In this document: positions 1-64,000 of the stretch, piece by piece
Layout of the letters: each line of letters opens with the position of its first letter
How positions within the stretch are numbered: position 1 is the first letter of the stretch
Virus record (IMG/VR): IMGVR_UViG_3300037067_020175
DNA from: an uncultured virus (IMG/VR IMGVR_UViG_3300037067_020175)
Taxonomy: Duplodnaviria > Heunggongvirae > Uroviricota > Caudoviricetes
Reading direction: 5' to 3' (one strand)
Length of the DNA: 64,000 bases
Notes under the pieces: generated by a model
Database searches by the model: none
The model's input: only the letters and a program-made list of their open reading frames with translations
What the model was told of the DNA's origin: nothing
Program-made: the position numbers and the translations under genes

Positions 1-533
1 GTCCTTGTATCACTACCGTAAGCATTCGACACAGTTAGGGTAACTGTATACGACTGGAATCCCCAATATCTCCAAGCCGGGTTCTGCATGTGGTTCTCAG
101 GCAGGTCTCCACTCTGTTCCTCTCCAAATTCCCACACCCACGATGTTGGGTTATTTGTCGATAAATCGGTGAATTGAACCGCGAGGAATTCCTGACCTTC
201 ACTGTAAACCCCCGACGTTTTATCAGCAGTGAAATTGGCAACTGGCGCGAGACCACCCGGAATGACACTATCGCACACCAAATCGGCGCAGATTATTATC
301 TGTCCAACCCGCGTTGCTTCAAAACTCGTAGTTACAACCTTCGATGCTCCGGCAGCAATCGTCTGTGAAGGACTTGTATAAAATGGGTCTCCACCCTGTT
401 CGCTGAAAACAATGTGGAACGTTTCTGTTGTTGCACCCGTGTTATTTATCGTAGAGGTACAAGTAATCGTTTCGTTCAATTCCGGATTTGTTTTTGAAAA
501 CACGATCCCGTGTTGTAAATTATCACATACCAT
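1..533 (-). CDS. CARDB-like + PKD domain surface protein (runs off window start; absent from ORF track)
   Basis: Manual translation from ATG 533 (GGTGA RBS upstream): MVCDNLQ...APVANFTADKTSG...VQFTDLSTNNPTSWVWEFG...YTVTLTVSNAYGSDTRT, a typical archaeal PKD motif set. Confidence 0.85.
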   Translation of the reverse strand, partial: MVCDNLQHGIVFSKTNPELNETITCTSTINNTGATTETFHIVFSEQGGDPFYTSPSQTIAAGASKVVTTSFEATRVGQIIICADLVCDSVIPGGLAPVANFTADKTSGVYSEGQEFLAVQFTDLSTNNPTSWVWEFGEEQSGDLPENHMQNPAWRYWGFQSYTVTLTVSNAYGSDTR

Positions 534-575
534 TTGGCTCACCAATACAGATATGTGTTGTTATGCGCATAAGAT

Positions 576-1337
576 TTATATACCTTTTGGCTCACTCTTC
601 GGGTCGTACCTGACTTCTCCACCATCGCGCGTTCTAATGCGTGTTGGTAATTTAATTTTCGATGCGAGTAACTGCAATTCTTCGAATGAAAGAGAAACAA
701 CCCCCTTCGCGTTTCCCTGCTGAAGAATAACTTCCCCGTTCAACGCATATTCCTCATTGATAATACGTTGTATTTCAAGTTCTTCCCCACGAAATACCGT
801 AACTACCTGTTCGAGTTCTTCAAGACGATTTACATCCCACTGTTCGTAACAAAGATCCAGAGATCCCTGAACGTTTTGTTTATATAACCAATAGTTGTCG
901 ATGTATCCACCAACAAGCCTACATTTTGGTTTTATGTCAATCGAGATTTTATCTACGAGTTCTTTGTATATAAGCGAATCAAGACACGTCGGGTTAATTC
1001 CGCTCGTCTGGATTGAAACCCCCATGTTGTAATTCTCTATAACCGCGCGCGCAAGCGCGCTTAGAGCATCTTCCTGCAACGTGGGTTCACCACCCGAAAA
1101 TACAACACCGCTTATCAAAGGGGATGCAATATCTATCAACCCAATAATATCTTTAAATTCCCGTATATCAGATCCTCCCATTATATCCACGTTGTGGCAA
1201 TTTCGACACCCAAGTAAACACCCGCGCAGGAAAATTACGCATGCCGACTTCCCTCTCCAGTCAACGGTGGATAATGGCACGAAGCCACCAAAATTTACGC
1301 GAATGGTATCAGCCCCTTTATAGGCAAATTCCAACAA
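576..1337 (-). CDS. nrdG: Radical SAM anaerobic ribonucleotide reductase activating protein
   Basis: GGFVPLSTVDWRGK...FLRGCLLGCRNCHN (CxxxCxxC), FSGGEPTLQ. Confidence 0.8.
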   Translation of the reverse strand: MLEFAYKGADTIRVNFGGFVPLSTVDWRGKSACVIFLRGCLLGCRNCHNVDIMGGSDIREFKDIIGLIDIASPLISGVVFSGGEPTLQEDALSALARAVIENYNMGVSIQTSGINPTCLDSLIYKELVDKISIDIKPKCRLVGGYIDNYWLYKQNVQGSLDLCYEQWDVNRLEELEQVVTVFRGEELEIQRIINEEYALNGEVILQQGNAKGVVSLSFEELQLLASKIKLPTRIRTRDGGEVRYDPKSEPKGI

Positions 1338-1831
1338 TCGGCTTTAACATCAAAGTTATTTGATGGATCATTTTCCCCCTCGCACATGAACTTTGCTTTG
1401 TGGAAGTACTCCGCAGTCGTAATATATCCGAGAATGTATGCCATCTCATAAGAACTACAATGTCTATATACCGACACGAAAATGTAATAATCAGCCTTCT
1501 GCGAATCGTTAGCTGATGCAACAGAGCATTCGTATGATGGTTGTGGGTTCACAGTCCTGTCTTTTGTTTTCACCTCAAATCGGAACCCGTCGCATACGAG
1601 ATCGTAATCATATGTATCTTCGCGACGCATCCCGGATATAGCCTGTTCTACAGCCATTTGTCCAAGATATCCAACCATATTCCCTCTTCCGCCACGTATT
1701 GAATTGTTGAGCAGTCCGAGATCAATAGCTTTTGAAGTAGCAATAAACTTCATATTTTGTGTAATCGGAACCTTTACATATCCATGTTCGTCTCTCGCAA
1801 ACCGAGAAAGTGCATATAATTTTCCCTTCAT
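1295..1831 (-). CDS. Putative PD-(D/E)XK-fold nuclease
   Basis: GYLGQMAV...YDYDL...FEVKTK motif spacing. Confidence 0.5.
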   Translation of the reverse strand: MKGKLYALSRFARDEHGYVKVPITQNMKFIATSKAIDLGLLNNSIRGGRGNMVGYLGQMAVEQAISGMRREDTYDYDLVCDGFRFEVKTKDRTVNPQPSYECSVASANDSQKADYYIFVSVYRHCSSYEMAYILGYITTAEYFHKAKFMCEGENDPSNNFDVKADCWNLPIKGLIPFA

Positions 1832-1983
1832 TGTAAACCCCTTTTACCGAGCATTTGTTCTCGCATCTTTACCGAAAAATAACAACCACGCGTGTATTTC
1901 AGTTCCCCGCACGATATTGGGAAAATTGCGCAGTCGTCCGACTCTTTTTTAGAGTGGACGCAATCGGTATCTTTCTCTTCCAT
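1828..1983 (-). CDS. Small Cys-containing hypothetical protein (51 aa)
   Basis: MEEKDTDCVHS...GLQ*; fills the gap between flanking genes with an ATGA overlap. Confidence 0.45.
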   Translation of the reverse strand: MEEKDTDCVHSKKESDDCAIFPISCGELKYTRGCYFSVKMREQMLGKRGLQ

Positions 1984-1984
1984 A

Positions 1985-3349
1985 TCACTGGCTCGCTTTT
2001 GTTATCTCGCGGAAAGCATCGTTATAAGTGTCCTTATCGATTTCAATGCCAATGAATTTTCGGAGTGTCATTTTTGAAATTATACCGTTAGTACCGGCTC
2101 CCATGAATGGGTCAAGTATGACATCTCCGGGTTTTGTGAACGCATCAACCATAGGGAGAGCTTCTTCAGCAGACTGTTGCCAGTCATGCACAGACTTCTC
2201 CCGACCACTTCCCTGAACGAGATCATTATACATCTTATATGGTTTGTGTATGGGTGGCTTCATAGCGATCATTATAGGCTTGAACCCACACATTGCTCCA
2301 ACCGGGTGAACCGCAGCGAGAAACCCAGCGTGTGCAAGCGCGCATTCCCAATAGAACTTGATCGCGTCCTTCCCGAACGAAACCCCACACTCGCGCAATC
2401 CATCGAAATATTCTGGAAGACGTACATGTCCAAGATAGGTGACAACAACACCTCCGGGTTTTAAGATACGGTTACATATCGACAGGAATGGGGCGATATT
2501 CTCTTTCCATTCTTCGACATAAGGAACATCTGTGAGAATCATGTCTATGGAGTTGTCTGCAATCTTTTCCTCATATTCGAAGAAGTCGTCGTTTATAAGG
2601 AGTATGGTGTCTGGGAGTTTCTTCATCTCTTCACCAAGACTTGCGAATTCCTCTCTCTGTTTCGCGCGCGCTGCGTTTGTTGCACCCTCTTTAACGTTCT
2701 TCACATCTCCTTCGAGAATACTTTTAACAACACGCAATTGATCTGGTTTTGAGTTCATCTTTGCTAGAAGGATGAGCTCCTTCTTACTGTTGGCAATCGG
2801 TGTATCGCGTATTAGATTACGGACTTCCTCGTCAATAGCGGTTGCAATCTGTAAATTCTCCTGCATACTTCGGAGAGATATCCCAGCATCTGCTGCAAGA
2901 ATCTTCGAAGCCGCCTTACCCTTTTTCTTTGGTTTCTGATCGGTATCACCCGACAATTCTTTCTCACGTTCGTCAAGCGCGTTTAAAATCTCTTCGCGCT
3001 CCTTCAAATGTTCCGACGTTTCAAGAGCCGTGAGATCTTTGTGGAGAAGGTTGTCGTCTATTGAGCACAGCCGGTTTAAGAGGTCGTCCTTAGGAACTAC
3101 ATTTGCCTTTATAGTTTTCCACCCAAGTTGTTTTGCTGCCGCAAGGCGATGATTACCGGCAATGAGGACATTGTTTTCGGATACGGTTATAGCGTGTTGG
3201 AGACCGATCAGTTTAAGGCTACCAGCAAGTGCAGTGACGCGTTCGTTATCTACTGGTCTACGGAGTCGCGCCGGAGAAATGATTTCCGAAATGGTAATTA
3301 TGGTCTCTGAACCACTATCACCCTCGTGTTCTTTTGATATTTGCATCAT
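1985..3349 (-). CDS. ParB/Srx N-terminal domain fused to N6/N4 DNA methyltransferase
   Basis: GLQHAITV...LIAGNHRLAAAKQLGW (ParB); DMILTDVPY and VILDPFMGAGT...FIGIEID (beta-class MTase). Confidence 0.85.
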   Translation of the reverse strand: MMQISKEHEGDSGSETIITISEIISPARLRRPVDNERVTALAGSLKLIGLQHAITVSENNVLIAGNHRLAAAKQLGWKTIKANVVPKDDLLNRLCSIDDNLLHKDLTALETSEHLKEREEILNALDEREKELSGDTDQKPKKKGKAASKILAADAGISLRSMQENLQIATAIDEEVRNLIRDTPIANSKKELILLAKMNSKPDQLRVVKSILEGDVKNVKEGATNAARAKQREEFASLGEEMKKLPDTILLINDDFFEYEEKIADNSIDMILTDVPYVEEWKENIAPFLSICNRILKPGGVVVTYLGHVRLPEYFDGLRECGVSFGKDAIKFYWECALAHAGFLAAVHPVGAMCGFKPIMIAMKPPIHKPYKMYNDLVQGSGREKSVHDWQQSAEEALPMVDAFTKPGDVILDPFMGAGTNGIISKMTLRKFIGIEIDKDTYNDAFREITKASQ

Positions 3350-3394
3350 TATGAATTATATTTGGTGTTTGAGTATAAAAAGAGTTGGATCTCA

Positions 3395-3877
3395 TTACCG
3401 CTTCAAAATCCGCCCGATTGTCTCTTCGATTCCACATTTTGTCCAATATGCGGCATTATTGAAAATTCTGTCAACAGCAATGGAAACTTCGTCTCTCGAA
3501 ACACTGTCGTATACGCGTATACGATCCGGGGATATGCTTCCACCAACACGGACGTTCCACGGCATGTATATTTCGATTTCGAGTCCAGTGACATCAACCT
3601 CGAATATAGTTGCACCCTCGTTAACATCGTCGGAAGTGTATCCATTATATATCCACCACGCGATTATCCATCGCAACGCAGTGTCGGGTTTACTTGCAAC
3701 GTAAATCGATTTCTGACAAGAGTATTCTTCCCACGCACGGGATTTACACGTTCGCAACCCTTCTTCAAGTATTGGTAATTCATTCCTCGCAAACGTCGCG
3801 TGATAGTAAATACATTGCTCTCCTTTATCACAAACGTGTGTCCTTCGTCTTACCATCAACAACAATTCAATCCTCAA
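3395..3877 (-). CDS. ADP-ribosyltransferase/Tpt1-like fold protein
   Basis: YYHAT...ILEEGLR...SIYVAS...IFEVD...GSISPDRI pattern typical of ART-like viral proteins. Confidence 0.45.
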   Translation of the reverse strand: MRIELLLMVRRRTHVCDKGEQCIYYHATFARNELPILEEGLRTCKSRAWEEYSCQKSIYVASKPDTALRWIIAWWIYNGYTSDDVNEGATIFEVDVTGLEIEIYMPWNVRVGGSISPDRIRVYDSVSRDEVSIAVDRIFNNAAYWTKCGIEETIGRILKR

Positions 3878-4097
3878 GGTTTATATATTTTTCCACACGC
3901 GGGGCTCCGCGCTTAAAGTTAAGCAATTGTTCCTTTTTAGTTAAGCACTTGTGTACAAAAATTGTGCTTTTTTTTGGCACCGAAAACGAAGGACTGAACC
4001 CGGATGGGTTTTTTTGAAAAAATGAAAAATCGGGTTATTTCCTCAATATTGGTTTGTTTTTTAAAAACAACTAAAAATTGGACGATAAAAACGAATC

Positions 4098-4360
4098 GAA
4101 TTAGGTACTCCGATTTCGAAAATAACCCCAATTTGGGTATCAAAATCGTTATTTGTATGGTAAATTGAACGTTTCAGATTTGGGATTTTCCTAAGGAATA
4201 GTACACAGTAGGCTTTAGTGGTGAAAATGACGATAATTTGAGGTTCTTTAAAGAATTTGTGATGTTTTGAAAGTTGTTTTGCGAATTCGAGTACCTAATT
4301 CGCGCCAATCGGAGATCTGTGCAACCACAATGCCCGAATCATGTGACCGAGTACCTAATT
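4098..4360. repeat. Three copies of a 12-13 bp motif (one inverted, two direct) in an AT-rich noncoding region; origin candidate
   Basis: GAATTAGGTACTC 4098-4110; GAGTACCTAATTC 4289-4301; CGAGTACCTAATT 4348-4360. Confidence 0.7.
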
Positions 4361-4454
4361 TGACTGAATTTGGAATCAGACCAATTTGCAAGGGTATTCC
4401 GACGGAGCATTGTGGGGCACCCCCCATTGTGTAATGTGTCATTGTAAACCATTA

Positions 4455-7400
4455 TTATAACCCACTGGAAGTTGACGATGGTGGATCTCCGTAGAGATCT
4501 TTGTCTGGAAGTCTGTAATACCGAACGTTATCCTCGAATGTGCTGCGCAATAGACTTGCACGAACCATGATTCCAAGTGCCTTTTTGATTTTGTCAGCCG
4601 TTAGATTTATTTTTCCTTTAGACCCGCGCATCAAATTTGATATCAGGGATTTCTCCGCTCTCTTGCCACTTTTGACAAGTCCGGGATCTTTGAGCACACG
4701 ATCTTTTATTTCCGGATCTACCAGTGCGTTTGCTTTAAACTTGGCTTCAATCTGTTCCTCGGATTCCAAAAATTCGTCCAGTTTCGATAATCTGATTCCG
4801 GACATACCACCGATATCTTTACCGGATCTCTGGTATTTATTCAGAAATAGTATGCAATAAGGGCGGTGTGATAATGGTATCGCGGATTGATCTCTGATCG
4901 AAAGATTAACAGCCCGTGACACCTTCTTTGGTATTGCAGACAACCGCGCGTGGGCTTGGTGTAGAACAGAGTCGAGTTCTTCGATATTTCCACCGGATGG
5001 GAATATTATCTGCATTTCTCGCATACTCTGCATCACGTTTGGCAAAATTTTTGAAGCGTCGGCATTACGTATAACGATTATCTTAACATCGTCCTCCTTA
5101 GTTGACATGATTCCGGGGTGGTTTATAGGATCAAATTCGTAATCCATAGTGGGAGAACATCGCAACACGCTGTTTGTTACTTCATCACTTATGATCTTTG
5201 TTATAATTACATTACATTCATAAACCATATTGGTATTGCCCTGATCTTTCCAATATTCTTTCATCGCATTCCAGTATGGAACCGCAAAGTTTAACGCATC
5301 TGCGAATATTACATCGTAGAATGGAATATCGAGACCACGCGATAGGGTAGAGTTTGAATAAAACACATTCGCCTTTCCCGTTTCCCAGTTGAAGAACTGG
5401 TCTATTTCCGTATCATCCGAACTACAAATACATCGGGATTTGAGATGTTTCTGGAGAGATTCCTGCTTCATCTTGCTTGATTCCAGTACTAAGAATGGGA
5501 CAACCGGGTTTCCGCCTTTCTCATTGTCCTTATTACTCTGAATAAGCATATTCATTAATCTATAAAACATTTTTGTTTCTGTTTTCTTCTTGTCGGACTC
5601 AAGCTTCATTATCATAAAATTTTTCGAGTATTTGAAGCTGTTTATTTCTATAATCTGACTCTCTTTTTTATAGTCCTTCCCACATGCCTCTTTTATATAC
5701 ATTTCGGATTCTGTTGCCCCGATAATAACGACGTGTTCGTAGTTTTCCTCTGGTATATAGAGAATTTCTCTATCTGCAACGAAATGTAGCGATTTTGGTC
5801 TGTTTCCAACCCAGACGAATGATATTTTACCGACATGGATGAGTGGTGCGAACACGTCGTATATATTACTATCACGACCACCATCTATCTCGCGCTCATA
5901 CTCCTGAAGTTTTTTCTTGATCTCGTGCTTTTGCTCGGATGTGTATTCGTTTGAAATATCTATAGCACGTATGGCTTCCAGTAAGTCTTCTGAATCGTCA
6001 GCGTGTTTTTTGTTTATAAAATCGGCAACGAGACCGTCTATCTGATTGAGAATGTTTATCATTCTCAGGAGTTCTTTGTCAACCCACGGTATTCGCTTCT
6101 TGTCGGATATGACTTTTTCTATAGCGTCACACGTCTGTATTTTGGATATCATTGCATTTGAACATACGAGAGATGTTCTACCAACGTGTGAAAATGACAT
6201 TATTTCATAACCCTGTGGATAGAATACTTGACATACCGGGTCTTCATCTATGATGAGTAGATTTCGATTCGCCTTCTTTACACCACGGATGTTGTCTTTG
6301 TTCATCAAGAAGAAAGGGATTGTGAAGCAATAGTCTGCTGCATTTTCTGCAAGCATGAGCATAAAGTATGGACACACATTTTTAATTGGCATAAGCAGGT
6401 CGGGTGTGAGAACGCGATATTCATCGAGTAGTTCGTATGCCGTATTGATTGCTTTTCCCATAGAAAGGAGATTCTCATCAGATCCGACAAATGGGTGGGG
6501 GCATTTTGGGCAGTTCTGGCAGTTTACTCCACCCTCACGGTTGCAACACTTGTCCTTACCGGCGAGATATACCGCAGTTTTACCTTTCGGTATATATTTC
6601 TGGAATATATTCATCGCGTGGTTGATGATTTCGTGCCGGTTGGTGCAATAGACGCCATTCCCATTCTGAGCGAGCCATAACATGGATCTATCTGTCTTCC
6701 CCAGCCGTGGTGGTGCTTTTATAAGCGTCCACCGGTGGGAATCTGGAACTGTTTGTGGGAGAACGTCGAATTCCTTTTTTCCAATATCGGTGAGGTTTTG
6801 TTCGATTACCTTTGTATAATCCGGGTTATATTTGTTAGAAGAACGCGCTTTGTCAACGGTTTGCATAAGATAATCGAGACGGAATACTTTGTCGTAAGGT
6901 CTATATCGCTGGAGAATTGACGCGCGTTGATTATCATCAAACCTATAGTAGTCAAGACGCAGCGATGTTCTGAAATCGGCTTCGGATCTACTCTTTCTAT
7001 CACCGATGTGGTCTGCTCCCTTTAGAAGATCATCGAGTTCTTTATCTTTCTTACGGATTTCTTCTATTGTCATCCCGACTTCGTTTATAAACTTAGCATC
7101 ATTCCCGATGGGGGAAATTTTATCAACTTTCAGATGAGATTTTACTTTATCCTTTTTGTAAATTTTCTGTTTGTCTTGCTCCATTATGAACCATTTCGGA
7201 AGGTTCTCACTGTTTATTTTTTTAAGCGGTCTGTCCCGAATTACGGTATACATACCGGTTGCGCCTTTTGTATGCCCTTTCTTATCGTAGTCGAGAGGGA
7301 CATAACTTCCGGGAAACAAAACGTACTGTTGGTTTGTACGAATTTCTCCAGAATCCTTTCCTTGATACATCAATTTTGGATTTGCGGCATATCCGTTATC

Positions 7401-7784
7401 AACAAAATATTTTGTAAGACCGTCATTTATAAAATATAACTGGATACCACCAGATTTTGTTTTTATTGTAAGGGTGTCGTAATGTTCAATAAGTTCGTTC
7501 ACTACCGATTCTGGTATAGAAAACTTACCTGCGGTAAGGTCTATATCCATAAAAACAACACCATCTGTGTGAGCTACGGCTGCAATGTTATAATTTTTCT
7601 TCTCGATTAATTCCCTGCCATAGTCGAAGGAAAACGTTCTTCCTTTCCAACTCATACCACCGTGTGGTGTCTTCTCGTTTTCGCGGATATCTATGAGCTG
7701 GATGTAAACATCCTTTGGCAACTCTTTAAATCGTGCAGCGGCTAAATCGAATTCACGCAGTCGGTCTTTCAGCGATATTCCCAT
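4455..7784 (-). CDS. Primase-polymerase (Prim-Pol) fused to an SF2-like helicase with a Cys cluster
   Basis: N-term FMDID, KTKSGGIQLYF, GEIR..YVLFPGS, SRSEADF; C-term APPRLGKT, GKDKCC..C..C..CPYF, LIIDED, SRGLD. Confidence 0.7.
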   Translation of the reverse strand: MGISLKDRLREFDLAAARFKELPKDVYIQLIDIRENEKTPHGGMSWKGRTFSFDYGRELIEKKNYNIAAVAHTDGVVFMDIDLTAGKFSIPESVVNELIEHYDTLTIKTKSGGIQLYFINDGLTKYFVDNGYAANPKLMYQGKDSGEIRTNQQYVLFPGSYVPLDYDKKGHTKGATGMYTVIRDRPLKKINSENLPKWFIMEQDKQKIYKKDKVKSHLKVDKISPIGNDAKFINEVGMTIEEIRKKDKELDDLLKGADHIGDRKSRSEADFRTSLRLDYYRFDDNQRASILQRYRPYDKVFRLDYLMQTVDKARSSNKYNPDYTKVIEQNLTDIGKKEFDVLPQTVPDSHRWTLIKAPPRLGKTDRSMLWLAQNGNGVYCTNRHEIINHAMNIFQKYIPKGKTAVYLAGKDKCCNREGGVNCQNCPKCPHPFVGSDENLLSMGKAINTAYELLDEYRVLTPDLLMPIKNVCPYFMLMLAENAADYCFTIPFFLMNKDNIRGVKKANRNLLIIDEDPVCQVFYPQGYEIMSFSHVGRTSLVCSNAMISKIQTCDAIEKVISDKKRIPWVDKELLRMINILNQIDGLVADFINKKHADDSEDLLEAIRAIDISNEYTSEQKHEIKKKLQEYEREIDGGRDSNIYDVFAPLIHVGKISFVWVGNRPKSLHFVADREILYIPEENYEHVVIIGATESEMYIKEACGKDYKKESQIIEINSFKYSKNFMIMKLESDKKKTETKMFYRLMNMLIQSNKDNEKGGNPVVPFLVLESSKMKQESLQKHLKSRCICSSDDTEIDQFFNWETGKANVFYSNSTLSRGLDIPFYDVIFADALNFAVPYWNAMKEYWKDQGNTNMVYECNVIITKIISDEVTNSVLRCSPTMDYEFDPINHPGIMSTKEDDVKIIVIRNADASKILPNVMQSMREMQIIFPSGGNIEELDSVLHQAHARLSAIPKKVSRAVNLSIRDQSAIPLSHRPYCILFLNKYQRSGKDIGGMSGIRLSKLDEFLESEEQIEAKFKANALVDPEIKDRVLKDPGLVKSGKRAEKSLISNLMRGSKGKINLTADKIKKALGIMVRASLLRSTFEDNVRYYRLPDKDLYGDPPSSTSSGL

Positions 7785-7925
7785 ATAAACACGCCCTCTT
7801 TTGTAGAAAGTCTTTTATACTTTCGCCGACAAACGCTATACCATATCTGGTCGTTGTCCTTCACCATTCTCATCCCCAAGTAAGTATATGTTGGCTTCAC
7901 CAGATTATTATTCTTTGCATCACAC

Positions 7926-8618
7926 TTAATCGCACCCGATTACTTGTTTTGAATTAGGGATGATCCCGTGTTCTTTTACAAGTTGTTCGATTATGTGTTT
8001 TCTGTGAAATTCCTTTGTGAGATCCAAAAACTGGTCTCTATACGAATCTAAGTCTTTTCTTGAAATTTCGTGGGTGTGCGCGCGCAGGTAAGTATTCCCG
8101 AACGTGTTCGGGTGAATAGAAATCAACATAGCGCGCTCTGGCGCGCTTCCAAGCAACTGATCATATCCACCCATCTGGATACAATGAGTTTCGTATATCT
8201 CTTTGCTTGTTTTTAAGTCTGCTAATGTATACATCCCCCCAATTGGTGCTACAAGATCGGGAGTTCCCGAATACGTATACTCGTTATCAAACATCAATCG
8301 TTCTATCTTACGTGGATACCCGATATCAAGATTGAGTTCGTCCCACATAATCTCACAGGTATCCACCTTTTCCATTGCCCCAACCGGGAGTTCATCCGGT
8401 TTAAAGTTTGGCGGTTCGAGTGTCGAAGGTGATAACTTGTTCAGGATACGATAATGAGCAAGTGTTCCTATGATTTGCGATGCTTTCATCTTCTCTACAC
8501 CGTTCTTGCCACTTGAGATTTTCCACGCTGCCAGACGCTCAGGTACAGGGAGCGTGTTCGAAATTATAGTGGTCACAGACGGATAAAGTTTGCCGCCAAT
8601 AGAATAAATATGCGAAAT
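7926..8618 (-). CDS. PD-(D/E)XK exonuclease (Cas4/RecB-like viral family); probable non-canonical start upstream of the GTG at 8576
   Basis: HIYSIGGKLYPSVTTII, GTLAH, YSGTPDLV, LADLKTS, QMGGY. Confidence 0.75.
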   Translation of the reverse strand: MSHIYSIGGKLYPSVTTIISNTLPVPERLAAWKISSGKNGVEKMKASQIIGTLAHYRILNKLSPSTLEPPNFKPDELPVGAMEKVDTCEIMWDELNLDIGYPRKIERLMFDNEYTYSGTPDLVAPIGGMYTLADLKTSKEIYETHCIQMGGYDQLLGSAPERAMLISIHPNTFGNTYLRAHTHEISRKDLDSYRDQFLDLTKEFHRKHIIEQLVKEHGIIPNSKQVIGCD

Positions 8619-9085
8619 GTGTATCAGTCCTTATTAATGACTGTATATGGGTTTTAATCATTAAAAAAGGTTTGTGTATAAACGGTATTAATTGGCGTCT
8701 TTTGTAAAACAGAGGTGAGAATTAACGTCCGGGAACCAAATGAGAACCTGATTCGGCACTGCGATTATAATTTTCCCAAATCCCCACTCTTTATATTTTG
8801 GGTCTGACAGTCGTATTCGGCGACAATTTTTTATAGAATCGAACGTTTTTTCTTTTCTTAAAGATTCATGACTGAACCGATCATTGGATTCAACCGGTTG
8901 TGGTGTTTCGCGTGCGTAATTTTCGCACGGGTCTCTACATTGCTGGCGCGCTGGTGGTTTATTGCGCCGGGTGTTTGTTCCTCTAAAGAGCTTAAGCTGT
9001 GGTATAATTGCGATTCCCCCGGAATATATGTATTGGTATACATTGCGCATCTTCCATATTGTTATTATAACGTTGTGTCGCTATC

Positions 9086-9093
9086 TTTAAATA
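9086..9093 (+). promoter_or_regulatory. Archaeal TATA box TTTAAATA (representative; also near 16269, 24795, 26178, 29388, 34112, 48432, 54808)
   Basis: Recurrent TTTAAATA a short distance upstream of starts of transcription units. Confidence 0.6.
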
Positions 9094-9148
9094 CCTTGTC
9101 ATACTATACATTATTATAACTAAAATAATTAAAATGGTATGGTGACTT

Positions 9149-9493
9149 ATGAGTGTAAAAATCAAATGCCCCGTATGTGAAGGGTGTGGAAAAGTTCCCG
9201 GAAATTTCGGTTGTGGGTGTTCGTCGTTTGACAAACAATGCCCAGCTTGTGGCGGAACTGGTATGCAAGAGATTTCGGAAGATTGTTTCAGAAAGAGATG
9301 TTATCCGTGGAGATATGTTCCATACATCCCATGCACACAACCTTATAACCCGTGGTATCAGACATCTTGGACTATTTCATCATCGGATACTACTGGTGGT
9401 GGACTCAACGGATTGAATCTGTCGCAATCGAATACCTATTGCGCGGTTCCATCGACCACAACTGCCACAACGCGCATAAAAGAAGGCGCGTAG
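9149..9493 (+). CDS. DnaJ-type zinc-finger protein
   Basis: CPVCEGCG and CPACGGTG. Confidence 0.6.
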   Translation: MSVKIKCPVCEGCGKVPGNFGCGCSSFDKQCPACGGTGMQEISEDCFRKRCYPWRYVPYIPCTQPYNPWYQTSWTISSSDTTGGGLNGLNLSQSNTYCAVPSTTTATTRIKEGA

Positions 9494-9504
9494 ATAATTT
9501 ATAC

Positions 9505-9879
9505 TTAATCTTTCAAGAACACTGCGGCAGCTAAAATTCCAACTACGAGGGCTATTCCTATAGCAACCGTTGGTGGAATTTTGTTTTCCCCGCACGATCC
9601 ATAATAGTATTCCTCGGCACCACACGTGGTTCCATTGGATAGTTTGCACGTTGACGATGCTCCATCGTATATTCCTCCGCGCGCAAGACAAAAGGATGCG
9701 TATGGTGAAAGTATATCTTGGTCTTGGTCTTCAACATCCGGGTATTCAATTGATTTTATTTTAATTCCCATAGGAATTTTTTCTGGTTCTGCGGTTTCCT
9801 TTATATTATCGGTTTCGTCCGGGACATAAACGTATATCGGCACGTTATCATCGTCGTATCCACGGAATTCCATCCCCAT
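9505..9879 (-). CDS. DUF333-like domain membrane-anchored protein
   Basis: PYASFCLARGG...CKLSNGTTCGAEEYYYGSC followed by a C-terminal TM helix. Confidence 0.65.
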   Translation of the reverse strand: MGMEFRGYDDDNVPIYVYVPDETDNIKETAEPEKIPMGIKIKSIEYPDVEDQDQDILSPYASFCLARGGIYDGASSTCKLSNGTTCGAEEYYYGSCGENKIPPTVAIGIALVVGILAAAVFLKD

Positions 9880-9892
9880 TATATCTCCGTGG

Positions 9893-10105
9893 TTATCGGT
9901 GATATCTCCGGCTCTTCTTACGCTTATCCTTATTTGTTATGAGATATGATATCCCAACAACTCCGGCGAAGAGAGCGACAACAGATATAATCCCCATTGG
10001 TTCCGGAACTTCTTCTACCGGGTTGAACCCATAAATTCCGATATTTTCTCCGAATGGTGAGGATACACTTTGTATCACCCCATCACAACTGCACGCCATG
10101 ATCAA
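9893..10105 (-). CDS. Small membrane protein
   Basis: Single TM helix followed by a basic tail. Confidence 0.6.
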   Translation of the reverse strand: MIMACSCDGVIQSVSSPFGENIGIYGFNPVEEVPEPMGIISVVALFAGVVGISYLITNKDKRKKSRRYHR

Positions 10106-10293
10106 AACCTCTTCGAATACTGTGTGAATTTGTCAGCTACAAGCCACCCGATACCAAGACCGAGAATCACCAATATTACCGATGATGTTCCACAAACAAT
10201 ATCTTCGGTCAAATCCACCTGCACCATATCGGGAACCATAGGGTCGTATGGTGGAGTGCAGATGGTTGTATCTCCTTTAGTTACGCAGCTCAT
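10102..10293 (-). CDS. Small membrane protein
   Basis: MSCVTKG... with C-terminal TM; ATGA coupling with neighbours. Confidence 0.55.
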   Translation of the reverse strand: MSCVTKGDTTICTPPYDPMVPDMVQVDLTEDIVCGTSSVILVILGLGIGWLVADKFTQYSKRF

Positions 10294-10463
10294 TGTCTCA
10301 CCCGTGATCGTATTCCTGAAGCAACATATTTGCTTCCGCGCGCAGCCCAGTTTCCAGAAATGACTCCTTCCTTGACCGCCCATTTATATGCCATAAAACC
10401 AACAACGCCGACAAGCGCTGATTTCCAGAGAACATCAATTGTCTCCCCACACGTAAACGCCAT
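10290..10463 (-). CDS. Small membrane protein
   Basis: MAFTCGE...ALVGVVGFMAYKW; first gene of a four-gene coupled operon. Confidence 0.5.
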   Translation of the reverse strand: MAFTCGETIDVLWKSALVGVVGFMAYKWAVKEGVISGNWAARGSKYVASGIRSRVRQ

Positions 10464-10660
10464 GTGAAGTCCTTTGTCGTTATCGTATTTAAACGTTGCT
10501 TGTACATTCCAAAAATACACTTTGGTTTCCCCCCAATGCAAGTGCTTTTATACTTGGAAATTCCATATGTAGTATCGAATTGTTGCGGCAGGTACGAACA
10601 CATCGGAAAGACCGATGTCCTGATTTATTCTGACAAATTCGAGGGAAAGTGCAAAGTGCT

Positions 10661-11899
10661 ATGAGCGACAAGGTTAAAGACATAGAGTTACCTGAGTTTA
10701 TTACTATGGTACTCGACAGCGACGAAACAGTCGCAAATCAGGTAAGGGAAGCGAACATTGATGCTGAGGCTATTATTGCCAAGCACAAGAAGAACATTGA
10801 CAAGTATGGTGTTTCTACCGGAACTGCATTCGCGGTTGCACGGTTGAAGGAAGCAATACTTGAAGCCAATTCTGAGTCCGTCAAAGGACTACTTGTCGGA
10901 TACCGTGACCGTTACGGGAGTAATGCCCCTGTAAGGATGCCGGTGCTGAGTTCTACCGGAGAACACACCGAAATTGTAAACTGGGGAACAACTGTAAAGA
11001 CCGGAGACTCTAAGGTAGAGATCCCATTCCCATGCATAGGATCACTTCGGGTTCTATATGACGGGGAATATAAGGGAGTTCCAAACATCCGGCTTATATC
11101 AGCAGAGAAGTTCGAGAACCTCAGCGCATCAGATGCGATCCTTCGTCTCGGAAAGATCGCGAAGTCTGCCGGTGAGATCGATGGATCTGACGAACTCCAC
11201 GTTGTCGTGGTGAAGGGAAAAATCTCTTACGTTGCGCCAGCAACAAAATGGAAGGGTAAGGAACGGGACGGAAACTGGCAGATCTGGTTACCAAACGCGC
11301 GCGACACACCTGTGATGCAGCCGGTCATGCAAATTTCTCTCGAAACTGAGGGTGGGAACATGATCCGGTCTATCTTCGAACGACAGCGGAATGGAACCCC
11401 AACCATAATGGTAGAGGACTTTATACCATTGTGTGAAGACGCTGTTAAGATGAGCACCGATCCCGTAGAACAGGCTCGGTTTTTCGGAGAAATCATTCGA
11501 GGACGTGAGGTAATCATTGTCGGGTTCGTTACGAAATATTCCCCACAACCTGAGATCAACTATATTGACCTCAATGCATATGCAATCTTCGATGCAAAGG
11601 TTGGAAAACAGACAACAATCGCAAAGAATGCGAAAGAAGAGTCTGTAGAAGACGAGACCGAGGAAGAGGCTCCTGCAAAAAAGGCATCCAAGCCAGCAGC
11701 AAAGCCATCAACGAAGAAACCGGCGGGTAAGGACGGTGCAGGTGCTGCTGACGCACTCAAGGACAAGATTCGTAAATATTGCGACGTTCTTGGAATAACT
11801 CCAAGTGATCTTACCCCTGAGAAGGTTATCGAGAATCTCGCGCAGGGTAAGAGTAAAGCATTCGTAGAATCGATTCTCGAAGAGCTCGTTGCAGAGTAG
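10661..11899 (+). CDS. Putative ssDNA-binding (OB-fold-like) replication protein
   Basis: Beta-rich core, acidic/Lys-Pro-Ala linker, position before SSAP-like and helicase genes; function inferred. Confidence 0.4.
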   Translation: MSDKVKDIELPEFITMVLDSDETVANQVREANIDAEAIIAKHKKNIDKYGVSTGTAFAVARLKEAILEANSESVKGLLVGYRDRYGSNAPVRMPVLSSTGEHTEIVNWGTTVKTGDSKVEIPFPCIGSLRVLYDGEYKGVPNIRLISAEKFENLSASDAILRLGKIAKSAGEIDGSDELHVVVVKGKISYVAPATKWKGKERDGNWQIWLPNARDTPVMQPVMQISLETEGGNMIRSIFERQRNGTPTIMVEDFIPLCEDAVKMSTDPVEQARFFGEIIRGREVIIVGFVTKYSPQPEINYIDLNAYAIFDAKVGKQTTIAKNAKEESVEDETEEEAPAKKASKPAAKPSTKKPAGKDGAGAADALKDKIRKYCDVLGITPSDLTPEKVIENLAQGKSKAFVESILEELVAE

Positions 11900-12591
11900 T
11901 GTTGGTGTTCCGGATGCCAGTGAGATCTTCCAAGAACAACGGTCTGGAAGCAATTCCAACAATACCAATATTTTTCGATAAAACGCGCCTGAAATCTGGT
12001 GGCGAATTCGATAAATATATCTACGAGATTGTATTTAAGAAGTCTGGCAAGTCTGCGCGCGGGATGGCTGTTGGTGGATACATTCACGCCATGCGACCAT
12101 ACCTAAAATCTATAAAATCGGAGATTCTCCACTACGGTCTTGTTAGTGAGAAGCGTCCGATATTATCGTGTGTTGTAAAATGCACGGTGACCATCAGCTA
12201 CAAACTTGACGAAGATGGAGATCCGATTAATATCACATTCGAAGGTATCGGTGATGGGGATGTGCAGGATGTCCCAACATCAGGAAGTCTTGTGAGAACT
12301 GTAGAAACGCGCGCGCTTAATCGCGCGCTGGAGCGCGCTTCTGGAATTTCCAAGTCAGATCTCAATAACAAGTTCGTCGGAGAAGATGAATATGGGTCTG
12401 CTGCAACAATGGAAATCGACGATGAGCCTCGCCGCAGGAAATCACCGCAAGAGTTAAAGGCTGAAAGAGAGAAGAAATATACGGACGATGGTGACGAATT
12501 AGATGATAATCAAACCCTTGATGACGGAAACGTTTCAGACATTAAGGGAGAGACCGCATCGGATTCGGAAGAAAAAGAAATCGACTGGTAA
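11899..12591 (+). CDS. Rad52/Rad22-like ssDNA annealing protein (putative)
   Basis: FEGIGDG...RTVETRALNRALERASGI plus acidic C-terminal tail ending in W. Confidence 0.45.
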   Translation: MLVFRMPVRSSKNNGLEAIPTIPIFFDKTRLKSGGEFDKYIYEIVFKKSGKSARGMAVGGYIHAMRPYLKSIKSEILHYGLVSEKRPILSCVVKCTVTISYKLDEDGDPINITFEGIGDGDVQDVPTSGSLVRTVETRALNRALERASGISKSDLNNKFVGEDEYGSAATMEIDDEPRRRKSPQELKAEREKKYTDDGDELDDNQTLDDGNVSDIKGETASDSEEKEIDW

Positions 12592-12637
12592 TGGGAAAAA
12601 ATCCCATCACCGTTTCTTCAAGATTGGTGTAAAAAGA

Positions 12638-14029
12638 ATGTCTGTATCTTTAAATCGGTGGTCAGCTCACCCATATTATTTCATAAACGGGGAACTTGAT
12701 TATCGTGTTATAAAAGCACTTACGAGCGAAATGTCGTATTTCGTTCAGGGAGCAGAGCGGTCAAATAAGTTCAAGGAAGGAAGATGGGATGGAAAAGAAT
12801 GTCTTCTTTATAAATCAAAGAAGGGTGTTTACTACTTCCCCGTAGGAATGATGGATTGTGCTAAGCGTGTATTCTCTGACTTCGAAGTGGAGTATTTCAT
12901 ACAGGATATTAAACTTGAGAACGTTCAGAAAAAATACAAACCGCTTGATCTGACGTGGACTGGTCACGAACTTTACGATTACCAGAAAAGATCTGTAATG
13001 GAAATTAAGGCAAATGAAGGCGGAACGATATGTCTTCCGACTGGTGCTGGAAAGACCCTCACCATGATACGGATCATCTATGAATACAATCTTCCGTGCC
13101 TTATCGTAGTCCACACGAAGGAGCTTCTATACCAATGGGAGAAAAACATAAAGGCGTATCTGAATGGTCGTTGTCCCGGTCTCGTTGGTGATGGTTATTC
13201 AAATTTCGATCCTATAACCATTGGCATGATGCAAACGCTTTCACAAAAGATTGTTAAAGACCACGTTACACTCGATTACCCGATTATACTGTTCGACGAA
13301 GTTCACAGATGTCCGGCTGATACGGCTTACATGGTATCAATGGCGTGCAATGCTCCCGTCCGTATAGGTGCATCAGCTACACCAACAAGGACAGACGGGT
13401 GTGAAAAGAAGATATGGGCAGCATTTGGTGAAATAAAATCGCGCATTACCGCAGGGGAGCTCATAGAACGAGGGCTGCTCGCAAAACCCGAATTTGTATT
13501 TGTAACTCCACCGAGTATCTATATTGGAAGAAAATCCCACTGGTCTGATGCATACTTGCAGGGAATTGTTATCAACGAGGGGAGAAACGATTTGATTGTA
13601 AAGAAAGCAATCGAGTATGCAAAGCAGAAGAATACCGTATACATTCACGTCGAGCGCATAGACCACGGGGAGATTCTTGCGGGTAGAATACCCGGATCTG
13701 TGTTCCTGAGCGGAAAAGACAGTACCACGAAAAGACAAGGTATCTTAAAGAAATATGCTAAAGGGGATATTCTCGTTCTTATATCAACTCTTCTTAAAGA
13801 AGGCGCAGATATACCGGGAATTAACGTATTCATAGCCGCAGGTGGAATGAAATCACCAATAGGCGTGATTCAGAAAGCTGGTCGAGCACTGCGCATTGCG
13901 CCGGGAAAAGACAGTGCCATAATCGTAGATTTCCGTGATAGTGGGCGATATCTTGCAGACCATTGGGTTGATCGATTTAATGCATATTGTGAAACATTTG
14001 GCGATTATGTTCCACATCCGGAAGGATAA
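12638..14029 (+). CDS. SF2 DEAD/DEAH helicase (UvsW/XPB-like)
   Basis: LPTGAGKT, DEVH, SATP, EGADIP, QKAGRALR. Confidence 0.9.
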   Translation: MSVSLNRWSAHPYYFINGELDYRVIKALTSEMSYFVQGAERSNKFKEGRWDGKECLLYKSKKGVYYFPVGMMDCAKRVFSDFEVEYFIQDIKLENVQKKYKPLDLTWTGHELYDYQKRSVMEIKANEGGTICLPTGAGKTLTMIRIIYEYNLPCLIVVHTKELLYQWEKNIKAYLNGRCPGLVGDGYSNFDPITIGMMQTLSQKIVKDHVTLDYPIILFDEVHRCPADTAYMVSMACNAPVRIGASATPTRTDGCEKKIWAAFGEIKSRITAGELIERGLLAKPEFVFVTPPSIYIGRKSHWSDAYLQGIVINEGRNDLIVKKAIEYAKQKNTVYIHVERIDHGEILAGRIPGSVFLSGKDSTTKRQGILKKYAKGDILVLISTLLKEGADIPGINVFIAAGGMKSPIGVIQKAGRALRIAPGKDSAIIVDFRDSGRYLADHWVDRFNAYCETFGDYVPHPEG

Positions 14030-14073
14030 CAAAACAAACCTTTTTATAGCGCGACGGCTAGCTACATTATACG

Positions 14074-14406
14074 ATGAATTCTGTTGGTTCAAGTAGTGGA
14101 GACGATAAGACCGACTGCCCAAAATGTACTCAGTTTATAGAACGTGTCGAGATGATGGCGTTCCGAGTGGACGCTATCCGATATCAGATGCAGGAAATAT
14201 CAAAGTTTCTCGCAGAGAACGAATGGGTATTTATAGAGAATGCGGAGAAGCTTCGACAAATAAAGAATTTTGATCGCGACGTAGACCAGAAGTCATTTGA
14301 AATGACAAACAGTCAGATAATACGATTCAATAGATACATTGATAAAGTAAAAAGAGCTTTAACAAGTATAGACGCTGAAGGGGAGAATTTCTCGCGCGGT
14401 GGGTAA
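14074..14406 (+). CDS. Hypothetical protein
   Basis: 110-aa ORF in operon context. Confidence 0.55.
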   Translation: MNSVGSSSGDDKTDCPKCTQFIERVEMMAFRVDAIRYQMQEISKFLAENEWVFIENAEKLRQIKNFDRDVDQKSFEMTNSQIIRFNRYIDKVKRALTSIDAEGENFSRGG

Positions 14407-14412
14407 TACATA

Positions 14413-16260
14413 ATGACATTGATGCAATGTAGTGGAACGATGGCATATGGCGAACTGTGTATTTGCGGTTCGTTTACAACAATCGATATAAAATTCCCCG
14501 ATGCTTTGGGTAGAACGGAACCAATACACTTTTATGTGAAATCTCATCCCGGAACGTCAGGATTCAGTAACAAACCGGGTGGAGAGTGCCAACAGATAAA
14601 TGACACTGATTGGGCATATGTTGGGATTTACGCTACAACCGCATCGACACATACATTCAGAACGTGCTTATCGGCTGGAAAATATTTTGTAAAATTCGAA
14701 ACCGATCACTTTTGGCTGGATGATGGCACCGAATTTAATATCTTTGATAATATCGAAGATAGACGGCTAAATCGATGCCCGTATTATCCCGGAAGTTTAA
14801 CATTGATACCAAAAACAAATGCGGCTGGAGAATACGGGTTTGATATTTTGCACGGGCTTGTGATTTGTAAAACAATCAACCCATCTACAATATCTCCATG
14901 TAAAGTAACAATAGACGGGACTGTGATAGGATATATAACATCCGATTCTGGAATTAGTATTCCACTCACACAGGGAAACCACACCGTGAAATACGAGAGA
15001 TATGGATATGATACGTATGAGGGAATGATATCTGTTTTACACGGAGATGTTTTTTCGGTGGAGCCATATATATATAATATTCCGATGACCAAGAACCCAC
15101 CCAACGCATGTGGTCAGTATGATGATAATCCGGATATTCAGTATCAAACGGATGCCAAGATGATATTCCGGTGTACCCCAACGGGAGGGACGCTTAGTTC
15201 ATATGGTCTTACGTCTGATAAAATAGTTCCCGAAGGTGGATTGGAAATCTGCATGCCATCAGGGTTCACGTGGCTGGTTTCTTACTCGAAACCGGGATAC
15301 GCTACGAAAGATATAAATGTAACTATAACAGAAGAGATGTGTGAAACTATGACAACATACCCGGTGGATGTGGATCTTGGTATAGAACTTCCAATACCTT
15401 CTTTCACTATAGAGAATGCTTACAATATCCACCCCGGAGATAATGTAAGTTTGGTCGATACTAGTACCGGTGTGATAGATTCGTGGGTTTGGGAAATATA
15501 TCAAAGTTCAAATCCAACGAACGCATCTGTATATTATTCCCCAAATGTACAATTTATAGCGCCTCCAACTGGGATTTATACGGTAAAATTGACGGTTTAT
15601 AATATATCCGGATCCGCTACAAAACAACGGGGGCTTGAGATAAAACGACCACTCGTTGTATCGGATTTCAAGGCTGTACCGACAGAAGGGTGTGCCCCGT
15701 TTACCACACAGTTCACATCACTCCAAAGTGGGACTGCGAATCACGCTTGGTCGTTTGGTGATGGTACATTTTCCGGTGATAATGAAACCATGCACCCAGT
15801 ACATACATATACAGAATCGGGTATATATACCGTATCGCTGTCGTGTATAGGTCAGGAATCGTCGGATACCGAGACAAAGCCGGGATATATAACGGTATAC
15901 GATCCCATAATGCCACCGATTGCTTCATTCGAACCATCGACAGAACGGGGAATTGCTCCGCTTACAGTAAAATTTAACAATTTACACCCAGATCCGATAT
16001 CCTGCGGGATAACCCACTATCTGTGGAGATATAATAATGGTGATGGGTGGAAAGTATTCGATGAGAGCACAAGCCCAACACGCGTGTTCGAAACTCCCGG
16101 AACGTATGATATATCGCTAACGGTTCAAAATGATGCCGGTATGGATATGCAGGTGCAAATGGGGTGTATCACCGTTACCGAGGGATCGGAATCCAGTGGG
16201 TGGTTATATGTTCTCGGAACAGTCGGGCTGGGAATACTTACTCTTTTTGGTAGTGGTTAA
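14413..16260 (+). CDS. PEGA + three PKD domain protein with C-terminal TM anchor
   Basis: GNHTVKYERYGY (PEGA); WSFGDG, GIYTVSL, PGTYDISLTV (PKD); terminal WLYVLGTVGLGIL. Confidence 0.85.
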   Translation: MTLMQCSGTMAYGELCICGSFTTIDIKFPDALGRTEPIHFYVKSHPGTSGFSNKPGGECQQINDTDWAYVGIYATTASTHTFRTCLSAGKYFVKFETDHFWLDDGTEFNIFDNIEDRRLNRCPYYPGSLTLIPKTNAAGEYGFDILHGLVICKTINPSTISPCKVTIDGTVIGYITSDSGISIPLTQGNHTVKYERYGYDTYEGMISVLHGDVFSVEPYIYNIPMTKNPPNACGQYDDNPDIQYQTDAKMIFRCTPTGGTLSSYGLTSDKIVPEGGLEICMPSGFTWLVSYSKPGYATKDINVTITEEMCETMTTYPVDVDLGIELPIPSFTIENAYNIHPGDNVSLVDTSTGVIDSWVWEIYQSSNPTNASVYYSPNVQFIAPPTGIYTVKLTVYNISGSATKQRGLEIKRPLVVSDFKAVPTEGCAPFTTQFTSLQSGTANHAWSFGDGTFSGDNETMHPVHTYTESGIYTVSLSCIGQESSDTETKPGYITVYDPIMPPIASFEPSTERGIAPLTVKFNNLHPDPISCGITHYLWRYNNGDGWKVFDESTSPTRVFETPGTYDISLTVQNDAGMDMQVQMGCITVTEGSESSGWLYVLGTVGLGILTLFGSG

Positions 16261-16315
16261 CCACTACTTTTAAATACCATAGTGTCATTGTATCATACAT
16301 TGAGATGATATAGAG

Positions 16316-17923
16316 ATGGCTATACCCCAGACGTGTTTAGAATTCGGAATTTCGGAAGGTCAAACCCTTTGCGATTCGAATTGTAATAAATTCAAATGTC
16401 AAAATGGCATACTCGTATACGTAGGAAGATGTGGTGTAGCCGAACAACAAACGTGTAATAGCTTGGGCGCAAATTGTCCATCTGGTTCTCCGAATGGGTT
16501 TCAATGCTGCGACGGATCGGAGCTGATGCAATGTGTTGTCCCAACATCCGGATGTAATTCCCCATATTGGACTGGGGTTGGTTCATGTAGTGCTCCAACG
16601 TCTTGCCCACCGAATGACGGGTGCCCCACAACTGGAGATGGGTATGACTGTTGTGGACTAAGCTATCACCAGTGGCATTGCAATAGTGGAAGTTGGCAGG
16701 ATCTCGGAAAAACAACGCTGTGCAATCCAATAACTGACAATTTGTGCCACGATTTGACACGGGCTCAGGTTTTATTCGAGAGCAGCCCCGGAGGGGTTAC
16801 GGTATCAATAACGGGTGTAGAAACTGCAACTGTTACAACGAGTGCCGGAACATATGGGGAAGTGTATAAATGTCTGAAAGCCGGTTCTTATACGCTGACA
16901 TTTTCGAAGTCTGGGTATGAAACGATGGTGAAATCGTTTTACATAAGCAATCAGGATATATATTCTACATACCCCACGGAAGCTTACGCGTCGTTGGTTC
17001 CAACAAGTACTAAATGTCCGGCGTATCTAACGTGCCCAGAATCGGATTTCTACACAAATTGCTGCGATTATGGAGATGTTTATCAATGCAACCCCGACAA
17101 AACGTGGCATTACCAAGCATCGGGCGGGTGTGGGTGCGCGGTTGGGAACAATCTTTGCCCATCCGGAAGCACGTGCAACCAGTCTAACGGCACGTGCGTT
17201 CCGAATACACAAACATGCCCGGTGTGCCCATCTGGTCAACATTGTAGTAATGCTGCTACAAACTACCAATGCGTTCCAAATGCCGTAACTCCATGCAATC
17301 CAGCCGGAGCATTTAGATGCTTAAACGGTGTATCACAGCGATGTGATGGAAGCGCGGGGTGGGTTCCCGTACAGACTTGCACGGGAACGTGCGACACATC
17401 GACTGGTAAGTGTTCAACATTACCCGGATGTACCCCAGCCGGAGGATTTAGATGTACCGGGAATATATCAGAAATGTGTAATGGGACAACGTGGGTTCTG
17501 TCAGAATCGTGTGCGGGAACATGCAACACAGCTACAGGAAAGTGTTCGTCTGTTCTATCGTGTCCATCATCGTGTCCATCTGGTCAGCACTGTAGTGGTG
17601 CATTGACAAATTACGTGTGCGTCGATAATACAACGACAACATCATCGGTGTGTACCAATGGAACTACCCGATGCAATCCAACTAATGCAAATCAGGCACA
17701 GGTGTGCATTGGAGGGGCTTGGTCAACAACATCGTGCCAGAATGGGTGCAATGTTACTACACATGCGTGTAATCCGAGTGGGACTTCTGGTAATATATCA
17801 ACTTGCTCTGGAATGAATCGAAACGGAGTGTTCGATATTTCCTGTATAATGGAAGACCAGAATAAGACACTGCTGTACGGAGCGATAGGTATTGCGGCTG
17901 TAGTTTTATTAATGCGGAGGTAA
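16316..17923 (+). CDS. Cys-rich repeat protein with PEGA-like domain and C-terminal TM anchor
   Basis: Repeated CPSGQHCS and GTTRC modules; LLYGAIGIAAVVLLMRR tail; no signal peptide. Confidence 0.8.
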   Translation: MAIPQTCLEFGISEGQTLCDSNCNKFKCQNGILVYVGRCGVAEQQTCNSLGANCPSGSPNGFQCCDGSELMQCVVPTSGCNSPYWTGVGSCSAPTSCPPNDGCPTTGDGYDCCGLSYHQWHCNSGSWQDLGKTTLCNPITDNLCHDLTRAQVLFESSPGGVTVSITGVETATVTTSAGTYGEVYKCLKAGSYTLTFSKSGYETMVKSFYISNQDIYSTYPTEAYASLVPTSTKCPAYLTCPESDFYTNCCDYGDVYQCNPDKTWHYQASGGCGCAVGNNLCPSGSTCNQSNGTCVPNTQTCPVCPSGQHCSNAATNYQCVPNAVTPCNPAGAFRCLNGVSQRCDGSAGWVPVQTCTGTCDTSTGKCSTLPGCTPAGGFRCTGNISEMCNGTTWVLSESCAGTCNTATGKCSSVLSCPSSCPSGQHCSGALTNYVCVDNTTTTSSVCTNGTTRCNPTNANQAQVCIGGAWSTTSCQNGCNVTTHACNPSGTSGNISTCSGMNRNGVFDISCIMEDQNKTLLYGAIGIAAVVLLMRR

Positions 17924-17925
17924 TA

Positions 17926-19209
17926 ATGACGAATTACTACGAACCCGGATGGTCTTGGAGAAATGACACTACACTATTTTGGATAATGCCAACAGGACAG
18001 ACGTGTCCACTTACTCCCCAGACATATCCACTTGGGAATGTTGTGTATAATGGGATTACCGTTTGTAGAAATGCAAAACTTGGGATATCTGGTGGAATTG
18101 TATTGGGGGTAGCTAATGTCTCTAAGGTTGAGATATGGATAAAGAAGAACGGCGCGAATGTACACAAGATTGTCAGTGCAGACGAAGCATATATCCTCGG
18201 ATATCAATCATACTTCAGTACATCACCATCTTCTACATCTGCTTACCAGTTCACATCTGACGGAACGTATTCCATATCTGTCCTGTATTGGATTGGTGAT
18301 AGCCCATCTCCGGGTCTTGGACTCGAAAACGATTTCGATGTGAGTTTCAACGAAGGAGATCCTGTTGTAACAGTTCAGAATTCGTTGAGTTATTTCCGGG
18401 GATATATAGACTATACCAACAGGATACAGAATGATTGTATTATAGGAGAAAATGGATTTTCCGGTGCATCGAATTGCAGGTTTGTGAAGAATACTCAGGT
18501 TGTAGCAAATATTGACGTATACATTCAAGGTGGAAATTCTCTTGGTCAGGAATACAGATCATACGTCGAGGCTTATAATGCTGGGTGGGGTAGGATATCT
18601 GAAATAAAGTCTGCCGGTGTTCTTACCCCCGGAACAAGCTGGGTTATATCAGTACCGTTCACAATAACCGATTCTGGAATTACCGGTAGGCAATACAGAA
18701 TAGTCCTATCATATCTCGGATACGACGGAGTATCCCGATATATTATGACTGATAGTTCCGTTCTTGTATCTGTTGACGAATCGTCTCCTATACAATGCCC
18801 TACAGAGTGTCAGAACGGTCAACATTGCAGCGGTGCGTCCACAAATTACCAATGTGTCGCAAATACTTCATGTCCCGTCCCTTGCCCCGCCAATACCCAT
18901 TGTAGCGGGTCTCTGACGAACTATGCGTGTGTTGATAATTCTACAACATGCACGAATGGAACCACTCGGTGCAAACCCGGAAACGCCAATATCTCTCAGT
19001 ACTGCTCAGCAGGAACTTGGGTTGACAGGTCGTGTGACAACGGATGCAATCCGGTTACAACGGTGTGCGAAACGAATACAACATCGCAATGTGATGGAAT
19101 GAATCGGGATGGTGAATTTGATATTTCGTGCATACTCGAAGACCAGAACAAGTCCCTTCTTTATGTGGGGATCGCTGCGATTGCGGCACTGGTGTTACTT
19201 AAACGGTAA
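17926..19209 (+). CDS. Ig-like + Cys-rich protein with C-terminal TM anchor (paralogue of upstream gene)
   Basis: Shares GQHCS.A.TNY.CV and GMNR.G.FDISCI.EDQNK.LLY with 16316-17923. Confidence 0.8.
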   Translation: MTNYYEPGWSWRNDTTLFWIMPTGQTCPLTPQTYPLGNVVYNGITVCRNAKLGISGGIVLGVANVSKVEIWIKKNGANVHKIVSADEAYILGYQSYFSTSPSSTSAYQFTSDGTYSISVLYWIGDSPSPGLGLENDFDVSFNEGDPVVTVQNSLSYFRGYIDYTNRIQNDCIIGENGFSGASNCRFVKNTQVVANIDVYIQGGNSLGQEYRSYVEAYNAGWGRISEIKSAGVLTPGTSWVISVPFTITDSGITGRQYRIVLSYLGYDGVSRYIMTDSSVLVSVDESSPIQCPTECQNGQHCSGASTNYQCVANTSCPVPCPANTHCSGSLTNYACVDNSTTCTNGTTRCKPGNANISQYCSAGTWVDRSCDNGCNPVTTVCETNTTSQCDGMNRDGEFDISCILEDQNKSLLYVGIAAIAALVLLKR

Positions 19210-19246
19210 CACAAACTATTTTGTTTAAAAAAAAGTTTTTTTGGGT

Positions 19247-19537
19247 TTAGTACCCGAATGAAATGATCGTGAAGATATCACCATTTGCGGATGCAGCCGG
19301 AGTTCCTTCAACCGTGTTGAGCAGTGTAGTTCCAGCAGCCCACTTCATGATACCACCAGCGGTAACTTCTCTCGTAGCTGCAATGAATCTCACAACTCTT
19401 TGAAGTGGCTTGATGTATACTGGTGTTGCAGTGGTTGCTCCAACACTTGTTACGGTAACTACCGTTTCCACAACTTTCATTCCATTTGTCAAAGTTCCGA
19501 TAACTTTATCGGTCTGGGTAAATGTAAATGCTGCCAT
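19247..19537 (-). CDS. Small beta-rich virion protein, paralogue 3
   Basis: IGTLTNGMKVV...PLQRV. Confidence 0.7.
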   Translation of the reverse strand: MAAFTFTQTDKVIGTLTNGMKVVETVVTVTSVGATTATPVYIKPLQRVVRFIAATREVTAGGIMKWAAGTTLLNTVEGTPAASANGDIFTIISFGY

Positions 19538-19542
19538 TTAAA

Positions 19543-19827
19543 TCACACTCCCACCGAGAAGATATGCAGAACGTCGTTCGTAGCATCCGCTACCGGAGTT
19601 ACTACGATTTTGTTCAGAACTGTTGTACTTCCAACAACTTCGAACGTGTCTGTTGCCGGAAGAGCTAGTCCGACGGTAAACGCAATCACTCTCTGGAGAG
19701 GCAATATCGTTATCGTTGTTGCATCTGTCCCGTTATTCGTAATTGTCAAGATCGTGTGAACGATCTTATTACCATTCGTGAGCTTTCCAAGAACGACATC
19801 GCTTTGTGTATAAGTGAATACTGCCAT
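19543..19827 (-). CDS. Small beta-rich virion protein, paralogue 2
   Basis: LGKLTNGNKIV...PLQRV. Confidence 0.7.
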   Translation of the reverse strand: MAVFTYTQSDVVLGKLTNGNKIVHTILTITNNGTDATTITILPLQRVIAFTVGLALPATDTFEVVGSTTVLNKIVVTPVADATNDVLHIFSVGV

Positions 19828-19832
19828 TTAAA

Positions 19833-20108
19833 TCACAGCCCCATCGACAATATACCGATAACTCCACCGGACATATCACCGGCAGGTGTAATCGTAATCG
19901 AATTTGATTGTGTGGCACTCTGCTCAAAGATTGCCGTAGTTGGGACAGTGCCCGGATCTTTTATACCACCAAAAAACGTGATTACGGTTTCCAATGGTGA
20001 TATAACTACTGCTGTTGCTACCGCGCTGTCTGGTACTACTTGCGTATATACCAGTTTTACACCGTTCTCAAGTTCTCCGAGAAGGGTGTGTGCCGAAGTC
20101 CATGCCAT
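19833..20108 (-). CDS. Small beta-rich virion protein, paralogue 1
   Basis: LGELENGVKLV...PLETV. Confidence 0.7.
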   Translation of the reverse strand: MAWTSAHTLLGELENGVKLVYTQVVPDSAVATAVVISPLETVITFFGGIKDPGTVPTTAIFEQSATQSNSITITPAGDMSGGVIGILSMGL

Positions 20109-20150
20109 TTTTATTCCTCCAAAAATTGTAGTGTAACTGGATTGACCAGA

Positions 20151-20960
20151 TTACATTACGTGGGTTGCTGCCATTGCAGCCGGGTTGAAGTCTGTCTCGT
20201 AGAAGCACATACCGAGTAACGGCATGTATGCAGTTCCAGTGTACAGTGGGTGGATCTGGATGTTCACACCGGTCTGGTGAGAGATCGGGATGATACCGGG
20301 TGTAGTGTACTGGAAGATTGAGCGTCCTTCCTCGATTGACTGGTTCAGGAGAGGCTGCATCTGGATAGGCGTATACTTGTCCATAAGTTCAGACTTGAAG
20401 TGGATCTGATCGATCTTCGGGGTTGTTCCGATTTCGATGATACCATCTTGGAACAGGACTACGTATGAGTGCTTGCTTGTGGTTGCACATCCTTTGTAGT
20501 ACGTGGATGACGAGTTACCGCAGATGTACTTTGATGTCCCTGCCACGAGTGGCATGTCCCATGTACGGTTCTGGGTTGTACCGATAGATCCGTCGATACC
20601 GACGTACTGGGTGATACCAACAGCAGTTGCGTCACCGTATCCGAACAGTGCTGGAGACAGGAAATCGACTGCGAGACCGCCGGACTGTCCGGGGTAGGAG
20701 TAGTTCTTGTTCTCAGGGAATGTTCCCTTTGCAATCTGTGCGAATTTGACCATTGCTTCCCGCTGTGGGCGGATGCTTGCTGCGAGCTTTGGTGATACAT
20801 TTTCAATTTTCTTTACATTCTGGTCGAAGCAGTAATATACTGCATCGCGCTCGTCTGATGCCATGTCAGCAATATCAACGAGGTCTCTTCCACCAGTGAA
20901 CACGCGGATGCCCTGTTGAGCTTCCGACGCGAACAAGTCTGGAATGCGTGCTTGTGCCAT
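20151..20960 (-). CDS. Candidate major capsid protein (helical N-terminus, beta-rich C-terminus)
   Basis: Strong GGAG RBS, C-ending codon bias (TAC/TTC/ATC/AAC) suggesting high expression, heads the paralogue operon; fold inferred. Confidence 0.45.
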   Translation of the reverse strand: MAQARIPDLFASEAQQGIRVFTGGRDLVDIADMASDERDAVYYCFDQNVKKIENVSPKLAASIRPQREAMVKFAQIAKGTFPENKNYSYPGQSGGLAVDFLSPALFGYGDATAVGITQYVGIDGSIGTTQNRTWDMPLVAGTSKYICGNSSSTYYKGCATTSKHSYVVLFQDGIIEIGTTPKIDQIHFKSELMDKYTPIQMQPLLNQSIEEGRSIFQYTTPGIIPISHQTGVNIQIHPLYTGTAYMPLLGMCFYETDFNPAAMAATHVM

Positions 20961-21025
20961 TTTCTATTCTCCAATGGACATCAATTGTCCGAAAGGTATA
21001 TCAGCTTTCGGGTATTATAAGTATT

Positions 21026-21226
21026 GTGACAGAAAAGAAAGGAAAGTCTGGAATTAGTGACACAAAAATAGAGATTCGTTGTCATGATAGTAAGACAAAG
21101 ACTGATTTCAAGAGGATCGCGGCTGATTTCAGAACTTACGAGGATGTCATAAAGTGGTTGAATGTAAACTATCCTATATTCTCTAAGATGGCTCCGGTTA
21201 AAGTAGTTCCGGGTGGAACACTTTAA
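21026..21226 (+). CDS. Small ribbon-helix-helix-like regulator (putative), divergent from the candidate MCP
   Basis: TKIEIRC...KTDFKRIAADFRTYEDVIKWL. Confidence 0.4.
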   Translation: MTEKKGKSGISDTKIEIRCHDSKTKTDFKRIAADFRTYEDVIKWLNVNYPIFSKMAPVKVVPGGTL

Positions 21227-21238
21227 TGGTGGTGAACC

Positions 21239-21580
21239 ATGAAAGTATACAGAATTCCCCTAAAACGTGTGTTTGCCAAGAAGAAAATTGACAAGGATGC
21301 TACGTGGAATAACGTATATGGGAAAGTGAAATGCGCGATATGCAAACAACATTTCAAAGAAGGCGAAGCATATACCCATGCAGACAATGCGTGCAGAAAG
21401 TATGCACATGTGGAGTGTGTAGAGAAACATGGTGCAGTATCGAATACAGGTAGTAAATCTAAGAAACTGCCCGGACTTCGGAAAAAGACCGGGAGACTTC
21501 CGGATCGACAGGACAAGCCGTTGGGGAAATCCATACGAGCTAAAAAACAGGACAAGAGACCAGTGCGTAGACCTGTATGA
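21239..21580 (+). CDS. Zn-finger-like basic hypothetical protein (3' part overlaps next gene)
   Basis: GGTGA RBS; CAIC...HVEC. Confidence 0.4.
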   Translation: MKVYRIPLKRVFAKKKIDKDATWNNVYGKVKCAICKQHFKEGEAYTHADNACRKYAHVECVEKHGAVSNTGSKSKKLPGLRKKTGRLPDRQDKPLGKSIRAKKQDKRPVRRPV

Positions 21581-21773
21581 ATCATACTTCTGCGAGAAAC
21601 TTCTCAAGGATATATCACAGTTAGCTACAGCCAACCGGCTCGGGTGTTGGTGCGCACCGGCGCGTTGTCATGGGGATGTTATAAAAAAATACCTTATAAA
21701 ATATCTCGACGGGTTGGAACGACAGATGACACTTGACGGTAAAGTGTTATATTATAAAGACCCTAAAAGATAG
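21429..21773 (+). CDS. DUF4326 family protein
   Basis: RIDRTSRWGNPY...LGCWCAPARCHGDVI. Confidence 0.8.
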   Translation: MVQYRIQVVNLRNCPDFGKRPGDFRIDRTSRWGNPYELKNRTRDQCVDLYESYFCEKLLKDISQLATANRLGCWCAPARCHGDVIKKYLIKYLDGLERQMTLDGKVLYYKDPKR

Positions 21774-21818
21774 ATTTATATATATGTCGATACCATTTCA
21801 CACAAGTGATGGTTTTAT

Positions 21819-22622
21819 ATGACTATAAACATTTCTACCAACGTTTCGTCAACTGCCGATAAGAAGATGAAGGTTTCTTCTACCCCATATGGGTATGATA
21901 TAGCCAAAGGGAATATGTCCGGGCACGAGCAGTTTTTCAAGACCGGATTTAATGGATCTGTAGACAATGTAGAAGTTGATTTATGGAGTGTTACAAGTGC
22001 GTATGTATTTACCAGCGTGGGAATACCAATGCAAGTTGTATCGGCAAGTACGAACGATACATCGCCGTCAGGAGCCGGTGTGCATAAAGTAAGGATATGG
22101 TATCTTAACACAGCTTTTGATGAAAAGGTTGAAACGGTTTCTCTCAATGGTACTACAGAGGTTAAAACATCTGCAAACGACATATACCGTGTGAATGCGT
22201 TTAGAGCTCTTGAAGCTGGATCCGGGGGGAAGGCTGCCGGGAACATAAGTCTCACAGACGTGAGTGGTATAATATATTACTCGCAGATAGCTACTGGTCA
22301 GACACGAGCACGAAGTTCTATCTATACCGTTCCTGCTGGAAAAACACTGTATATAACAGAGCTTACATATTCTGTGGGTCATGCATCCGGGAACAGATAT
22401 GCAAGGTTCACACTTCGCGCTACTTACGATGAGGTTGTTGGTGCTATATCTTCGTTGTTCTATCCGTACCATGAGATAGGTCTACAGGATGGCGCAATCG
22501 ATATAAATCTGAATACTCCACTCCGTTTTCCCGCAGGAACCGATGTGAAAGTTTCGGTAATAAGCGACTCTGGAACGGCAAATGCGATATGCACTGCTGC
22601 ATTCAGAGGATGGTTGGAATAA
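21819..22622 (+). CDS. Putative virion structural protein (beta-rich)
   Basis: 267-aa ORF; YTVPAGKTLYI, PLRFPAGTDV motifs. Confidence 0.55.
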   Translation: MTINISTNVSSTADKKMKVSSTPYGYDIAKGNMSGHEQFFKTGFNGSVDNVEVDLWSVTSAYVFTSVGIPMQVVSASTNDTSPSGAGVHKVRIWYLNTAFDEKVETVSLNGTTEVKTSANDIYRVNAFRALEAGSGGKAAGNISLTDVSGIIYYSQIATGQTRARSSIYTVPAGKTLYITELTYSVGHASGNRYARFTLRATYDEVVGAISSLFYPYHEIGLQDGAIDINLNTPLRFPAGTDVKVSVISDSGTANAICTAAFRGWLE

Positions 22623-22693
22623 TCTTTTTTTAGAGTTTTCACTGTAAGGCAAAAGATTTCCCCGTAATATGGGGATTAAAAATGTAGGTGTTT

Positions 22694-23092
22694 TTAGAGG
22701 ATATTGGTTTCACGTCTTGAAACCATCTGGTAAGCACCCTGTGGTACTGCCCTGACTGCGGCTCGTGGATATGCGCGTGCCTGTGCTGGGAGTCCCATAT
22801 ACGTGTTACCGAAGGTGTTGATGAGTCCTGATGTCAGGAGTGATCCACCGAATGCCATGAGTGCCATCTGGTTCAGAGGGCTGCTGACAATCTTGCGGGT
22901 CTTCATTGCGTAGACACTGAGCAAAATTGCACCTGCTCCACCAACAAGGCTAACGAGGTTCTGTGTAGTTCCGAGGTTAGCTGGGAGTGCAACGATTGTC
23001 TGGTTTGGTACGTAGTTCTTTACAAGGTAAGTTGTCAGGACACCTGCTGCTCCTGCGCCAACCATAGTCATAATCTCGCGTTCGTTAGACAT
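22694..23092 (-). CDS. Gly/Ala-rich membrane protein (three hydrophobic helices), putative virion membrane protein
   Basis: Hydrophobic segments; AFGGS motif shared with 23224-23598. Confidence 0.65.
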   Translation of the reverse strand: MSNEREIMTMVGAGAAGVLTTYLVKNYVPNQTIVALPANLGTTQNLVSLVGGAGAILLSVYAMKTRKIVSSPLNQMALMAFGGSLLTSGLINTFGNTYMGLPAQARAYPRAAVRAVPQGAYQMVSRRETNIL

Positions 23093-23164
23093 GATAACTG
23101 TGTATACGTTGACATTCTATTTAAATGTTATCTGAATCTATATATAGAAGAACTGTTTTTGTAT

Positions 23165-23200
23165 GATCGAAACCGATCAAATGCGATCAAAACTGATCAA
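23165..23200. repeat. Four GATC sites at exact 10-bp spacing
   Basis: GATC at 23165, 23175, 23185, 23195. Confidence 0.85.
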
Positions 23201-23223
23201 CTGTTAAAAAAATGTTATCGGAT

Positions 23224-23598
23224 TTATACGAGTCCGGCACCTGAAAGAATGCCTCCCGCAAGTGCTGAGCCTCCGTAGCTGACAGCAATATTCCGGATCT
23301 TCGGGTCTTTCAGGAAGAACAGACCCACACCGATAGCAGCAGCACCTGTAGCCATACCGATCAGTGCAGATGGTTTTCCAAATCCGCCTATTGCGCTCAG
23401 GTCTGGATACCATGATGGTACATTACCATCCATATACTTCTTGAGAAGAATGGTCTGTGCAGCTCCTACAGCAGCTCCACCTGCAAACATCAATGCGGTC
23501 TTTCTCTCTGGGGTCAATGCAAATTTGCTCTCACTGAAAGGTGTGAACGTTCCGGATGTGGGTAAATAGCTATCCATGTAATGGATATCGTTTGTCAT
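23224..23598 (-). CDS. Gly/Ala-rich membrane protein, paralogue of 22694-23092
   Basis: AGGAAVG...LKKY...GAAAI...SYGGSAL. Confidence 0.65.
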   Translation of the reverse strand: MTNDIHYMDSYLPTSGTFTPFSESKFALTPERKTALMFAGGAAVGAAQTILLKKYMDGNVPSWYPDLSAIGGFGKPSALIGMATGAAAIGVGLFFLKDPKIRNIAVSYGGSALAGGILSGAGLV

Positions 23599-23619
23599 TG
23601 TATAAAAATGTTTTTGATG

Positions 23620-24156
23620 TTATTGTGGCGAAGTGACATAGACTATACGATCATGACCGCGATCATCATAGTCTCTGTCTCCGCGCATTGTATTGATTTG
23701 CTGTATCAGGAATATTGCAATTATTCCATAAATCGCATATGTTACCATTGGGTTATCGGTCATAGCCCCGCCTATTTCTTTTATAGATGTTGGGATTATT
23801 ATCGTGAGAAGCCAAGCTGCAAGCACAGAAAATATTACTGATCCTACAATATACCACACTATAATCGGTACTGCCATATCGGTTGTTTCCGACGATTGTA
23901 CATTTGACTGGAACTGGACTGTTATTGTATCATTCGCGTCATTGGATTCGAAATATGTTGCTGTACATCCATTCGATTGCAATTGTGACACAATATTGTT
24001 TATTGCTGTAGTTTCCCATCCGGGGATCAATGTTTGTATTCCCTGCACCGGGTAAACGGCTTCGTATGTCCGACCCGGAACAACCACTGCACCGGAGTCG
24101 TCTTGCGTTATATATTTCGGTAATAAACTTGTAGCTTTATTACCCCAGACCACCAT
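23620..24156 (-). CDS. Membrane protein (two TM helices)
   Basis: Two hydrophobic segments in the C-terminal half. Confidence 0.65.
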   Translation of the reverse strand: MVVWGNKATSLLPKYITQDDSGAVVVPGRTYEAVYPVQGIQTLIPGWETTAINNIVSQLQSNGCTATYFESNDANDTITVQFQSNVQSSETTDMAVPIIVWYIVGSVIFSVLAAWLLTIIIPTSIKEIGGAMTDNPMVTYAIYGIIAIFLIQQINTMRGDRDYDDRGHDRIVYVTSPQ

Positions 24157-24755
24157 TATCTTCGTCTCCCGGATGGCATTAACATGGCGAGTACAATCAC
24201 GCCGCCTATAAGAATGAGTGGATTTTCAGTAACCGTCTTCATAAGTTCACAAATAATATCTCCGCTTGCACACGATGTCCCACCACATCCAGCCATAGAA
24301 GGGCAATTTGTACAGTTTGCCGATGGACATCCGGGGGTGCATGGGTTTTCGAGACATGTTGACTGATCGAGTGTTACATTTACAGTAGCCGTAGCAACAG
24401 CCGATAAGTCTGAATAGTTACCATCTATCCAATATCCCTGATCTATAGCCATAATATTGAACGTTCCGGTATCATTGAATGAAAACTGGTCGAATGTTAT
24501 TGAAGATACACCAGAATCAACACCGGTGAGACAACACACCGATGTACAATCTTTTGTTGTTATTAGTGTCGCCTGATTCCAAGATTGTGAAGGTGTCTTC
24601 ATCAGCAGGTATATATTCGTTTTTGTCCATAGAAACGGTATATTGCACGAAGAGTCGGAAATATTCTTAGCAATAGACACTGTTGCTGTAACAACACTCG
24701 CTGTTGTTATACTCGATGGATTTATTACAAGGGATGTCGGAATAACGTAAACCAT
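24156..24755 (-). CDS. Ig-like + Cys-rich C-terminally anchored protein
   Basis: CLENPCTPGCP...; ENPLILIGGVIVLAMLMPSGRRR. Confidence 0.7.
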   Translation of the reverse strand: MVYVIPTSLVINPSSITTASVVTATVSIAKNISDSSCNIPFLWTKTNIYLLMKTPSQSWNQATLITTKDCTSVCCLTGVDSGVSSITFDQFSFNDTGTFNIMAIDQGYWIDGNYSDLSAVATATVNVTLDQSTCLENPCTPGCPSANCTNCPSMAGCGGTSCASGDIICELMKTVTENPLILIGGVIVLAMLMPSGRRR

Positions 24756-24824
24756 TTTATTTCACCATTGTATCTACTTATGCAATCGGTATATTTAAAT
24801 ATATCCCAGACCTTACTGATACAC

Positions 24825-25067
24825 ATGGTTGCAGTTGAAGGGTATGTGGTGGATAATAACGGGAATCCCGTAGAAAACGCCACCGTTACTATACCGACTC
24901 AGGGTTTATTTGCACTTTCTGATGATAATGGATATTTTGTTATGAATGGGGTTTCTCCCGGAATACACACTGTATACGCTATTCAGAGATTTTACGAAAA
25001 ATTCGGCGCAGATGTGAATATATCAGAAGATACTGTTATAACTATCACACTTGATAAACAAGTGTGA
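24825..25067 (+). CDS. Carboxypeptidase-regulatory-like beta-sandwich protein
   Basis: VEGYVVDNNGNPVENATV...SDDNGYF...PGIHTV. Confidence 0.75.
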   Translation: MVAVEGYVVDNNGNPVENATVTIPTQGLFALSDDNGYFVMNGVSPGIHTVYAIQRFYEKFGADVNISEDTVITITLDKQV

Positions 25068-25080
25068 ACGGGGTATATCT

Positions 25081-26172
25081 ATGACATCACTGTTACAGGC
25101 AAAGAAACTCGTGGAAGAGGCATTTCTAAAGAGACCGGATGTTATCGGTGTTGGTGTTGATGAAATTACATCTACCATAAAAATATACATCGATTGTGAA
25201 GAACATTGTGATGTAGAATCTATACCCGGAACAATCGGGGGATACGCCGTTGAGATAATACCCATAGGGGCATTTGAACCACTTTCTGATAATGGTTACA
25301 GGACGCTAAAGTTCAGACCGGTTGTTGGTGGGATCAGTGCTGGTCATATGAACATAAGCACAGGAACGATAGGGGCTGTAGTGAGAGATAAAATAACCGG
25401 GAATAAACTTTTACTCTCAAATAATCACGTGTTTGCAAATTCCTCATCTGAAACAAACTGTGCGGCGCGAGAGGGAGACCAGATATTTCAGCCGGGTCGC
25501 AGTGATGGTGGTGGATATGAGGATACTGTTGCTACGCTGTACAGGTGGGTTCCATTCAAGGACAATGAACCAAATCTCGTGGATGCAGCACTCGCTATTC
25601 CAATCAATCAGGATGATGCGTCTTTGTATATTCTAGCAAGTCACGACTTGGATGTAGTTCCTGTGCATAGTGCTACACCAATTACAAAACCGATAACAGT
25701 AAAGAAGTATAGCAGAACATCCGATATGGATGTTGGAAAAGTTATAGACTGGAATTTTTCTGTTGCTGTGGATTACAAAGATGGTATAACCAGAAACTTT
25801 GTAGATCAGATACTTGTAAAGATACAGACACAGGGTGGGGATTCCGGGTCGTTGCTGCTCGATGATGACAATAATGCTGTTGGTCTCATATTTGCTGGTG
25901 GGGAAGATAACTCAGGGAATTATTATGGGGTGGCAAATAAGATCAGGAACGTTCTCGTCATGTTTGGTGGTGATGTTGATATATCAGACGGGTGGTCTTC
26001 GTCAGATCCCGTTGGTGAAAAGCCGTTGTTTGTTTATGAAAATCCAGATGACAATCCCGGATCAGAACCGGTTGATAATGAACCACTCCGATCTTCAGAC
26101 GGCATATCCCTTTCTGGTCTCGCTCTTGCTGGAGCCGGGTTGGTTTTAATGTCAATTTTAGTTGGCGGGTAA
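25081..26172 (+). CDS. Trypsin-like (S1) serine protease with C-terminal TM anchor
   Basis: LSNNHV (His), VDAALA (Asp), GGDSGS (Ser); N-terminal pro-like region. Confidence 0.85.
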   Translation: MTSLLQAKKLVEEAFLKRPDVIGVGVDEITSTIKIYIDCEEHCDVESIPGTIGGYAVEIIPIGAFEPLSDNGYRTLKFRPVVGGISAGHMNISTGTIGAVVRDKITGNKLLLSNNHVFANSSSETNCAAREGDQIFQPGRSDGGGYEDTVATLYRWVPFKDNEPNLVDAALAIPINQDDASLYILASHDLDVVPVHSATPITKPITVKKYSRTSDMDVGKVIDWNFSVAVDYKDGITRNFVDQILVKIQTQGGDSGSLLLDDDNNAVGLIFAGGEDNSGNYYGVANKIRNVLVMFGGDVDISDGWSSSDPVGEKPLFVYENPDDNPGSEPVDNEPLRSSDGISLSGLALAGAGLVLMSILVGG

Positions 26173-26213
26173 AAACATTTAAATACGGGCGAGTTATATA
26201 ATCTGTCATAGAG

Positions 26214-26522
26214 TTGGTGAATAAAAAAATGGCTTGTATTACAATTACGGTTACAGCTCCGGCATCAAATCTGGTTGCCGGGGAGTTCGACGTTGAACCA
26301 AAAACGTTGGTGGTTGGGGAAACGTTTACGGTTACACAGGTTGTGTCGAACACTGGTGGATCGTCAGGGATAGCAACTGTAGATTTCAGGGTCGGTGGGA
26401 TCAACGGAACTGTGGTTGCTACTAAGACGAAGACAATTGCTGCTGGGACTTCTAGCACTCTGAGTACTGTACTTGTTGCAGATACGGCTGGTCAAATCGG
26501 AATTTGTGCAACATTGAGATGA
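26214..26522 (+). CDS. CARDB-like Ig-fold protein
   Basis: VGETFTVTQVVSNTGG...TIAAGTS; resembles the N-terminus of the 1-533 protein. Confidence 0.65.
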   Translation: MVNKKMACITITVTAPASNLVAGEFDVEPKTLVVGETFTVTQVVSNTGGSSGIATVDFRVGGINGTVVATKTKTIAAGTSSTLSTVLVADTAGQIGICATLR

Positions 26523-26528
26523 TTACCT

Positions 26529-26786
26529 ATGACTGATTCTTGTCAGATTATAACGGTAACAGTAGGAACACAATGTAGTGACATCAACCAATGCCCTGTA
26601 GGACAACACTGCTTAGAAGGCGTGTGTATACCAGACGCAATACCAGTACAACCGTGGTATACTCAGATGGGATTTATGATTCCCATGTTGGGGATCGGGT
26701 TGCTTGGTGGATATATGATGTTCGGATCTGGTGGTAACTCTGTCAAGGCAACATATCCCGGCGGGATGCCGCCAAATTTAAAATAA
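26529..26786 (+). CDS. Small Cys-rich membrane-anchored protein
   Basis: CSDINQCPVGQHCLEGVC plus TM. Confidence 0.7.
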   Translation: MTDSCQIITVTVGTQCSDINQCPVGQHCLEGVCIPDAIPVQPWYTQMGFMIPMLGIGLLGGYMMFGSGGNSVKATYPGGMPPNLK

Positions 26787-26799
26787 GGGGTATGGTATC

Positions 26800-27306
26800 A
26801 TGGCAGAACCTATAAAAAAGATAATGGTTGGGAATGTAAGTCGTGTAGTTGGCGGGAAACAGGAAGAAATGTATCAGGATGCTGTAAAACACCCGTGTTT
26901 TGATAAGAAACCGGTTATTGAAACAGATTTAGCAAATCCGGATGGAAAGCCCAATCCTCTGGATCTGAATAGTGTAGAGTCCAAGCTTCAAAGACTGGTG
27001 GATATTCAGGGAGGCGGGAATATTGGTGGTGTATACCGCGCCCTTACCATAGGTGTGCCAGCACTTGAACAAAGGTATGAAATATCTCTTGGGATTTATG
27101 CTACACAAATTATAATGCGATGTGACAAGGATATAACACTCGTACTAAATGACAAATCTTATGACAATATATTCTTGCAAGTAGCGGATTTCCCATTTTC
27201 CGTTTCGGATCTCAAATTAACAGAATCTATACACACCCTGTTTGTAACTACGGGCAATGATTTGACTACACTCAAGATATTGGCATTCGGGTCATCAAAA
27301 GTATAA
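26800..27306 (+). CDS. Putative single jelly-roll-like virion protein
   Basis: C-terminal beta domain ending IHTLFVTTG, paralogous to 27805-28233. Confidence 0.55.
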   Translation: MAEPIKKIMVGNVSRVVGGKQEEMYQDAVKHPCFDKKPVIETDLANPDGKPNPLDLNSVESKLQRLVDIQGGGNIGGVYRALTIGVPALEQRYEISLGIYATQIIMRCDKDITLVLNDKSYDNIFLQVADFPFSVSDLKLTESIHTLFVTTGNDLTTLKILAFGSSKV

Positions 27307-27348
27307 GGTTGTGGTATCATTACATCTAACGACGTTGGTGGGGAGTGG

Positions 27349-27519
27349 ATGGAAATAAAACCGAGTGATACGGAGACAACCGTCACTCTTACCAAAGCTC
27401 AGGTTTCGGATTTCGGAACAAGTAATATTGTAAAACTTGCAATAGTTATGAGCATAGTCGGTGTGATTGGGATGATATCGATTGTTTATTTATTAACACG
27501 GAAGGATGATAAAGTATGA
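27349..27519 (+). CDS. Small membrane protein (56 aa; below ORF-track cutoff)
   Basis: MEIKPSD...LAIVMSIVGVIGMISIVYLLTRK; GGAG RBS; ATGA overlap with next gene. Confidence 0.65.
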   Translation: MEIKPSDTETTVTLTKAQVSDFGTSNIVKLAIVMSIVGVIGMISIVYLLTRKDDKV

Positions 27520-27800
27520 CAGATAATGATATGGCACCAATACCATCTCCCGGACATTGGGTTCATATAGACCCATCAAATTCGGCTGCGGTCATGGCGA
27601 ATCCGACAGTTGCTCCCCAGTATATTCAGAGGATAACTCCTATGGAGACTACACCAACTTCTGGCATAGTCCTCGATCAGAAAGTTTTGATTGCGCTTGT
27701 ACTCGTACTCGGGGCTGTAGCTGGTATAATTCTGATGATGATCCTCGATAAGTACGCTTCAAAATCTGGGAAACAAGAGTTTGATTACTACAGAGGATAG
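27516..27800 (+). CDS. Small membrane protein
   Basis: VLIALVLVLGAVAGIILMMIL. Confidence 0.65.
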   Translation: MTDNDMAPIPSPGHWVHIDPSNSAAVMANPTVAPQYIQRITPMETTPTSGIVLDQKVLIALVLVLGAVAGIILMMILDKYASKSGKQEFDYYRG

Positions 27801-27804
27801 ATAA

Positions 27805-28233
27805 ATGCCGCGAATAGGGGATGTAATTCAGACTTCTGATGGGAAAGTTTTGCAGATGGTTCCGAGAACTATAGATGATGGAGAAATTACCATAGGAACT
27901 CTCGCAAAACTGCTGGATCAGATAAATGTGAATCTGTCTATTCTTATCGATACCGAACGGTGGGTTGGAAAATATAATGCAATCACGGATCAAATTGATG
28001 CGAATACATCTGTTTCCGAATATAAGTTCAATTTCCCCCCACGGTATATCAAAATTAATGCGGATCAGCCAATAAAGGTGCAAATAAATGACATTGGAAA
28101 TCCCGTTATAGATATATCGGCAGCAGAATACCCATATGTGATTTCAGATATAAAACCCGGACTTGCAATACGATCTCTGTTTGTTACAACCGGGTCGCTG
28201 TTAACTAATATCACTATATTGGGAATGGGATAA
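27805..28233 (+). CDS. Putative single jelly-roll-like virion protein
   Basis: IRSLFVTTG; paralogue of 26800-27306. Confidence 0.55.
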   Translation: MPRIGDVIQTSDGKVLQMVPRTIDDGEITIGTLAKLLDQINVNLSILIDTERWVGKYNAITDQIDANTSVSEYKFNFPPRYIKINADQPIKVQINDIGNPVIDISAAEYPYVISDIKPGLAIRSLFVTTGSLLTNITILGMG

Positions 28234-29375
28234 TGGCAAACCAATGGTATATTCAATCCGGACAAATGGTTGGGAATTTCGGTGCTGGGGCTCCGGCTGG
28301 GATTCCTGTAGGGGGTGGGGTTGGATATCCAGACATCATTCTCGAAGGATCTGCAACTGATGTTTGCGATACAAAATCTGAGTTGATGTCGGCTTGTACA
28401 TCAACGACATCCGGAGACATCATATTTGTTCCAAATGGAACAACTATAGATCTCACTGGAGAAAGCCAATTAACGATAAATGCTGGCGTTACTGTTGCTT
28501 CCGATAGGGGAAATGCATCGCATAGTGGCGGGATTATTAAAAAGACCACATACACCGCAGATGACTGGACTGGTCGGATGTTTGACGTTGGTGGAACTGC
28601 GGTTAGAGTTACCGGAATAATTCTTGAGGGGCAGATGCTTCCCGATTCTGAAGAGCCACTGATATCGGAGGGTAATTATACACGCGGGATACTTAATTAT
28701 AATGGTTACACCAATCTGGTTGTAGACAATTGCGAACTTAGGGGGTGGTCGTATGCTGCTGTACAGACCCACATTTGCCCAACTGTTGGCAGACCTGTTG
28801 TAAAGTATAATTGGATTCACGATAACATAGCTCGTGGTGAAGGATATGGAATGGAGGTGTGGGGAGGAGATGCTCTTTTTGAATATAACTTGTGCGATTA
28901 TAACCGTCACTCTATAACAGGAACCGGAATGTCCGGTGAAAAATACGAGTGTTGTTACAACGTGTTCTTAGGGAATGGTTCCCCAATTGGAGGATTCCAT
29001 GTGGACGTTCACGAATCGATTGATGGTGAAGGCGAATCGTATAATTATTCTGGTGAAGAATACCACACGCACCACAATACCGTTTACGACATAGGGGGGT
29101 TGAGTATAGACCAAATGGGGTTTGTTCACGTAACGTGCGACCCTGTTGTTGGTCATTATATAAATGATAACATTATAGAAACAAATTGGGGAGGAATATG
29201 GCAAAACGCGAACGATGGACTCACGATTGCCAATTATGGTGGACAACACGGTGTTATAAATCAGACGCAATATCGTGGTTCTTCTCAGGTTCGCGTCTAT
29301 TGTACCGATAATAAATGGCGGGGCACTGATTATGAGGATAATACCGGCATATTGTGGTATGACGTAGCAGTGTGA
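28233..29375 (+). CDS. Right-handed beta-helix (pectin-lyase-like) protein
   Basis: GVTVASDRG, VDNCELRGW, NWIHDN, NRHSI. Confidence 0.75.
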   Translation: MANQWYIQSGQMVGNFGAGAPAGIPVGGGVGYPDIILEGSATDVCDTKSELMSACTSTTSGDIIFVPNGTTIDLTGESQLTINAGVTVASDRGNASHSGGIIKKTTYTADDWTGRMFDVGGTAVRVTGIILEGQMLPDSEEPLISEGNYTRGILNYNGYTNLVVDNCELRGWSYAAVQTHICPTVGRPVVKYNWIHDNIARGEGYGMEVWGGDALFEYNLCDYNRHSITGTGMSGEKYECCYNVFLGNGSPIGGFHVDVHESIDGEGESYNYSGEEYHTHHNTVYDIGGLSIDQMGFVHVTCDPVVGHYINDNIIETNWGGIWQNANDGLTIANYGGQHGVINQTQYRGSSQVRVYCTDNKWRGTDYEDNTGILWYDVAV

Positions 29376-29427
29376 TTTTACACAATATTTAAATACTTTT
29401 CTCGTATACTTATCACATAAGTGGAGA

Positions 29428-29838
29428 TTGCCGATGATTATAACTAACAATACAGGAATACCTCCGGGAAATTTTGTCTATGAGCGCAGGGCTTCTACGA
29501 TTGCAGAACCTGTTCCCGGACTTGCAACTGGATACCGATTGTTGCATTTTAGAAAACCGAGAGACCGCGACAAGTTGTTAGTTTACTCTGTAGGTACAGA
29601 TCAACATCTCGGAAGTGTATACACATGGAAAATAGACGGTGTTGAACTCCCAATATCTGGGGAAGCGCGTGTAGGTTCAATAGAGAACCCGTTCGTGTTT
29701 CCAGAGCCTTTAATAGTTACGGATTCTATAGAACTTTACATTGACAATACCAACGCGGTGGAATACCCACGTGTGGATTCTTCCGATCCGGATGCTGAAT
29801 ATTCATACGAGTGCGTGATCTGCGGGAGATATATATGA
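29428..29838 (+). CDS. Hypothetical beta-rich virion protein
   Basis: TTG start with GGAG RBS after a TATA box. Confidence 0.55.
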   Translation: MPMIITNNTGIPPGNFVYERRASTIAEPVPGLATGYRLLHFRKPRDRDKLLVYSVGTDQHLGSVYTWKIDGVELPISGEARVGSIENPFVFPEPLIVTDSIELYIDNTNAVEYPRVDSSDPDAEYSYECVICGRYI

Positions 29839-32438
29839 GTAATTTGGGTTCGCCTAAAGCCGCGAAAGAAAATCTAAGAATATCGGGAAATGTGGTAGTA
29901 GCCTCCGTATCTGTAGATATGTCCGGCGGGACTATTTCGGGAGCGTATGTTGTAATATCGGGAGGGGTAACAACCACTGTAAATTCGGGATTGTATCTGG
30001 CGTCTGGACTTTATCTCGCGTCCGGAATCGGGGTGGTTGCTCAAACGAGTATGTCCGGCGGATCTATTTCCGGAGCGTATGTTGTAATCTCCGGCGGGGT
30101 TACCACAACTGTGAATTCCGGACTTTATCTGGCATCTGGACTTTATCTCGCGTCCGGAATTAGTGTGGTTGCTGGAATGAGCATCTCTGGGGGTTCTACC
30201 TCTGGGCAGTTTGTAATTGCAAATACATCGGGATCTACGGTAATTTCAAAAATATCTGGAGAGACCGTTACAATAGCTTCTGGTGCATATTTCGCATCCG
30301 GGCAAAGAGTTTCAACATCTGTATCGGGAAATTTTGTTGTTACATCTGGAGGAGTTGCAAAGATCTCTGGTGAAACTGTAACCGTAGCTTCCGGATTATA
30401 TCTTGCATCCGGGCTTCGTCTGGCATCTGGACATTACTTGGCTTCCGGGTTGTATCTCGCATCCGGGTTGAGTGTAGTTGCTCAAACGAGTATGTCTGGG
30501 GGATCTATTTCCGGTGTTTACGTAGTAATATCTGGTGGGGTTGCCACAACCGTAAATTCGGGTCTATATCTCGCATCAGGACTTTACCTCGCGTCTGGTT
30601 TGAGTGTAGTAGCCGGAATGAGTATCTCCGGAGGGTCTATATCAGGAGCTTATGTTGTTATATCCGGAGGTGTGACCACAACGGTCAATTCGGGGTTGTA
30701 TCTTGCTTCTGGGCTTTATCTGGCATCCGGATTAAGCGTTGTCGCCGGGATGAGTATTTCCGGGGGATCTATTTCCGGAGCTTATGTGGTAATATCGGGA
30801 AATGTTACCACGAGCGTATCAGGTAGTTCTGTATTTGCATACATCTCTGGCGGGTCTGTCGTAATGGATATGTCCGGTCAGACGATGCTTATATCGGGAA
30901 CAGTTGAGATTGCTTCCGGATCTTATCTCGCATCAGGACTGTGGCTCGCATCAGGACATGCGGTAGTCACATCCGTTTCTGGAAATGTGGTCTACACTTC
31001 TGGCGGGGTTGCAAAGATATCCGGTGAGACGGTAATTGCGAAAGTTTCTGGAGAAGTTGTAACTGTATCTTCTGGAGCTTATCTCGCATCGGGGCTGTGG
31101 CTCGCATCAGGACATAGGGTTCTTACGTCTGTTTCTGGAAACTTCATACTCACATCGGGTGGAGTATCGAAGATCTCCGGGGAAACTGTTATTGCAAAGG
31201 TTTCGGGAGAGACTGTAACTGTAGCTTCTGGGTTGTATCTGGCATCCGGACTGAGTGTGGTAGCCGGGATGAGTATGTCGGGTGGTTCAATCTCCGGAGT
31301 GTACGTGGTAATTTCTGGTGGGGTTTTAACATCTGTATCAGGAAATGTGATCACACTCAATTCTGGAGCTTATCTCGCATCTGGTCTATGGCTCGCATCT
31401 GGAAACCGGGTTGTTACTTCCATATCGGGGAACTTCGTACTCACATCGGGTGGGGTTGCAAAGATATCCGGTGAGACGGTAACTGTAGCATCCGGTCTGT
31501 ATCTCGCATCAGGACTTTACCTCGCGTCTGGTTTGAGTGTAGTAGCCGGAATGAGTATCTCCGGAGGGTCTATATCAGGAGCTTATGTCATATCCAACAC
31601 ATCGGGGAGCTCGGTCTTCGCGTATATATCTGGTGGGTCTGTTGTCATGGATATGTCCGGTCAGACTATGCTCATATCTGGGTCTGTTAATATTGCTTCG
31701 GGGGCTTATCTCGCATCCGGTCTGTATCTTGCATCTGGTTTGAGTGTAGTAGCTGGAATGAGTATCTCCGGTGGGTCTATATCTGGAGTATATGTTGTTA
31801 TTTCAGGTTCTATCGTATCAAGTGTATCAGGAAATGTGATAACGGTAAATTCGGGATCGTATTTTGCATCCGGGTTATATTTCGCGTCTGGTCAGCCGGT
31901 TGCAATATCCGGTCAAACTGTTACTGTAGCTTCCGGGTTGTGGCTTGCTTCCGGAATAGTAGTGATGGCGAAGAACTCAGGTCAGGTTGTAACTGTTGCA
32001 TCCGGGGCTTATTTTGCGTCCGGGTTGTACTTGGCATCAGGACAATGGCAAGCATCGGGACAAAGTGTGAATGCGTTTACCAGTGGATATGCAGGAGTAA
32101 TTATCGAAACTGTTCCATTTTCATATGTATACCTGAGCGGTGGTGCAAGTGGATATTGTTCTACATACATTGCTACAACAAAACCGACATTTATACAGTC
32201 TGTGGAGTTCCACGGAACGTCTGCCACATTAGTTTCTTGTGCGTTATCCGTATACAAATATTGTGCTGTTGGTGGATACAGTTCTATGATTGTTACACAG
32301 AATATGCAGAATGTATTCGATATGGAATATATCCCATCGGGAACTCCGATATCTCTCATGTCTGGAGATGGTATTTCCATGAGATTCCCGAATTCGAATG
32401 CGGTTGCATGGAGAACAATGATTATTCTTGGGAGATAA
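29835..32438 (+). CDS. SG-repeat fibre-like protein
   Basis: Dozens of xSG-terminated 5-8 aa repeats (SGLYLA, SGETVTVA, SGGSI); small C-terminal globular domain. Confidence 0.8.
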   Translation: MSNLGSPKAAKENLRISGNVVVASVSVDMSGGTISGAYVVISGGVTTTVNSGLYLASGLYLASGIGVVAQTSMSGGSISGAYVVISGGVTTTVNSGLYLASGLYLASGISVVAGMSISGGSTSGQFVIANTSGSTVISKISGETVTIASGAYFASGQRVSTSVSGNFVVTSGGVAKISGETVTVASGLYLASGLRLASGHYLASGLYLASGLSVVAQTSMSGGSISGVYVVISGGVATTVNSGLYLASGLYLASGLSVVAGMSISGGSISGAYVVISGGVTTTVNSGLYLASGLYLASGLSVVAGMSISGGSISGAYVVISGNVTTSVSGSSVFAYISGGSVVMDMSGQTMLISGTVEIASGSYLASGLWLASGHAVVTSVSGNVVYTSGGVAKISGETVIAKVSGEVVTVSSGAYLASGLWLASGHRVLTSVSGNFILTSGGVSKISGETVIAKVSGETVTVASGLYLASGLSVVAGMSMSGGSISGVYVVISGGVLTSVSGNVITLNSGAYLASGLWLASGNRVVTSISGNFVLTSGGVAKISGETVTVASGLYLASGLYLASGLSVVAGMSISGGSISGAYVISNTSGSSVFAYISGGSVVMDMSGQTMLISGSVNIASGAYLASGLYLASGLSVVAGMSISGGSISGVYVVISGSIVSSVSGNVITVNSGSYFASGLYFASGQPVAISGQTVTVASGLWLASGIVVMAKNSGQVVTVASGAYFASGLYLASGQWQASGQSVNAFTSGYAGVIIETVPFSYVYLSGGASGYCSTYIATTKPTFIQSVEFHGTSATLVSCALSVYKYCAVGGYSSMIVTQNMQNVFDMEYIPSGTPISLMSGDGISMRFPNSNAVAWRTMIILGR

Positions 32439-32990
32439 TTGATGCCAATACTGATAAACGGGGTGGATTCAACATCTATCCCAAAAAGATCTATATTTTT
32501 ATCTGCGCAAGGTGGAATTCCAACGACAACCGCAGGGTGTGCTGCTGCAACTCAGGTTGAATCTTCTTCAAACAAAGTGAATTACTATAATCTGGCATTC
32601 GATAAAGATACGGTAGAATATGCAGAATGGAATTTTGTAATGCCGGATAACTACGATGGTGGATCAATTACAGCGAGGTTTTACTGGACTGCTGCATCAG
32701 GAAGTGGAAGTGTGATATGGAGAATTGCCGGGAGCGCATTCGCGGATAGTGATGCTATAGATATGGCGTTTGGGACTGCGGTGTCAGTAACCGATACGTT
32801 ATTAACTGCTCTCGATATTCACATATCTTCTGAGTCAAGTCCGTTCACACTTGCCGGAACTGTTGCAGGTGGAGAATATGTTGCAATTCGTGCGAACCGG
32901 TTTGCATCCGATGGAAGTGATGATTTGAGTGTGGACGCATTATTACTTGGAATAAAATTGCGATATGGTACAAATTATTGGAGTGACTAA
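32439..32990 (+). CDS. Putative virion beta-sandwich protein
   Basis: AFDKDTVEYAEW...MPDNYDGGSITARFYW. Confidence 0.6.
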   Translation: MMPILINGVDSTSIPKRSIFLSAQGGIPTTTAGCAAATQVESSSNKVNYYNLAFDKDTVEYAEWNFVMPDNYDGGSITARFYWTAASGSGSVIWRIAGSAFADSDAIDMAFGTAVSVTDTLLTALDIHISSESSPFTLAGTVAGGEYVAIRANRFASDGSDDLSVDALLLGIKLRYGTNYWSD

Positions 32991-33009
32991 AATTGTACGG
33001 AGTTTTCGA

Positions 33010-34092
33010 ATGGAAAATAAAGTAATAAATAACTATATTGTGAGTGGGGAGTCTCCGATATCGGATACGATTTCCACAAAACCGAAAAACGAACATTCCG
33101 ATATAAAATCTTCGGCATTTAGAGATAAATTCGAAAAGATAAAATTACCATTCGATTATTCTGATGGGAAATATACGATCACTATTAAAAAAGTAGAAAT
33201 GAAGAACGGTGGGATTGGAGTATGGTATTATGCTACACGCGATGGAAAATCGGTTGCTGCTCACTCTCCGCATTGGACATATAATATTCCGGTGTTAAAA
33301 CGAGTATCAACTGTTCTTACAAGTGATGTCAAAGGGGTAAAAACATTTGACCATACTCTAAAGGAAGATATTCTACAGGTATGGGTCGATGGAATGGTGC
33401 GGTATCTTGATAACTGCCCATTGGGAGAACCGATAGGGGATGATGTTACCGATGTCTATGCAAGTGTAAGCGCTCATTTTTCGTGGTATGGGGATGCAGT
33501 ATTCTCAACTCCAAGAAACATCACTACAGGAGGTATATCGACAGGAGATAATTACGTTGGGTGGGGGTCTAGCACCACTTCGAACCAATTTAGTGGATTT
33601 TGGAGAACGGGACTGACTTTCAATACGAGCAGTATAGGGACAGATTCTATATCTGCGGTAACGTTTAAAGACTACTGTATCTATGGTGTAGTTGATCTCG
33701 GTTATAATAGTTATGGATTGACTGCATTTACTCCAGACAATGCCTCATCATATACTGGCACGGATATGAATAATTTTGCTGATACAAGATTTGCTACGGA
33801 TTTGGTTCCCGGCACCGATCTTTTCGATAGTCAGTATAATACATGGACGCTCAACGCATCCGGTATTGCCAATATCAATAAGACTGGTAACACGACCATA
33901 TTTTTGCGCGATGGGTGGGATATTGACAATTCGTTTGGCGGGTCGTGGGGAAGCGAGTATTACTCTGCGGCGATGTTCAACACAGTAGAGGGAGCTGTGG
34001 ATCTCCCGTACCTCAGCATCACTCACGCACCATCTGTAAATATTTCCAAACAGGGGGTTTCTTTCGGAAGTGCGAATATGATGTGGATTTAA
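33010..34092 (+). CDS. Putative virion/adhesion protein
   Basis: RTGLTFNTSSI...PYLSITH, resembling DNRLRE/CBM96-type domains. Confidence 0.55.
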   Translation: MENKVINNYIVSGESPISDTISTKPKNEHSDIKSSAFRDKFEKIKLPFDYSDGKYTITIKKVEMKNGGIGVWYYATRDGKSVAAHSPHWTYNIPVLKRVSTVLTSDVKGVKTFDHTLKEDILQVWVDGMVRYLDNCPLGEPIGDDVTDVYASVSAHFSWYGDAVFSTPRNITTGGISTGDNYVGWGSSTTSNQFSGFWRTGLTFNTSSIGTDSISAVTFKDYCIYGVVDLGYNSYGLTAFTPDNASSYTGTDMNNFADTRFATDLVPGTDLFDSQYNTWTLNASGIANINKTGNTTIFLRDGWDIDNSFGGSWGSEYYSAAMFNTVEGAVDLPYLSITHAPSVNISKQGVSFGSANMMWI

Positions 34093-34170
34093 AAATCTTT
34101 TTGTAAGAATATTTAAATACTTTAGAATAGTATACACACTTGCTCAAGAGTGTGAGCGGAGTTTGATAGA

Positions 34171-34968
34171 ATGGCAGTAACAGATAAGGATGGTCTCGTA
34201 AAAGACAACGAGCTGCTCGTGGTATATATCCCATCGAGCAATAAAGCACTTGTTTTCAGGGTTATTTCCCGACAGAACAAGGGGTTTGAGAAATTTGACT
34301 ATGGTGCACTCCCAACTACAGCGGGGGATGTTCTATCTACCTATGATGGTGGAGTAGCAACCGTTGGTATATCTGGAGAGATGCCGCCACGATCATATGT
34401 AAATGGTAAGAAATTCCCATATACAGGGGTATACGACTCAACCGATATGTGGTTCGTTCCATTCACATGGACAGACCGTGTATATCACGTGAAGACGAAG
34501 ATCAAGCCGGGGTTCCTGAGGGTAGGGTTACAGATCCCGTCGGGTGTCAACCAGAGCCGTTTCCAGAAGGAACGCGTCGTCGGTGGAGCAGATACCAATG
34601 CTGGATTCGGTTACAATCTCGGAGAAATCGAAACGGTTCACCTTCCGGAAATCCATTATGGATACTCGTTCGGCAACGACTCCAATCTGCGATTAAGAAC
34701 CGGTGTTCATTTCACGTATGGAGAGTATATCGTAAAGATTCCAAACAGTCCATCGCTTATCTGTGACGTTCTGTCACGCACGTATCCTGCGCACTGGGTT
34801 GGTCTTCCAATCTCGACTGTGGATGCGAGCATCACACAGGGTCTCCGAAAGACTTGGGGATTCGATGGGTTCACGGTGTACCCAAACATTCAGCGCCAGA
34901 CAGCAATTGACGAATACACTTCGATTCTTGGTAGTTCGGAAGTGTGCAACCGTGGGGTGTTAATGTGA
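34171..34968 (+). CDS. Putative major/minor virion protein
   Basis: 265 aa, own promoter, biased codon use. Confidence 0.55.
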   Translation: MAVTDKDGLVKDNELLVVYIPSSNKALVFRVISRQNKGFEKFDYGALPTTAGDVLSTYDGGVATVGISGEMPPRSYVNGKKFPYTGVYDSTDMWFVPFTWTDRVYHVKTKIKPGFLRVGLQIPSGVNQSRFQKERVVGGADTNAGFGYNLGEIETVHLPEIHYGYSFGNDSNLRLRTGVHFTYGEYIVKIPNSPSLICDVLSRTYPAHWVGLPISTVDASITQGLRKTWGFDGFTVYPNIQRQTAIDEYTSILGSSEVCNRGVLM

Positions 34969-35429
34969 CATCAGAATTATTCATGATACACGCAACAACG
35001 TGTTCGGACGCTACATATACGCTCCAGTCGTCAGCGATTGTTAACTTCTCAGGTGCGATGTATCTTGCGAGCGACCTGTGGAGTGGATTTGTAACAAATA
35101 CTGCGGGAACTCTTGCTGTTGCAAACAACTCGATCCGCATCCCGAAGGGAACTGCGTTCAAGATCTGGGAATCTGCAATCTATGGTCAGGTTGGCGGAAC
35201 TGTAGCAGTTCAGGCATCGGCTGACAGTGGAGCAACGTGGATGGTTGTCGGTGTTGACAGCAATGCAACATCCGGTGGGGTTACCAGAACAAATCGTGCT
35301 GGAAGACCACTCGTAATCGAAGCTCACGATTCGAACAAACTTGTTCGTTTCAACGGTCATACAAATACGAATGCCACAACCGGTCAGTTATTTGCTGATT
35401 ATGCTGTGGAGATTGTTGAAATCAACTAA
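34965..35429 (+). CDS. Putative jelly-roll-like virion protein
   Basis: IRIPKGTAFKIW...GRPLVIEA; followed by a T-tract terminator. Confidence 0.5.
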   Translation: MTSELFMIHATTCSDATYTLQSSAIVNFSGAMYLASDLWSGFVTNTAGTLAVANNSIRIPKGTAFKIWESAIYGQVGGTVAVQASADSGATWMVVGVDSNATSGGVTRTNRAGRPLVIEAHDSNKLVRFNGHTNTNATTGQLFADYAVEIVEIN

Positions 35430-35486
35430 TCTTTTTTTTTATTTCCGATATACATATATTAGTGGACTGCTAATAACTATTTTAGT

Positions 35487-35801
35487 ATGACTACAATAAA
35501 TGTTGACGATGAGACACATGGGGTTATCATAACACTACAAAGTGTACTCACACTTATGTCGGGTGATAAACCGTCAATATCAGAAACGGTTAAGTATGCA
35601 GCATCGAGCATTCTAAGTGGGGCTACATTTACCATAGGTGGGAGAACTCACATCGAATGTCGTGGAAACGAGGATACTTCGGTTTTAACAACTACCACCA
35701 ACGGGTATAATTCAGAAACGTTATCAAACACGTGCAATTATTCATCGTGTGGTAATACGGGGTTGTCTTCCGGAATATTTTTCACCCGGAGTCTAATGTA
35801 A
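35487..35801 (+). CDS. Ribbon-helix-helix-like regulator (putative)
   Basis: MTTINVDDETH...SISETV. Confidence 0.5.
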   Translation: MTTINVDDETHGVIITLQSVLTLMSGDKPSISETVKYAASSILSGATFTIGGRTHIECRGNEDTSVLTTTTNGYNSETLSNTCNYSSCGNTGLSSGIFFTRSLM

Positions 35802-36526
35802 TGCCAGCAGCATGGGAGCTTATCAAACCTGTTGATGCGAATGGTCAACCAATTCCACAACGATTGCTCGCTGTGTGTATTCCCCACACCGGAGAAGTTT
35901 CGAGTGAGTGGGCTATGAAGCTGAGAGAGATCCAATTTCCGGCAGGGACACAGCTTTTTATGTCTCGCGGAATGCCGATTGATGTAACTCGCGAAACTAT
36001 GGTTAAATCTGCACTTGATCAGGGGTTTGAATGGATTTTCTTTTTGGACAGCGATGTGATACTGCCCCCAAACGCATTCGAGAATCTGTTTTCGCATCAC
36101 CTTCCTATTATAAACGGGATGTATAAGGCAAAGAAGCCGGGTGGATTTTTCTGGGCTGTGTGGATGAAAGTGAAGACACCTGATAATAAAGAAGCATTCG
36201 CACCCGTAGCTACGTGGACTGGAAGAACAATCGAATGTGATGTGATCGGGACTGGGTGTATGCTTGTACATAGAAGTGTATTCGAGAAGATCCGAGCCAC
36301 ATATCCACACATACCGTGGTTTTTCTGGGCTAAGGAGAGAAGTTCTGAGATTCTCGATGCCATGAAACTTCCAGATCCGCTGCTGAGAGAGGTATCAGAA
36401 GACTTTTTCTTCTGTCTGCTTGCAAAGAAATGTGGATATCAGATAATTGTGGATACAGATGTGAAGTGCAAACACATATCCGTTGTAGCCATAGGTGAAG
36501 AAACAGTATCATTACCGGGGGTGTGA
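35801..36526 (+). CDS. GT-A fold glycosyltransferase (GT2-like)
   Basis: FFLDSD, GTGCMLVHRSVFEKI, SEDFFFC. Confidence 0.85.
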   Translation: MPAAWELIKPVDANGQPIPQRLLAVCIPHTGEVSSEWAMKLREIQFPAGTQLFMSRGMPIDVTRETMVKSALDQGFEWIFFLDSDVILPPNAFENLFSHHLPIINGMYKAKKPGGFFWAVWMKVKTPDNKEAFAPVATWTGRTIECDVIGTGCMLVHRSVFEKIRATYPHIPWFFWAKERSSEILDAMKLPDPLLREVSEDFFFCLLAKKCGYQIIVDTDVKCKHISVVAIGEETVSLPGV

Positions 36527-36527
36527 T

Positions 36528-37214
36528 ATGAAACGAATTATTGGTAGAAAAATGGTAGATGATCAGACAAAGGTGTATGGATCGTTCAAAGTTCAGACAT
36601 TGAATTTGGAATTGGTAGATGATGCTGCTTCCGCTTTTAGATTCCGTTGGGCTTCTGATATAATAGATACTCTGCGTGCATCCGGATTAATAACAACGCG
36701 CGCTCTCGATATAGGAACGCACAACGCGTTTATGGCTGCTATCATTGCCAAAAAATCTTTGAATCCGGATGATCCCGATAGTCCCACAACTATCGTAGAT
36801 GCGATAGAATCTCACAATGAATCATACATTGCCGCAGCAAATCTTGCACAACAGGCGCGCAATAAAGGATTAAAACTCGATGTCCACAATGTTACATTTG
36901 ATGATTTTAACACCGAATCGACATACGATGTGATCACAGCGTTTGAAATACTTGAGCACACGAAAGACCCAATGTTCTTCATAGAGAAGGTGTACGACCT
37001 GCTCGAAATAGGGGGGCATCTGCTTCTCACTGTCCCGGAAGAGCACGGGAGGTTTGGACTCGGTGATAAAAACTGCTGGCACTATTGGACAGCAACAGTA
37101 CAATCGGTGATATCGACCATGTTCTATGACGATAGGAAGTGGAGAATCAAGCAGTGCTTCGATCACGATACACTATTGCACCTAATGGTTCAAAAAACAA
37201 CATATCAGGCGTGA
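36528..37214 (+). CDS. Class I SAM-dependent methyltransferase
   Basis: ALDIGT, YDVITAFEILEH, GGHLLLTVP. Confidence 0.85.
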   Translation: MKRIIGRKMVDDQTKVYGSFKVQTLNLELVDDAASAFRFRWASDIIDTLRASGLITTRALDIGTHNAFMAAIIAKKSLNPDDPDSPTTIVDAIESHNESYIAAANLAQQARNKGLKLDVHNVTFDDFNTESTYDVITAFEILEHTKDPMFFIEKVYDLLEIGGHLLLTVPEEHGRFGLGDKNCWHYWTATVQSVISTMFYDDRKWRIKQCFDHDTLLHLMVQKTTYQA

Positions 37215-38383
37215 CAACCGTGACACTCGACTCAGAATATTACTCTGCAAAAAACCAGTCGTATGGGTTTGTGGGTGTTGGTTATCGCGATTTCTTGGGA
37301 AATGCTAATGCTGCACTTATAATTTCGGAATTGAATCCGAGACCAACCAGTGTTATAGATATTGGCGGAGCGCGCGGATACACTGCCAAGACATTATCTA
37401 CAGTTCTTGGGATACCGGTGACGGTAATGGAAAAAAGTCAACACTGTTACCACACGCGTGCAACGAACGATTTTGTTCTGCATGATATGTACGATTTCCC
37501 GTACCCATTCGAAGACAAACAATTCGATGTTGCATATAGTAACTCTGTTCTCGAACATGTGGACTATGAACACGTAGATGGTGTTATAAAGGAAATGGCG
37601 CGCATAAGCAATCGGGGATACCACGTGATTGGATTCAGACATGTTGGTGGTGATACATCCGAAACACCGACGGGGGTGTTCTTCGAGGATGGGACTCATA
37701 TAATATACGAGACTCTCGATTGGTGGAAGAAAAAGTTTGAACGACTTGTTCCGGGATATCATTTTGATATATTCAATGCATATGGTTCGGATCTAAAGTT
37801 ACGGATACCATCGCTGAGGAATGATCATAAAAGTCTTAATCTCGGATGTGGTACTAATTTGTTTGGTTCCGGGTGGATTAATGTGGACAAGTTGGATATA
37901 TCTAAAATATGCACTGATCCTCTTGTAAGCGAAACATTCGATATTACCAACAGATTGCCATATGGGGATAATTCGTGTGATTATATATTTCTTGGAAATA
38001 TCATCGAAACTCTTGAAATTGATAAAGGGGTGGCACTTATGCAGGAGTGTTACAGGGTTCTCAAAAAAGGAGGCATGGTCAGGGTATCGGTTGTTAACTC
38101 GGAGTTGCTCATGAGAAAATATCTCAACGGTGATATAGATTTTGTAAAACACATTCATGTCGGATCTGAATTATCACCGTGCGATATAATAAAATTGTCG
38201 TATGCGATGTTTGATGGGATGGGTACTGTATACGATACGTGCTTATTACGTGAGGTGCTGAAGAGATCCGGGTTTGAGAAAATGACTACGGTGAATGCAT
38301 GGAGTTCTTCTTCCCCATTCTTGTCAGCAACCACGTGTGTGTCATATCCTACGATAAGTCTGGTAATGGAGGCTCAGAAATGA
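37211..38383 (+). CDS. Tandem double SAM-methyltransferase-domain protein
   Basis: VIDIGGARG...PFEDKQFD...VLEHV; second domain LNLGCG...ECYRVLKKGG. Confidence 0.8.
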   Translation: MTTVTLDSEYYSAKNQSYGFVGVGYRDFLGNANAALIISELNPRPTSVIDIGGARGYTAKTLSTVLGIPVTVMEKSQHCYHTRATNDFVLHDMYDFPYPFEDKQFDVAYSNSVLEHVDYEHVDGVIKEMARISNRGYHVIGFRHVGGDTSETPTGVFFEDGTHIIYETLDWWKKKFERLVPGYHFDIFNAYGSDLKLRIPSLRNDHKSLNLGCGTNLFGSGWINVDKLDISKICTDPLVSETFDITNRLPYGDNSCDYIFLGNIIETLEIDKGVALMQECYRVLKKGGMVRVSVVNSELLMRKYLNGDIDFVKHIHVGSELSPCDIIKLSYAMFDGMGTVYDTCLLREVLKRSGFEKMTTVNAWSSSSPFLSATTCVSYPTISLVMEAQK

Positions 38384-38718
38384 TGGATAATATTTTCATC
38401 GGTGGCGTCACTATGGCAGATGGTAAAGGATATTGTCGAAAGTGTATGAAAGTATTCGAATATCATTATAACGGGTCTGCCGGTCTGCGCGTTGGGGAGG
38501 GCAATTGCCCCGATTGTGGTAGTGGTGAAAATCACGGGGAAGTTGTCCGTGAAGATGATGTCGAAGACGAGATAGGATTCAAGCGAAGTCTTGTGAATGG
38601 TGGTATAATTACCGCAGATGGGCAGATTCGGAACATACGTCACGAAATATCCGAACTAAACTATATAAGGAGGCAGTTTGATAAATATGATGAAGAAAAA
38701 AGGAAGGAACTGAAATGA
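38380..38718 (+). CDS. Zn-ribbon hypothetical protein
   Basis: CRKC...CPDCGS. Confidence 0.6.
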   Translation: MMDNIFIGGVTMADGKGYCRKCMKVFEYHYNGSAGLRVGEGNCPDCGSGENHGEVVREDDVEDEIGFKRSLVNGGIITADGQIRNIRHEISELNYIRRQFDKYDEEKRKELK

Positions 38719-39761
38719 AAATTGCATTGATTTCTCCACCACTTCTGCTCACCCCACCGAGAGGTTATGGTGGGCTGGAACGTGTAGTATACGATCTCGG
38801 ATGCGCGCTTGTGGAACAAGGCGAAGAGGTTACTCTCTTTGCACCACCCGGATCACATATAGATGGTGGGAAACTCGTTGAGACAGTAAGCGCGCCAGAG
38901 CGCACTGATGTCAATTGGGTGGAACTTGAGAAGACTGCGTATGAAGGATATCGGGAAAAACTTGTGGGTTTTGATATAATCCATGATCATAGTTGGTTTG
39001 GATTCCCCTACCTCGCGAAGATAGATCCAGCGTTTAAGGACTTGAAGATATGCCACACACACCACGGACACTGTGACTGGAATCCCGGTCTTGTTCCGGA
39101 ACAGATAAAACCGGTAAGTCTTATAGGTATATCCGAATTTATGATGAACGAGTATAAGTCCCGTGGATGGAATTCCAAATATGTCTATAATGGTATAGAT
39201 ATAAGCAAACATCCATATTCGGATGTTAAGGATAACAGACTCGTTTTCGTTGGGAGAATAAGTAAGATTAAGATGCCGCACGCAGCTATAAAGGTTGCAA
39301 TAGAGTGTGATATCCCCATAGATATTATAGGAGGGAGTTTTGTAGATGACAAATCGTATCTCGAAGCGATCAAGACGGAATGTGAAAATAGCAAGGGTAT
39401 TGCTACTCTCCATCTTGACTTGGATCACGCAAAGAAAGTCGAGCTCGTCCAGCACGCAAAAGCGTGCCTGATACCAAGTAAGTTTGGAGAGCCGTTTGGA
39501 CTCACTGCTGTAGAATCGATTTCTTGCGGCACTCCTGCCATTTGTTTTGATGATGGAGCATTAAAGGAGATTGTCAATACACCAAGCGTTGGATCGATTT
39601 GTAGGGACTATGATGCCTTTCTAAAGGCAGTACAGAATATAGACTCTGCAAAGTATGATCCAAAAGCATGCAGAATTCGTGCTAATTACTTTACCCGCGA
39701 GAAGATGGCTGAGCGATACACTAAATTATATAAAGAAGTTGTAGATGGTAAGGGTTGGTAA
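38715..39761 (+). CDS. GT4 family glycosyltransferase
   Basis: MKIALI...PPRGYGGLE, FVGRI..IK, EPFGLTAVESISCGTP. Confidence 0.9.
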   Translation: MKIALISPPLLLTPPRGYGGLERVVYDLGCALVEQGEEVTLFAPPGSHIDGGKLVETVSAPERTDVNWVELEKTAYEGYREKLVGFDIIHDHSWFGFPYLAKIDPAFKDLKICHTHHGHCDWNPGLVPEQIKPVSLIGISEFMMNEYKSRGWNSKYVYNGIDISKHPYSDVKDNRLVFVGRISKIKMPHAAIKVAIECDIPIDIIGGSFVDDKSYLEAIKTECENSKGIATLHLDLDHAKKVELVQHAKACLIPSKFGEPFGLTAVESISCGTPAICFDDGALKEIVNTPSVGSICRDYDAFLKAVQNIDSAKYDPKACRIRANYFTREKMAERYTKLYKEVVDGKGW

Positions 39762-39765
39762 ACTC

Positions 39766-40557
39766 TTACAAATCATATCTCGCTTGTTTTGAAGTGATTG
39801 TTCTGGAAGTGTATTCCCAAATATCTTCTACGGTTGCGCCACCACCAGTTCCAACTCCACCACCATATGGCAGAATTGCATAAACAGACGATGTGTCTGG
39901 TGTTGTAACCCATGCATCAACAATTGCAATTCTTGAAGATCCTTCATATCCATTGATTACACGTGCTTGTCCCGTTCCTGTTCCAGACACGATTACCACT
40001 TTGAGATTTGTATATGTTTCGCTTATCGGAGATGATGTCAGGGCTAGAGTTATAGATGTAGAAGTTCCACCAAGAGCCGTTCCTTCATTAATGACATATG
40101 TGCGCAGATTTCCAAGTATGCTTCCGGCTGTTCCGGCATTATACGAACCCGGAACCTGAGTGAGCCACGGATCTGTTCCAGATCCTCCCCCAGTTGCGAC
40201 AGTTTCTGATTTTACCGGCTGTGAGTATTGTACCAGAACGTTGAACGTCCCATCCGTTTGCACAAATGGATCTGAACCATCGGAAGTAACAAGAACCCCA
40301 TTAGTAACAGTGAGTTTATGACTCGATTCCTGCGGTTTCACTTTCCACCCATTTTCCAAGAAAAAATATGATGTAACGTAGATGCCTTGTCCAGCATCTA
40401 CAGGATCTCCACCGACAACACTGAATGCGTTCAGGTATCCGCTTCCAGTAGATATGATCCAGTCCTTCCAACGAGAGTAGACATCACGGACATCGAGTGT
40501 TAATGTACCCGCTGTCATCGTGATTATTTTCGTTGTTCCATCGAACGTACATCCCAT
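39766..40557 (-). CDS. Putative virion fibre/spike-associated protein
   Basis: DVYSRWKDW motif shared with the neighbour (VYSKLKELW). Confidence 0.6.
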   Translation of the reverse strand: MGCTFDGTTKIITMTAGTLTLDVRDVYSRWKDWIISTGSGYLNAFSVVGGDPVDAGQGIYVTSYFFLENGWKVKPQESSHKLTVTNGVLVTSDGSDPFVQTDGTFNVLVQYSQPVKSETVATGGGSGTDPWLTQVPGSYNAGTAGSILGNLRTYVINEGTALGGTSTSITLALTSSPISETYTNLKVVIVSGTGTGQARVINGYEGSSRIAIVDAWVTTPDTSSVYAILPYGGGVGTGGGATVEDIWEYTSRTITSKQARYDL

Positions 40558-40571
40558 TTCTCCACCTTGCG

Positions 40572-42170
40572 TTATGCATTCTGGTAGTTTCTCTCAAGCG
40601 GAGCTACAAGCGATATACTATTGGTGATAGACCTTGCGATGTTCCCGGTAGCTTTTACGAATTGTCCGGTTTCGAGACCAATACCAACTACTGTTATCGG
40701 TGCGTCGTCTGTTGGAGAGGCATTCGGTAAAGTATTACCTCGCTGGATATTCGTGTCGTAAGCGAAGGTGTGAGTTACCGTAGCATCCCCATCCACTACA
40801 GACCCCATAATCTGAGTGAGTGTCCCACCGGTATCTGCGGTTTCCGTTTCCTCAGCATGTGTGAGTGCATATGAGAAGTGAGTCCCGTCCGATGTCGCGC
40901 TTACAGTGAAAATACCATTATACCCGGATCCACCAATACCAGCGACACGCACTATATCATCAATAACAAGACCATGCGCTGTGGCAGTAGTTATTGTTGC
41001 TACGTTTGCAGCGCTGCAAGCACGGTGCGTGGATGTTACTGCGTTTGATGTATCCACGAGGATGGCATTCGATGTCCCATAATCATATCCGAGATTGCTT
41101 CCTGAGTCATCATTGGTGAAATATACCCAGTATCTGGCATCTGCATCGTTGACAAGATTGTCTCCAAAGTTGATTGTGAGCACAGCCGTGTATGGAAATG
41201 TCAGTTCGGCTCCGAGGTCATCGACAAACACCAGTCTGTTCACATCGTTGCTCAGGTAGTTGTCTATAAAAACACCGCCCTCTGTGACTGCAACCGTATA
41301 GAGCGTGTCACCAACGAATCTCAATAATGCACCGGTCTTCTTACCCGTTTGTGTTCCGGCACCATCGTCGATATCGGTAGCCTGTCTAAGCTCGTGCTGG
41401 ACAAATTCGAATATTTGTTCCGCTGTTCCGCTGTTGCCATCGATTATAACATGGAAGTCGTAGTCGGTGCCTCCGATATCTCTTGTCTGGGCAGTTCCGT
41501 ACCACGTTATTGTCATTCCGGTGTATGGCGCATTTCCTTCAACATATGTATCATCGTGAGTAATCTTAGGGTCACTTGCATTTGCAAGTGGGAAACGGTA
41601 CGCCTGATATGTCATCACGGTAGCACCGATATCGCTCAATTGTGAGAATGCATACGTTTTCTGGTAGATACGACAGTATATTTTGAAGTAGCTGCGATAA
41701 TCGAAGCTTCCGTGGGTTACATCCCCGTAAATTTTAACGGCTTGGTTTACAGCTCCGGTTAACTGGAAGTTAGCGGTGCTTCCACCACTCGACTGTAGGA
41801 AGTATGCCTGATCTGTACCTCCGATGCTGCCAAGAGATATGATACCAGCCCATTCTTCCTGAGAAACACCACCCGTGTCTTTTAAAGCCCATCCTCCGTT
41901 TCGAAGGAGATATCGTGTGGTATCATCTTCCCAGTCCCACCCGTTTACCATTTCGAATTGTTCGTCGGTAATTGGTGACATCGGGAACGGGAATTTGATA
42001 TATGTCGAACTCGATTTCCACAATTCTTTCAGCTTACTGTACACGCACTTCAGCGTAACCCCGTCACTTGTCAAAGAACCAGCTACAACCAATTGTACCG
42101 TTTTTCCCGAAGTGTCGATCACTATATTCGTTGGGTCTACAAGATCGTCAGGATCTGTTAACATTGTCAT
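40572..42170 (-). CDS. Putative virion fibre/spike protein
   Basis: Thr/Gly-rich; ATITTATAHGL..DDIV....GYNGIFTV module. Confidence 0.6.
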   Translation of the reverse strand: MTMLTDPDDLVDPTNIVIDTSGKTVQLVVAGSLTSDGVTLKCVYSKLKELWKSSSTYIKFPFPMSPITDEQFEMVNGWDWEDDTTRYLLRNGGWALKDTGGVSQEEWAGIISLGSIGGTDQAYFLQSSGGSTANFQLTGAVNQAVKIYGDVTHGSFDYRSYFKIYCRIYQKTYAFSQLSDIGATVMTYQAYRFPLANASDPKITHDDTYVEGNAPYTGMTITWYGTAQTRDIGGTDYDFHVIIDGNSGTAEQIFEFVQHELRQATDIDDGAGTQTGKKTGALLRFVGDTLYTVAVTEGGVFIDNYLSNDVNRLVFVDDLGAELTFPYTAVLTINFGDNLVNDADARYWVYFTNDDSGSNLGYDYGTSNAILVDTSNAVTSTHRACSAANVATITTATAHGLVIDDIVRVAGIGGSGYNGIFTVSATSDGTHFSYALTHAEETETADTGGTLTQIMGSVVDGDATVTHTFAYDTNIQRGNTLPNASPTDDAPITVVGIGLETGQFVKATGNIARSITNSISLVAPLERNYQNA

Positions 42171-42340
42171 ACTGTAATACCTCGTATAATGTAATTCGGA
42201 TTGGAAAGTGTTATCTCTTTTCCGAATGTTCTACGGGATACAACACCCATCGAATACCCGTCATCAAAGACTATGACACTTTGAGATTCATCTATTATAG
42301 TTCCACGGTGTTTTCCATCTGTAGTTTCTATTATCCGCAT
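42167..42340 (-). CDS. Small hypothetical protein (57 aa; not in ORF track)
   Basis: MRIIETTDGKHRG...; GGTGA RBS; ATGA overlap with next gene. Confidence 0.55.
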   Translation of the reverse strand: MRIIETTDGKHRGTIIDESQSVIVFDDGYSMGVVSRRTFGKEITLSNPNYIIRGITV

Positions 42341-42354
42341 CATGTATATATCAC

Positions 42355-45300
42355 CTACGCTGGATTCAGGTATTGCCTGTCAATGAACTGCTGTACCGGT
42401 ATTGTAAGTCCATCAGATCCTAATATCTGGTTTGTATATGAAACCGCGAGATATCCGAGAGCAAATACCCTGATGTAAACATTTATATCCCCACCAGTAA
42501 CCCACGTGTAGTTATATGTAAACGTTCCGGTAGTTACATCTTCTTGCCCGGATATCTCTACATCATCTGAGGTGCGGTACACTCGCACTTCGGTGTTGTT
42601 CTGCAACCCGGTGAGAGACAGAGTTGCATCTACAGTATCAAGTGGGTATAGGTTTGAGCTTTGTGCAGCAGCAGTGGATGTTGTATCGATTCTAAGATAA
42701 GTAATAGCATTAGCATCAGTGCCGATTGCTGTTATGCGTATTTTCATTTTAAATCCGATTGCTGGATTTATGCCACTTATAGCACTCAGATTACTGCCTG
42801 TTGCTTCCGTCCATGTACTGCTATATCCACTTCCTTTATCAATGTCGTATTCTATGGTAAAATTGGATAATGTCGCACCGGACATTGTTGGTGTTGAGTT
42901 AACAAACCCGGTATGCCCAAGTCTGAATACGCTGTCCTCCCATATTGCCTGATACCCTATTGTACCAAGTAAAATTCCACCAGCAGAATTCCATTTTGCA
43001 GTCCCAGAAACCATTGTGAAAAAAGATGTAGTTTCTGCGGTTGGCTCGTTGAATGCAAGAATATATCTTCCGGTGACATCGCCTATGAACATATCACGGA
43101 AATGTGTCCCGTATACGGATGCCTGACCGGTTGTGGTATTCTGACCACTTCTTATATTTTTTGAAATGGAGTTAAGTCCAGCGTCTATGAATGGAGATAC
43201 AGCCATTGTAGTCCAGACATATCCACCATCATACATATGTTCGTAGATAACATTCTTGTCAGAGTTGATGGTTGTAGCAGTACCGGTTCTTGTTAAATCG
43301 AGATAGATTCTTTGGACTTTAACTGTATCATTGTTTCCACCGGATACATATGGAATCCCAAGACCATATAGACTCGATCTCCATGTTCCACCACTCAGTG
43401 GTGATGCAAATGTTCCAACATTTCTAATCTTTATATTACTCGAAGCTGTGACGCTGAATATTCCGGTATACGGGTGGTTGTTTGGAGCAGTTCCTTTGTA
43501 TCCAAATGCCACACCATCCACAATAATGTTGTTGCTTTTCGTAGCAATTGTTATAGCGTATAACCCGCCAGTACTGTTAGTGAACCCGATGTAATTATCA
43601 CAATGATCGGTATCAGTTAATGTACAATTGGTTGAACCGGTCAATGTAATTCCTGAATTCAAACTGCAAAACGATGATGTAGTAATAGAGTCGCAATACG
43701 TCAATTGGATCGATTTTCCAGTTGACCGCGCATATTGGACTACTCCAGCCTTACAATTATATATATTCGTTCCTTTACAATACGACAGAAACATTGCATG
43801 ACCAGATGTAGCTGGTGCGTTTCCTCGCTCGAACTTGCAGTTTTTAATAGTCCCACCCGCGAAATTCGAAGTTTGTGTCGTACAAGCCAAAGCCAATCCG
43901 TAGCAACCATTACCACCATCGTGAATGTCGAGAGGGGATGCACATTCTGATATTATGAGTGTATCCATTATAGCAAAATGGTGGTGCTTCACGAGATAAG
44001 CCTGACCTATATTGTGATACCACTGAGAATAGATATATTCATAGTCGAGATATCCAGCACTCGTTGTGGTAATTTCCGGTCTCGATCTCACGGTAGAATT
44101 TGGAGCACTGTTTGTTGCTCTCGTAGCGGTTGCGCATTCGCGGAGAAATACATTGGGTATTCTTGTCCTTAGTCCGGAATCTGGGATAAATCCTATCGTT
44201 TGCTTTATCGTAACATTCCCGGAATCTGCCGATGCGCCATTATTGCAGACCACATCGAATGTGTCTGTAGCGACAGCAACAATTGGGTATACTCCATCAA
44301 CCCCAGATCCCGATGTGAAGTCAAGATAGACGCGATTTCCGACAGCAAGCCCGTGAGCTGCATAGGTAATACGGTATCTCGAATATACAGATACGTTTCC
44401 AGATATGCTGGCTGATTGTGCATATTTAATATTATATCCGTTTGCACCGGTTACGGCATAAATTTCGTAATTTCCGTCTACTCCAGACCCGGATGTGAAA
44501 TCGCAATAAACCACATCCCCAGTACCCAGAGTGTGTGCAGTAAATGCAATTGAAATTCCAGCTCTTACCGTAACGTTACCCCCGGTTCCACTTCCAGCTA
44601 GCGAAACTGTATATGTATATGGATCTATTACGGTTACTGTATATAACCCATCGGATGAAGTTGCATCACCAGATGTGAAATCGAGATATACCTGATGTCC
44701 GGTTTTCAACAAATGCCCGGTTGCATAGGTTACTGTTACCAGATCCGAAGCCCACGTATAGGTGCTTGAATGCGAAACTGTTGCATATGTACCATTCTGT
44801 GATGCAACATTTGCATATGTTGCCGACAGGTTGGATGATTCAGCGATCTGCATCTGCCCTGAACCAATCATTTTTACAAATTTCTGGCGTTCGTCCTGCA
44901 TAGTATATGCTGCACCTATATGCCTATATGCCCATCCATTTGCAGAACCGTTTAGTGCCGGAAAGAACCCAAACGAAGTCACCGTGCAGTTTCCACCAGT
45001 TCCGGAACCGGTTAAGGCAAAAGTAAATGTCCCGGTTGTAGGAACAGATGTGATGATATATTCCCCGTCTGTGGTTGCGTCTCCTGTAGTGAAATCTATA
45101 TCCACATTTTGATTAAGTGTGTACCCGTGGTCGGTCAGAGTAACAGTAACAACATTCGCAGCCCATGTATATGTTGATGCTCGCGGGGTTGACCTCTCTA
45201 TCCAGACTCCGGGGCAATATGTGTTTGCTCCTCCACCATTTGTAGGAACTTGCAACACTTGTTCCGCAGACCCGTTGGTATTATCCAGATAGAACCATCC

Positions 45301-45813
45301 TCCACGGATAGTGTGTTTTCCGAGACGAGGGACTGTGATATTTGCGGCAGCATCACAGACGATTTCCATCCATCCGGTCACGTCTGCTGAAAGCGCGGTT
45401 GCTCCAATTCCCGTTAACGCACCTGCTGCAAATGTGCCGGTTACTTCGCGAAATTTTATAAATCCCGTTGCTGGCATTGCAGATCCTGCGGTTGTTGGAG
45501 CACTTGTAAGGCTTGCATATACTCCGAGGATATAGCTTGCAGACACTCCAGCCTGAGTTATAGATGTTCCAATTGCTGGGACATTTCCGGTTCCGGAATC
45601 ATATGCAAGCCATCGTATATTCTGCGCATCGAATATTATTTCCCCTTCACTTATTGTCATTGACCCGAACGAACCAGTCATAGACGCTGGAGAGTAGGCA
45701 TGATATCTGTTGTCTGTTCTTACGGTTAATTTCGCACCTGAGTTTATAGTCCAAGCTTCACCAGCCGTTCTCGATGCAGAATCCAGATACGTATCCGAAG
45801 TTATAGTCGCCAT
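42355..45813 (-). CDS. Large spike/adhesin protein with four HG..G..V..DFTSG...DG.Y repeats and a beta-helix region
   Basis: Repeats visible in translation; 1152 aa. Confidence 0.7.
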   Translation of the reverse strand: MATITSDTYLDSASRTAGEAWTINSGAKLTVRTDNRYHAYSPASMTGSFGSMTISEGEIIFDAQNIRWLAYDSGTGNVPAIGTSITQAGVSASYILGVYASLTSAPTTAGSAMPATGFIKFREVTGTFAAGALTGIGATALSADVTGWMEIVCDAAANITVPRLGKHTIRGGWFYLDNTNGSAEQVLQVPTNGGGANTYCPGVWIERSTPRASTYTWAANVVTVTLTDHGYTLNQNVDIDFTTGDATTDGEYIITSVPTTGTFTFALTGSGTGGNCTVTSFGFFPALNGSANGWAYRHIGAAYTMQDERQKFVKMIGSGQMQIAESSNLSATYANVASQNGTYATVSHSSTYTWASDLVTVTYATGHLLKTGHQVYLDFTSGDATSSDGLYTVTVIDPYTYTVSLAGSGTGGNVTVRAGISIAFTAHTLGTGDVVYCDFTSGSGVDGNYEIYAVTGANGYNIKYAQSASISGNVSVYSRYRITYAAHGLAVGNRVYLDFTSGSGVDGVYPIVAVATDTFDVVCNNGASADSGNVTIKQTIGFIPDSGLRTRIPNVFLRECATATRATNSAPNSTVRSRPEITTTSAGYLDYEYIYSQWYHNIGQAYLVKHHHFAIMDTLIISECASPLDIHDGGNGCYGLALACTTQTSNFAGGTIKNCKFERGNAPATSGHAMFLSYCKGTNIYNCKAGVVQYARSTGKSIQLTYCDSITTSSFCSLNSGITLTGSTNCTLTDTDHCDNYIGFTNSTGGLYAITIATKSNNIIVDGVAFGYKGTAPNNHPYTGIFSVTASSNIKIRNVGTFASPLSGGTWRSSLYGLGIPYVSGGNNDTVKVQRIYLDLTRTGTATTINSDKNVIYEHMYDGGYVWTTMAVSPFIDAGLNSISKNIRSGQNTTTGQASVYGTHFRDMFIGDVTGRYILAFNEPTAETTSFFTMVSGTAKWNSAGGILLGTIGYQAIWEDSVFRLGHTGFVNSTPTMSGATLSNFTIEYDIDKGSGYSSTWTEATGSNLSAISGINPAIGFKMKIRITAIGTDANAITYLRIDTTSTAAAQSSNLYPLDTVDATLSLTGLQNNTEVRVYRTSDDVEISGQEDVTTGTFTYNYTWVTGGDINVYIRVFALGYLAVSYTNQILGSDGLTIPVQQFIDRQYLNPA

Positions 45814-45823
45814 TACAATTCAC

Positions 45824-46306
45824 CTACAATTTCACATCTTCTCTCTGTTTTGTCCCATATTCTTTCATTGTTGAAATTATACGGACTGTCGCGGTATTAC
45901 CGGTATCGCATTTAATGAATACTTTCTTTATTTTTGGAGCGCGCATGTCTATTTGAATAGAATCACCGGAGTCAAGTGTTGGGTCTCGTGGGATTTGGGT
46001 GAGATAATACAGACCGTCATTTTCTCCATATTCGTTTACATATAGATGTATCGGGTCTGCACCATCGTTGAATAATGTCATTGCAATCCACGGGAGAGAT
46101 GGCATCACGTCCGGATTAAGTTCCAATAAAGAATCTGTGACATCAAACTCATACTTCTTTACAAGATCTGGTATACTATCTTTCATTACAGCTAATTGTT
46201 CGTAAAGAATACCAGCTATATCGTTCAGGAGCTGCGTCTGAATAATAGTAGGGACATATTCTCTCTCCGATAAGAGAATGTCCATTCCCTGTTTCCTATC
46301 TGCCAT
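45824..46306 (-). CDS. Putative jelly-roll-like virion protein
   Basis: PWIAMTLFNDG...IKKVFIKC; layout like 26800 and 27805. Confidence 0.5.
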   Translation of the reverse strand: MADRKQGMDILLSEREYVPTIIQTQLLNDIAGILYEQLAVMKDSIPDLVKKYEFDVTDSLLELNPDVMPSLPWIAMTLFNDGADPIHLYVNEYGENDGLYYLTQIPRDPTLDSGDSIQIDMRAPKIKKVFIKCDTGNTATVRIISTMKEYGTKQREDVKL

Positions 46307-46307
46307 T

Positions 46308-46616
46308 CTAATGCACCTTTCTTGAGATTGTGATTACCCGTTCGCGCCCGAGCCAATCAGTCCACCTTATATTTTCTTCGTTCTCCACTACGGGTTTGTT
46401 AGATTTAAGGATGTCTTTCGCAGTTAATCCGGGGATATCCTTGTAATAATCACGATGTGATCCAAACCCTGCAAAATCCGGAGATGTCGATGAGGTAGGA
46501 ACAATCGACGATACTGATTGCACATTACGGTTAACGAATATCTGGTATACTACAAATCCGACAACGAGAAGTATAGCTCCACCAGCTACGTAAGTAAAAA
46601 TATCGTCGGTCTCCAT
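46308..46616 (-). CDS. Membrane protein with N-terminal TM
   Basis: VAGGAILLVVGFVVYQIF. Confidence 0.6.
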   Translation of the reverse strand: METDDIFTYVAGGAILLVVGFVVYQIFVNRNVQSVSSIVPTSSTSPDFAGFGSHRDYYKDIPGLTAKDILKSNKPVVENEENIRWTDWLGRERVITISRKVH

Positions 46617-46655
46617 TGTATGATACTTGCGCAAAATAGTATTTAAAGGTTATGT

Positions 46656-47255
46656 TTACTTTTTCTGGTAAAGGGATTCCATAGTATTTGTGATTTCTAT
46701 AAGATTGTTGAAAGCTTCGACCTCGTAACCATCCAACCTGAGCTTCCCTATTCCGTCTATGAGGTCTTTGGTCTCATTCAGGTACATGCGCACGAATCCG
46801 CTTTCGAATCCTTCCATATCCATGAGATTGTCTATGCGGTCACAAATTTTAACCAGAACAGCAAAACGCGGAGTGTGGCTGCTTATGAGTCTCTTGATAC
46901 AGTCCTTGTTCTTAACAGAACGTGGGTGCAGGTCGTCGTTCTTTGTCAGCGCGAGCACGGCATCCGTGATCTGAGTCTTCTCTATATCAGTGAGATGCAT
47001 GTCGTTCATGGCTTGGTTGTATATCGCACGACCTTCATCCCCGCAATCTTCGAGGATATCGTGCATCCATGCTGCGATTGCTGAGTGGTATGCCGTAGGG
47101 TTATAGAATATCACCAGTTGCGCAACCCGCGCAGGGTGGACTATATACGGTACATTCTGGTGCTTCCTTACCTGTCCGTCATGGGCAAGTGCCGCAGCAG
47201 TTGAAGCGACCTTTAACGCTTGTATGTATTTAAATGATTTTACCATTGTTTTCAC
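46656..47255 (-). CDS. HD-domain small alarmone hydrolase (Mesh1/SpoT-like)
   Basis: AHDGQVRK..PYIVHP..V...AAWMHDILED...VKICDRIDNL. Confidence 0.85.
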   Translation of the reverse strand: MKTMVKSFKYIQALKVASTAAALAHDGQVRKHQNVPYIVHPARVAQLVIFYNPTAYHSAIAAWMHDILEDCGDEGRAIYNQAMNDMHLTDIEKTQITDAVLALTKNDDLHPRSVKNKDCIKRLISSHTPRFAVLVKICDRIDNLMDMEGFESGFVRMYLNETKDLIDGIGKLRLDGYEVEAFNNLIEITNTMESLYQKK

Positions 47256-47265
47256 CTACTTGTGA

Positions 47266-47340
47266 TTCTCCCGGTCAGATTTGAACTGACGTTTTCGGGG
47301 TCAAAGCCCAATGTGATTGACCAGACTACACTACGGGAGT
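47266..47340 (-). tRNA. tRNA-Gln(TTG)
   Basis: Cloverleaf; loop CT-TTG-AC; A1.A72 mismatch. Confidence 0.85.
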
Positions 47341-47344
47341 GAAA

Positions 47345-47417
47345 CGTCTCTGGCGCGGCTTGAACGCGCGACTTCACCTTCGCAGGGTGATAGTTTGTCC
47401 ATCTATCCTACAGAGAC
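47345..47417 (-). tRNA. tRNA-Arg(GCG)
   Basis: TCACC CT-GCG-AA GGTGA; archaeal-type anticodon. Confidence 0.9.
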
Positions 47418-47420
47418 ACA

Positions 47421-47509
47421 TGCAGCCGACGAGGATCGAACTCGTTCCTCTTGGTATCTTCCTTTTTCAAGTTGGAAGCCAAGTATGCCACCGTTGACAC
47501 CCCGACTGC
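47421..47509 (-). tRNA. tRNA-Gly(TCC) with 17-nt BHB intron (47456-47472)
   Basis: CTTGG CTTCCA|ACTTGAAAAAGGAAGAT|A CCAAG; strict BHB at 37/38. Confidence 0.9.
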
Positions 47510-47514
47510 TCTAA

Positions 47515-47586
47515 TGAGGTCACCCGGATTTGCACCGAGGTGTAAACGTTCCAAACGTCCACGGATAACTTCTACCTCATGACCCC
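47515..47586 (-). tRNA. tRNA-Pro(TGG)
   Basis: GGACG TT-TGG-AA CGTTT; T-loop TGCAAAT. Confidence 0.85.
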
Positions 47587-47682
47587 TTGTATTACTAAAT
47601 CTCAGTGAGAGAAGTATATAAATCTATGCGGTATAATGTAGGAAAGTAAACGAAAAAGAGAGTTTTTGGGTTATGTCGCGCA

Positions 47683-48345
47683 TCATTTGACGACAATAAA
47701 CCTTCTAATGGTCTTGGTCACACTCCCACCATCGTTTGTGACCATAAGTGATATGTCATATCTCCCGGTTAAAAACACCCGTGTATCTACGGAGGATTCG
47801 CTGAATATTTTCCATCCGGATCCGTCATTATACTTCCACATATAATGAACGATCTCCCCGTTAGTTGTAGGGACAATCGATGTGGATGTTAACTTAACGG
47901 TAAGTGGGGAATACCCATATTGTGGAGAAGCTGTGAATGATACCTTAGGGATGTAATCTGTTCGTATGTATGCAGACTTGACCAAAGAACTCTCTCCACA
48001 ACCGTTGGTAACGTTCAACCGTATATCATACTGACCGGGGTTGAACTTCATCGAAGGGTTTTCTAAAGTAGAGAATTGAATCCACACTCTATCCGATGGA
48101 GCCACATCGTGGCTCCTGAAAGACCATTGGTATTTCAAGTATGTCCCGGTAGAATCGCTTGTAAACTTCACATATAACGGGGAAAACCCAGATGTTGCCG
48201 AAGATGAGAACTCTGATATAGGTTCTACACATACGGCAGGTTGTGTTGGTGGTCTCGAATAGTGGCGAGCTGATGCCGGGAGAATTGCAAATCCGGCGAT
48301 CAATACAAGTGCGATAAGAACCGCAAAAATGTGTTTCCTTTGCAT
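47683..48345 (-). CDS. Secreted double-PKD protein
   Basis: Signal peptide MQRKHIFAVLIALVLIAGFAILPASA; two PKD motif sets. Confidence 0.85.
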   Translation of the reverse strand: MQRKHIFAVLIALVLIAGFAILPASARHYSRPPTQPAVCVEPISEFSSSATSGFSPLYVKFTSDSTGTYLKYQWSFRSHDVAPSDRVWIQFSTLENPSMKFNPGQYDIRLNVTNGCGESSLVKSAYIRTDYIPKVSFTASPQYGYSPLTVKLTSTSIVPTTNGEIVHYMWKYNDGSGWKIFSESSVDTRVFLTGRYDISLMVTNDGGSVTKTIRRFIVVK

Positions 48346-48463
48346 AGTTTATCACCATCATTTCTATTTTCGAATATATATAAACACTTGCATTTTGTCC
48401 AAATGTAGTTTTGGGTATATGCTGGCAAATCTTTAAATATTCACGGAGTCATTATAACATATC

Positions 48464-50401
48464 ATGGCATTGTCAATGGGTGGGAATTTAGGCACTATTC
48501 AGGAAGATATTTATATTTACCAGAATTCTACACATACGATGGCTGAATATAATGGTGCTGTAATATCCACATCGCTCATAAGTCTACTGCGCGACGATGT
48601 GGTATTTGCGGCTGCTTTGGACGCATGCCCGGAGTATGGGATAGTCAAAATCCGTGGGGATTTTACATTCGCGTCTACGGTTACTGGGACGAAATCGGTT
48701 ACAATAATATCCATCGGTGGGTCTATTACGATTCCATCGTCTATGAACCACTACGAGGGATTATATGCAACTCAGGATCACCGCGCGTTTGTTTTTACCG
48801 GAACGACATCTCTCCCTATAGTATTAACATCAAATGCTGACAAGTATGCGACAAGCTTAACCATAGAATCCACCAATGGTCTTACTGGTGGTCAACTTCT
48901 ATACATAGGTGATACGTCATCGTATGACGGTTTCTCTTCGTTTCTGAATGGTGAAATTTGCGAGATAGGGTCTATCACGAGTACAACCGTCTGTGCAATA
49001 AACTCTCCAACTCAGTGTGCATACACTACAGCCAACTCCGCATATGTTATTCCAGCCACCCCAATTTCGGTACATCTCGTAGATATCAAATTTGTCGGGA
49101 CTATTTACAATTCATTTGCTGTAGACTTTGTATATTGCAAAAACAGCTCCGTAAAAGGATGTACATTTGATACCATCACATTTTGTTGTGTGAGAGTTGA
49201 CAACTGCTATAATGTGGATATATCTGGAAATGGATTTTCACATTGTTCTTTTAACTACGGGTATGGGATTGTAATATATAAAGGGTCTAAGTTCGTAGAC
49301 ATCCATCACAATCATTTTTCTCCGATGCTAAACGCAATTACATCCGGTCTTATTTCATACAGTGGCGGATCTCTTCCGGGGATACCAAGTGAAATACGAA
49401 TCTATGAGAATACTATAATTGTTGCCCCGATTTACACGCAGCTTGCATATACCCAATATATATATAATAATGTTATAAAAGGGTCTGCGATTACTGGAGG
49501 TGGATTGGATCTTCTTATCGAGGGGAATACATTCTACAAATGCAATACCGTTTTCGTACCAAATCTCTATATAAGTGGGAAAAAATTGACAATCAGAAAT
49601 AACCGTGTGTTTTTTGATGAAGTATCCGACTGTATTATTTCTGCAACTTCCGGTGGTGCTACGAGAAATTATACGTCAATGGATATAGAGGGTAATGAGT
49701 GTTGGGGTGGAAATATTGCTAAACTATCATCAACACCTATATCCACTCTTGTAATACGGAATAATACTATCAATTCTGTTACTGCAACGAATATTGCAGG
49801 AGCAAATCACGGGATATCAGTGAATGGGGGAGCAACCAACATTTACCCCGACACGTGCGTTGACGGGAACTTTATAACCGGTGTTGGGGGTAACGGAATA
49901 TCCCTTACGAATGTAATTGGAACGTGCCGAAACAATCATATTTACAATCCGGGTAGAATTGGTGCAGGTACTAATTATGGGATATTATTAACACAAACCA
50001 CAACCGGGTTGTGTAATGTCTTATGTGGTGGGAACAGAATTGAGAGTGCGTCATCAGATTTCATGACGTATGGTATTGGGGAAGCTGTTGCTGATGCTTC
50101 TAAGGTTACAAATACTATACCAAATAACTACATATTGAACGCAGTGACATCAAAATATCTCGTCGCTGGTACATATACCGGTGGGATGGAAAAATCTGGT
50201 GTTACGGCAAGCGTCGCGTGGAACGGAACGATTGCTCACGGACTCGGTACAACTCCGAAGTGGGCTATAGTAACGCCATCGACAGCAAGTGAATTTGCTT
50301 CAGTTACTACACTCGATGCAACAAATATCACCGTGTCAGTCAAGAAGCATGATAATACAAATGGAACCACACAGACTCTTTACTGGTCTTGTGGTCTTTA
50401 A
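48464..50401 (+). CDS. Right-handed beta-helix tailspike-like protein
   Basis: Stacked I..N.I repeats; C-terminal IAHGLGTTP. Confidence 0.75.
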   Translation: MALSMGGNLGTIQEDIYIYQNSTHTMAEYNGAVISTSLISLLRDDVVFAAALDACPEYGIVKIRGDFTFASTVTGTKSVTIISIGGSITIPSSMNHYEGLYATQDHRAFVFTGTTSLPIVLTSNADKYATSLTIESTNGLTGGQLLYIGDTSSYDGFSSFLNGEICEIGSITSTTVCAINSPTQCAYTTANSAYVIPATPISVHLVDIKFVGTIYNSFAVDFVYCKNSSVKGCTFDTITFCCVRVDNCYNVDISGNGFSHCSFNYGYGIVIYKGSKFVDIHHNHFSPMLNAITSGLISYSGGSLPGIPSEIRIYENTIIVAPIYTQLAYTQYIYNNVIKGSAITGGGLDLLIEGNTFYKCNTVFVPNLYISGKKLTIRNNRVFFDEVSDCIISATSGGATRNYTSMDIEGNECWGGNIAKLSSTPISTLVIRNNTINSVTATNIAGANHGISVNGGATNIYPDTCVDGNFITGVGGNGISLTNVIGTCRNNHIYNPGRIGAGTNYGILLTQTTTGLCNVLCGGNRIESASSDFMTYGIGEAVADASKVTNTIPNNYILNAVTSKYLVAGTYTGGMEKSGVTASVAWNGTIAHGLGTTPKWAIVTPSTASEFASVTTLDATNITVSVKKHDNTNGTTQTLYWSCGL

Positions 50402-50413
50402 AAACTATTTTTA

Positions 50414-50489
50414 TGGGACTGGTGCGATTTGAACGCACATCAACGCGGTTTTGGAGACCGGCACTCTTATCCAGTTAAGCTACAGCCCC
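50414..50489 (-). tRNA. tRNA-Trp(CCA), intronless, C27.C43 mismatch
   Basis: CCGGT CT-CCA-AA ACCGC; G1 is the last base of the pth2 TAG. Confidence 0.9.
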
Positions 50490-50866
50490 TACAAAAGTTT
50501 AAGGTCTTTCGTAAGTGACGTAAGGTCGTCGAGAGCCGCGCTGCCTTCCGCAAGTGGTTCAAAACCGACAGCCGTTGTTGTTCCCGGTTCGATCTGTGTG
50601 AGACCGGCATCTACAACGATTGCACTGTTAACACCAAAGGAATGTGCCTTCTGTGTGATTTTAACCATAGTCTGGAGATCAGGGACTTTCAGGACAATCT
50701 TACGCATCCCATACTTACGCCACATCTTTGAGATGTATTCTACTCCAACATCTGCACCCATAATTGCAGCGTGAGCTACTTGCACGCATTTCTTGCCGCA
50801 ATCTATCCCAAGATCGGATCGTATGAGGATTACCTGTTTGTATTCCCTGATTTCAGATGGTTTCAT
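50489..50866 (-). CDS. pth2: Peptidyl-tRNA hydrolase Pth2
   Basis: KQVILIRSDL...GK...QVAHAA...KIVLK...VDAGLTQIEPGTTT...LKLL. Confidence 0.92.
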   Translation of the reverse strand: MKPSEIREYKQVILIRSDLGIDCGKKCVQVAHAAIMGADVGVEYISKMWRKYGMRKIVLKVPDLQTMVKITQKAHSFGVNSAIVVDAGLTQIEPGTTTAVGFEPLAEGSAALDDLTSLTKDLKLL

Positions 50867-52035
50867 TATGTATACCTCTTGATTGCGACTATTCCACCGA
50901 ATGCAGTCTCTAATATATTCCCGCTTTCGGTGTTTGTCGCGATTATCTCTACTTTTGTATCAGTTTTAGAGTATCTCGACACTTTGTCGCGATAATTGTC
51001 TACATAGGTGTTTCGATTAGAAGATATTAATACTATCGCGACACTTCCATGTTCAATCGATTCTGAAATTGTATCGATACCGTATATAGCTTTTCCAGTG
51101 TCTCTCGCAAGTTCTTTGAGGAATTCGTCGAACAGTTCTTTCTGGTGTTCCGATTCGATATCGGATATCTTACCTTTAGCCGCGCGCACAAGTTCCTGTA
51201 ATCCCGATTCGTTGGTGTAACATGTGTCGAATACACCGACGATTTTCTTCCGTAGTTCGTGGTTAAGGTAGTCTCCGCGCGCGAATTCGTCTTTGGTCAT
51301 TCCACATCCGCCTATGATGATACCTTTCAGATTTGTTCCATATTGAACAAATGTGTTGCTTGCGCGTTCACCGAGGTTCGTAAAGAACCCGTGGATTGCG
51401 ATATCCCGTAACCGTTCGAACCGTTGCGCGGATTGTCCACCCTGACTATGCTTATTTGGGACGAGAGAGTCGTATGTTCCTGAAAGACGCACAGATGCGC
51501 CTTTGAGTATTCCCCACGCAGACTCGTGCAGGTCGAGAACGATGAGACCGTATGTGTCTCCAGTATCGATTAAGTCTTCAGCATCAGATGTCGCAAATTG
51601 TGAATCGCACCGATACAGGAAAGATTTGACCGGTGATGGTGGATTGAGAAGATGATACTCGAATTCAGTGCGGTCTCCGCGCGTTATAACCTCTCCGCAG
51701 AATGCAATCAGACCGTTGTCCGGTATAATCCCAATCTGTGAGAATCTGGATATAAGTGCGTTCAGTGCGTGCTGGACGCTGGTTCTTGTCTGTTTACTCT
51801 TGATGTTGCCAGTTCCTGCAATCTCGTTCCGTAGACGGTTTGCAACATCAGAAATGCGTTTTGATCCCGGAACGTAGAGGGATATAAGTTCAGTGCCGTT
51901 CCCACGTTTCTCTTTTAAGGAAGAGATCTCACTTTTGAAAATATTTCAATTTCCGTCTTCTGTCGGTTTGATATTTCCTTCACGATCTCCTATAAGATTC
52001 TTTTCTCCTTTGAGATTTCTATCGTGTTCATCCAT
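50866..52035 (-). CDS. prf1: Archaeal peptide chain release factor 1 (aRF1) with one in-frame TGA at 51948-51946
   Basis: 1170 nt in frame from ATG 52035; GTELISLY, NIKS, YRCDS, KHSQGGQSAQRF, FGGIVA; the ORF track captures only the 3' 208 aa. Confidence 0.88.
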
Positions 52036-52070
52036 AATCATTAGTGTGTGATTGTAGTATATAAATATAA

Positions 52071-52146
52071 CGCGCACGGGGAGATTTGAACTCCCGGCAT
52101 CAGAATTAGAAGTTCTGCCTATTAGTCCAAGCTATAGTACGTGCGC
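52071..52146 (-). tRNA. tRNA-Arg(TCT)
   Basis: CAGAA CT-TCT-AA TTCTG. Confidence 0.9.
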
Positions 52147-52150
52147 TCAA

Positions 52151-52221
52151 TGCACCCAGACGGTAACGCTCCGTCGCATCTCGGATGTAAACCGAGTATT
52201 CTACTTTTAAATTACGGGTGC
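52151..52221 (-). tRNA. tRNA-Val(TAC)
   Basis: CTCGG TT-TAC-AT CCGAG; atypical T-loop AGCGTTA. Confidence 0.8.
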
Positions 52222-52225
52222 TCAA

Positions 52226-52299
52226 TGGGTGCGAGGCGATTCGAACACCTACCCCCCGGATCAAAAGTCCAGTGCTCTTCCATTTGGAGCTACGCACCC
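52226..52299 (-). tRNA. tRNA-Lys(TTT)
   Basis: CTGGA CT-TTT-GA TCCGG. Confidence 0.9.
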
Positions 52300-52302
52300 G
52301 TA

Positions 52303-52378
52303 TCTGCTGGGAGAGACTTGAACTCTCGATGAATAATAGGTCTACAGCCCATCGCAATCGCCGCTATGCCACCAGCAG
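52303..52378 (-). tRNA. tRNA-Tyr(GTA)
   Basis: ATGGG CT-GTA-GA CCTAT; C1:G72/A73, no long variable arm (archaeal type). Confidence 0.9.
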
Positions 52379-52540
52379 TCTGTGGTTATTTGTTTCTTAT
52401 CAACTGCACGAGGATGTTAATTGCACATTCGTGTTCATGCTCTCCCCACCATTCACACCGGGTTTCGCTGTCATATGGGTATCCATGATTACACTTTGAT
52501 CTTTTATATAATGGACATAGACCTTCGCCATGCATGTTGA

Positions 52541-53266
52541 CTACTTCCTGTTTGTTGGCTCAAGCCATAATTCCCCGGTTCCAAATACTGCGTATTGGAT
52601 TTTTGGGAATTCGGATAGTATATCTAATGTTTGAATTGTTGAGTATTTAAACATTTTTAACAATTCGTCTTTTTTTCTGTCCATAGATATGTTGGTTCTT
52701 AACAGTTCGACGTATCTGTCGTCGTCAAGTAGTCTCTGGATCGTCGGGTCGATCTGCATTCCCTTCATAACAGAAAATCGAAGCGCGCGGATCATACGTA
52801 AAGCATCTTCAGCAAATCTTTCGCGGGGATCTCCAACGCATCTAAGATATCTGGCTCCAATATCAGCAATCCCGTGGAATGGATCTATATATGTGAGTCC
52901 TTCTGTACACGGGTATATTTGCATGGCTATTGCGTTTACGGTAAAGTCTCTCCGTGCGAGGTCGTCATAGATTGTCCCGTGATATACCACATCTGGTCTT
53001 CGTCCGTCGGTGTATGCACCTTCGCGCCTACAGAGAACAAAGTCAGCATCTCCTGTGAATCCTTCGAGATTGTTTAGTCGTGCCCGTATGGTGAGATATT
53101 CTGGCTTTTCGAGATAGATCTTCCCGTGTCTCTTGATGAAATCTCGCATTGCCTCGTAGCTTGATGCTTCTACAGAGAAATCGATGTCTTTATTTTTAAC
53201 TCCGAGGAACTGATCGCGCACAGCACCACCAACCATATATATACCTGTAACGGACATTTTGACCAA
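52541..53266 (-). CDS. Class II (bacterial-type) tRNA nucleotidyltransferase / CCA-adding enzyme, short form
   Basis: VGGAVRD...KDIDF, DLARRDFTVNA, RFAEDALRMIRALRF. Confidence 0.88.
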   Translation of the reverse strand: MVKMSVTGIYMVGGAVRDQFLGVKNKDIDFSVEASSYEAMRDFIKRHGKIYLEKPEYLTIRARLNNLEGFTGDADFVLCRREGAYTDGRRPDVVYHGTIYDDLARRDFTVNAIAMQIYPCTEGLTYIDPFHGIADIGARYLRCVGDPRERFAEDALRMIRALRFSVMKGMQIDPTIQRLLDDDRYVELLRTNISMDRKKDELLKMFKYSTIQTLDILSEFPKIQYAVFGTGELWLEPTNRK

Positions 53267-53321
53267 CTTATACTTACTTGATGGGAAACATTAATATATC
53301 TTTGTATTTAATACTCTCACA

Positions 53322-54329
53322 TTGGAGAGTTCTATGTATTTTACACCAGAAGGGCTATATGGGAATAATGTAAGTCTTACGTATTTCAGAATGGAGGGTC
53401 AGAGGACAGACGGATACAGTTCGCCGGGAGCTGATATGGAATGTATGGTCACATTCAATGCCGGGGAGTCCGGGTGCAACATTACAACCGGGTTCTGCAA
53501 CCCCGGCGCGCAGATTGCTTGGTATGTGAATGGTGTCCTGAAACAAGATACTGTCTGGTCTGGGTATAATGGTGGTCTCGGAGGATATATCGCAACATTT
53601 CGTGTAATCGCGCCTCAGTCCGGGACAATGACGGTCACTGCGGTAAGTGCAAACACGGTAACGTTTACAATACAAGTTCTTGACGATTTTCAGGATGCCG
53701 GGATCGTATCCGTATCCAACGTTTACTGTGGGAACAGTCCATATAATAATGCAAGTTGTGACGGGTCAAATCTCATAATTTACTTTTATAGAACTCCCGT
53801 AGAAACCGGGAATGGTGTCGCATACGTCGATATTTATATGGACGGTGTTCTAAAAGTGGGGAAAGTTCCAACATCATCATCTGTCGCTGGATACGATAGT
53901 CACACAATATCGTGTCCATCGGATAACGTCTCACACACGATTCTTGTAAAAGGTAAGAACGACTCTGGAGCATCTGTTGTTCTCCCATCTGGTGGAAATC
54001 CATGTCTCACAAACCCTTGTGGAGCCGGATGCCCAGACCAGTATAAATGCGGCGTGTGTGTAAACTGTGGAAATATATGTCAGGAAGATCACTGTGCAGA
54101 AGGATGCACCGACTATTACCTGTGCGGTCAGTGTGGAAATCCACCATGTGGGACATGTACAGATCCTCCATGTGGGGTTGGGTGTCCGGATTATGGCACA
54201 TCGATTTGTGGAGGTAGTGTAAGCAGTGATATCTTCACTCAGATAACAAGATTTATTACAGAGCACCCTGCGGAATCTGCGGTTGCAGGTGTGATAGCCC
54301 TAATGCTGATAATTCCTTCGAAAAAGTAG
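53322..54329 (+). CDS. Ig-like + Cys-rich C-terminally anchored protein
   Basis: CLTNPCGAGCP...; EHPAESAVAGVIALMLIIPSKK (similar to 24156-24755). Confidence 0.75.
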   Translation: MESSMYFTPEGLYGNNVSLTYFRMEGQRTDGYSSPGADMECMVTFNAGESGCNITTGFCNPGAQIAWYVNGVLKQDTVWSGYNGGLGGYIATFRVIAPQSGTMTVTAVSANTVTFTIQVLDDFQDAGIVSVSNVYCGNSPYNNASCDGSNLIIYFYRTPVETGNGVAYVDIYMDGVLKVGKVPTSSSVAGYDSHTISCPSDNVSHTILVKGKNDSGASVVLPSGGNPCLTNPCGAGCPDQYKCGVCVNCGNICQEDHCAEGCTDYYLCGQCGNPPCGTCTDPPCGVGCPDYGTSICGGSVSSDIFTQITRFITEHPAESAVAGVIALMLIIPSKK

Positions 54330-54570
54330 AAAACGCAGTAAGTGGTATACTCGCCGGGTCGAGTTCTCCCGGCAAAATATACCGAATTAATTCCTGATAT
54401 CTTCTTTTTCTCACAATTTTGGGTTCGTTCTTAGGATCGCAGCACCACGGGCAGTCTCTTCCGGGGTGGTTAATCTGCTTATATGGGTGGTGATAAATGC
54501 CACAAACGTGGCGGGTTATTCTCAAGACTTTCGGATCGTTATAGATTCTCCGTGTGTCTGACATAATCAT
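54256..54570 (-). CDS. Hypothetical protein
   Basis: 104-aa ORF with CPWCCD; 3' overlap with the convergent gene. Confidence 0.35.
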   Translation of the reverse strand: MIMSDTRRIYNDPKVLRITRHVCGIYHHPYKQINHPGRDCPWCCDPKNEPKIVRKRRYQELIRYILPGELDPASIPLTAFSTFSKELSALGLSHLQPQIPQGAL

Positions 54571-54618
54571 GTATTTGTTTTATAAAGATTTTAAACTTCC
54601 GTGTTGTCTGACATACGT

Positions 54619-54800
54619 CTTACGGGGTACTTAGGGGGTACTTACGGGGTACTTACCGGGTCTCCGGCGTGAGCTTACTGGGTATGCTTACTGGGTAGGT
54701 AGGCAGCTTACTGGGTATTTACTCGCGAATTACTAAAAAATAAGCGAATAAATATTTATTAACTCGCATATTACTCAAAAATAAGCGAGTAAATAATTTA
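54619..54800. repeat. Iteron-like tandem repeats and two imperfect palindromes in an intergenic region
   Basis: CTTA(C/G)GGGGTA-type units x4, GCTTACTGGGTA x3, then two copies of ACTCGC..ATTACT.AAAAATAAGCGA.TAAATA. Confidence 0.8.
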
Positions 54801-54835
54801 GGAATGTTTAAATAGTCGTATTACTATCGTAATGT

Positions 54836-55045
54836 ATGGCTGAACATTGTTTATGTTATAATACTGGAACCACAAATATCCAGAGTGCGTCGTTTGAAGA
54901 AGCGGCTGTATTAGATAGTGGTGTCGCTGGAATCGCAGTGTTATCTATATATTTACTCGCCGGTGCATTTTTGGTCGGACTTGGTTTTGCGTATGGATCT
55001 AATACAGCAAATTGCTTACCCACATGTGGGAAGAGATACGGGTAA
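54836..55045 (+). CDS. Small membrane protein
   Basis: TATA box at 54808; TM segment. Confidence 0.55.
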
Positions 55046-55414
55046 CCGGTACTTGTGGAATCCTATACCATTTCTTGATTTTAATATACCAGCACAAGTT
55101 TTATTACAACAGAACTCTGTGATGCCTTTTCCGATTTGACGATTATAGTGACTACTTGTTATAGGAAAGATCGTCTCACAAATATGACAAGATATCATTC
55201 TCGTAGGTAATTTTGGGTGATGAAAGGAAGCATGTGGTTTTTTGGAAGTTATCTCTAAATTTTCTATACGATTGTCTGTTTTTATACCATTTATATGATG
55301 TACTTCTTCATTTGGATGTAACTTTCTACCAAGATATGACTCCATCACTATACGATGTTCGAGAACTGTTTCTCCATCAGATGTTACTCTCGGATATGGA
55401 TTATTTCTATCCAT
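55016..55414 (-). CDS. HNH homing endonuclease
   Basis: [12 protein letters not shown]...[16 protein letters not shown]...H. Confidence 0.88.
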
Positions 55415-55445
55415 GTATATATTTTTATATCTAATTCTATTTAAA

Positions 55446-55519
55446 TGCTCCCGATGGGATTCGAACCCATGCCGAAAGGTTGAAAGCCTCTCATCGCTTG
55501 ACCGCTAGACTACGGGAGC
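55446..55519 (-). tRNA. tRNA-Glu(TTC)
   Basis: AGAGG CT-TTC-AA CCTTT. Confidence 0.9.
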
Positions 55520-55522
55520 CAA

Positions 55523-55593
55523 TTCTCGTAGGGTGAATCGAACACCCGTCTCGCCCTTATAAGGAGCGCCCACTGCCATTGTGGTATACGAGA
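55523..55593 (-). tRNA. tRNA-Ile(TAT)
   Basis: CGCTC CT-TAT-AA GGGCG; acceptor TCTCGTA/TACGAGA. Confidence 0.85.
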
Positions 55594-55595
55594 GA

Positions 55596-55667
55596 TGCGA
55601 CTACCGGAACTTGCATCCGATCTTCCTGCATGGCAAGCAGGTATCATACTACATCGATCATAGTCGC
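55596..55667 (-). tRNA. tRNA-Gly(GCC)
   Basis: CCTGC TT-GCC-AT GCAGG. Confidence 0.8.
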
Positions 55668-55670
55668 TCA

Positions 55671-55742
55671 TTCGCCCACGAGGATTCGAACCTCGGTAAC
55701 GGCTGTATCAGAACCGGAGACTAACCACTGTCCTATAGGCGA
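55671..55742 (-). tRNA. tRNA-Ile(GAT)
   Basis: CGGTT CT-GAT-AC AGCCG. Confidence 0.85.
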
Positions 55743-55745
55743 TCA

Positions 55746-55816
55746 TACACCCAGACGGTATCGCGCCGTCTTCTCCTGAATGTCAATCAGGTATTCTACT
55801 TTTGAATTATGGGTGT
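55746..55816 (-). tRNA. tRNA-Val(GAC)
   Basis: CCTGA TT-GAC-AT TCAGG; T-loop CGCGATA. Confidence 0.8.
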
Positions 55817-55820
55817 TCAG

Positions 55821-56054
55821 AGGGCTCGGTGGGGATCGAACCCACTACTTCCAGTTTTCCGGAGTGTAATCGCACGACATACGAGACTGGAGGCAGGACT
55901 TTACTGCATTTACCCACACTTTATTTTCCGTTATTGTCTCGAATCAGGGGAGTTTCAAGGTTCCCTGAGCCACATGCAGGTGGTTTTGAGATCACTCGTA
56001 TGCCGCGCGATTACCTTTACAGGACTGGCGCAGTTCCATTACTGCTCCGAACCC
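55821..56054 (-). ncRNA. tRNA-like RNA (possibly tRNA-Thr(TGT)) with a 161-nt structured insert in the anticodon loop (55857-56017)
   Basis: Acceptor GGGTTCG/CGAGCCC+U73, D stem GCAG/CTGC, anticodon stem CCAGT/ACTGG, T-loop TTCGAT; insert closed by a 20-bp helix. Confidence 0.75.
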
Positions 56055-56088
56055 TTAAATTCTCGTTGCTGGCTTAATTTCCAGCTCA

Positions 56089-56163
56089 TGCACCCGTTCG
56101 GACTCGAACCGAAACAGTTAACCGGTCTTCAGCCGGTCGCGCTCCCAATTGTGCCACGGGTGC
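56089..56163 (-). tRNA. tRNA-Phe(GAA)
   Basis: ACCGG CT-GAA-GA CCGGT. Confidence 0.9.
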
Positions 56164-56325
56164 GGTTAAAATTTCCTCATTATTGGAAGGTTAATTCCCG
56201 AATTCTTCTTCGGTGAAAAAAGTTCGGGTGCCTTCACTAAACGTTTCCCACGTCTCGCGACCTGTTATAATAACACCCGATAATGTCATACTTACCTGTT
56301 GATTCTGAATATATTTAAAGGTTTG

Positions 56326-57636
56326 TTATTCTCCTTGCGATTCCTCGATGTCTACAGACTCCGGGTCGAGCTTGATTATATCTTCCAAAACTTTGAACTG
56401 GAAACTCTTGTACTTCCAGACCTGCCACTTTGAACCATCCGCGCGCACGACAACTCCCTCTCTGATATGCTTGTCGCAGAGTGTGGAATCTCCATTCACA
56501 TGGTGGTCGTCGAGGTAGTGCAGGAGTTGTGTTGCGTTTGCGTTCTCTCCTTCTCCGGTGCCAAGTCTGAACAGGGTTCTACCGAGCTCAGGGACGTGCT
56601 TAACATCCATCTCCGCGCACCGGTGCTTCACCATGTCCCATGAGTAGTCTACTTCGTCTCCTTCATCGTTGGTGATGGTCATGCGGTAGACATAGACATC
56701 GTGGACACCCTGACCGCAACCATACGTGAAGTGAGTGGTCTTCCCATACTTCTTCACGAATTCCTTGTCCTGAAGCTTGGTGTTGTCAGCCGAAGGCATG
56801 ATGGGAGTGTGCTCAGCCGCGTATCCTACCACTTCGTAGTATACTGTTTCTCCCTTGCGGAGTTTGCCGACAAACCGGTTGTGCGCGCATTCCCGGTATT
56901 TCTCGTTGTCTCCGTAGAATCCACGGTAAGTTGCGAAATCCTTGATCACAACCCGGCGTGTGCCACCGACATACTTGTAGTTTCTGACCGGATTGATTAT
57001 GGTTCTTTTCAGGAGTCCGTTGATAATGCGTCCATACCACGCGTGCTTCTCTTCAATAGAGTTGCTGGTGCGCTGAGATGTTCCATGAACCTTCTCGGTT
57101 ATGATCAGGAACATTCCGTCCTTGAGTTCATCGAGACGGTATGCAAGCTGCTGAGTATCGGGCATCTCGTAGAACATTGGGAACTTGATCTTTTCTACGA
57201 ATTCTTTCTTCTGTGAGCGCGCATTCTGCGTCTTTGTATTCACGAACTTCTCACAGATCTTGTGACCGTTGAACTCTGTGAATGCAAGTCCGATTTCGAG
57301 TTTGTAGATGTCTATTCCCGTATATGACACACTTTCGAGTGAACAGAAGTATCCATCGCTCTTTTCCTTGCGGATTTTCTGCGTGCGTACTTTTCCATTT
57401 GGGTCGAAAAGTCCTCCTATGTTCTTACCGTCTACTACATTGCGCACGAGGTTGTTTACCCGCAGGTATTCCTCCGATAGTCTGCCATCGGCTGGAAAGT
57501 AAATTCCCACATCGTTCTCTTTGACATCGAGACCGACTACGACTTGGTTTCCGAAGCACTCACCAAGTAAAAGGCTGTGTGCGTCCGGGTGCTTTCTCAC
57601 GTTTGTGATTCTTGTTACAAATGCTGTGTATGCCAA
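56326..57636 (-). CDS. RNA ligase, DRB0094/Rnl2-like family with N-terminal OB-like domain
   Basis: ITEKVHGTS (motif I), VYYE, REGVVVR, WKYKS; N-term KHPDAHSL..GIYFPADG. Confidence 0.85.
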   Translation of the reverse strand: MAYTAFVTRITNVRKHPDAHSLLLGECFGNQVVVGLDVKENDVGIYFPADGRLSEEYLRVNNLVRNVVDGKNIGGLFDPNGKVRTQKIRKEKSDGYFCSLESVSYTGIDIYKLEIGLAFTEFNGHKICEKFVNTKTQNARSQKKEFVEKIKFPMFYEMPDTQQLAYRLDELKDGMFLIITEKVHGTSQRTSNSIEEKHAWYGRIINGLLKRTIINPVRNYKYVGGTRRVVIKDFATYRGFYGDNEKYRECAHNRFVGKLRKGETVYYEVVGYAAEHTPIMPSADNTKLQDKEFVKKYGKTTHFTYGCGQGVHDVYVYRMTITNDEGDEVDYSWDMVKHRCAEMDVKHVPELGRTLFRLGTGEGENANATQLLHYLDDHHVNGDSTLCDKHIREGVVVRADGSKWQVWKYKSFQFKVLEDIIKLDPESVDIEESQGE

Positions 57637-57656
57637 CGATTTTCACCTCGTTTGGA

Positions 57657-57727
57657 CGGGCTCAACGGGGATCGAACCCGCGAGAAGGGATTAAGAGTCC
57701 CTCATGTTACCTCTACATCATGAACCC
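57657..57727 (-). tRNA. tRNA-Lys(CTT)
   Basis: AGGGA CT-CTT-AA TCCCT. Confidence 0.9.
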
Positions 57728-57730
57728 TGA

Positions 57731-57802
57731 TACGACTACCGGGAGTTGCACCCGGACTCAAAGGCTGAGAACCTCTGTTCCTTACTGTTAGATTATAGTC
57801 GC
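57731..57802 (-). tRNA. tRNA-Glu(CTC)
   Basis: AGAGG TT-CTC-AG CCTTT. Confidence 0.85.
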
Positions 57803-57813
57803 GCATTTTTCTA

Positions 57814-57886
57814 CAGGCGCGCCGGGAGTTGCACCCGGATCGTTTGGTTCGAAGCCGAACAGGATTATCTGCTACCCCACGCACCT
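57814..57886 (-). tRNA. tRNA-Arg(TCG)
   Basis: TTCGG CT-TCG-AA CCAAA. Confidence 0.85.
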
Positions 57887-57894
57887 ACTTTGTT

Positions 57895-58102
57895 ATTATG
57901 ACGGAAGTTTTTGTACAAGTCCGTTCGTTTCCCTCCCGCGCGGGTGACTAGCCCTCCGCGTTCCACGGGAACACCGATGTGGGGTAATGAGCCCCGGTTG
58001 GCTTCACACTCAGACCTTTTCTTTCCGGGTAGCGACGAGTTGCACGCGCGCCACCAACCTACCGCGAATCGACATCGATACTACAGGTTTCGAACCCTGT
58101 AA
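57895..58102 (-). ncRNA. Unassigned structured RNA within the tRNA operon
   Basis: GC-rich; stems TACAGG/CCTGTA, TATCGATGT/ACATCGGTG, GGTTGG/CCAACC, GGTGGCG/CGCTACC. Confidence 0.5.
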
Positions 58103-58103
58103 A

Positions 58104-58177
58104 TGGACAGAGCGGGATTTGAACCCGCAGCCGCCGATTTGCAAAACCGGAAATCTGCCAATTGGATCTATCTGCCC
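58104..58177 (-). tRNA. tRNA-Ala(TGC)
   Basis: CCGGT TT-TGC-AA ATCGG; G3.U70. Confidence 0.9.
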
Positions 58178-58199
58178 AATATTAACGCGCCGAAGCGCA

Positions 58200-58271
58200 C
58201 GGACACACCGGGTACTGCCCCCGGATCTGCTGAGTGACAGTCAGCCATACTTACTTCTATACTATGCGTCC
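58200..58271 (-). tRNA. tRNA-Asp(GTC)
   Basis: GCTGA CT-GTC-AC TCAGC; G73. Confidence 0.85.
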
Positions 58272-58275
58272 AAAG

Positions 58276-58349
58276 GGTATCAGGTGGGATTCGCACCCAT
58301 CTCTGCGAGATTCACAGTCTCGTGTGCTGCTGACTACACTACCGACACC
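58276..58349 (-). tRNA. tRNA-His(GTG) with encoded G-1
   Basis: CGAGA CT-GTG-AA TCTCG; G-1:C73. Confidence 0.88.
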
Positions 58350-58350
58350 A

Positions 58351-58603
58351 CTGGTAGTGGGGATAAAGTCTCCCGCGCGCATCTTCTCCCCAGCACACGC
58401 GCGGTGTTATCGACTTGTGGTAGTCATGACTTTACTCTATAACCACGTTAGACACTCCCACTACGCTTACACGCGGGAGAACGGGAACACCTCTTGCGTA
58501 GGAATTGCCATTGCACGTCCGTTTATCTTGATGACGGTGACAGGAACGGATAAGGCACCGGGGATTTATGGCGTACCAGACCTCTCACAGATGTAAGGCT
58601 GTG
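58351..58603 (-). ncRNA. Second unassigned structured RNA within the tRNA operon
   Basis: Stems CTGGTA/TACCAG, GCCAT/ATGGC, TCCGTT/AACGGA, TCTCCCGCGTGT/GCGCGCGGGAGA; possible pseudoknot TAAAGTC/GACTTTA. Confidence 0.5.
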
Positions 58604-58605
58604 GA

Positions 58606-58678
58606 TAGTTCCCGGAAGATTCGAACTTCCGTCGCGAGATCCAGAGTCTCGAATGCTTGACCACTACACTAGGGAACT
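58606..58678 (-). tRNA. tRNA-Gln(CTG)
   Basis: CGAGA CT-CTG-GA TCTCG; A1:U72 (archaeal type). Confidence 0.9.
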
Positions 58679-58693
58679 TCTTATAGCGCAGGA

Positions 58694-58764
58694 TTCCGGG
58701 AAACGGGGTTGCGCCGCTTCTTTAAGCTTATGAGGCTTGCATGCTGCTGTTACATCATCCCGGA
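58694..58764 (-). tRNA. tRNA-Met/Ile2(CAT)
   Basis: CAAGC CT-CAT-AA GCTTA; first gene after a TATA-like box near 58795. Confidence 0.8.
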
Positions 58765-58804
58765 TCTTGTGATCATAATGTTTGATGTGGTGGTATATAA
58801 CTGT

Positions 58805-59344
58805 TTACTTTTTTCGGTTTGTGTTCTTACCTTTGTATGTGTCTGTAAATGTATGGCAATTTGGACATAACAATTCCAAATTTTCGTCGGTGTTATTTGC
58901 AGTATCCCCATCTTTATGGTGACGTTCTAACGGGATTTTCTCTCCAAGCCAAGTTGTTCCATGACACCGTTCGCATTTGTGACCGCGCGTGAGAATCAAA
59001 TAAGTCTTGGTTGCACTTATACCCGGATTCTTCCCATTGCGTATTGTATCGGATACTAAATATATAGATTTACACTTTGGAGAACAGAATGTTTTTCTTT
59101 CACATCTGGCACCACATTGTTTGCAGAATTTTCTTTTATATCCGCGAGATATGTCATTAAAATTTTTAGAACACCTGTGTGAGCAAAATTCATTCTTGCG
59201 TTTGTCGTAAGAGAGTGGGGTTTTGCAATGTTTACATAGTTTTGGATTTAGATTATACTTCTTTATACGTTCCATCATTTGCAACTTGTGAGTTATAATC
59301 GAGTTTTCGTTTCCAAGCTTCTGCCCTTCTTTAGTCCATACCAT
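58805..59344 (-). CDS. HNH endonuclease with Cys-rich N-terminal modules
   Basis: CERC...LERHHKDGDTANNTDENLELLCPNCH. Confidence 0.88.
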   Translation of the reverse strand: MVWTKEGQKLGNENSIITHKLQMMERIKKYNLNPKLCKHCKTPLSYDKRKNEFCSHRCSKNFNDISRGYKRKFCKQCGARCERKTFCSPKCKSIYLVSDTIRNGKNPGISATKTYLILTRGHKCERCHGTTWLGEKIPLERHHKDGDTANNTDENLELLCPNCHTFTDTYKGKNTNRKK

Positions 59345-59448
59345 AATTCATATTTGATTACAATCTATATAAATTTATATGTAAATTGCACTCGTTAATC
59401 AACAGTGCTATGCAAGTGTTTATAAACCCTTTCATTCAATATGAGATC

Positions 59449-59901
59449 ATGTATTACTTGGAATCTCCGGACATTCTTCCGGTAGAAGTTCAGAAAAGCC
59501 TCTATCCGAGTCTGTTTTTGGCTGGAGGGATTAGTGGTTGTCCGGATTGGCAAAGCGAGATGGTTAAGAATCTCGAACTTACAGATTTTGTTGTTATGAA
59601 CCCGCGCAGAAAAGATTTCAATGTAAGAGACCCGAATGCGGCATTTAACCAGATACGATGGGAGCATGATCACTTGCGCGCGGCTGATATGATATCTTTC
59701 TGGTTCCCAAAAGAAACGTTGTGTCCAATAACCCTCTATGAACTTGGTGCGTGGTCTATGACAGACAAGCCGATATTCGTAGGTGTCCATCCGGAATATC
59801 AGAGAAAGGTTGATGTGGAATTACAGACAGAATTTAGAAGGTATGAAGTGGAAGTGGTTTACTCACTTGAAGATCTCGCTGAACAGATTATAGAGTATTA
59901 A
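59449..59901 (+). CDS. Nucleoside 2-deoxyribosyltransferase-like protein
   Basis: LFLAGGISGCPDWQ, MNPRR, QIRWE, PITLYELG. Confidence 0.8.
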   Translation: MYYLESPDILPVEVQKSLYPSLFLAGGISGCPDWQSEMVKNLELTDFVVMNPRRKDFNVRDPNAAFNQIRWEHDHLRAADMISFWFPKETLCPITLYELGAWSMTDKPIFVGVHPEYQRKVDVELQTEFRRYEVEVVYSLEDLAEQIIEY

Positions 59902-59918
59902 CAATCGGGTGTGTGTAA

Positions 59919-60773
59919 TTGAAGAAACGTATTTTTGTTGTCACCGATATCCACGGACGTTTGAGTGCTCTTAATGAAGTTCTCGATGCGGCTGGCTTTG
60001 ATAATTCGCGGGACTGGCTAATCACGCTTGGAGACGAATGTGACGGTGGAAGTAAAACAAAAGAAGTTATAGACCGCATCCTCGAAGTAGAGAACCGTAT
60101 AGACGTGCAGGGCAACCACGATTACTACTGGTTCCGTCCGTGGGCAATGTGGGATCGTGATGGTGGGGAGTTCCGACCACCGGAAACTGCTCACTGGGAG
60201 ACGCAAGGTGGTATCTGGACTGAGAAGTCATATGGCTTCAACCCTCACAACGTTCCGCAGGAACACAAGGACTATCTGAATGCGAAGATTCCCTATTACA
60301 TCGATAAAAAGAAGAATGCGTTTGTACATGGCGGGTTCAGGCAGAATGTTGCATTATCCAAACAGGAACCGAAATCCATCGCATGGGACAGGAAACTCCT
60401 GAAATATGCGCAAAATAGTCGTGTGCGCGGTTACAATTACGTGTTCGTGGGTCACACGTCAACTCAGTTCCACAAAAAGAAATCCGTGCATATAACCGAT
60501 GAGGGACAGGAATATGTTGCATACACTCCATGCACAGAGCCGGTCAAGTTCAACAACCTGATAATGTGCGACTGTGGGGCTGGATACACCGGTAGGCTAG
60601 CTCTGGTTAACGTAGAACATCCCGGAGAATACTGGTTATCGCAGTTTCAGGTGCCTAATTACGAACCGGAAGAGGTTGAACGTTATCGCATAGATGATGA
60701 TGGGTCTGACGACACCGAAGAGTTCGTGTGGGGAACAGGGTTCAAAGATAAGTTCGTTGACAGAATGGCTTGA
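59919..60773 (+). CDS. PPP/ApaH-like metallophosphoesterase
   Basis: DIHG, LGDECDGG, GNHD, FVHGG, GHT, DCGAG. Confidence 0.88.
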   Translation: MKKRIFVVTDIHGRLSALNEVLDAAGFDNSRDWLITLGDECDGGSKTKEVIDRILEVENRIDVQGNHDYYWFRPWAMWDRDGGEFRPPETAHWETQGGIWTEKSYGFNPHNVPQEHKDYLNAKIPYYIDKKKNAFVHGGFRQNVALSKQEPKSIAWDRKLLKYAQNSRVRGYNYVFVGHTSTQFHKKKSVHITDEGQEYVAYTPCTEPVKFNNLIMCDCGAGYTGRLALVNVEHPGEYWLSQFQVPNYEPEEVERYRIDDDGSDDTEEFVWGTGFKDKFVDRMA

Positions 60774-60901
60774 AAATCGGGTGAACGGGGTTGGTAGTGC
60801 AAAACTTTATTACCATTCTCACCAAATAAGACTGTTAAGAGAGGAAATAACCAAGATAATATCGGTTAATGACAAAATAACGTATATACGGAGACTAAAA
60901 C

Positions 60902-61747
60902 TTGGTGAAGCAATTGACAGAAACATGCAATGTAAATGAAATACCAATTTTGAAACGAAGATTACAGCAGCACGATAAAGTATATATTTATCCACTCTGC
61001 GATCTTCACTTTGGAGAAAAGAAAGCTTTTGATGAGAAGAAGTTTCGTGGGTATCTGAAAATTATCGCAGAGGTGGATGAAGCATACTGTCTATTCAACG
61101 GGGATCTCATAAATTGTGGACTGCCCGGAATGACTGGTGCTGAGAGCTTCTGGAGCCAAGACCCACTCACTCCTCAGGAACAGAATGATTGCCTCGTAGA
61201 TCTTGTGCGGGAATATGATATAAAGGACAAGATCCTTGCGATTGTCGGTGGGTCTAATCACCCCGCGCGAGCAAAGAAGCTGACCGGTCACGACTATGAC
61301 AAGCAATTCGCGCAGATGCTTGGGTTAGAGCACCTGTATAAAGAACCACTGTGCATACTATTCTTGGGTGTTGGTGCTCGTAAAACAGCAACCTCGACCC
61401 ACCATAAGGGCACATCCGTGTGGTACAGTATCGTTACTACTCACGGGTGGGCTGGTGGACGACAAGCGGGTTCGAGTATAAATTCTATCAGAGAGCTTGG
61501 TGCTGTCTACGGAGCTGATTGTCTTATCACTTCCCATAGGCATCTCGATGCCGGAAGTAAAGATGAGTTCTATGTTCCGGATTATCACAATAAATGCATC
61601 AACAAGATCAAGCGCATGTATGTGAACTCAGGGACGTTCATGAAGTATACCGGATATGCAATCGGTAAAGGATTAAGACCGAATGGGACAGGGACACCAC
61701 GGATTAGATTCGATGGAACAAAGAAGGACGTGCATGTATCAATCTAA
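60902..61747 (+). CDS. Calcineurin-like metallophosphoesterase
   Basis: DLHFG, NGDLIN, GSNH, THG, SHRH. Confidence 0.85.
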   Translation: MVKQLTETCNVNEIPILKRRLQQHDKVYIYPLCDLHFGEKKAFDEKKFRGYLKIIAEVDEAYCLFNGDLINCGLPGMTGAESFWSQDPLTPQEQNDCLVDLVREYDIKDKILAIVGGSNHPARAKKLTGHDYDKQFAQMLGLEHLYKEPLCILFLGVGARKTATSTHHKGTSVWYSIVTTHGWAGGRQAGSSINSIRELGAVYGADCLITSHRHLDAGSKDEFYVPDYHNKCINKIKRMYVNSGTFMKYTGYAIGKGLRPNGTGTPRIRFDGTKKDVHVSI

Positions 61748-61753
61748 AATTTT

Positions 61754-61972
61754 TTATCGACGTGCGTATATCAAATTTATCCCGACATTTCTAACAACGC
61801 GCGTGTGAGTGTATCCCTTCTCCCACTTCAACCAGTCGCGAACGCGCGTAGTGCATCTTTCCGTGGTTGCATATGCCACGAATTTGTATCTTTTATCGTC
61901 GAAGTATCTATAAGCTGGTGTGCACTCATCCCGGTGCAGCGAGTATGCCATATAGTATATTGGTATTTGCAA
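61754..61972 (-). CDS. Hypothetical protein
   Basis: 72-aa ORF filling an intergenic gap. Confidence 0.35.
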   Translation of the reverse strand: MQIPIYYMAYSLHRDECTPAYRYFDDKRYKFVAYATTERCTTRVRDWLKWEKGYTHTRVVRNVGINLIYARR

Positions 61973-62086
61973 TCCTATTTAAGTTTAACCATCATAGTAC
62001 AGTAGTAAACTGTGACATACAAAACCATTATAACCTTTAGCAGCACATATACTGATGTTACCTTTGGAAAGAAAGGTGGTGTTACT

Positions 62087-62551
62087 ATGGAAAGAAATCA
62101 TCATCATAGAAAGCCAAAGTTTTCGTTGTTTCGGTACGCCGTTCGTCTGGTGAGCAGACTCATCGGGTTACTAGCCGAGGCACTAGCCGTGTCCCTTGCA
62201 CTGTACTTGATTCTGGTATTGATCAAGCCTGAGCCACAAATTGGTATCGTAAAGGGAAACGTATTGCTCGGAGCCGAGCCTGTAGAGGGAGTAACTATGA
62301 CTCTCGTCAAGGACGAAGTTGTAGCTGCAAGTGTCCTCACGGCAGAAGACGGAAGCTTTGAATTCGATCCTGTAGCTATCGGATCGTACACTCTGAATGC
62401 ACACAAGGATGTGCCAGAGGGATACCTGACTGCAACCGAAGAGATTGAAGTCACGGGAGATGGCGTATCGGTCTCAGACTTGACACTGGAAAGATCACAT
62501 GCGTGGTGCATGCCCGGACACGGTAGATTCCACCCCATTCTTCGCAAGTAG
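62087..62551 (+). CDS. Membrane-anchored carboxypeptidase-regulatory-like domain protein
   Basis: TM then VKGNVLLGAEPVEGVTM...TAEDGSFEF...GSYTL. Confidence 0.7.
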   Translation: MERNHHHRKPKFSLFRYAVRLVSRLIGLLAEALAVSLALYLILVLIKPEPQIGIVKGNVLLGAEPVEGVTMTLVKDEVVAASVLTAEDGSFEFDPVAIGSYTLNAHKDVPEGYLTATEEIEVTGDGVSVSDLTLERSHAWCMPGHGRFHPILRK

Positions 62552-62597
62552 TGAACAATAAGTTCACTATTCGTGAACAAGTTCACTATTCGTGAAC
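62551..62597. repeat. Tandem 19-bp palindromic repeat between convergent genes
   Basis: AAGTTCACTATTCGTGAAC at 62560 and 62579; five alternating GTGAAC/GTTCAC half-sites. Confidence 0.85.
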
Positions 62598-63143
62598 AAA
62601 CATTTTTGATTCTCGTTGAAACTGTAAAAGTTCCCACTTGTTGGGTTTTAATCCTACAAGCTCTGGTCTGTTTATAGGGTTTAAACCCTTCCTAATGAGT
62701 TCCGTTGCATTTACAACAGCCGTGCACTTCTTACTCGAATGTGTGGTCTCGTAGAGTGGCAGCAGGTGTTTCGGGTCTACAACCTGAAAGTTTCCTATTC
62801 GTATGAACGGGATTTCCTCTATGAACAGGTCTAATAACACTTTCACCCGTTTCTTATCCCATTGAATGGTCTTGCCATACCTGTAGAAGTTCGGAGTATT
62901 ATACTTGGTGTAATACCGGTTGAACCCAGTCCCGCAAAGGATGTGGAAGAATTCTCTGGCTTTGCTTGGGATTATAAATAAATCGACATCTGAATGGTCA
63001 TGGTGACGTTTATCCTCGATGTGTGGTGGTGACATCATGTGCCACGCGAGCCCACCACTTACAACTACCGTATTGCCAAACCGTCTTACAGTGTCGATCT
63101 GTGCTAATAGTTTCTCTTGTTTCCATGTCATTATTTTTAACAC
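62586..63143 (-). CDS. Pol-beta superfamily nucleotidyltransferase
   Basis: SGGLAW...HHDHSDVDLF...LLDLF. Confidence 0.7.
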   Translation of the reverse strand: MLKIMTWKQEKLLAQIDTVRRFGNTVVVSGGLAWHMMSPPHIEDKRHHDHSDVDLFIIPSKAREFFHILCGTGFNRYYTKYNTPNFYRYGKTIQWDKKRVKVLLDLFIEEIPFIRIGNFQVVDPKHLLPLYETTHSSKKCTAVVNATELIRKGLNPINRPELVGLKPNKWELLQFQRESKMFVHE

Positions 63144-63238
63144 CTCTTTTGATATTACCTATTTGTAGTCTCTGTTTATAAACTCTCGCAGATCTCTTTT
63201 TATACGAAGAATGCGAATAGACTATCAAGGAGATTTAA

Positions 63239-63979
63239 ATGGCATATATGTTAGGAAAAAACCCGGCTAAACGAGACGCGCGCAATTTGCTCATGAAAAA
63301 TATTCTCACGAAAATTGTGGTGCCAACTTCGTATAATTTCGATGCAAAACACAAAGGCATTCCAACACCAATGTTCGCAAATGACAAACATGGAGATTGT
63401 GTTATTGCAGGACGTGCGCACCAGACATTACGTTTCGAGCGTCTCGAACAGAAGAACACTATTAAAATCACCGATGAAGATGTTCTGAAAGAATGGCGGA
63501 GAGAGAACGGAAATACAGAAAACGGGTTATATGTCATCGAATCACTCAAACTGTGGAGAAAAAGAGGGTGGACTGTAAACAAAAAGAATTATAAGATCAA
63601 AGCTTTTGCACAGGTTAACCCTAAGGATAAAGAAGAAATTAAGAATGCAATTTATCTTAATGTGGGTATTGGTATTGGGATGTCGATGCCGGACTCTTGG
63701 GAAAAGGAATGGGAATCTGGAAAACCGTGGGCGGATACCAGTATGTACCCGGATCCATATAGTGGACATTATGTATATATCGTTGGATACGATCCTGAGT
63801 ATCTTACATGCATAACGTGGGGAAGAAAACAAAAAATGACGTGGGGGTTCTTCCAGAAATATGTAGACGAGTCTTATGCAATAATCGATGCTCTAAATGC
63901 GAAGAAACTCAACGAAGAGAAAATCAACGAGTTCCTTGCAGATAAATCTCCTGTAGAATCCTTAATGCCGGATATCTGA
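63239..63979 (+). CDS. Papain-like (C1-type) cysteine protease
   Basis: NDKHGDCVIAG (Cys), GHYVYIVGYD (His), ITWG. Confidence 0.75.
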   Translation: MAYMLGKNPAKRDARNLLMKNILTKIVVPTSYNFDAKHKGIPTPMFANDKHGDCVIAGRAHQTLRFERLEQKNTIKITDEDVLKEWRRENGNTENGLYVIESLKLWRKRGWTVNKKNYKIKAFAQVNPKDKEEIKNAIYLNVGIGIGMSMPDSWEKEWESGKPWADTSMYPDPYSGHYVYIVGYDPEYLTCITWGRKQKMTWGFFQKYVDESYAIIDALNAKKLNEEKINEFLADKSPVESLMPDI

Positions 63980-64000
63980 TTACTATGGATGAAAAATCAT

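Follow-up and report, generated by a model that had tools for sequence, protein, structure and literature searches.

Does a stretch of DNA that is rich in virion-type genes, and in which no head or tail hallmark can be recognized, come from a tailless virus, or from a head-tail virus seen in part? The stretch analysed here (hereafter, the window) comprises 64,000 of the 137,777 bp of its contig (~46% of the genome), and belongs to a large virus (125–138 kb) from an undescribed lineage that infects an anaerobic archaeon. The original prediction, which centred on the 14.4–46.6 kb region, was of a large archaeal virus of a possibly undescribed lineage with a tailless, membrane-containing virion, or of a Borg-like element. 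Size, novelty, and host were borne out. As to the virion, we consider it probable that this is a head-tail virus (Caudoviricetes).

Genome context and host

The viral nature of the DNA is supported by homing endonucleases, by 17–22 tRNAs, and by similarity to proteins that phage records label as structural. DNA near-identical to this genome is present in two further studies (groundwater and landfill data sets), as would be expected of a circulating virus. Evidence for an archaeal host comes from three genes of the window: a full-length aRF1, a Pth2 of the archaeal kind, and a tRNA-Tyr with archaeal features (C1-G72, short variable arm). The island that contains these genes, in which 17 tRNAs were found by ARAGORN and 22 by Rfam, also encodes an HD hydrolase, a class II CCA-type nucleotidyltransferase, an RNA ligase, and HNH endonucleases. 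Neither the primase-polymerase nor a conserved 269-aa protein matched any phage or archaeal-virus record searched (0 of 50,697 phage records), and a megablast of positions 14413–36000 against the 50,697 phage records gave no match. To our knowledge, descriptions of archaeal viruses from ordinary anoxic habitats are still few.

The primase-polymerase contains a Walker A motif (residue 357); its match to Prim-Pol (E 4.6e-4) does not reach the Pfam cut-off. It is 52% identical to its counterpart on a related 64.7-kb contig, C3, and 28% identical over 582 aa to that of IMG/VR record G003. The segment at 7926..14029, with PHROG matches to phrog_298 and phrog_16 (E 1.8e-71), is kept in all larger relatives. 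In two relatives, L014 and L006, a family B DNA polymerase adjoins the helicase; no polymerase family was found among the window's scanned ORFs (Pfam, PHROGs).

Table 1. Features of the window, with positions counted from its first nucleotide.
Position	Strand	Feature	Remarks
4455..7784	-	Primase-polymerase, 1109 aa	Replication module, beyond the 14.4–46.6 kb region
7926-8576	-	Exonuclease	Part of 7926..14029
10649-11899	+	Conserved 416-aa protein	Part of 7926..14029; function unassigned
within 7926..14029		230-aa ORF	
12503-14029	+	UvsW-like helicase	ResIII/Helicase_C/UvsW_N (Pfam)
14413..19209	+	Three large surface-type proteins	615-aa PKD protein; Cys-rich paralogues, 535 and 427 aa
19247..20108	-	Three tandem paralogues, 91, 94, 96 aa	Each a predicted 7-strand beta sandwich
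20151..20960	-	Conserved 269-aa protein	Candidate capsid or capsid-accessory protein
20948..21226	+	Small conserved ORF	Oriented divergently to the 269-aa gene; 9 loci, 42–66%
21819..22622	+	267-aa protein, genome-specific	phrog_8198, E 5.8e-22
22694..24755	-	Four membrane-protein genes in a row (132, 124, 178, 199 aa)	Hydrophobic segments
24768..26172	+	99-aa CarboxypepD_reg-like domain protein, then protease	Pfam
26800..28233	+	168-aa and 142-aa paralogues around a 94-aa membrane protein	
28233..32438	+	380-aa protein, 136-aa protein (29428-29838), 875-aa fibre-like protein	
32439..35801	+	183-aa protein, then proteins of 375, 265, 161, 104 aa	
35801..39761	+	Glycosyltransferase-like protein, two methyltransferases, 139-aa ORF, GT4 glycosyltransferase	Pfam, PHROGs
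39766..45813	-	Three adjacent genes: 1152, 532, 263 aa	Common with tailed phages
45824..46634	-	160-aa protein and 108-aa membrane protein	Precede the three-gene cassette
46656..58764	-	tRNA and translation island	Beyond the 14.4–46.6 kb region

Gene content of the 14.4–46.6 kb region

The 269-aa protein has 62 homologues (30–83% identity), and its family comprises 86 clusters at 50% identity, all of 59–319 aa. In relatives it is conserved at 57–83%, compared with 63–72% for the helicase, and L015 has the gene in two tandem copies. Structure prediction yielded a model (AF2 pLDDT 84.7) with an N-terminal helical hairpin (residues 35–80) and a C-terminal jelly-roll-like sandwich, for which neither Foldseek nor VIA-align gave a significant structural match. 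No HK97-fold capsid protein was among the matches listed by Foldseek or by VIA-align (against 48,161 chains), and the fold, as modelled, is not HK97; among the 50 VIA rows listed, jelly-roll capsid or capsid-scaffold proteins of viruses account for 16. The gene is always followed by the trio of small paralogues (mutual similarity, E 1e-5 to 1e-14), and neither the 269-aa protein nor its partners have a signal peptide or membrane segment. The divergent small ORF may, judging by its sequence, code for a ribbon-helix-helix protein; that it is a regulator is a guess. The upstream region that it shares with the 269-aa gene contains a conserved TTATATA box (8 upstream regions aligned) and a GGAG/GGTGA site ahead of the ATG. 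The neighbouring 267-aa protein has homologues in 31 phage records, among hypothetical proteins of cyanomyoviruses and small Caudoviricetes, and is missing from relatives, save the identical L001.

What the original prediction listed for the region was found, its spikes and beta-sandwich folds aside. Eight ORFs (22694, 23224, 23620, 24156, the C-terminus of 25051, 26529, 27516, and 46308) have hydrophobic segments, in agreement with the small membrane proteins proposed. The four consecutive ones are co-directional with the 269-aa operon and 22–52% identical in relatives. The paired Gly/Ala-rich membrane proteins (22694-23092 and 23224-23598) are indeed paralogues (27% identity, E 5e-5), conserved across the family. 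The small beta-sandwich paralogues correspond to the trio and to the 168-aa (26800-27306) and 142-aa (27805-28233) proteins, which are 30% identical (E 1e-10); paralogy holds, the beta-sandwich part having been a guess (structures were predicted in this analysis for two proteins only). In an Atlas model of the 168-aa protein, the C-terminal ~90 residues align to small cupin-type clusters (TM 0.36–0.49 by query), and the nearest named cluster, PRD1_P5_spike_N at 0.87, is a lead only. Likewise, fibre-like genes are present (29811-32438 and 40572-45813), while the spikes were a guess. The expected glycosylation genes are accompanied by methylation genes (Pfam); in L006, the fibre is followed by counterparts of the first glycosyltransferase and one methyltransferase.

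Among the large surface-type proteins, the 615-aa one matches PKD_4 (E 1.8e-24), and the Cys-rich paralogues are 58% identical over 127 aa; the translations of all three end in a hydrophobic stretch followed by basic residues. The protease (373 aa, trypsin-like serine type, with a C-terminal membrane anchor; phrog_20754, E 1.3e-38) has homologues in Aeropyrum coil-shaped virus and in tailed IMG/VR records G003 and G005. The 875-aa fibre-like protein, with SGLYLASG-type repeats and tandem repeats of 132 and 156 nt in its gene, is 31–38% identical in relatives, and the 136-aa protein 47–58%. The 183-aa protein has homologues in tailed phages, EBPR siphovirus 2 (gp74; 39%, E 4e-21) and S-CRM01. 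No match to the 265-aa protein was found in phage records, and it is unrelated to the 269-aa family; the 160-aa and 108-aa proteins gave no family match.

The three-gene cassette resembles genes of Syn5, a T7-like podovirus (cyanophage) that differs from the present virus in host domain. The 532-aa protein (40572-42170) is 52% identical to Syn5 gp53 over 86% of the query, the C-terminus of the 1152-aa protein (42355-45813) is 44% identical to gp54 over the last 89 aa, and the N-terminal ~110 aa of the 263-aa protein (39766-40557) are 35% identical to the first 109 aa of gp55 (E 5.8e-15). The gp54-like protein is nearly twice as long as Syn5 gp54, its N-terminal three quarters resembling MW202577 only, and the gp55-like protein has an additional 150-aa C-terminal part. 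Searches with the gp53-, gp54-, and gp55-like proteins hit 7, 5, and 7 phage records, respectively, all of tailed phages; those inspected are filed under Caudoviricetes. All three matched in five phages (Syn5, S-TIP28, Maribacter phage Panino, MW202577, and Rctr197k), and the gene order is that of MW202577. Syn5 gp53 and gp54 are labelled structural proteins in GenBank, and Raytcheva et al. are said to have reported in 2014 that they form the Syn5 horn. Syn5 gp55 was assigned to the capsid knobs from density and sequence analysis, without a built model (PMC4102127).

Head, tail, and packaging genes in the window and its relatives

Searches with Pfam (71 window ORFs, E ≤ 0.01) and PHROGs (62 window ORFs, E ≤ 0.001) gave no family match to a terminase, portal, major head/HK97 capsid protein, scaffold, tape-measure, tube, or sheath protein in the 64-kb window; the absence of hallmarks first noticed at 14.4–46.6 kb thus extends to the rest of the window. 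Of tail proteins, only fibre-like ones were seen, with no baseplate match either. Only the gp53-like protein was placed in the "head and packaging" category (phrog_5838, "virion structural protein"; E 1.3e-5). Contig C3, which contributes ~35 kb beyond what the window covers and encodes a tyrosine integrase, likewise gave no match to terminase, portal, HK97 capsid, or tail families (Pfam, 77 ORFs; PHROGs, 46), and a further 38 ORFs, mostly from L015, L008, and L025, gave no hallmark match. Hallmark-free gene content of the family therefore amounts to roughly 100 kb. A packaging ATPase of either kind was not found in the window, and no FtsK/HerA (A32-like) ATPase was found in the window, in C3, or in the available flanks of L008, L010, L015, and L006. 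The only Walker A/helicase motif I matches in the window belong to the primase-polymerase and the UvsW-like helicase, which places the gene for packaging beyond the window for any kind of virion. Absence of hallmarks from less than half of a contig is not diagnostic.

Two IMG/VR records resemble the window in replication genes and the trypsin-like protease and, unlike it, have a terminase. G003, a 30.6-kb fragment, has in common with the window the primase-polymerase (E 1e-59), exonuclease, protease, helicase (36%), and 416-aa protein, as well as the order ParB - x - primase-polymerase - exonuclease; its polymerase is 44% identical to that of L014, and its large terminase matches PF03237 (E 4e-10) and phrog_10250 (8.6e-45). 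G005 (63.9 kb, direct terminal repeats) has homologues of the window's helicase and protease and codes for small and large terminase, portal, head-morphogenesis protein, and an HK97-type major head protein (phrog_1650, E 4e-16). Identities to the window are only 24–44%, and neither record has the 269-aa protein, the small paralogues, or tRNA genes. The G003 terminase is closest to PBSX-type terminases, with named matches from Firmicutes; G003 may therefore be a bacteriophage. Modules can be exchanged between virus types.

Virion type

If the virus is a head-tail virus, the ~74 kb of contig outside the window would hold its genes for terminase, portal, HK97-fold capsid, and tail tube. The 14.4–46.6 kb region would then supply surface, host-recognition, and accessory virion proteins: membrane-anchored PKD/Cys-rich proteins, fibres, glycosylation enzymes, the gp54/gp53/gp55-like cassette, and the family-specific operon. 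The 269-aa protein and its three partners may be accessory virion proteins that decorate the capsid or form a receptor-binding complex. By analogy, the 269-aa protein possibly parallels Syn5 gp58, described as having capsid-binding N-terminal helices and a protruding, strand-rich C-terminus.

We favour the head-tail virion because the window, less than half of the contig, is devoid of any packaging ATPase and also lacks, among its scanned ORFs, the family B polymerase of L014 and L006; because the cassette matches tailed phages only, as do the 267-aa and 183-aa proteins; and because the nearest recognizable kin by replication genes carry a terminase. The work of Gipson et al. is counted among the points on this side, as is the similar tRNA set reported for a tailed archaeal virus, HGTV-1 (Halomagnusvirus, Caudoviricetes). 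HGTV-1 likewise has a large genome, an archaeal host, many tRNAs, RNA ligases, and a CCA-adding enzyme, according to the portion of PMC8651126 consulted, which makes no mention of aRF1 or Pth2; no sequence link between it and the window was found with the primase-polymerase or the 269-aa protein, and the window's family has so far shown none of the head and tail hallmarks. Against a head-tail virion stand the hallmark-free ~100 kb, the conservation and setting of the 269-aa protein, the non-HK97 fold and jelly-roll matches of its model, the lack of a built model behind the gp55 assignment in Syn5, and the facts that G003 may be a bacteriophage, that the replication genes in common are only 26–44% identical, and that modules are exchangeable.

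The jelly-roll matches would suit a tailless icosahedral virus with an internal membrane, in which the 269-aa protein would be the major capsid protein (as a pair of paralogues in some relatives), the fibre-bearing vertices would be made of small jelly-roll or beta-sandwich proteins, the inner lipid layer would house the small membrane proteins, and fibre and knob proteins would have been borrowed from tailed phages. A protein that is as conserved as the helicase, forms a large family of uniform length, is duplicated in tandem in L015, and is co-directional with four membrane proteins looks like what is expected of the major capsid protein of a membrane-containing virus. Sulfolobus polyhedral virus 1 and Sphaerolipoviridae (HCIV-1, P23-77) are membrane-containing and have single jelly-roll capsid proteins; the jelly-roll-like fold and clustered small membrane proteins are points of likeness, and the two L015 paralogues recall the two capsid proteins of Sphaerolipoviridae. 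We nevertheless regard this virion, the one originally predicted, as unlikely and not supported, given the partial contig, the lack of a packaging ATPase, the tailed-phage cassette, and the terminase-bearing kin.

Another archaea-specific form (enveloped, pleomorphic, or spindle-shaped), with the Gly/Ala-rich proteins as major structural components and the jelly-roll protein and its partners associated with the envelope, appears quite improbable. The family-wide pair of paralogous Gly/Ala-rich proteins with hydrophobic segments, the protease homologue in Aeropyrum coil-shaped virus, and the lack of an icosahedral packaging enzyme in the window would agree with it, but no similarity to described capsid proteins of such viruses was detected (Pfam, PHROGs), and the occurrence of the cassette in tailed phages points to an icosahedral head. 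Moreover, the largest genomes of such viruses known to us are below 80 kb. Least probable, and very much so, is that the region is no virion module at all, and is instead a virus-encoded set for host-surface remodelling (exclusion, adhesion, or glycan modification) or part of a non-viral extrachromosomal element (plasmid, Borg-like). C-terminally anchored PKD, CARDB, and Cys-rich proteins, a membrane-anchored protease, and glycosyltransferases do typify cell-surface biology, and C3 has its integrase; however, homologues of phage structural proteins, many homing endonucleases, the 22-tRNA island, a phage-type replication module, the lack of signal peptides and membrane segments in the 269-aa protein and its partners, and near-identical DNA in two further studies speak against it. 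A Borg-like element in particular is unlikely: the gene content is viral, and instead of the perfect tandem repeats that pervade Borgs (giant linear elements of Methanoperedens), both inside genes and between them, the 64-kb window has 7 tandem-repeat rows, 3 of them within one fibre gene. Borgs are further marked by long inverted terminal repeats and by genomes of several hundred kb.

Were the virus tailless, it would, at 125–138 kb, be the largest non-tailed prokaryotic virus, by far the largest of the tailless icosahedral kind with an internal membrane, and represent a new capsid lineage, overturning the rule that all large prokaryotic viruses are head-tail viruses. Even a head-tail virus would be notable for a strongly conserved operon of a jelly-roll protein and three paralogues with no assigned role, a three-gene cassette that an archaeal virus has in common with a cyanophage at up to 52% identity, and a virus-encoded aRF1 with an odd start alongside 22 tRNAs. 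In either case, the family, with 86 clusters of its signature 269-aa protein, is without a described relative.

Gene content and the conserved block

When ORFs of the window were compared with Pfam (71 ORFs) and PHROGs (62 ORFs), terminase, portal, major head, scaffold, tube, sheath, and tape-measure families were absent; the sole “head and packaging” label from PHROGs was phrog_5838, “virion structural protein”, on 40572-42170. A megablast search of 14413-36000 against 50,697 phage records returned no match. The starting observation of the original prediction, that the region 14413-46616 has no recognizable head-tail hallmark, is confirmed, and the membrane proteins, Gly/Ala-rich pair, small paralogues, repeat protein, and glycosylation genes that it listed were all found there. 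Hydrophobic segments were present in eight ORFs. The paralogues comprise one Gly/Ala-rich pair, three tandem 91-96-aa proteins, and one 168/142-aa pair, and an 875-aa protein is built from tandem repeats of 132 and 156 nt. Replication genes of the window encode a primase-polymerase with Walker A motif, an exonuclease, a UvsW-like helicase (phrog_16, E 1.8e-71), a ParB-methylase, and an NrdG activase.

The 269-aa protein, a capsid or capsid-accessory candidate, has 62 homologues at 30-83% identity; an exhaustive profile search grouped the family into 86 clusters at 50% identity, whose lengths span 59-319 aa, with no fused or doubled member. Neither the 265-aa nor the 267-aa protein is its paralogue. 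Its gene is carried by 28 metagenome loci and one genome-collection contig (C3, 64,764 bp). Gene comparison of these relatives revealed a conserved block, which begins with the helicase, Cys-rich anchored proteins, the 269-aa gene with three ~100-aa paralogues, and a small divergent ORF, continues with four membrane proteins, a CarboxypepD_reg domain protein, a trypsin-like protease, and 168-aa and 136-aa proteins, and ends with a fibre followed by glycosyl- and methyltransferases. At every locus with enough downstream sequence (44 ORFs), the 269-aa gene is trailed by its three small paralogues. At one metagenome locus, L015, which is from a distant relative, two tandem paralogues of the 269-aa protein (271 and 270 aa) precede the usual three. 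Homing endonucleases (LAGLIDADG, HNH, NUMOD3) are dotted beside conserved genes, in sets that vary between relatives. A 1544-aa protein of C3, with a homologue in L015, has a recurring Cys-containing motif, roughly xSCMxxLL, and no family match.

Fold of the capsid candidate

The 269-aa protein was modelled by AlphaFold2 from 33 sequences (pLDDT 84.7, pTM 0.87). In the model, a beta sandwich comes after two long helices (residues 35-55 and 57-80). A Foldseek search against the PDB gave nothing at E<=0.001, the best match being the STMV coat protein (2.9e-3). Viral jelly-roll capsid or capsid-scaffold proteins made up 16 of the 50 VIA-align matches listed; the others included cupins, dioxygenases, carbohydrate-binding modules, and similar proteins. 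In BFVD, three matches were obtained at E<=0.001, two to uncharacterised phage proteins and one to a tail fibre protein. PDB profile searches with alignments of the 269-aa, 416-aa, and small-paralogue proteins yielded nothing significant, the sole match of the 269-aa alignment being the STNV coat protein (E 0.99), and no PHROGs match below E 0.006 was obtained for 50 remote members of the 269-aa family. The predicted fold is jelly-roll-like and not HK97, all scores being at a level common by chance for the tool. Structure prediction and Foldseek, the check proposed originally for this gene, thus returned a jelly-roll-like, non-HK97 model and no significant structural match in the PDB.

Host and translation genes

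The translation island encodes Pth2, aRF1, a CCA-type nucleotidyltransferase, an RNA ligase, HNH endonucleases, and between 17 (ARAGORN) and 22 (Rfam) tRNAs. Six tRNA-like genes, one of them 89 nt long, were reported by Rfam and not by ARAGORN, and one tRNA was reported by ARAGORN and missed by Rfam. For aRF1 the match is to TIGR03676 (E 3.5e-63), and for Pth2 to the archaeal equivalogs. The tRNA-Tyr (76 nt) opens with a C1-G72 pair and has A73, and its variable arm is short. A C1-G72 pair and a short variable arm characterize archaeal and eukaryal tRNA-Tyr, while in the bacterial form this pair is G1-C72 and the arm is long. A TTATATA box ~55 nt before the ATG of the 269-aa gene, together with a GGAG/GGTGA site, is common to six of eight aligned relatives; this arrangement fits an archaeal promoter, which is not proof of one. 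The tRNA nucleotidyltransferase, short at 241 aa, belongs to class II (PolyA_pol head), a class typical of bacteria and eukaryotes; it counts against an archaeal host, while the other translation genes of the virus are archaeal. An anaerobic archaeon is well supported as the host. Of the proposed methanogen virus, the archaeal host is borne out by aRF1, Pth2, and tRNA-Tyr, and the methanogen is not.

The aRF1 gene exceeds its listed ORF, the frame continuing open upstream of 51492. The upstream frame encodes domain 1 with the NIKS and YxCxxxF motifs, and ATG, GTG, and TTG are absent from its 151 codons. An in-frame TGA lies 31 codons downstream of an ATG at 52041; elsewhere TGA is an ordinary stop, used by 14 of 65 ORFs. 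Either UGA is read through, with possible feedback on the release-factor level, or translation starts at an ATT two codons past the UGA.

C3, the only relative in genome collections, was deposited in a bin titled Candidatus Saccharibacteria. Since the bin lacks aRF1 while C3 has a tRNA-Tyr of the same archaeal type as that of the window, its placement there is probably a binning error. The gp53-like gene is likewise absent from the bin, and terminal repeats are absent from C3. The two weak terminase matches in the bin are both on other contigs, which have nothing in common with the window or C3.

Locations of features in the window and in related loci
Feature	Location	Remark
269-aa protein	20151-20960 (-)	
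gp55-like gene	39766-40557	match in first 109 aa
gp53-like gene	40572-42170	52% identity to Syn5 gp53
gp54-like gene	42355-45813	match in last 89 aa
Glycosyl- and methyltransferases	35801-39761	Pfam
Rfam-only tRNA-like genes	47421-47509, 52151-52221, 55596-55667, 55746-55816, 58200-58271, 58694-58764	
ARAGORN-only tRNA	47515-47586	
aRF1 gene	50866-52041 (-)	
In-frame TGA of aRF1	51946-51948	
tRNA-Tyr	52303-52378	
tRNA nucleotidyltransferase	52541-53266	
Homing endonucleases, window	55016-55414, 58805-59344	
Homing endonucleases, relatives	L008:7466-8482, L015:9048-9695, L006:13413-14099	
Tandem 269-aa-protein paralogues, then three small paralogues	L015:10001-11640	
1544-aa protein	L042:116-4750	C3 16415-21049
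C3 relative	L029 / L032-L035	contig C3 of G001; archaeal-type tRNA-Tyr

Virion type and standing of the lineage

The protein encoded at 20151-20960 is carried by a 137,777-bp contig, so the 64,000 bases of the window are under half of the record. The original prediction of a tailless, membrane-containing virion was not upheld: we judge a tailless jelly-roll virus unlikely, and a head-tail virus whose head genes lie outside the window rather likely. The former draws on ~100 kb of family gene content (the window, ~35 kb specific to C3, and ORFs of L015, L008, and L025) without a caudoviral hallmark, on a degree of conservation of the 269-aa protein that matches that of the helicase, and on the place of its gene alongside four membrane proteins; the conserved jelly-roll operon strengthens the case. 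The chance that a ~138-kb tailed virus would show no hallmark in the sequence covered is perhaps one in five, and this absence thus favors a tailless virion only moderately. The proposed search for an FtsK/A32 ATPase versus a terminase, run on the window and C3, found neither, and a packaging ATPase of any kind was absent from the window, C3, and the flanks of the 269-aa gene in L008, L010, L015, and L006; whichever reading holds, part of the morphogenetic gene set is thus missing from the sequence seen. In L014 and L006 the helicase has a family B polymerase as its neighbor, but Pfam and PHROGs detected no polymerase family among the window ORFs scanned.

Proteins shared with tailed phages also count against a tailless virion. 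The three queries from the cassette of gp53-, gp54-, and gp55-like genes (39766-45813) matched 7, 5, and 7 phage records, those inspected being filed under Caudoviricetes; all three genes were matched in Syn5, S-TIP28, Panino, MW202577, and Rctr197k, and their order equals that in MW202577. The cassette is common to an archaeal virus and to phages of cyanobacteria, Maribacter, and a methane-oxidising enrichment. Judged on sequence, its identity of up to 52% is unusually high for what would be an exchange across host domains. For a further two proteins of the window, homologues were found in tailed phages only, and the 269-aa protein resembles Syn5 gp58 (described with capsid-binding N-terminal helices and a strand-rich protruding C-terminus) in architecture, though not in sequence (BLAST E 0.58).

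IMG/VR scans with the 269-aa profile, a single helicase, or a single 416-aa protein as query returned no relative, the 416-aa profile returned one 13-kb contig, without a terminase, and the helicase alignment returned 25 loci at 28-38% identity. Broader alignments of the 269-aa family contained no segment of sufficient conservation to serve as a scan query. Kin by replication genes among the 25 loci are tailed: G003 shares at least seven genes and local gene order with the window family and has a large terminase, and G005, a complete 63.9-kb genome, encodes small and large terminases, portal, head-morphogenesis, and major head proteins; the 269-aa protein is absent from both. This point is weakened because the G003 terminase is closest to PBSX-type terminases, with named matches from Firmicutes among the 120 listed of 5714, so the kinship may be modular and cross-domain. 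None of those 120 matches (E<=1e-10) lies on the 137,777-, 125,178-, or 124,822-bp or other family-sized contigs, which bears neither way. To our knowledge, all described prokaryotic viruses of such size with tRNA islands are tailed. HGTV-1 is the archaeal example of such a virus (PMC8651126). Another archaeal morphotype appears improbable, and a non-virion or non-viral nature of the region more improbable still.

The G+C content is 0.40-0.49 throughout the window. DNA near-identical to 17000-26900 is present in groundwater runs, the likely source, and in landfill runs of two further studies, with no RNA run listed among them; this marks the sequence as real and in circulation. The suggestion of a possibly undescribed lineage held up: the literature searched contains no description of the family, and the signature 269-aa protein and primase-polymerase have no match in phage records. 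As far as these searches reach, the lineage is undescribed; its virus, large and archaeal, is probably tailed and has an unexplained conserved operon.

What the first reader, a model, noticed from the sequence alone, without database searches (positions are those of the whole stretch)
50414..50866. aRF1-Pth2-tRNA-Trp operon with a 4-bp anticodon stem: a built-in UGA suppressor?
Seen: the aRF1 stop overlaps the pth2 start, and the pth2 TAG supplies G1 of tRNA-Trp(CCA). This is the only tRNA isolated from the clusters. Its anticodon stem is CCGGT/ACCGC, so 27 and 43 form a C.C mismatch leaving 4 bp. It also lacks the intron typical of euryarchaeal tRNA-Trp. Known: a 4-bp anticodon stem in tRNA-Trp(CCA) promotes UGA readthrough in Blastocrithidia. 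Inference: the operon encodes the near-cognate tRNA that reads the UGA in its own aRF1, with Pth2 recycling dropped-off peptidyl-tRNA. Caveat: tRNA-Met here also has a 27.43 mismatch.
Basis: partly seen in the sequence, partly recalled or inferred. Interest (0 to 1): 0.85.

Follow-up and report, generated by a model that had tools for sequence, protein, structure and literature searches.

The report
Conserved in-frame UGA in viral aRF1
A large virus-like element of archaea carries its own translation release factor gene that is interrupted near its start by a UGA stop codon kept in every relative found, so the factor is most likely made only when ribosomes read through that stop; the oddly shaped tryptophan tRNA next to it is not needed for this.

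Summary
tRNA-Trp(CCA) lies at 50414-50489 (-). Its first G is the G of the pth2 TAG, and the top of its anticodon stem (C27/C43) is unpaired. The aRF1 stop overlaps the pth2 start, and aRF1 has an in-frame TGA at 51946-51948.

This aRF1 belongs to a separate clade (100/100 support) found on metagenome contigs, some of 120-128 kb. All 7 of 7 loci with an N-terminus (6 distinct sequences, 53-77% identical) have TGA exactly 46 codons before NIKS, always after AAT. Five of the six distinct sequences have no ordinary start codon early enough after the TGA to encode a near-complete factor. Synonymous sites are saturated, yet 354-359 codons downstream stay open. TGA ends 16 of 69 ORFs in the window, so the code is standard.

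The best reading is programmed UGA readthrough that senses termination activity, like bacterial RF2 and Mimivirus R726.

tRNA-Trp does lie within about 1 kb of aRF1 in 4 of 5 informative loci. Pth2 linkage is seen only in this lineage.

The parts
50414..50489 (-). tRNA-Trp(CCA), 76 nt, no intron, no encoded CCA end. Anticodon is 50454-50452. The stem 5' strand is 50461-50457 (CCGGT) and the 3' strand is 50449-50445 (ACCGC). C27 (50461) and C43 (50445) are unpaired.
   Evidence: ARAGORN; Rfam 53.3 bits; ViennaRNA centroid with a 4-bp stem; contigs of X1, X3 and X4 cover it without differences.
50489..50866 (-). pth2 (archaeal/eukaryotic-type peptidyl-tRNA hydrolase, 125 aa). Its ATG overlaps the aRF1 TAA by one base, and its TAG ends on tRNA-Trp G1.
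   Evidence: ORF; PF01981 E 4.9e-28; sequence.
50866..51945 (-). aRF1 body (359 codons plus TAA) downstream of the in-frame TGA. It has all three eRF1 domains and the NIKS, YxCxxxF and GGQ motifs. It lacks the insertion that cellular aRF1 has in domain 3.
   Evidence: Translation; Pfam PF03463/PF03464/PF03465; alignment.
51946..51948 (-). In-frame TGA (context AAT TGA A), the recoding site.
   Evidence: same position in 7 of 7 related loci; no variant in contigs of three studies.
51949..52041 (-). Leader of 31 codons (MIMDEHDRNLKGEKNLIGDREGNIKPTEDGN) in the same frame as aRF1. Its end, P-T-E-D-G-N, matches the relatives' M-x-P-E-E-D-G/E-N leader.
52058..52065 (-). TATA-like box (TTTATATA) about 17-24 nt before the first ATG. 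It may be an archaeal promoter for a leaderless or short-leader mRNA. This is an inference only.
   Evidence: Sequence read; not tested.
52071..52146 (-). tRNA-Arg(TCT), the last gene of a four-tRNA cluster directly upstream of aRF1. A tRNA-Arg also directly precedes aRF1 in L004, L005 and L006.
57813..57887 (-). tRNA-Arg(TCG), the other tRNA in the window that is near-cognate to UGA. Its anticodon stem has a C29.A41 mismatch.
   Evidence: That tRNA-Arg(UCG) is near-cognate to UGA is established knowledge and was not tested here.

Best explanation
The window is part of a large virus-like mobile element of archaea that carries a translation kit: 23 tRNAs, a CCA-adding-type nucleotidyltransferase, an RNA ligase, an HD-domain protein, Pth2 and its own class-I release factor, aRF1.

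The aRF1 gene starts with a short leader ORF that ends in UGA. This leader is 31 codons here and 8 codons, M-x-P-E-E-D-G/E-N, in four relatives. The release-factor body follows in the same frame. In five of the six distinct sequences it has no ordinary start codon of its own early enough to give a near-complete factor.

Full-length aRF1 is therefore made only when a ribosome decodes that UGA as an amino acid instead of terminating. This is programmed readthrough. The most likely decoder is a near-cognate tRNA: tRNA-Trp(CCA), or possibly tRNA-Arg(UCG).

Release factors compete with near-cognate tRNAs at that codon. High termination activity, from host or viral aRF1, would therefore cut production of the viral factor, and low activity would raise it. 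That is a negative feedback or sensor of the same logic as the bacterial RF2 frameshift site and the Mimivirus R726 readthrough site.

What is shown: the UGA, its conservation, purifying selection on both sides of it, and standard use of TGA as a stop elsewhere.

What is inferred: that readthrough (rather than another bypass) is the mechanism, which residue is inserted, and the feedback function.

The unpaired C27/C43 of this element's tRNA-Trp is a feature of this lineage and is not part of the conserved device. At most it raises readthrough here, where the UGA is followed by A rather than the C found in all relatives.
For: 1. Conserved position. TGA lies exactly 14 codons before GNGTELIS and 46 codons before NIKS in 7 of 7 loci that hold the N-terminus (L003, which is identical to the window, and L004-L009). 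It is always preceded by AAT. It is followed by C in the 6 relatives and by A in the window.

2. Spread across the clade. These loci fall in all subclades of a clade that is separated from 12 cellular-type aRF1s and one IMG/VR aRF1-like row by a branch with 100/100 support and length 1.1.

3. Selection. Pairwise aa identity is 53-77%, dN is 0.15-0.42, and dS is saturated or not computable. There are no further stops in 354-359 codons. The TGA has therefore been kept while neutral sites turned over.

4. The leader is coding and in frame. P-E-E-D-G/E-N is kept with synonymous changes (CCT/CCA/CCC/CCG, GAT/GAC). SD-like GGTGA or GGAG motifs sit 6-8 nt before the leader ATG in L004-L006 (I read the motifs by eye).

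5. No other way in. After the TGA there are 0 ATG/GTG/TTG codons before NIKS in L003-L005. The single TTG/GTG in L006, L008 and L009 lies 38, 24 and 9 codons before NIKS. By contrast, all 149 cellular-type loci evaluated have an ordinary start at least 45 codons before NIKS (6 of 162 loci could not be evaluated).

6. No code change. TGA ends 16 of 69 non-overlapping ORFs in the window. No other gene is split by TGA into two parts of at least 100 codons each, apart from one pair (11288-12034, minus strand) that overlaps plus-strand ORFs. TGA-C ends only 1 of the 69.

7. No cognate suppressor. None of the 23 tRNAs has a UCA anticodon.

8. Recognition and catalytic motifs are intact: NIKS, YxCxxxF, GGQ and the Glu six residues before NIKS. 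The factor should therefore see UGA. This last step is an inference.

9. Precedent. The Mimivirus R726 and Megavirus mg280 class-I release factors need readthrough of a conserved UGA-C in the 5' part of the gene. Those authors proposed a virus-encoded tRNA-Trp as the decoder and autoregulation as the purpose (PMC3521657, abstract and passages).
Against: No expression or protein data exist. No RNA run was listed, so readthrough itself is unobserved.

No conserved downstream RNA structure was evident in single-sequence folds of 90 nt. The window's own context, UGA-A, is not the leaky one.

Whether archaeal ribosomes read UGA-C through at a useful rate is not known to me.

The feedback function is argued from analogy. 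The viral factor's stop-codon specificity is untested.

Two relatives carry further lesions. L010 has TAA in place of a conserved Tyr, and L007 has CGQ in place of GGQ. Both sit on short contigs, so some copies may be decaying or the contigs may carry errors.

Whether the element is a virus is not settled, because no capsid, portal or terminase was recognised.
Confidence: 0.7

Rival explanations
1. The operon encodes a dedicated suppressor: tRNA-Trp(CCA) with a 4-bp anticodon stem is what reads the aRF1 UGA, and Pth2 clears dropped peptidyl-tRNA.
For: The top pair is unpaired. The tRNA has A9 and G24, so it is 'Blastocrithidia-like' in the sense of PMC13092985. That paper reports about 2.5-fold more UGA readthrough in E. 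coli from unpinning this pair (passages). In this lineage the three genes are contiguous with overlapping ends. The window is also the one case with the poorer UGA-A context, so a stronger decoder could compensate (n = 1).
Against: 3 of 3 tRNA-Trp genes found beside UGA-bearing aRF1 genes in relatives have five standard pairs (L004, L008, L009). Pth2 does not follow aRF1 in L004, L005, L008 or L009. 27/43 mismatches also occur in tRNA-Met of the window and in Asp, Tyr and Lys tRNAs of related loci. 4-bp-stem tRNA-Trp makes up 8.9% of bacterial tRNA-Trp(CCA), mostly in standard-code genomes (PMC13092985). Infernal offers a 5-pair alignment with a bulge.
Confidence: 0.15
2. The leader is a separate small upstream ORF, and the aRF1 body is started independently. 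This would be by reinitiation or at a non-canonical start codon just after the UGA, so no readthrough occurs.
For: The UGA lies about where ordinary short aRF1s begin. For example, P0121 starts 4 residues before the aligned position. The window has ATT two codons after the TGA.
Against: No start-like codon is conserved after the UGA; the next codons are CAG, CTA or AAT. The strictly kept same-frame arrangement, the invariant AAT TGA and the zero spacing are what readthrough needs, not what reinitiation needs.
Confidence: 0.07
3. UGA is a sense codon (for example Trp) in the host or in the element, so this is an ordinary codon.
For: Three database proteins of the clade (P0001, P0002, P0012) show W at the aligned position. 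This may only reflect gene callers using a code in which TGA is Trp.
Against: TGA ends 16 of 69 ORFs in the window, and no other gene needs TGA read through. No tRNA has a UCA anticodon. The DNA behind P0001, P0002 and P0012 could not be seen.
Confidence: 0.03
4. The UGA encodes selenocysteine.
For: UGA is the Sec codon, and some archaea have the Sec machinery.
Against: Rfam found nothing but tRNAs in 46000-60000 at gathering thresholds. No tRNA-Sec is present. The position is at the variable N-terminal edge of the protein, where cellular aRF1s have Lys, Arg or Glu. Whether Rfam would recognise an archaeal SECIS element here was not checked.
Confidence: 0.03
5. The gene is a pseudogene or the TGA is an assembly error.
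For: L010 and L007 show further lesions on short contigs.
Against: The same codon is at the same place in six divergent sequences with saturated dS and otherwise open frames. It is identical in contigs from three studies.
Confidence: 0.02

Closest known systems
Mimivirus R726 / Megavirus mg280 class-I release factor (Jeudy et al. 2012, PLoS Genet, PMC3521657; abstract and passages read)
   Same: It is a virus-encoded eRF1/aRF1-type release factor. Its 5' part holds a conserved in-frame UGA (UGA-C) that must be read through. A virus-encoded tRNA-Trp was proposed as the near-cognate decoder. The authors interpreted it as autoregulation.
   Different: Those genes also need a +1 frameshift at a second stop. 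Here one in-frame UGA suffices. The hosts are amoebae, whereas this element has archaeal features. The Mimivirus tRNA-Trp was noted for a Hirsh-like A in the D arm, whereas this one has G24 and an unpaired 27/43. Sequence relatedness between the two factors was not tested here.
Bacterial prfB (RF2) programmed +1 frameshift at an in-frame UGA (own knowledge; also described in PMC3521657)
   Same: An early in-frame UGA in a release-factor gene makes synthesis depend inversely on termination activity at that codon.
   Different: RF2 is unrelated in sequence to aRF1. It uses a frameshift (CUU UGA C plus an SD-like element), not same-frame readthrough.
Plant eRF1-1 autoregulation by readthrough of its own stop codon coupled to NMD (PMC5397192; title and abstract seen in listings)
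   Same: The level of an eRF1-family factor is set by readthrough at a stop codon in its own mRNA.
   Different: There the stop is the normal terminal one and the effect works through mRNA decay. Here the stop is at the 5' end and gates synthesis directly.
Blastocrithidia-like tRNA-Trp(CCA) with a 4-bp anticodon stem (the Kachale et al. 2023 work is recalled, not read; bacterial survey PMC13092985, passages read)
   Same: CCA anticodon, 7-nt loop, unpaired top pair of the anticodon stem, and no A9C or G24A.
   Different: In those organisms UGA is a genome-wide Trp codon. Here UGA is a normal stop, and the stem feature is absent from the 3 related tRNA-Trp genes. The mismatch here is C.C with an extra nucleotide in the 39-48 region.

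Membership tests
aRF1/eRF1 class-I release factor | Three eRF1 domains (PF03463, PF03464, PF03465) | tested here: met
   E 2e-14, 2.7e-36 and 1.1e-16, all above the curated cut-offs.
aRF1/eRF1 class-I release factor | NIKS, YxCxxxF and GGQ motifs | tested here: met
   GNIKSKQ, YRCDSQF and HSQGGQS are present in the window protein and aligned with cellular aRF1. The motif names are from own knowledge.
aRF1/eRF1 class-I release factor | Release activity on archaeal ribosomes and omnipotent stop recognition | not testable with these tools
   Needs biochemistry.
Release-factor genes with autoregulatory recoding (RF2 type, Mimivirus R726 type) | In-frame stop early in the release-factor gene, conserved among relatives | tested here: met
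   7 of 7 loci have TGA 46 codons before NIKS. 0 of 149 cellular-type loci show this arrangement.
Release-factor genes with autoregulatory recoding (RF2 type, Mimivirus R726 type) | Frameshift needed to continue (RF2; second site of R726) | tested here: not met
   The body continues in the same frame in all 7 loci. This is readthrough type only.
Release-factor genes with autoregulatory recoding (RF2 type, Mimivirus R726 type) | Weak termination context at the recoded stop, avoided at true stops | tested here: inconclusive
   The context is UGA-C in the 6 relatives but UGA-A in the window. TGA-C ends 1 of 69 window ORFs. The leakiness of UGA-C in archaea is unknown to me.
Release-factor genes with autoregulatory recoding (RF2 type, Mimivirus R726 type) | Product level responds inversely to release-factor activity | not testable with these tools
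   Needs a reporter assay.
Blastocrithidia-like 4-bp-stem tRNA-Trp(CCA) suppressor | CCA anticodon, 7-nt loop, top pair 27/43 unpaired, no A9C or G24A | tested here: met
   ARAGORN and the ViennaRNA centroid show this. A9 and G24 were read. Infernal gives an alternative bulged 5-pair alignment.
Blastocrithidia-like 4-bp-stem tRNA-Trp(CCA) suppressor | Goes with use of UGA as a sense codon across the genome | tested here: not met
   TGA ends 16 of 69 ORFs, and only aRF1 needs it read.
   0 of 3 related tRNA-Trp genes have the short stem.
Pth2 peptidyl-tRNA hydrolase | PF01981 domain over the full length | tested here: met
   Residues 9-125 match profile positions 1-115 of 115, E 4.9e-28.
Selenoprotein gene | SECIS element and tRNA-Sec | tested here: inconclusive
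   No Rfam hit other than tRNA in 46000-60000, and no tRNA-Sec. Coverage of archaeal SECIS elements by the library was not checked.

The most novel reading that the evidence does not exclude
This may be the first release-factor feedback device in the archaeal domain. An ancestral programmed UGA readthrough gates a virus-encoded aRF1. In this one lineage the readthrough site has drifted to a poorer context (UGA-A, with a longer leader), and the element's own tRNA-Trp has in step lost the top pair of its anticodon stem. That would be a natural, co-evolved 'unpinned' UGA decoder working at a single codon without any change of genetic code.
Probability: 0.2. Interest if true: 0.85.

Novelty: new variant of a known kind. 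Interest (0 to 1): 0.72.

Why it matters
Release-factor genes that sense their own activity through a stop codon inside the gene are known from bacteria (RF2) and from giant viruses of amoebae. Five full-text searches found no description of one in archaea or their mobile elements. A tblastn of 50,697 deposited phage and archaeal-virus records found no aRF1 homologue at all.

A conserved, same-frame UGA at the start of a whole clade of aRF1 genes would be a third, independent invention of the same control logic. It would give a compact natural cassette (8 codons plus UGA) for measuring readthrough and termination efficiency on archaeal ribosomes.

It also matters for annotation. Most database entries of this clade are truncated at internal start codons, because gene callers stop at the UGA.

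Finally, the window offers a natural comparison, an unpaired versus a paired 27/43 in tRNA-Trp beside the same recoding site. That comparison can test whether the 4-bp-stem effect seen in eukaryotes and E. coli also holds in archaea.

Tried and rejected
- Whole genome: none is held for this window. The records behind L004 and L009 are not held either, so the rest of those 120-128 kb contigs could not be searched for tRNA-Trp or for other recoded genes.
- Close relatives in IMG/VR: the single-protein scan found none. The profile scan found only two distant aRF1-like genes (L001, L002). L001 has an ordinary ATG start.
- GTDB genomes: only cellular Thermoplasmatota-type aRF1 at 35-45% identity.
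- Deposited phages and archaeal viruses: no aRF1 match.
- RNA evidence: no RNA holder was listed. All runs laid were contigs, so nothing can be said about expression, transcript ends or tRNA processing.
- Downstream RNA structure: single-sequence folds of the 90 nt after the UGA showed no shared hairpin. No covariation test was made, because the region is coding.
- General TGA recoding: rejected.
- UCA suppressor tRNA: none among the 23 tRNAs.
- Viral hallmark genes: Pfam and PHROGs recognised no capsid, portal or terminase. ORF 28233-29375 is a beta-helix protein. ORF 40572-42170 gave only weak leads to Uroviricota clusters. 'Virus' therefore remains a likely label, not a shown one.
- Representative-library search: the clade collapses to two truncated representatives. 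It did not tell which residue stands at the UGA position in any relative with a sense codon.
- Earlier notes of this scan: nothing on this genome or sequence. One unrelated note on UGA recoding in another element was not used.
- Hirsh-type D-arm change: not present; position 24 is G.
Full report
**What is at the coordinates.** ARAGORN and Rfam's tRNA model (53.3 bits) place a 76-nt tRNA-Trp(CCA) at 50414-50489 on the minus strand. A 125-codon ORF at 50489-50866 lies directly upstream on the same strand. It is a full-length Pth2 peptidyl-tRNA hydrolase (PF01981, E 4.9e-28). Its TAG occupies 50491-50489, so the G of TAG is tRNA position 1. Upstream again is an aRF1 gene. Its TAA (50868-50866) shares one base with the pth2 ATG (50866-50864). 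Read from the ATG at 52041, the aRF1 frame runs through an in-frame TGA at 51948-51946. This is codon 32, or codon 30 from the second ATG at 52035. The frame then continues for 359 codons with all three eRF1 domains. After the TGA the next ATG, GTG or TTG in frame is at 51492, inside domain 2.

**The anticodon stem.** The arm reads CCGGT / CTCCAAA / ACCGC. ARAGORN draws four pairs and a C.C at 27/43. The ViennaRNA centroid also keeps only the four inner pairs. Infernal prefers a different description: a bulged C on the 3' strand, then a C-G fifth pair and a five-base variable loop. Either way there is one nucleotide too many between positions 39 and 48, and the top of the stem is irregular. 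Positions 9 and 24 are A and G, so the known D-arm suppressor changes are absent. The tRNA has no intron. Across 72 tRNAs parsed from the window and related loci, 66 anticodon stems are fully paired. Four have a 27/43 mismatch (window Trp, L002 Asp, L007 Tyr, L010 Lys) and two have an internal mismatch, one of them the window's tRNA-Arg(TCG) (two odd ARAGORN calls were skipped).

**The setting.** The window has 23 tRNA genes, all on the minus strand between 47266 and 58764. ARAGORN's default run found 17. A relaxed run added four, including a tRNA-Gly(TCC) with a 17-nt intron. Rfam added Asp and Met. None has a UCA anticodon. Around them lie:
- a PolyA_pol-head nucleotidyltransferase (52541-53266)
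- an RNA ligase (56326-57636)
- an HD-domain protein (46656-47255)
- HNH endonucleases
- a prim-pol-like 1109-aa protein
- a UvsW-like helicase
- exonucleases
- a ParB-DNA methylase
- many PKD, CARDB and beta-helix proteins

No capsid, portal or terminase was recognised, and no whole genome is held. I call it a large virus-like mobile element of archaea. The archaeal assignment rests on aRF1 and Pth2 themselves, the intron-bearing tRNA and a TATA-like box before aRF1. The nearest cellular aRF1s are from Thermoplasmatota and methanogens at about 40% identity.

**The aRF1 UGA is conserved.** A protein search found a distinct set of relatives at 49-66% identity. Many of them are annotated as truncated proteins of 277-348 aa that begin at internal codons. 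A metagenome scan with a profile of this set returned L003, an independent 11.9-kb contig identical to the window over aRF1, and seven further members, L004-L010. L010 lacks the N-terminus. In all seven loci that hold it, the frame contains TGA at the same aligned place, 14 codons before GNGTELIS and 46 codons before NIKS. The codon before it is always AAT. The base after it is C in the six relatives (TGA CAG in L004, L008 and L009; TGA CTA in L005-L007) and A in the window. In L004-L007 the frame opens only eight codons earlier with ATG, giving M-x-P-E-E-D-G/E-N. Third positions vary synonymously (CCT/CCA/CCC/CCG, GAT/GAC), and in L004-L006 a GGTGA- or GGAG-like motif sits 6-8 nt before the ATG (I read the motifs by eye). 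The window's longer leader ends in the same P-T-E-D-G-N.

**Controls for the conservation.** Of 162 fetched loci, 156 could be evaluated. All 149 cellular-type aRF1 loci have an ordinary start codon at least 45 codons before NIKS, and none has the viral arrangement. L001, an IMG/VR aRF1-like gene, has an ordinary ATG. In a maximum-likelihood tree of 29 rows, the 16 clade members form one side of a branch with 100/100 support and length 1.1. The TGA-bearing loci are spread over all of its subclades, so the TGA is ancestral to the clade.

**It is under selection and is not an error.** Pairwise amino-acid identity among the seven sequences is 53-77%. dN is 0.15-0.42, while dS is above 1.9 or not computable. 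No other stop occurs in 354-359 codons. A neutral lesion would not stay fixed as the same codon while synonymous sites saturate. Contigs from three separate studies cover the window's TGA with no differing letter (X1, possibly the source, plus X3 and X5). X1, X3 and X4 likewise cover the tRNA-Trp.

**It is not a change of genetic code.** Among 69 non-overlapping ORFs of at least 80 codons (86% of the window), 41 end in TAA, 16 in TGA and 12 in TAG. TGA-C ends only one. Reading TGA as sense joins no other pair of segments of at least 100 codons, except one pair on the strand opposite to annotated-looking ORFs.

**Most likely mechanism.** The body of the factor can be reached only by decoding the UGA in frame. 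With no cognate tRNA, that means near-cognate decoding, by tRNA-Trp(CCA) or tRNA-Arg(UCG). Both are encoded in the window. At that codon the tRNA competes with release factor, so the yield of full-length viral aRF1 should fall as termination activity rises. This is the logic of the RF2 frameshift site. More closely, it is the logic of the Mimivirus R726 and Megavirus mg280 release-factor genes. In those genes a conserved UGA-C in the 5' part must be read through, a virus-encoded tRNA-Trp was proposed as the decoder, and readthrough was shown in an E. coli expression system (PMC3521657; abstract and passages read). Here the UGA, its conservation and the selection on both sides are shown. Readthrough, the inserted residue and the feedback function are inferred. 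The recognition motifs of the viral factor are intact (NIKS, YxCxxxF, the Glu six residues before NIKS, and GGQ), so it should itself recognise UGA. This is untested.

tRNA-Trp is indeed often next to this gene:
- 0.4 kb downstream in the window
- about 0.35 kb upstream in L004, where it has a 17-nt intron
- 0.13 kb downstream in L008
- 0.9 kb upstream in L009, where it is the only tRNA in 9 kb

It is absent from the 5.4-kb L005 contig. L006, L007 and L010 are too short to tell. But aRF1 sits inside tRNA arrays, and Arg and Lys tRNAs are equally frequent neighbours, so the linkage is only suggestive. The decisive point is that the three related tRNA-Trp genes have complete five-pair stems: CTGGT/ACCAG in L004 and L008, and TTCGC/GCGAA in L009. 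Pth2 follows aRF1 only in the window and its identical copy L003. A survey of bacteria found that 4-bp-stem tRNA-Trp(CCA) makes up 8.9% of such tRNAs, mostly in standard-code genomes. It also found that unpinning the top pair raised UGA readthrough about 2.5-fold in E. coli (PMC13092985, passages read). The feature can therefore matter, but on its own it does not signal recoding.

One pattern keeps a bolder reading alive. The window is the only member with UGA-A and a long leader, and it is the only one with the unpaired stem. With n = 1 this is a hypothesis, not a finding.

**Prior description.** Five full-text searches found no paper describing an aRF1 gene in an archaeal virus or an in-frame UGA in an archaeal release-factor gene. 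The library does not hold most subscription journals. No supplements were consulted.

**Verdict.** It is wrong in making the 4-bp stem and the three-gene operon the heart of the matter. What is really there is a conserved, same-frame UGA gate at the start of a clade of aRF1 genes carried by mobile elements. It is a new variant of release-factor autoregulatory recoding.

Noticed in passing
window 50489-50491: tRNA-Trp G1 is the last base of the pth2 TAG. If RNase P cuts a joint transcript there, the mRNA would end in ...UA with no complete stop codon, which would make it a non-stop message for pth2.
   Followed up: no
window 57813-57887: tRNA-Arg(TCG), the other tRNA near-cognate to UGA, has a C29.A41 mismatch inside its anticodon stem. 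So two of the three irregular anticodon stems among the 23 tRNAs belong to UGA near-cognates. The Arg(TCG) genes next to aRF1 in L005 and L010 are fully paired.
   Followed up: partly
L008 1448-1537: A tRNA-Asn(GTT) with a 16-nt intron sits between aRF1 and tRNA-Trp. The codon before the UGA is AAT (Asn) in all 7 loci, so the two tRNAs that would occupy the P and A sites at the recoding site are adjacent in this locus.
   Followed up: no
L007 (aRF1 at 296-1360): The catalytic GGQ reads CGQ (KHSQCGQS) in this 1461-nt contig. This may be a sequencing error or an inactive copy.
   Followed up: no
L010 around 429-431: A TAA replaces a Tyr that is conserved in the clade (KGG*INHEL) on a 1066-nt contig. 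It could be an error, decay or a second recoding site.
   Followed up: no
L004 2558-2649: A 92-nt tRNA (Rfam 56.6 bits) is read by ARAGORN either with a four-base anticodon (catc) or as Glu(ctc) with a 5-nt intron at an odd place. Its identity is unresolved.
   Followed up: partly
window 47421-47509: tRNA-Gly(TCC) has a 17-nt intron after position 37. This is an archaeal-type feature in a mobile element's tRNA. The tRNA-Trp of L004 also has one, while the window's tRNA-Trp has none.
   Followed up: partly
window 46656-47255, 52541-53266, 56326-57636: An HD-domain protein, a PolyA_pol-head (class II CCA-adding type) nucleotidyltransferase and an RNA ligase lie among the tRNA clusters. Together with aRF1 and Pth2 they look like a tRNA repair and translation-maintenance kit. 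The nucleotidyltransferase is of the bacterial/eukaryotic class, not the archaeal class I type (own knowledge).
   Followed up: no
window 35801-39761: A cluster of glycosyltransferases and SAM methyltransferases sits beside several beta-helix, PKD and CARDB proteins. It may be a surface-glycan or virion-glycosylation module.
   Followed up: no
window 576-1337 and 59386-59901: A radical-SAM/4Fe-4S protein and a nucleoside 2-deoxyribosyltransferase-like protein may act in nucleotide or DNA modification.
   Followed up: no
L001 3989-4984: An 82-kb IMG/VR contig carries a very divergent aRF1-like gene (34% identity) with an ordinary ATG start and no in-frame UGA. It appears to be a second, separate acquisition of aRF1 by a viral contig.
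   Followed up: partly
window 51915 (loose ends): Contigs in runs X1 and X4 diverge from the window at 51915 into sequence that matches the L005-type aRF1 leader region. Two members of the clade therefore co-occur in the same samples.
   Followed up: no

Follow-up and report, generated by a model that had tools for sequence, protein, structure and literature searches.

How can a complete release factor be made from a gene whose reading frame meets a UGA shortly after its start codon? The question is raised by a locus in IMG/VR record IMGVR_UViG_3300037067_020175, an uncultured virus (Caudoviricetes), of which 64,000 nt were analysed; this whole stretch, here referred to as the window, belongs to a larger element measuring 116 kb or more. 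A first-pass annotation had described an ATG at 52035, 29 sense codons, a TGA and then, in the same frame, an intact gene for the archaeal release factor aRF1, and this layout is correct when read on the minus strand. The features of the locus and its surroundings are as follows.

50414..50489, minus strand: tRNA-Trp(CCA) immediately following Pth2, its anticodon stem of 4 bp (C27.C43 unpaired)
50489..50866, minus strand: Pth2 peptidyl-tRNA hydrolase (PF01981, E 4.9e-28; TIGR00283, 94.7 bits against a cut-off of 82)
50866..51945, minus strand: aRF1 body, 359 open codons, with a TAA at 50868-50866
51946..51951, minus strand: AAT-TGA hexamer, with the in-frame UGA at 51948-51946
51949..52035, minus strand: leader, ATG and 28 sense codons (MDEHDRNLKGEKNLIGDREGNIKPTEDGN), starting MDEHDRNLK and ending PTEDGN
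52058..52065, minus strand: TATA-like box TTTATATA, 22 nt upstream of ATG 52035
52071..52146, minus strand: tRNA-Arg(TCT), directly upstream of the promoter-like box, within a run of four tRNAs (52071-52378)
52541..53266, minus strand: short (241 aa) CCA-adding or poly(A)-polymerase head-domain protein (PF01743, E 5.5e-23)

The leader ATG occupies 52035-52033 and another in-frame ATG is found at 52041. A TATA-like sequence had been noted upstream of the former, and it is indeed present at 52065-52058. Beyond the TGA, the first in-frame ATG, GTG or TTG in the window is the GTG at 51492; a scan of the frame thus bears out the earlier statement that none precedes it.

The aRF1 product and the status of the UGA

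The gene is predicted to encode a complete archaeal class-I release factor. Its 359-residue product scored above the cut-offs of the Pfam domains eRF1_1 (54.1 bits), eRF1_2 (125.2 bits) and eRF1_3 (61.7 bits), and reached 406.4 bits with the aRF1 model TIGR03676 (cut-off 234.7), with profile position 5 falling at residue 3 after the TGA. The best solved relative was 4af1_A (peptide chain release factor subunit 1), in which chain residue 17 corresponds to query residue 3. NIKS and YxCxxxF are the stop-recognition motifs of this family, and GGQ is its catalytic motif. In the window, GTELISLY and YRCDSQF are present, with NIKS at 51807-51796 and GGQ at 51441-51433. All 35 aligned sequences share GGQ as well as the three fixed residues (Y, C and F) of YxCxxxF, and NIKS was found in every aligned sequence covering that region. 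No obvious change in the recognition motifs was seen in the alignment.

A sequencing error at the TGA, one of the outcomes that would have undone the first-pass proposal, was ruled out. A separate metagenome contig (L003), identical to the window over 9077 bases but for one, carries the TGA, and contigs of runs X3 (record 3, 51168-52099) and X5 (record 16, 51821-51971), each from another study, cover it with no differences. The TGA is also covered in run X1, possibly the window's own source; the stretches of the window lacking cover in runs X4 and X5 are uninformative.

TGA terminates 16 of the 72 ORFs in a crude ORF set of the window (followed by C in just 1 of the 72), which indicates a standard genetic code. 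No other long gene in the window is split by TGA, and no tRNA with anticodon TCA was detected among the 23 tRNAs of the window or among those of the related loci L004-L009. Genome-wide recoding or reassignment of TGA was rejected on the basis of the terminated ORFs and the lack of any other split long gene.

Conservation of the leader and its stop codon

Seven loci with an N-terminus readable as DNA were compared, namely the window (of which L003 is a duplicate) and L004-L009, with protein identities of 52-62%. They are spread over all three subclades of a clade with an SH-aLRT of 100. In all seven, the hexamer AAT-TGA is invariant, in frame and in a single alignment column, and leader and body share one frame. 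For comparison, a stop adjoining the conserved N-terminal helix was found at 0 of 149 cellular aRF1 loci, all of which had an ATG, GTG or TTG in between and their nearest stop at least 9 codons upstream (three more cellular loci ran off their contigs and are outside the 149). A layout found at 7 of 7 related loci and at none of the 149 cellular ones goes beyond chance, and the check proposed in the first-pass annotation, whether relatives keep both the leader and the in-frame stop, has a strongly positive outcome. At the DNA level, none of the seven carries a sense codon at the site, an outcome that the first-pass annotation had named as evidence against its proposal.

The invariance of this hexamer stands out within the gene. 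Among 118 columns with an invariant amino acid, a single codon was kept by all seven loci at just 5, and AAT and AAC were mixed at all 3 invariant Asn columns of the gene. The true 3′ stops of the seven loci are TAA (4), TAG (2) and TGA (1). The base following the internal stop is C in 6 of the 7 loci, with TGA-A in the window. The two codons after the TGA vary (AAT ATT, CAG AAT, CTA AAT, CTA AAC, CAG ATA and CAG GTT), the adjoining codon being CTA in L005-L007, and no conserved start or near-start codon follows the TGA in the seven aligned loci. Within the ten codons scanned past the aligned body start, an ATG, GTG or TTG was found in L006 only (TTG, 9 codons after the stop). A start at the ATT at 51942 had been suggested as a way around the stop; this fails, as the relatives have AAT, AAC, ATA or GTT at that position. 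Starts at the TTG or ATT inside AATTGA were also considered and were discarded, both being out of frame.

The body of the gene is intact and under purifying selection. Over 21 pairs of clade loci, dN was 0.15-0.42, whereas dS was 2.0-4.1 in the 6 computable pairs and saturated in the remaining 15.

The leader also looks translated, judging from its varying Pro (CCT, CCA, CCC, CCG) and Asp (GAT or GAC) codons and from the initiation signals upstream of it. The end of the window's leader, PTEDGN, corresponds to the PEEDGN leader of the relatives, which in L004-L007 is just 8 codons long (M-x-P-E-E-D-G/E-N). At the position of the relatives' ATG the window has ATC, and its frame stays open to the upstream ATG. 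Shine-Dalgarno-like motifs precede the leader ATG in L004 (GGTGATC), L005 (GGAGTGAT) and L006 (GGAGAT), and L007 has a TATA-like TTTATATC 22 nt before its leader ATG, the same spacing as in the window. With archaeal promoters, a spacing of 22 nt between TATA box and ATG would place the transcript start at the ATG and so yield a leaderless mRNA. A resemblance between PEEDGN and PDESDN, at the N-terminus of Methanomassiliicoccus aRF1, was dismissed as too short and acidic for homology.

The database holds 29 proteins of this clade, of which 26 start downstream of the TGA column and 3 (P0001, P0002 and P0012) span it with W; none of the 29 spans it with any other residue. This is how gene callers would be expected to treat an in-frame stop. 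As the gene was either cut short by them or read with W, the family is systematically mis-annotated. These three entries are known as protein sequences and their DNA could be TGG, in which case the stop would not be universal in the clade. In L010, a partial copy on a contig of 1066 bp, an additional in-frame TAA takes the place of a Tyr codon of its relatives, indicating that at least one copy is broken or mis-sequenced. As for more distant relatives, a single-protein scan of viral contigs found none, and a profile scan of the same kind of contigs found only L001 and L002, both distant (28-34% identity) and with ordinary starts. Neither aRF1 nor an 875-aa ORF had a match by tblastn against a phage collection.

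Possible routes past the UGA

Programmed recoding of the UGA is well supported by these comparisons, and readthrough is its most likely mode. Initiation would take place at the leader ATG; the transcript of the window is probably leaderless and made from the TATA-like box, and in the relatives the start codon follows the Shine-Dalgarno-like motifs. With the UGA in the A site, either aRF1, of host or viral origin, would terminate translation and a short peptide would be released, or the stop would be recoded to give the full-length factor. A near-cognate aminoacyl-tRNA, probably tRNA-Trp, would most likely read the UGA. Since the product is itself a release factor, recoding should place termination activity under negative feedback; the yield of full-length protein would drop as release-factor activity rises, and the locus would act as a negative-feedback sensor of termination capacity. 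Such feedback on the level of aRF1 is suggested by the parallel cases of RF2 in bacteria and of the release factor of Mimivirus, and feedback by the gene's own product depends on the viral factor recognising UGA. The first-pass idea that the full-length protein appears only where host aRF1 is scarce or has been inactivated by defence is speculative. Against the readthrough reading stand the TGA-A context of the window and the lack of a conserved RNA structure behind the stop. For the reading as a whole, i.e. a complete aRF1 split from its leader by a conserved recoded UGA, likely through readthrough and with negative feedback on termination, we estimate a probability of about 0.58.

Several other explanations were weighed against it. 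It is very improbable that the gene is a pseudogene, that the TGA is an error or that the UGA codes for selenocysteine. The extra TAA in L010 would suit decay or error, and UGA is the selenocysteine codon. However, the TGA recurs in the second contig and in those of the two other studies, and seven diverged copies stay open over about 355 codons, their dN being much lower than dS. A selenocysteine would sit within an unconserved N-terminal tail, and Rfam at gathering thresholds matched only tRNAs in the window and L004-L009. Moreover, aRF1 runs at its 3′ end into the following gene, so that there is no 3′ UTR in which an archaeal SECIS element could lie. It is also rather improbable that the leader is a separate upstream ORF and that translation of aRF1 begins on its own, or through termination-reinitiation, from a non-canonical codon just behind the TGA. 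That the aRF1 profile begins nearly at the stop would agree with such an arrangement, as would the TTG of L006 and database protein P0003, which begins with L exactly after the stop column. This L could be a TTG start, and if so recoding would be unnecessary in that member. Yet no start or near-start is conserved after the stop, the Shine-Dalgarno-like motifs and TATA-like boxes precede the leader ATG rather than the body, and leader and body are in frame at every one of the seven loci. In addition, the internal stop is always TGA, while the stop of a plain upstream ORF could drift as the 3′ stops do.

Other rivals retain recoding and change its agent or mode. The tRNA-Trp(CCA) of the window, with its 4-bp stem, might insert Trp at the UGA, so that the supply of this tRNA rather than the release-factor level would gate aRF1 as a timing switch or feed-forward device. 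The tRNA lies in the same gene string (aRF1, Pth2, tRNA-Trp) and is the sole tRNA in the window with an open top anticodon-stem pair (C27.C43). Four loci (the window, L004, L008 and L009) have a tRNA-Trp(CCA) no farther than about 1.5 kb from aRF1, and three database proteins have W at the site. Nevertheless, we consider this unlikely. Normal 5-bp stems were found in the tRNA-Trp of L004, L008 and L009, and the 5.4 kb of L005 contain no tRNA-Trp at all; the short stem is therefore not clade-wide, although the TGA is. As the elements carry many tRNAs, the proximity of tRNA-Trp to aRF1 may be due to chance. Suppression of UGA in general would also carry translation past the ends of those 16 of the 72 window ORFs that TGA terminates. 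A Hirsh-type change (position 24) was looked for in the window tRNA-Trp and dismissed, as 11:24 is C-G in the ARAGORN fold and there is no analogue. A short ribosome hop is quite improbable. Peptidyl-tRNA-Asn would leave AAU and re-pair with an Asn codon 1-2 codons downstream, giving a product that lacks the stop position; the release-factor feedback would still hold. The take-off codon AAT is invariant at 7 of 7 loci while the gene's other Asn codons vary, and an Asn codon is found at +1 in the window (AAT) and at +2 in L004-L006 (AAT) and L007 (AAC), i.e. at 5 of the 7 loci. On the other hand, no Asn landing codon exists in L008 (CAG ATA) or L009 (CAG GTT), and the five compatible loci come from only two subclades, so they may represent few independent events. 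Nor did the alignment fold give a stimulatory structure; after the stop it showed one 6-bp stem (-4.1 kcal/mol), essentially with no covariation, and no conserved RNA structure.

Genomic setting and relation to known systems

The Pth2 gene follows aRF1 so closely that its ATG overlaps the aRF1 stop (ATAATGA). This adjacency was found in the window element only and not in L004-L009. The tRNA-Trp(CCA) behind it is covered unchanged by contigs of runs X3 and X4. It alone has an open 27:43 pair among the window tRNAs folded by ARAGORN, and none of the three tRNA-Trp genes in L004, L008 and L009 shares this feature. The 241-aa head-domain protein lies upstream of the tRNA run and scored below the cut-off of every NCBIfam CCA model. 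No capsid, portal or terminase was detected among the 43 largest ORFs (Pfam) or among 32 ORFs (PHROGs) of the 64-kb window. A 380-aa ORF (28233-29372) was considered as a capsid and rejected, since the protein atlas pointed to a beta-helix protein, and for the ORF at 40575-42170 the atlas gave only low-confidence rows. The label "viral" is hence plausible but unproven for this element, because the window has no capsid or terminase gene.

A bolder and, in our view, doubtful extension of the readthrough reading is that these elements carry a self-contained termination homeostat. Their aRF1 would be gated by a dedicated AAU-UGA-C signal, the first programmed stop-codon recoding in archaea of a kind other than selenocysteine and pyrrolysine, to which the window element would add a UGA-reading short-stem tRNA-Trp and a peptidyl-tRNA hydrolase. 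If true, the element could relax termination in the infected cell and also re-establish it, for instance as an answer to a host response that shuts translation termination down or as a means of timing late gene expression.

Compared with cellular aRF1 of Thermoplasmatota and methanogens, the element-borne protein has the same three domains and the same NIKS, YxCxxxF and GGQ motifs, at 35-45% identity. Unlike the element-borne clade, the cellular genes start in the ordinary way and are free of internal stops (0/149). The clade forms a long branch apart from them (SH-aLRT 100) and lacks the C-domain insertion of four longer cellular sequences in the alignment.

The short stem of the window's tRNA-Trp has a precedent in eukaryotes and bacteria. 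According to the accessible text of PMC13092985, a tRNA-Trp(CCA) with a 4-bp anticodon stem decodes UGA there, with genome-wide reassignment or readthrough. The window's tRNA-Trp(CCA) shares the open top anticodon-stem pair with the type described in that part of PMC13092985, although TGA is a normal stop in the window and the relatives' tRNA-Trp stems are 5-bp.

In archaea, the accessible parts of a 2021 review (PMC8211752) and of PMC8037382 name selenocysteine, pyrrolysine and -1 frameshifting as the only recoding. A term search of PMC13465236 gave no mention of release factors, and in a full-text literature search (supplementary files aside) no archaeal virus or element was described as carrying an aRF1 gene interrupted by a stop. 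If the readthrough reading is true, the locus would give archaea their first case of programmed readthrough of a stop codon apart from selenocysteine and pyrrolysine. The invariant AAU-UGA(-C) would then constitute a short, testable recoding signal for archaeal translation.

Feedback on a release factor through an internal stop is already known from bacteria (RF2) and from giant viruses of amoebae. Bacterial prfB, which encodes RF2, is autoregulated by a +1 programmed frameshift at an early in-frame UGA. Both there and in the element-borne clade, the UGA follows a short leader and recoding competes, or would compete, with termination by the gene's own class of product. The local U-UGA-C context of prfB is shared as well, save for the base after the stop in the window. 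However, RF2 requires a +1 shift, whereas the body of the archaeal gene is in zero frame at 7 of 7 loci. RF2 also belongs to an unrelated protein family and recognises only UGA and UAA, whereas all three stops are read by aRF1; that the clade uses UGA exclusively must therefore have another cause, such as leakiness or a near-cognate tRNA-Trp.

Another close parallel is the class-I release factor of Mimivirus (R726) and Megavirus (mg280). In the accessible text of PMC3521657, where RF2 autoregulation is also described, this gene has a strictly conserved in-frame 5′ UGA followed by C, for which Jeudy et al. (2012) propose an autoregulatory readthrough, likely with Trp. Virus-borne, as the window gene may be, it is likewise of the eRF1/aRF1 type and interrupted by an early in-frame UGA, and its UGA-C context, as given there, matches 6 of the 7 loci but not the window itself (UGA-A). 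In the window clade, the stop lies 8-30 codons from the start, ahead of the folded N domain. The giant-virus gene has a eukaryotic host, as opposed to an archaeon for the window element, and, according to the same text (PMC3521657), it needs a frameshift as a second recoding event, whereas the archaeal frame is continuous and one recoding event is enough. If the proposal is true, the same regulatory logic would have arisen a third time, on an aRF1 scaffold and by plain in-frame recoding.

Layout of the aRF1 gene and its in-frame TGA

The layout claimed in the first-pass annotation for the minus-strand aRF1 gene, in which ATG 52035 is followed by 29 codons, a TGA and an intact aRF1 in the same frame, was read directly in the window:

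52071-52146, minus strand: tRNA-Arg(TCT), with its 3′ end at 52071, upstream of the leader
52065-52058, minus strand: TTTATATA, 22 nt before ATG 52035
52035, minus strand: leader start ATG, opening 29 sense codons that end in PTEDGN
51948-51946, minus strand: in-frame TGA, directly after PTEDGN
50868-50866, minus strand: TAA ending the aRF1 body of 359 open codons in the leader's frame

Codon reading also bore out that no in-frame ATG, GTG or TTG lies between the TGA and GTG 51492, which is the first canonical start after the TGA in the aRF1 frame and lies well within the protein. The body shows all three eRF1 domains above the Pfam cut-offs, scores 406 bits against TIGR03676 (cut-off 234.7) and carries the NIKS, YRCDSQF and GGQ motifs; judged by sequence, the predicted 359-residue product is a complete aRF1. 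As the TIGR03676 match starts at residue 3 after the TGA, and the best solved relative, 4af1_A, is aligned from its residue 17, the stop immediately precedes the folded N domain. In such a tail position any residue should probably be tolerated.

A sequencing error had been considered as one explanation of the TGA. The same TGA is present in L003, a separate contig from metagenome data with a single difference from the window over 9077 positions, and the site is unchanged in contigs of runs X3 (record 3) and X5 (record 16) from other studies; run X1, possibly the window's own source, spans it too. In a variant contig of X3 (record 4), 141 letters (51916-52056, the leader and promoter region) are swapped for 97 others, and leader length is therefore naturally polymorphic in that sample.

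Conservation of the leader and the stop

A protein search gave about 30 clade sequences at 49–66% identity, while cellular aRF1s share only about 40%. Among the 29 aligned clade database proteins, 26 begin downstream of the TGA column and three (P0001, P0002 and P0012) cross it with W, none crossing it with another residue, a pattern that fits gene callers meeting an in-frame TGA, which either restart downstream or apply a TGA-as-Trp code. Two points count the other way: the W in these three proteins might stem from TGG in place of TGA, against a universal stop, and P0003 may have a start codon directly after the stop, against recoding.

At the DNA level, a metagenome scan (80 kept of 157 relatives found) supplied eight relatives, L003–L010. 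L010 has no N-terminus and was hence left outside the N-terminal count, and L003 is a duplicate of the window. Whether homologues keep the leader and in-frame stop could thus be answered from seven loci (the window and L004–L009), all of which have AAT-TGA at one column, in frame with the body. The leader of L004–L007 reads ATG, one variable codon and Pro-Glu-Glu-Asp-Gly/Glu-Asn, that of L008 reads Met-Asp-Met-Met-Asn, and those of L009 and the window are longer than in L004–L007; the window has ATC at the column of the L004–L007 ATG, with the frame open to the upstream ATG. L010 carries an in-frame TAA (429-431) at a position that is Tyr in the near-identical P0015 and in other relatives; either the copy is broken or its 1066-bp contig of low coverage contains an error, and the TAA counts against the main reading.

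The same N-terminal test was applied as a control to 152 cellular aRF1 loci (35–45% identity) from metagenome and genome scans, of which three ran past contig ends. All 149 scored loci had an ATG, GTG or TTG between the nearest upstream stop, at least 9 codons off, and the conserved helix, and none had the leader-TGA layout; L001 and L002, two distant loci on viral contigs, likewise had ordinary starts and lacked it. A quick maximum-likelihood tree combined 28 cellular rows, a minority of the cellular loci, with 18 clade rows: the window, six loci and, leaving 18 aside, 11 of the 29 database proteins. In it a branch with SH-aLRT 100 set the element clade off, and loci with the TGA were spread over all three subclades.

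Among the seven genes dN was 0.15–0.42; dS was computable for 6 of the 21 pairs, at 2.0–4.1, and had reached saturation in the remaining 15. One codon was shared by all seven genes at just 5 of the 118 columns whose amino acid is invariant and degenerate, all three invariant Asn columns mixed AAT and AAC, and the true 3′ stops were TAA (4), TAG (2) and TGA (1). Given the saturated dS, codon turnover and varied 3′ stops, AAT-TGA is therefore constrained at the nucleotide level. Synonymous variation in the leader (Pro codons CCT, CCA, CCC, CCA and CCG; Asp codons GAT or GAC) fits a translated sequence.

A tRNA-rich, virus-like element

The aRF1 gene is located among many tRNA and RNA-related genes:

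47266-58764, minus strand: 23 tRNA genes in several runs (17 by ARAGORN default and six that it missed, found by Rfam)
47421-47509, minus strand: tRNA-Gly-TCC with a 17-nt intron (ARAGORN reading)
50414-50489, minus strand: tRNA-Trp(CCA), C27.C43 unpaired, leaving a 4-bp anticodon stem (ARAGORN fold)
52541-53266, minus strand: CCA-adding-type enzyme, 241 aa, PolyA_pol head domain only (PF01743)
46656-47255 and 56326-57636, minus strand: HD-domain protein and RNA ligase, adjoining tRNA runs
55016-55414 and 58805-59344, minus strand: HNH endonuclease genes, between tRNA runs

The HD protein, RNA ligase, Pth2, aRF1 and CCA-type enzyme together resemble a gene set that maintains tRNAs and translation. 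The 241-aa protein is far below every NCBIfam CCA cut-off, and its head domain is one that we take to mark the bacterial/eukaryotic class, here found alongside aRF1 and Pth2 of archaeal type. Genes for tRNA-Arg with several anticodons flank aRF1 in most loci (L004:648-951; L005:2652-3273 and 4516-4592; L006:348-423; L010:822-895; window 52071-52146), which may be common gene order or chance in tRNA arrays. Further window genes encode a primase-polymerase-like 1109-aa protein, a UvsW-like helicase, a DNA methylase, PKD and beta-helix proteins and several PHROG families of unknown function; capsid, portal and terminase genes were not found within the 64 kb, and relatives' contigs reach 120–220 kb. 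The gene content supports a virus-like, archaeal, tRNA-rich element. Archaeal-type aRF1 and Pth2, together with the tRNA introns, point towards a host among the Archaea; such introns, typical of archaeal tRNA genes, occur in L004 (Trp) and L008 (Asn) as well. The nearest cellular aRF1s are from Thermoplasmatota, and the tree names no donor.

Probable recoding of the UGA and competing readings

A changed genetic code, with UGA as sense, was ruled out: the stops of a crude set of 72 non-overlapping ORFs (87% of the window) are 44 TAA, 16 TGA and 12 TAG, no long gene other than aRF1 is interrupted by TGA in the window, and anticodon TCA is absent from its 23 tRNAs and from those of L004–L009. One pair of ORFs (26214-26786, plus strand; 102 and 85 aa), directly after a protease-like gene (phrog_20754), lies in one frame split by TGA-T and one codon, and may be a chance arrangement or a second readthrough candidate.

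If the leader were an upstream ORF followed by independent initiation of aRF1, a start would be looked for after the TGA. No conserved one was found across the seven loci within ten codons scanned from the aligned body start, the only start codon being a TTG 9 codons past the stop in L006, and the suggested alternative start at ATT 51942 is not kept among relatives. The initiation signals point to the leader as the start. The leader ATG is preceded at 12–23 nt by the end of a tRNA gene in L004, L005 and L006, whose spacers hold GGTGATC, GGAGTGAT and GGAGAT, respectively; on general knowledge of archaeal gene expression these are putative Shine-Dalgarno sites. The window and L007 have no such motif; TTTATATA and TTTATATC end exactly 22 nt before their leader ATGs and are presumably, on the same general grounds, promoters for leaderless mRNAs.

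The ribosome might instead make a short hop over the UGA, from the invariant AAU to a nearby Asn codon, which five of the seven loci offer past the stop (AAT ATT in the window, CAG AAT in L004, CTA AAT in L005 and L006, CTA AAC in L007), the other two reading CAG ATA (L008) and CAG GTT (L009). Another possibility is that a dedicated tRNA reads the UGA. The window's gene string runs aRF1, Pth2 (its start overlapping the aRF1 stop) and tRNA-Trp(CCA), the only window tRNA folded with a 4-bp anticodon stem, unchanged in contigs of runs X3 and X4. However, the tRNA-Trp genes adjoining aRF1 in L004, L008 and L009 form the usual 5-bp stem, so this tRNA does not explain the clade-wide stop; it may be relevant to this element, whose TGA-A context is unlike the rest. 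A pseudogene, a sequencing error and selenocysteine are the remaining, unlikely rivals. In an alignment fold no conserved RNA structure was found 3′ of the stop.

The most economical reading, we consider, is that the UGA is recoded in frame and that this competes with termination by aRF1. That the UGA must be recoded to yield the full factor is very likely. More termination activity would then give less full-length factor and, with a release factor as the product, falling output with rising termination would amount to a putative feedback; for this full statement, close to the autoregulation proposed in the first-pass annotation, our probability is about 0.55–0.6.

The base after the TGA is C in six of the seven loci, and CTA is the next codon in L005–L007; the window's atypical TGA-A counts against the reading. 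Of the 72 window ORFs a single one ends in TGAC, and C follows 11 of 44 TAA stops, both small numbers. The Mimivirus/Megavirus release-factor gene has a read-through stop in a UGA-C context, which its authors, relying on yeast data, rate as weakly terminating (PMC3521657). The full-text literature searched, supplementary files aside, yielded no release factor of archaea or archaeal viruses whose gene contains an internal stop, and as established archaeal recoding two sources, the first a 2021 review, name selenocysteine, pyrrolysine and -1 frameshifting and nothing else (PMC8211752; PMC8037382). With bacterial RF2 and the giant-virus factor the element's aRF1 would share the logic of a release factor limiting its own output as termination rises. 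We rate the element's aRF1 as a probable variant on the internal-stop control of release factors already known from RF2 and giant viruses.
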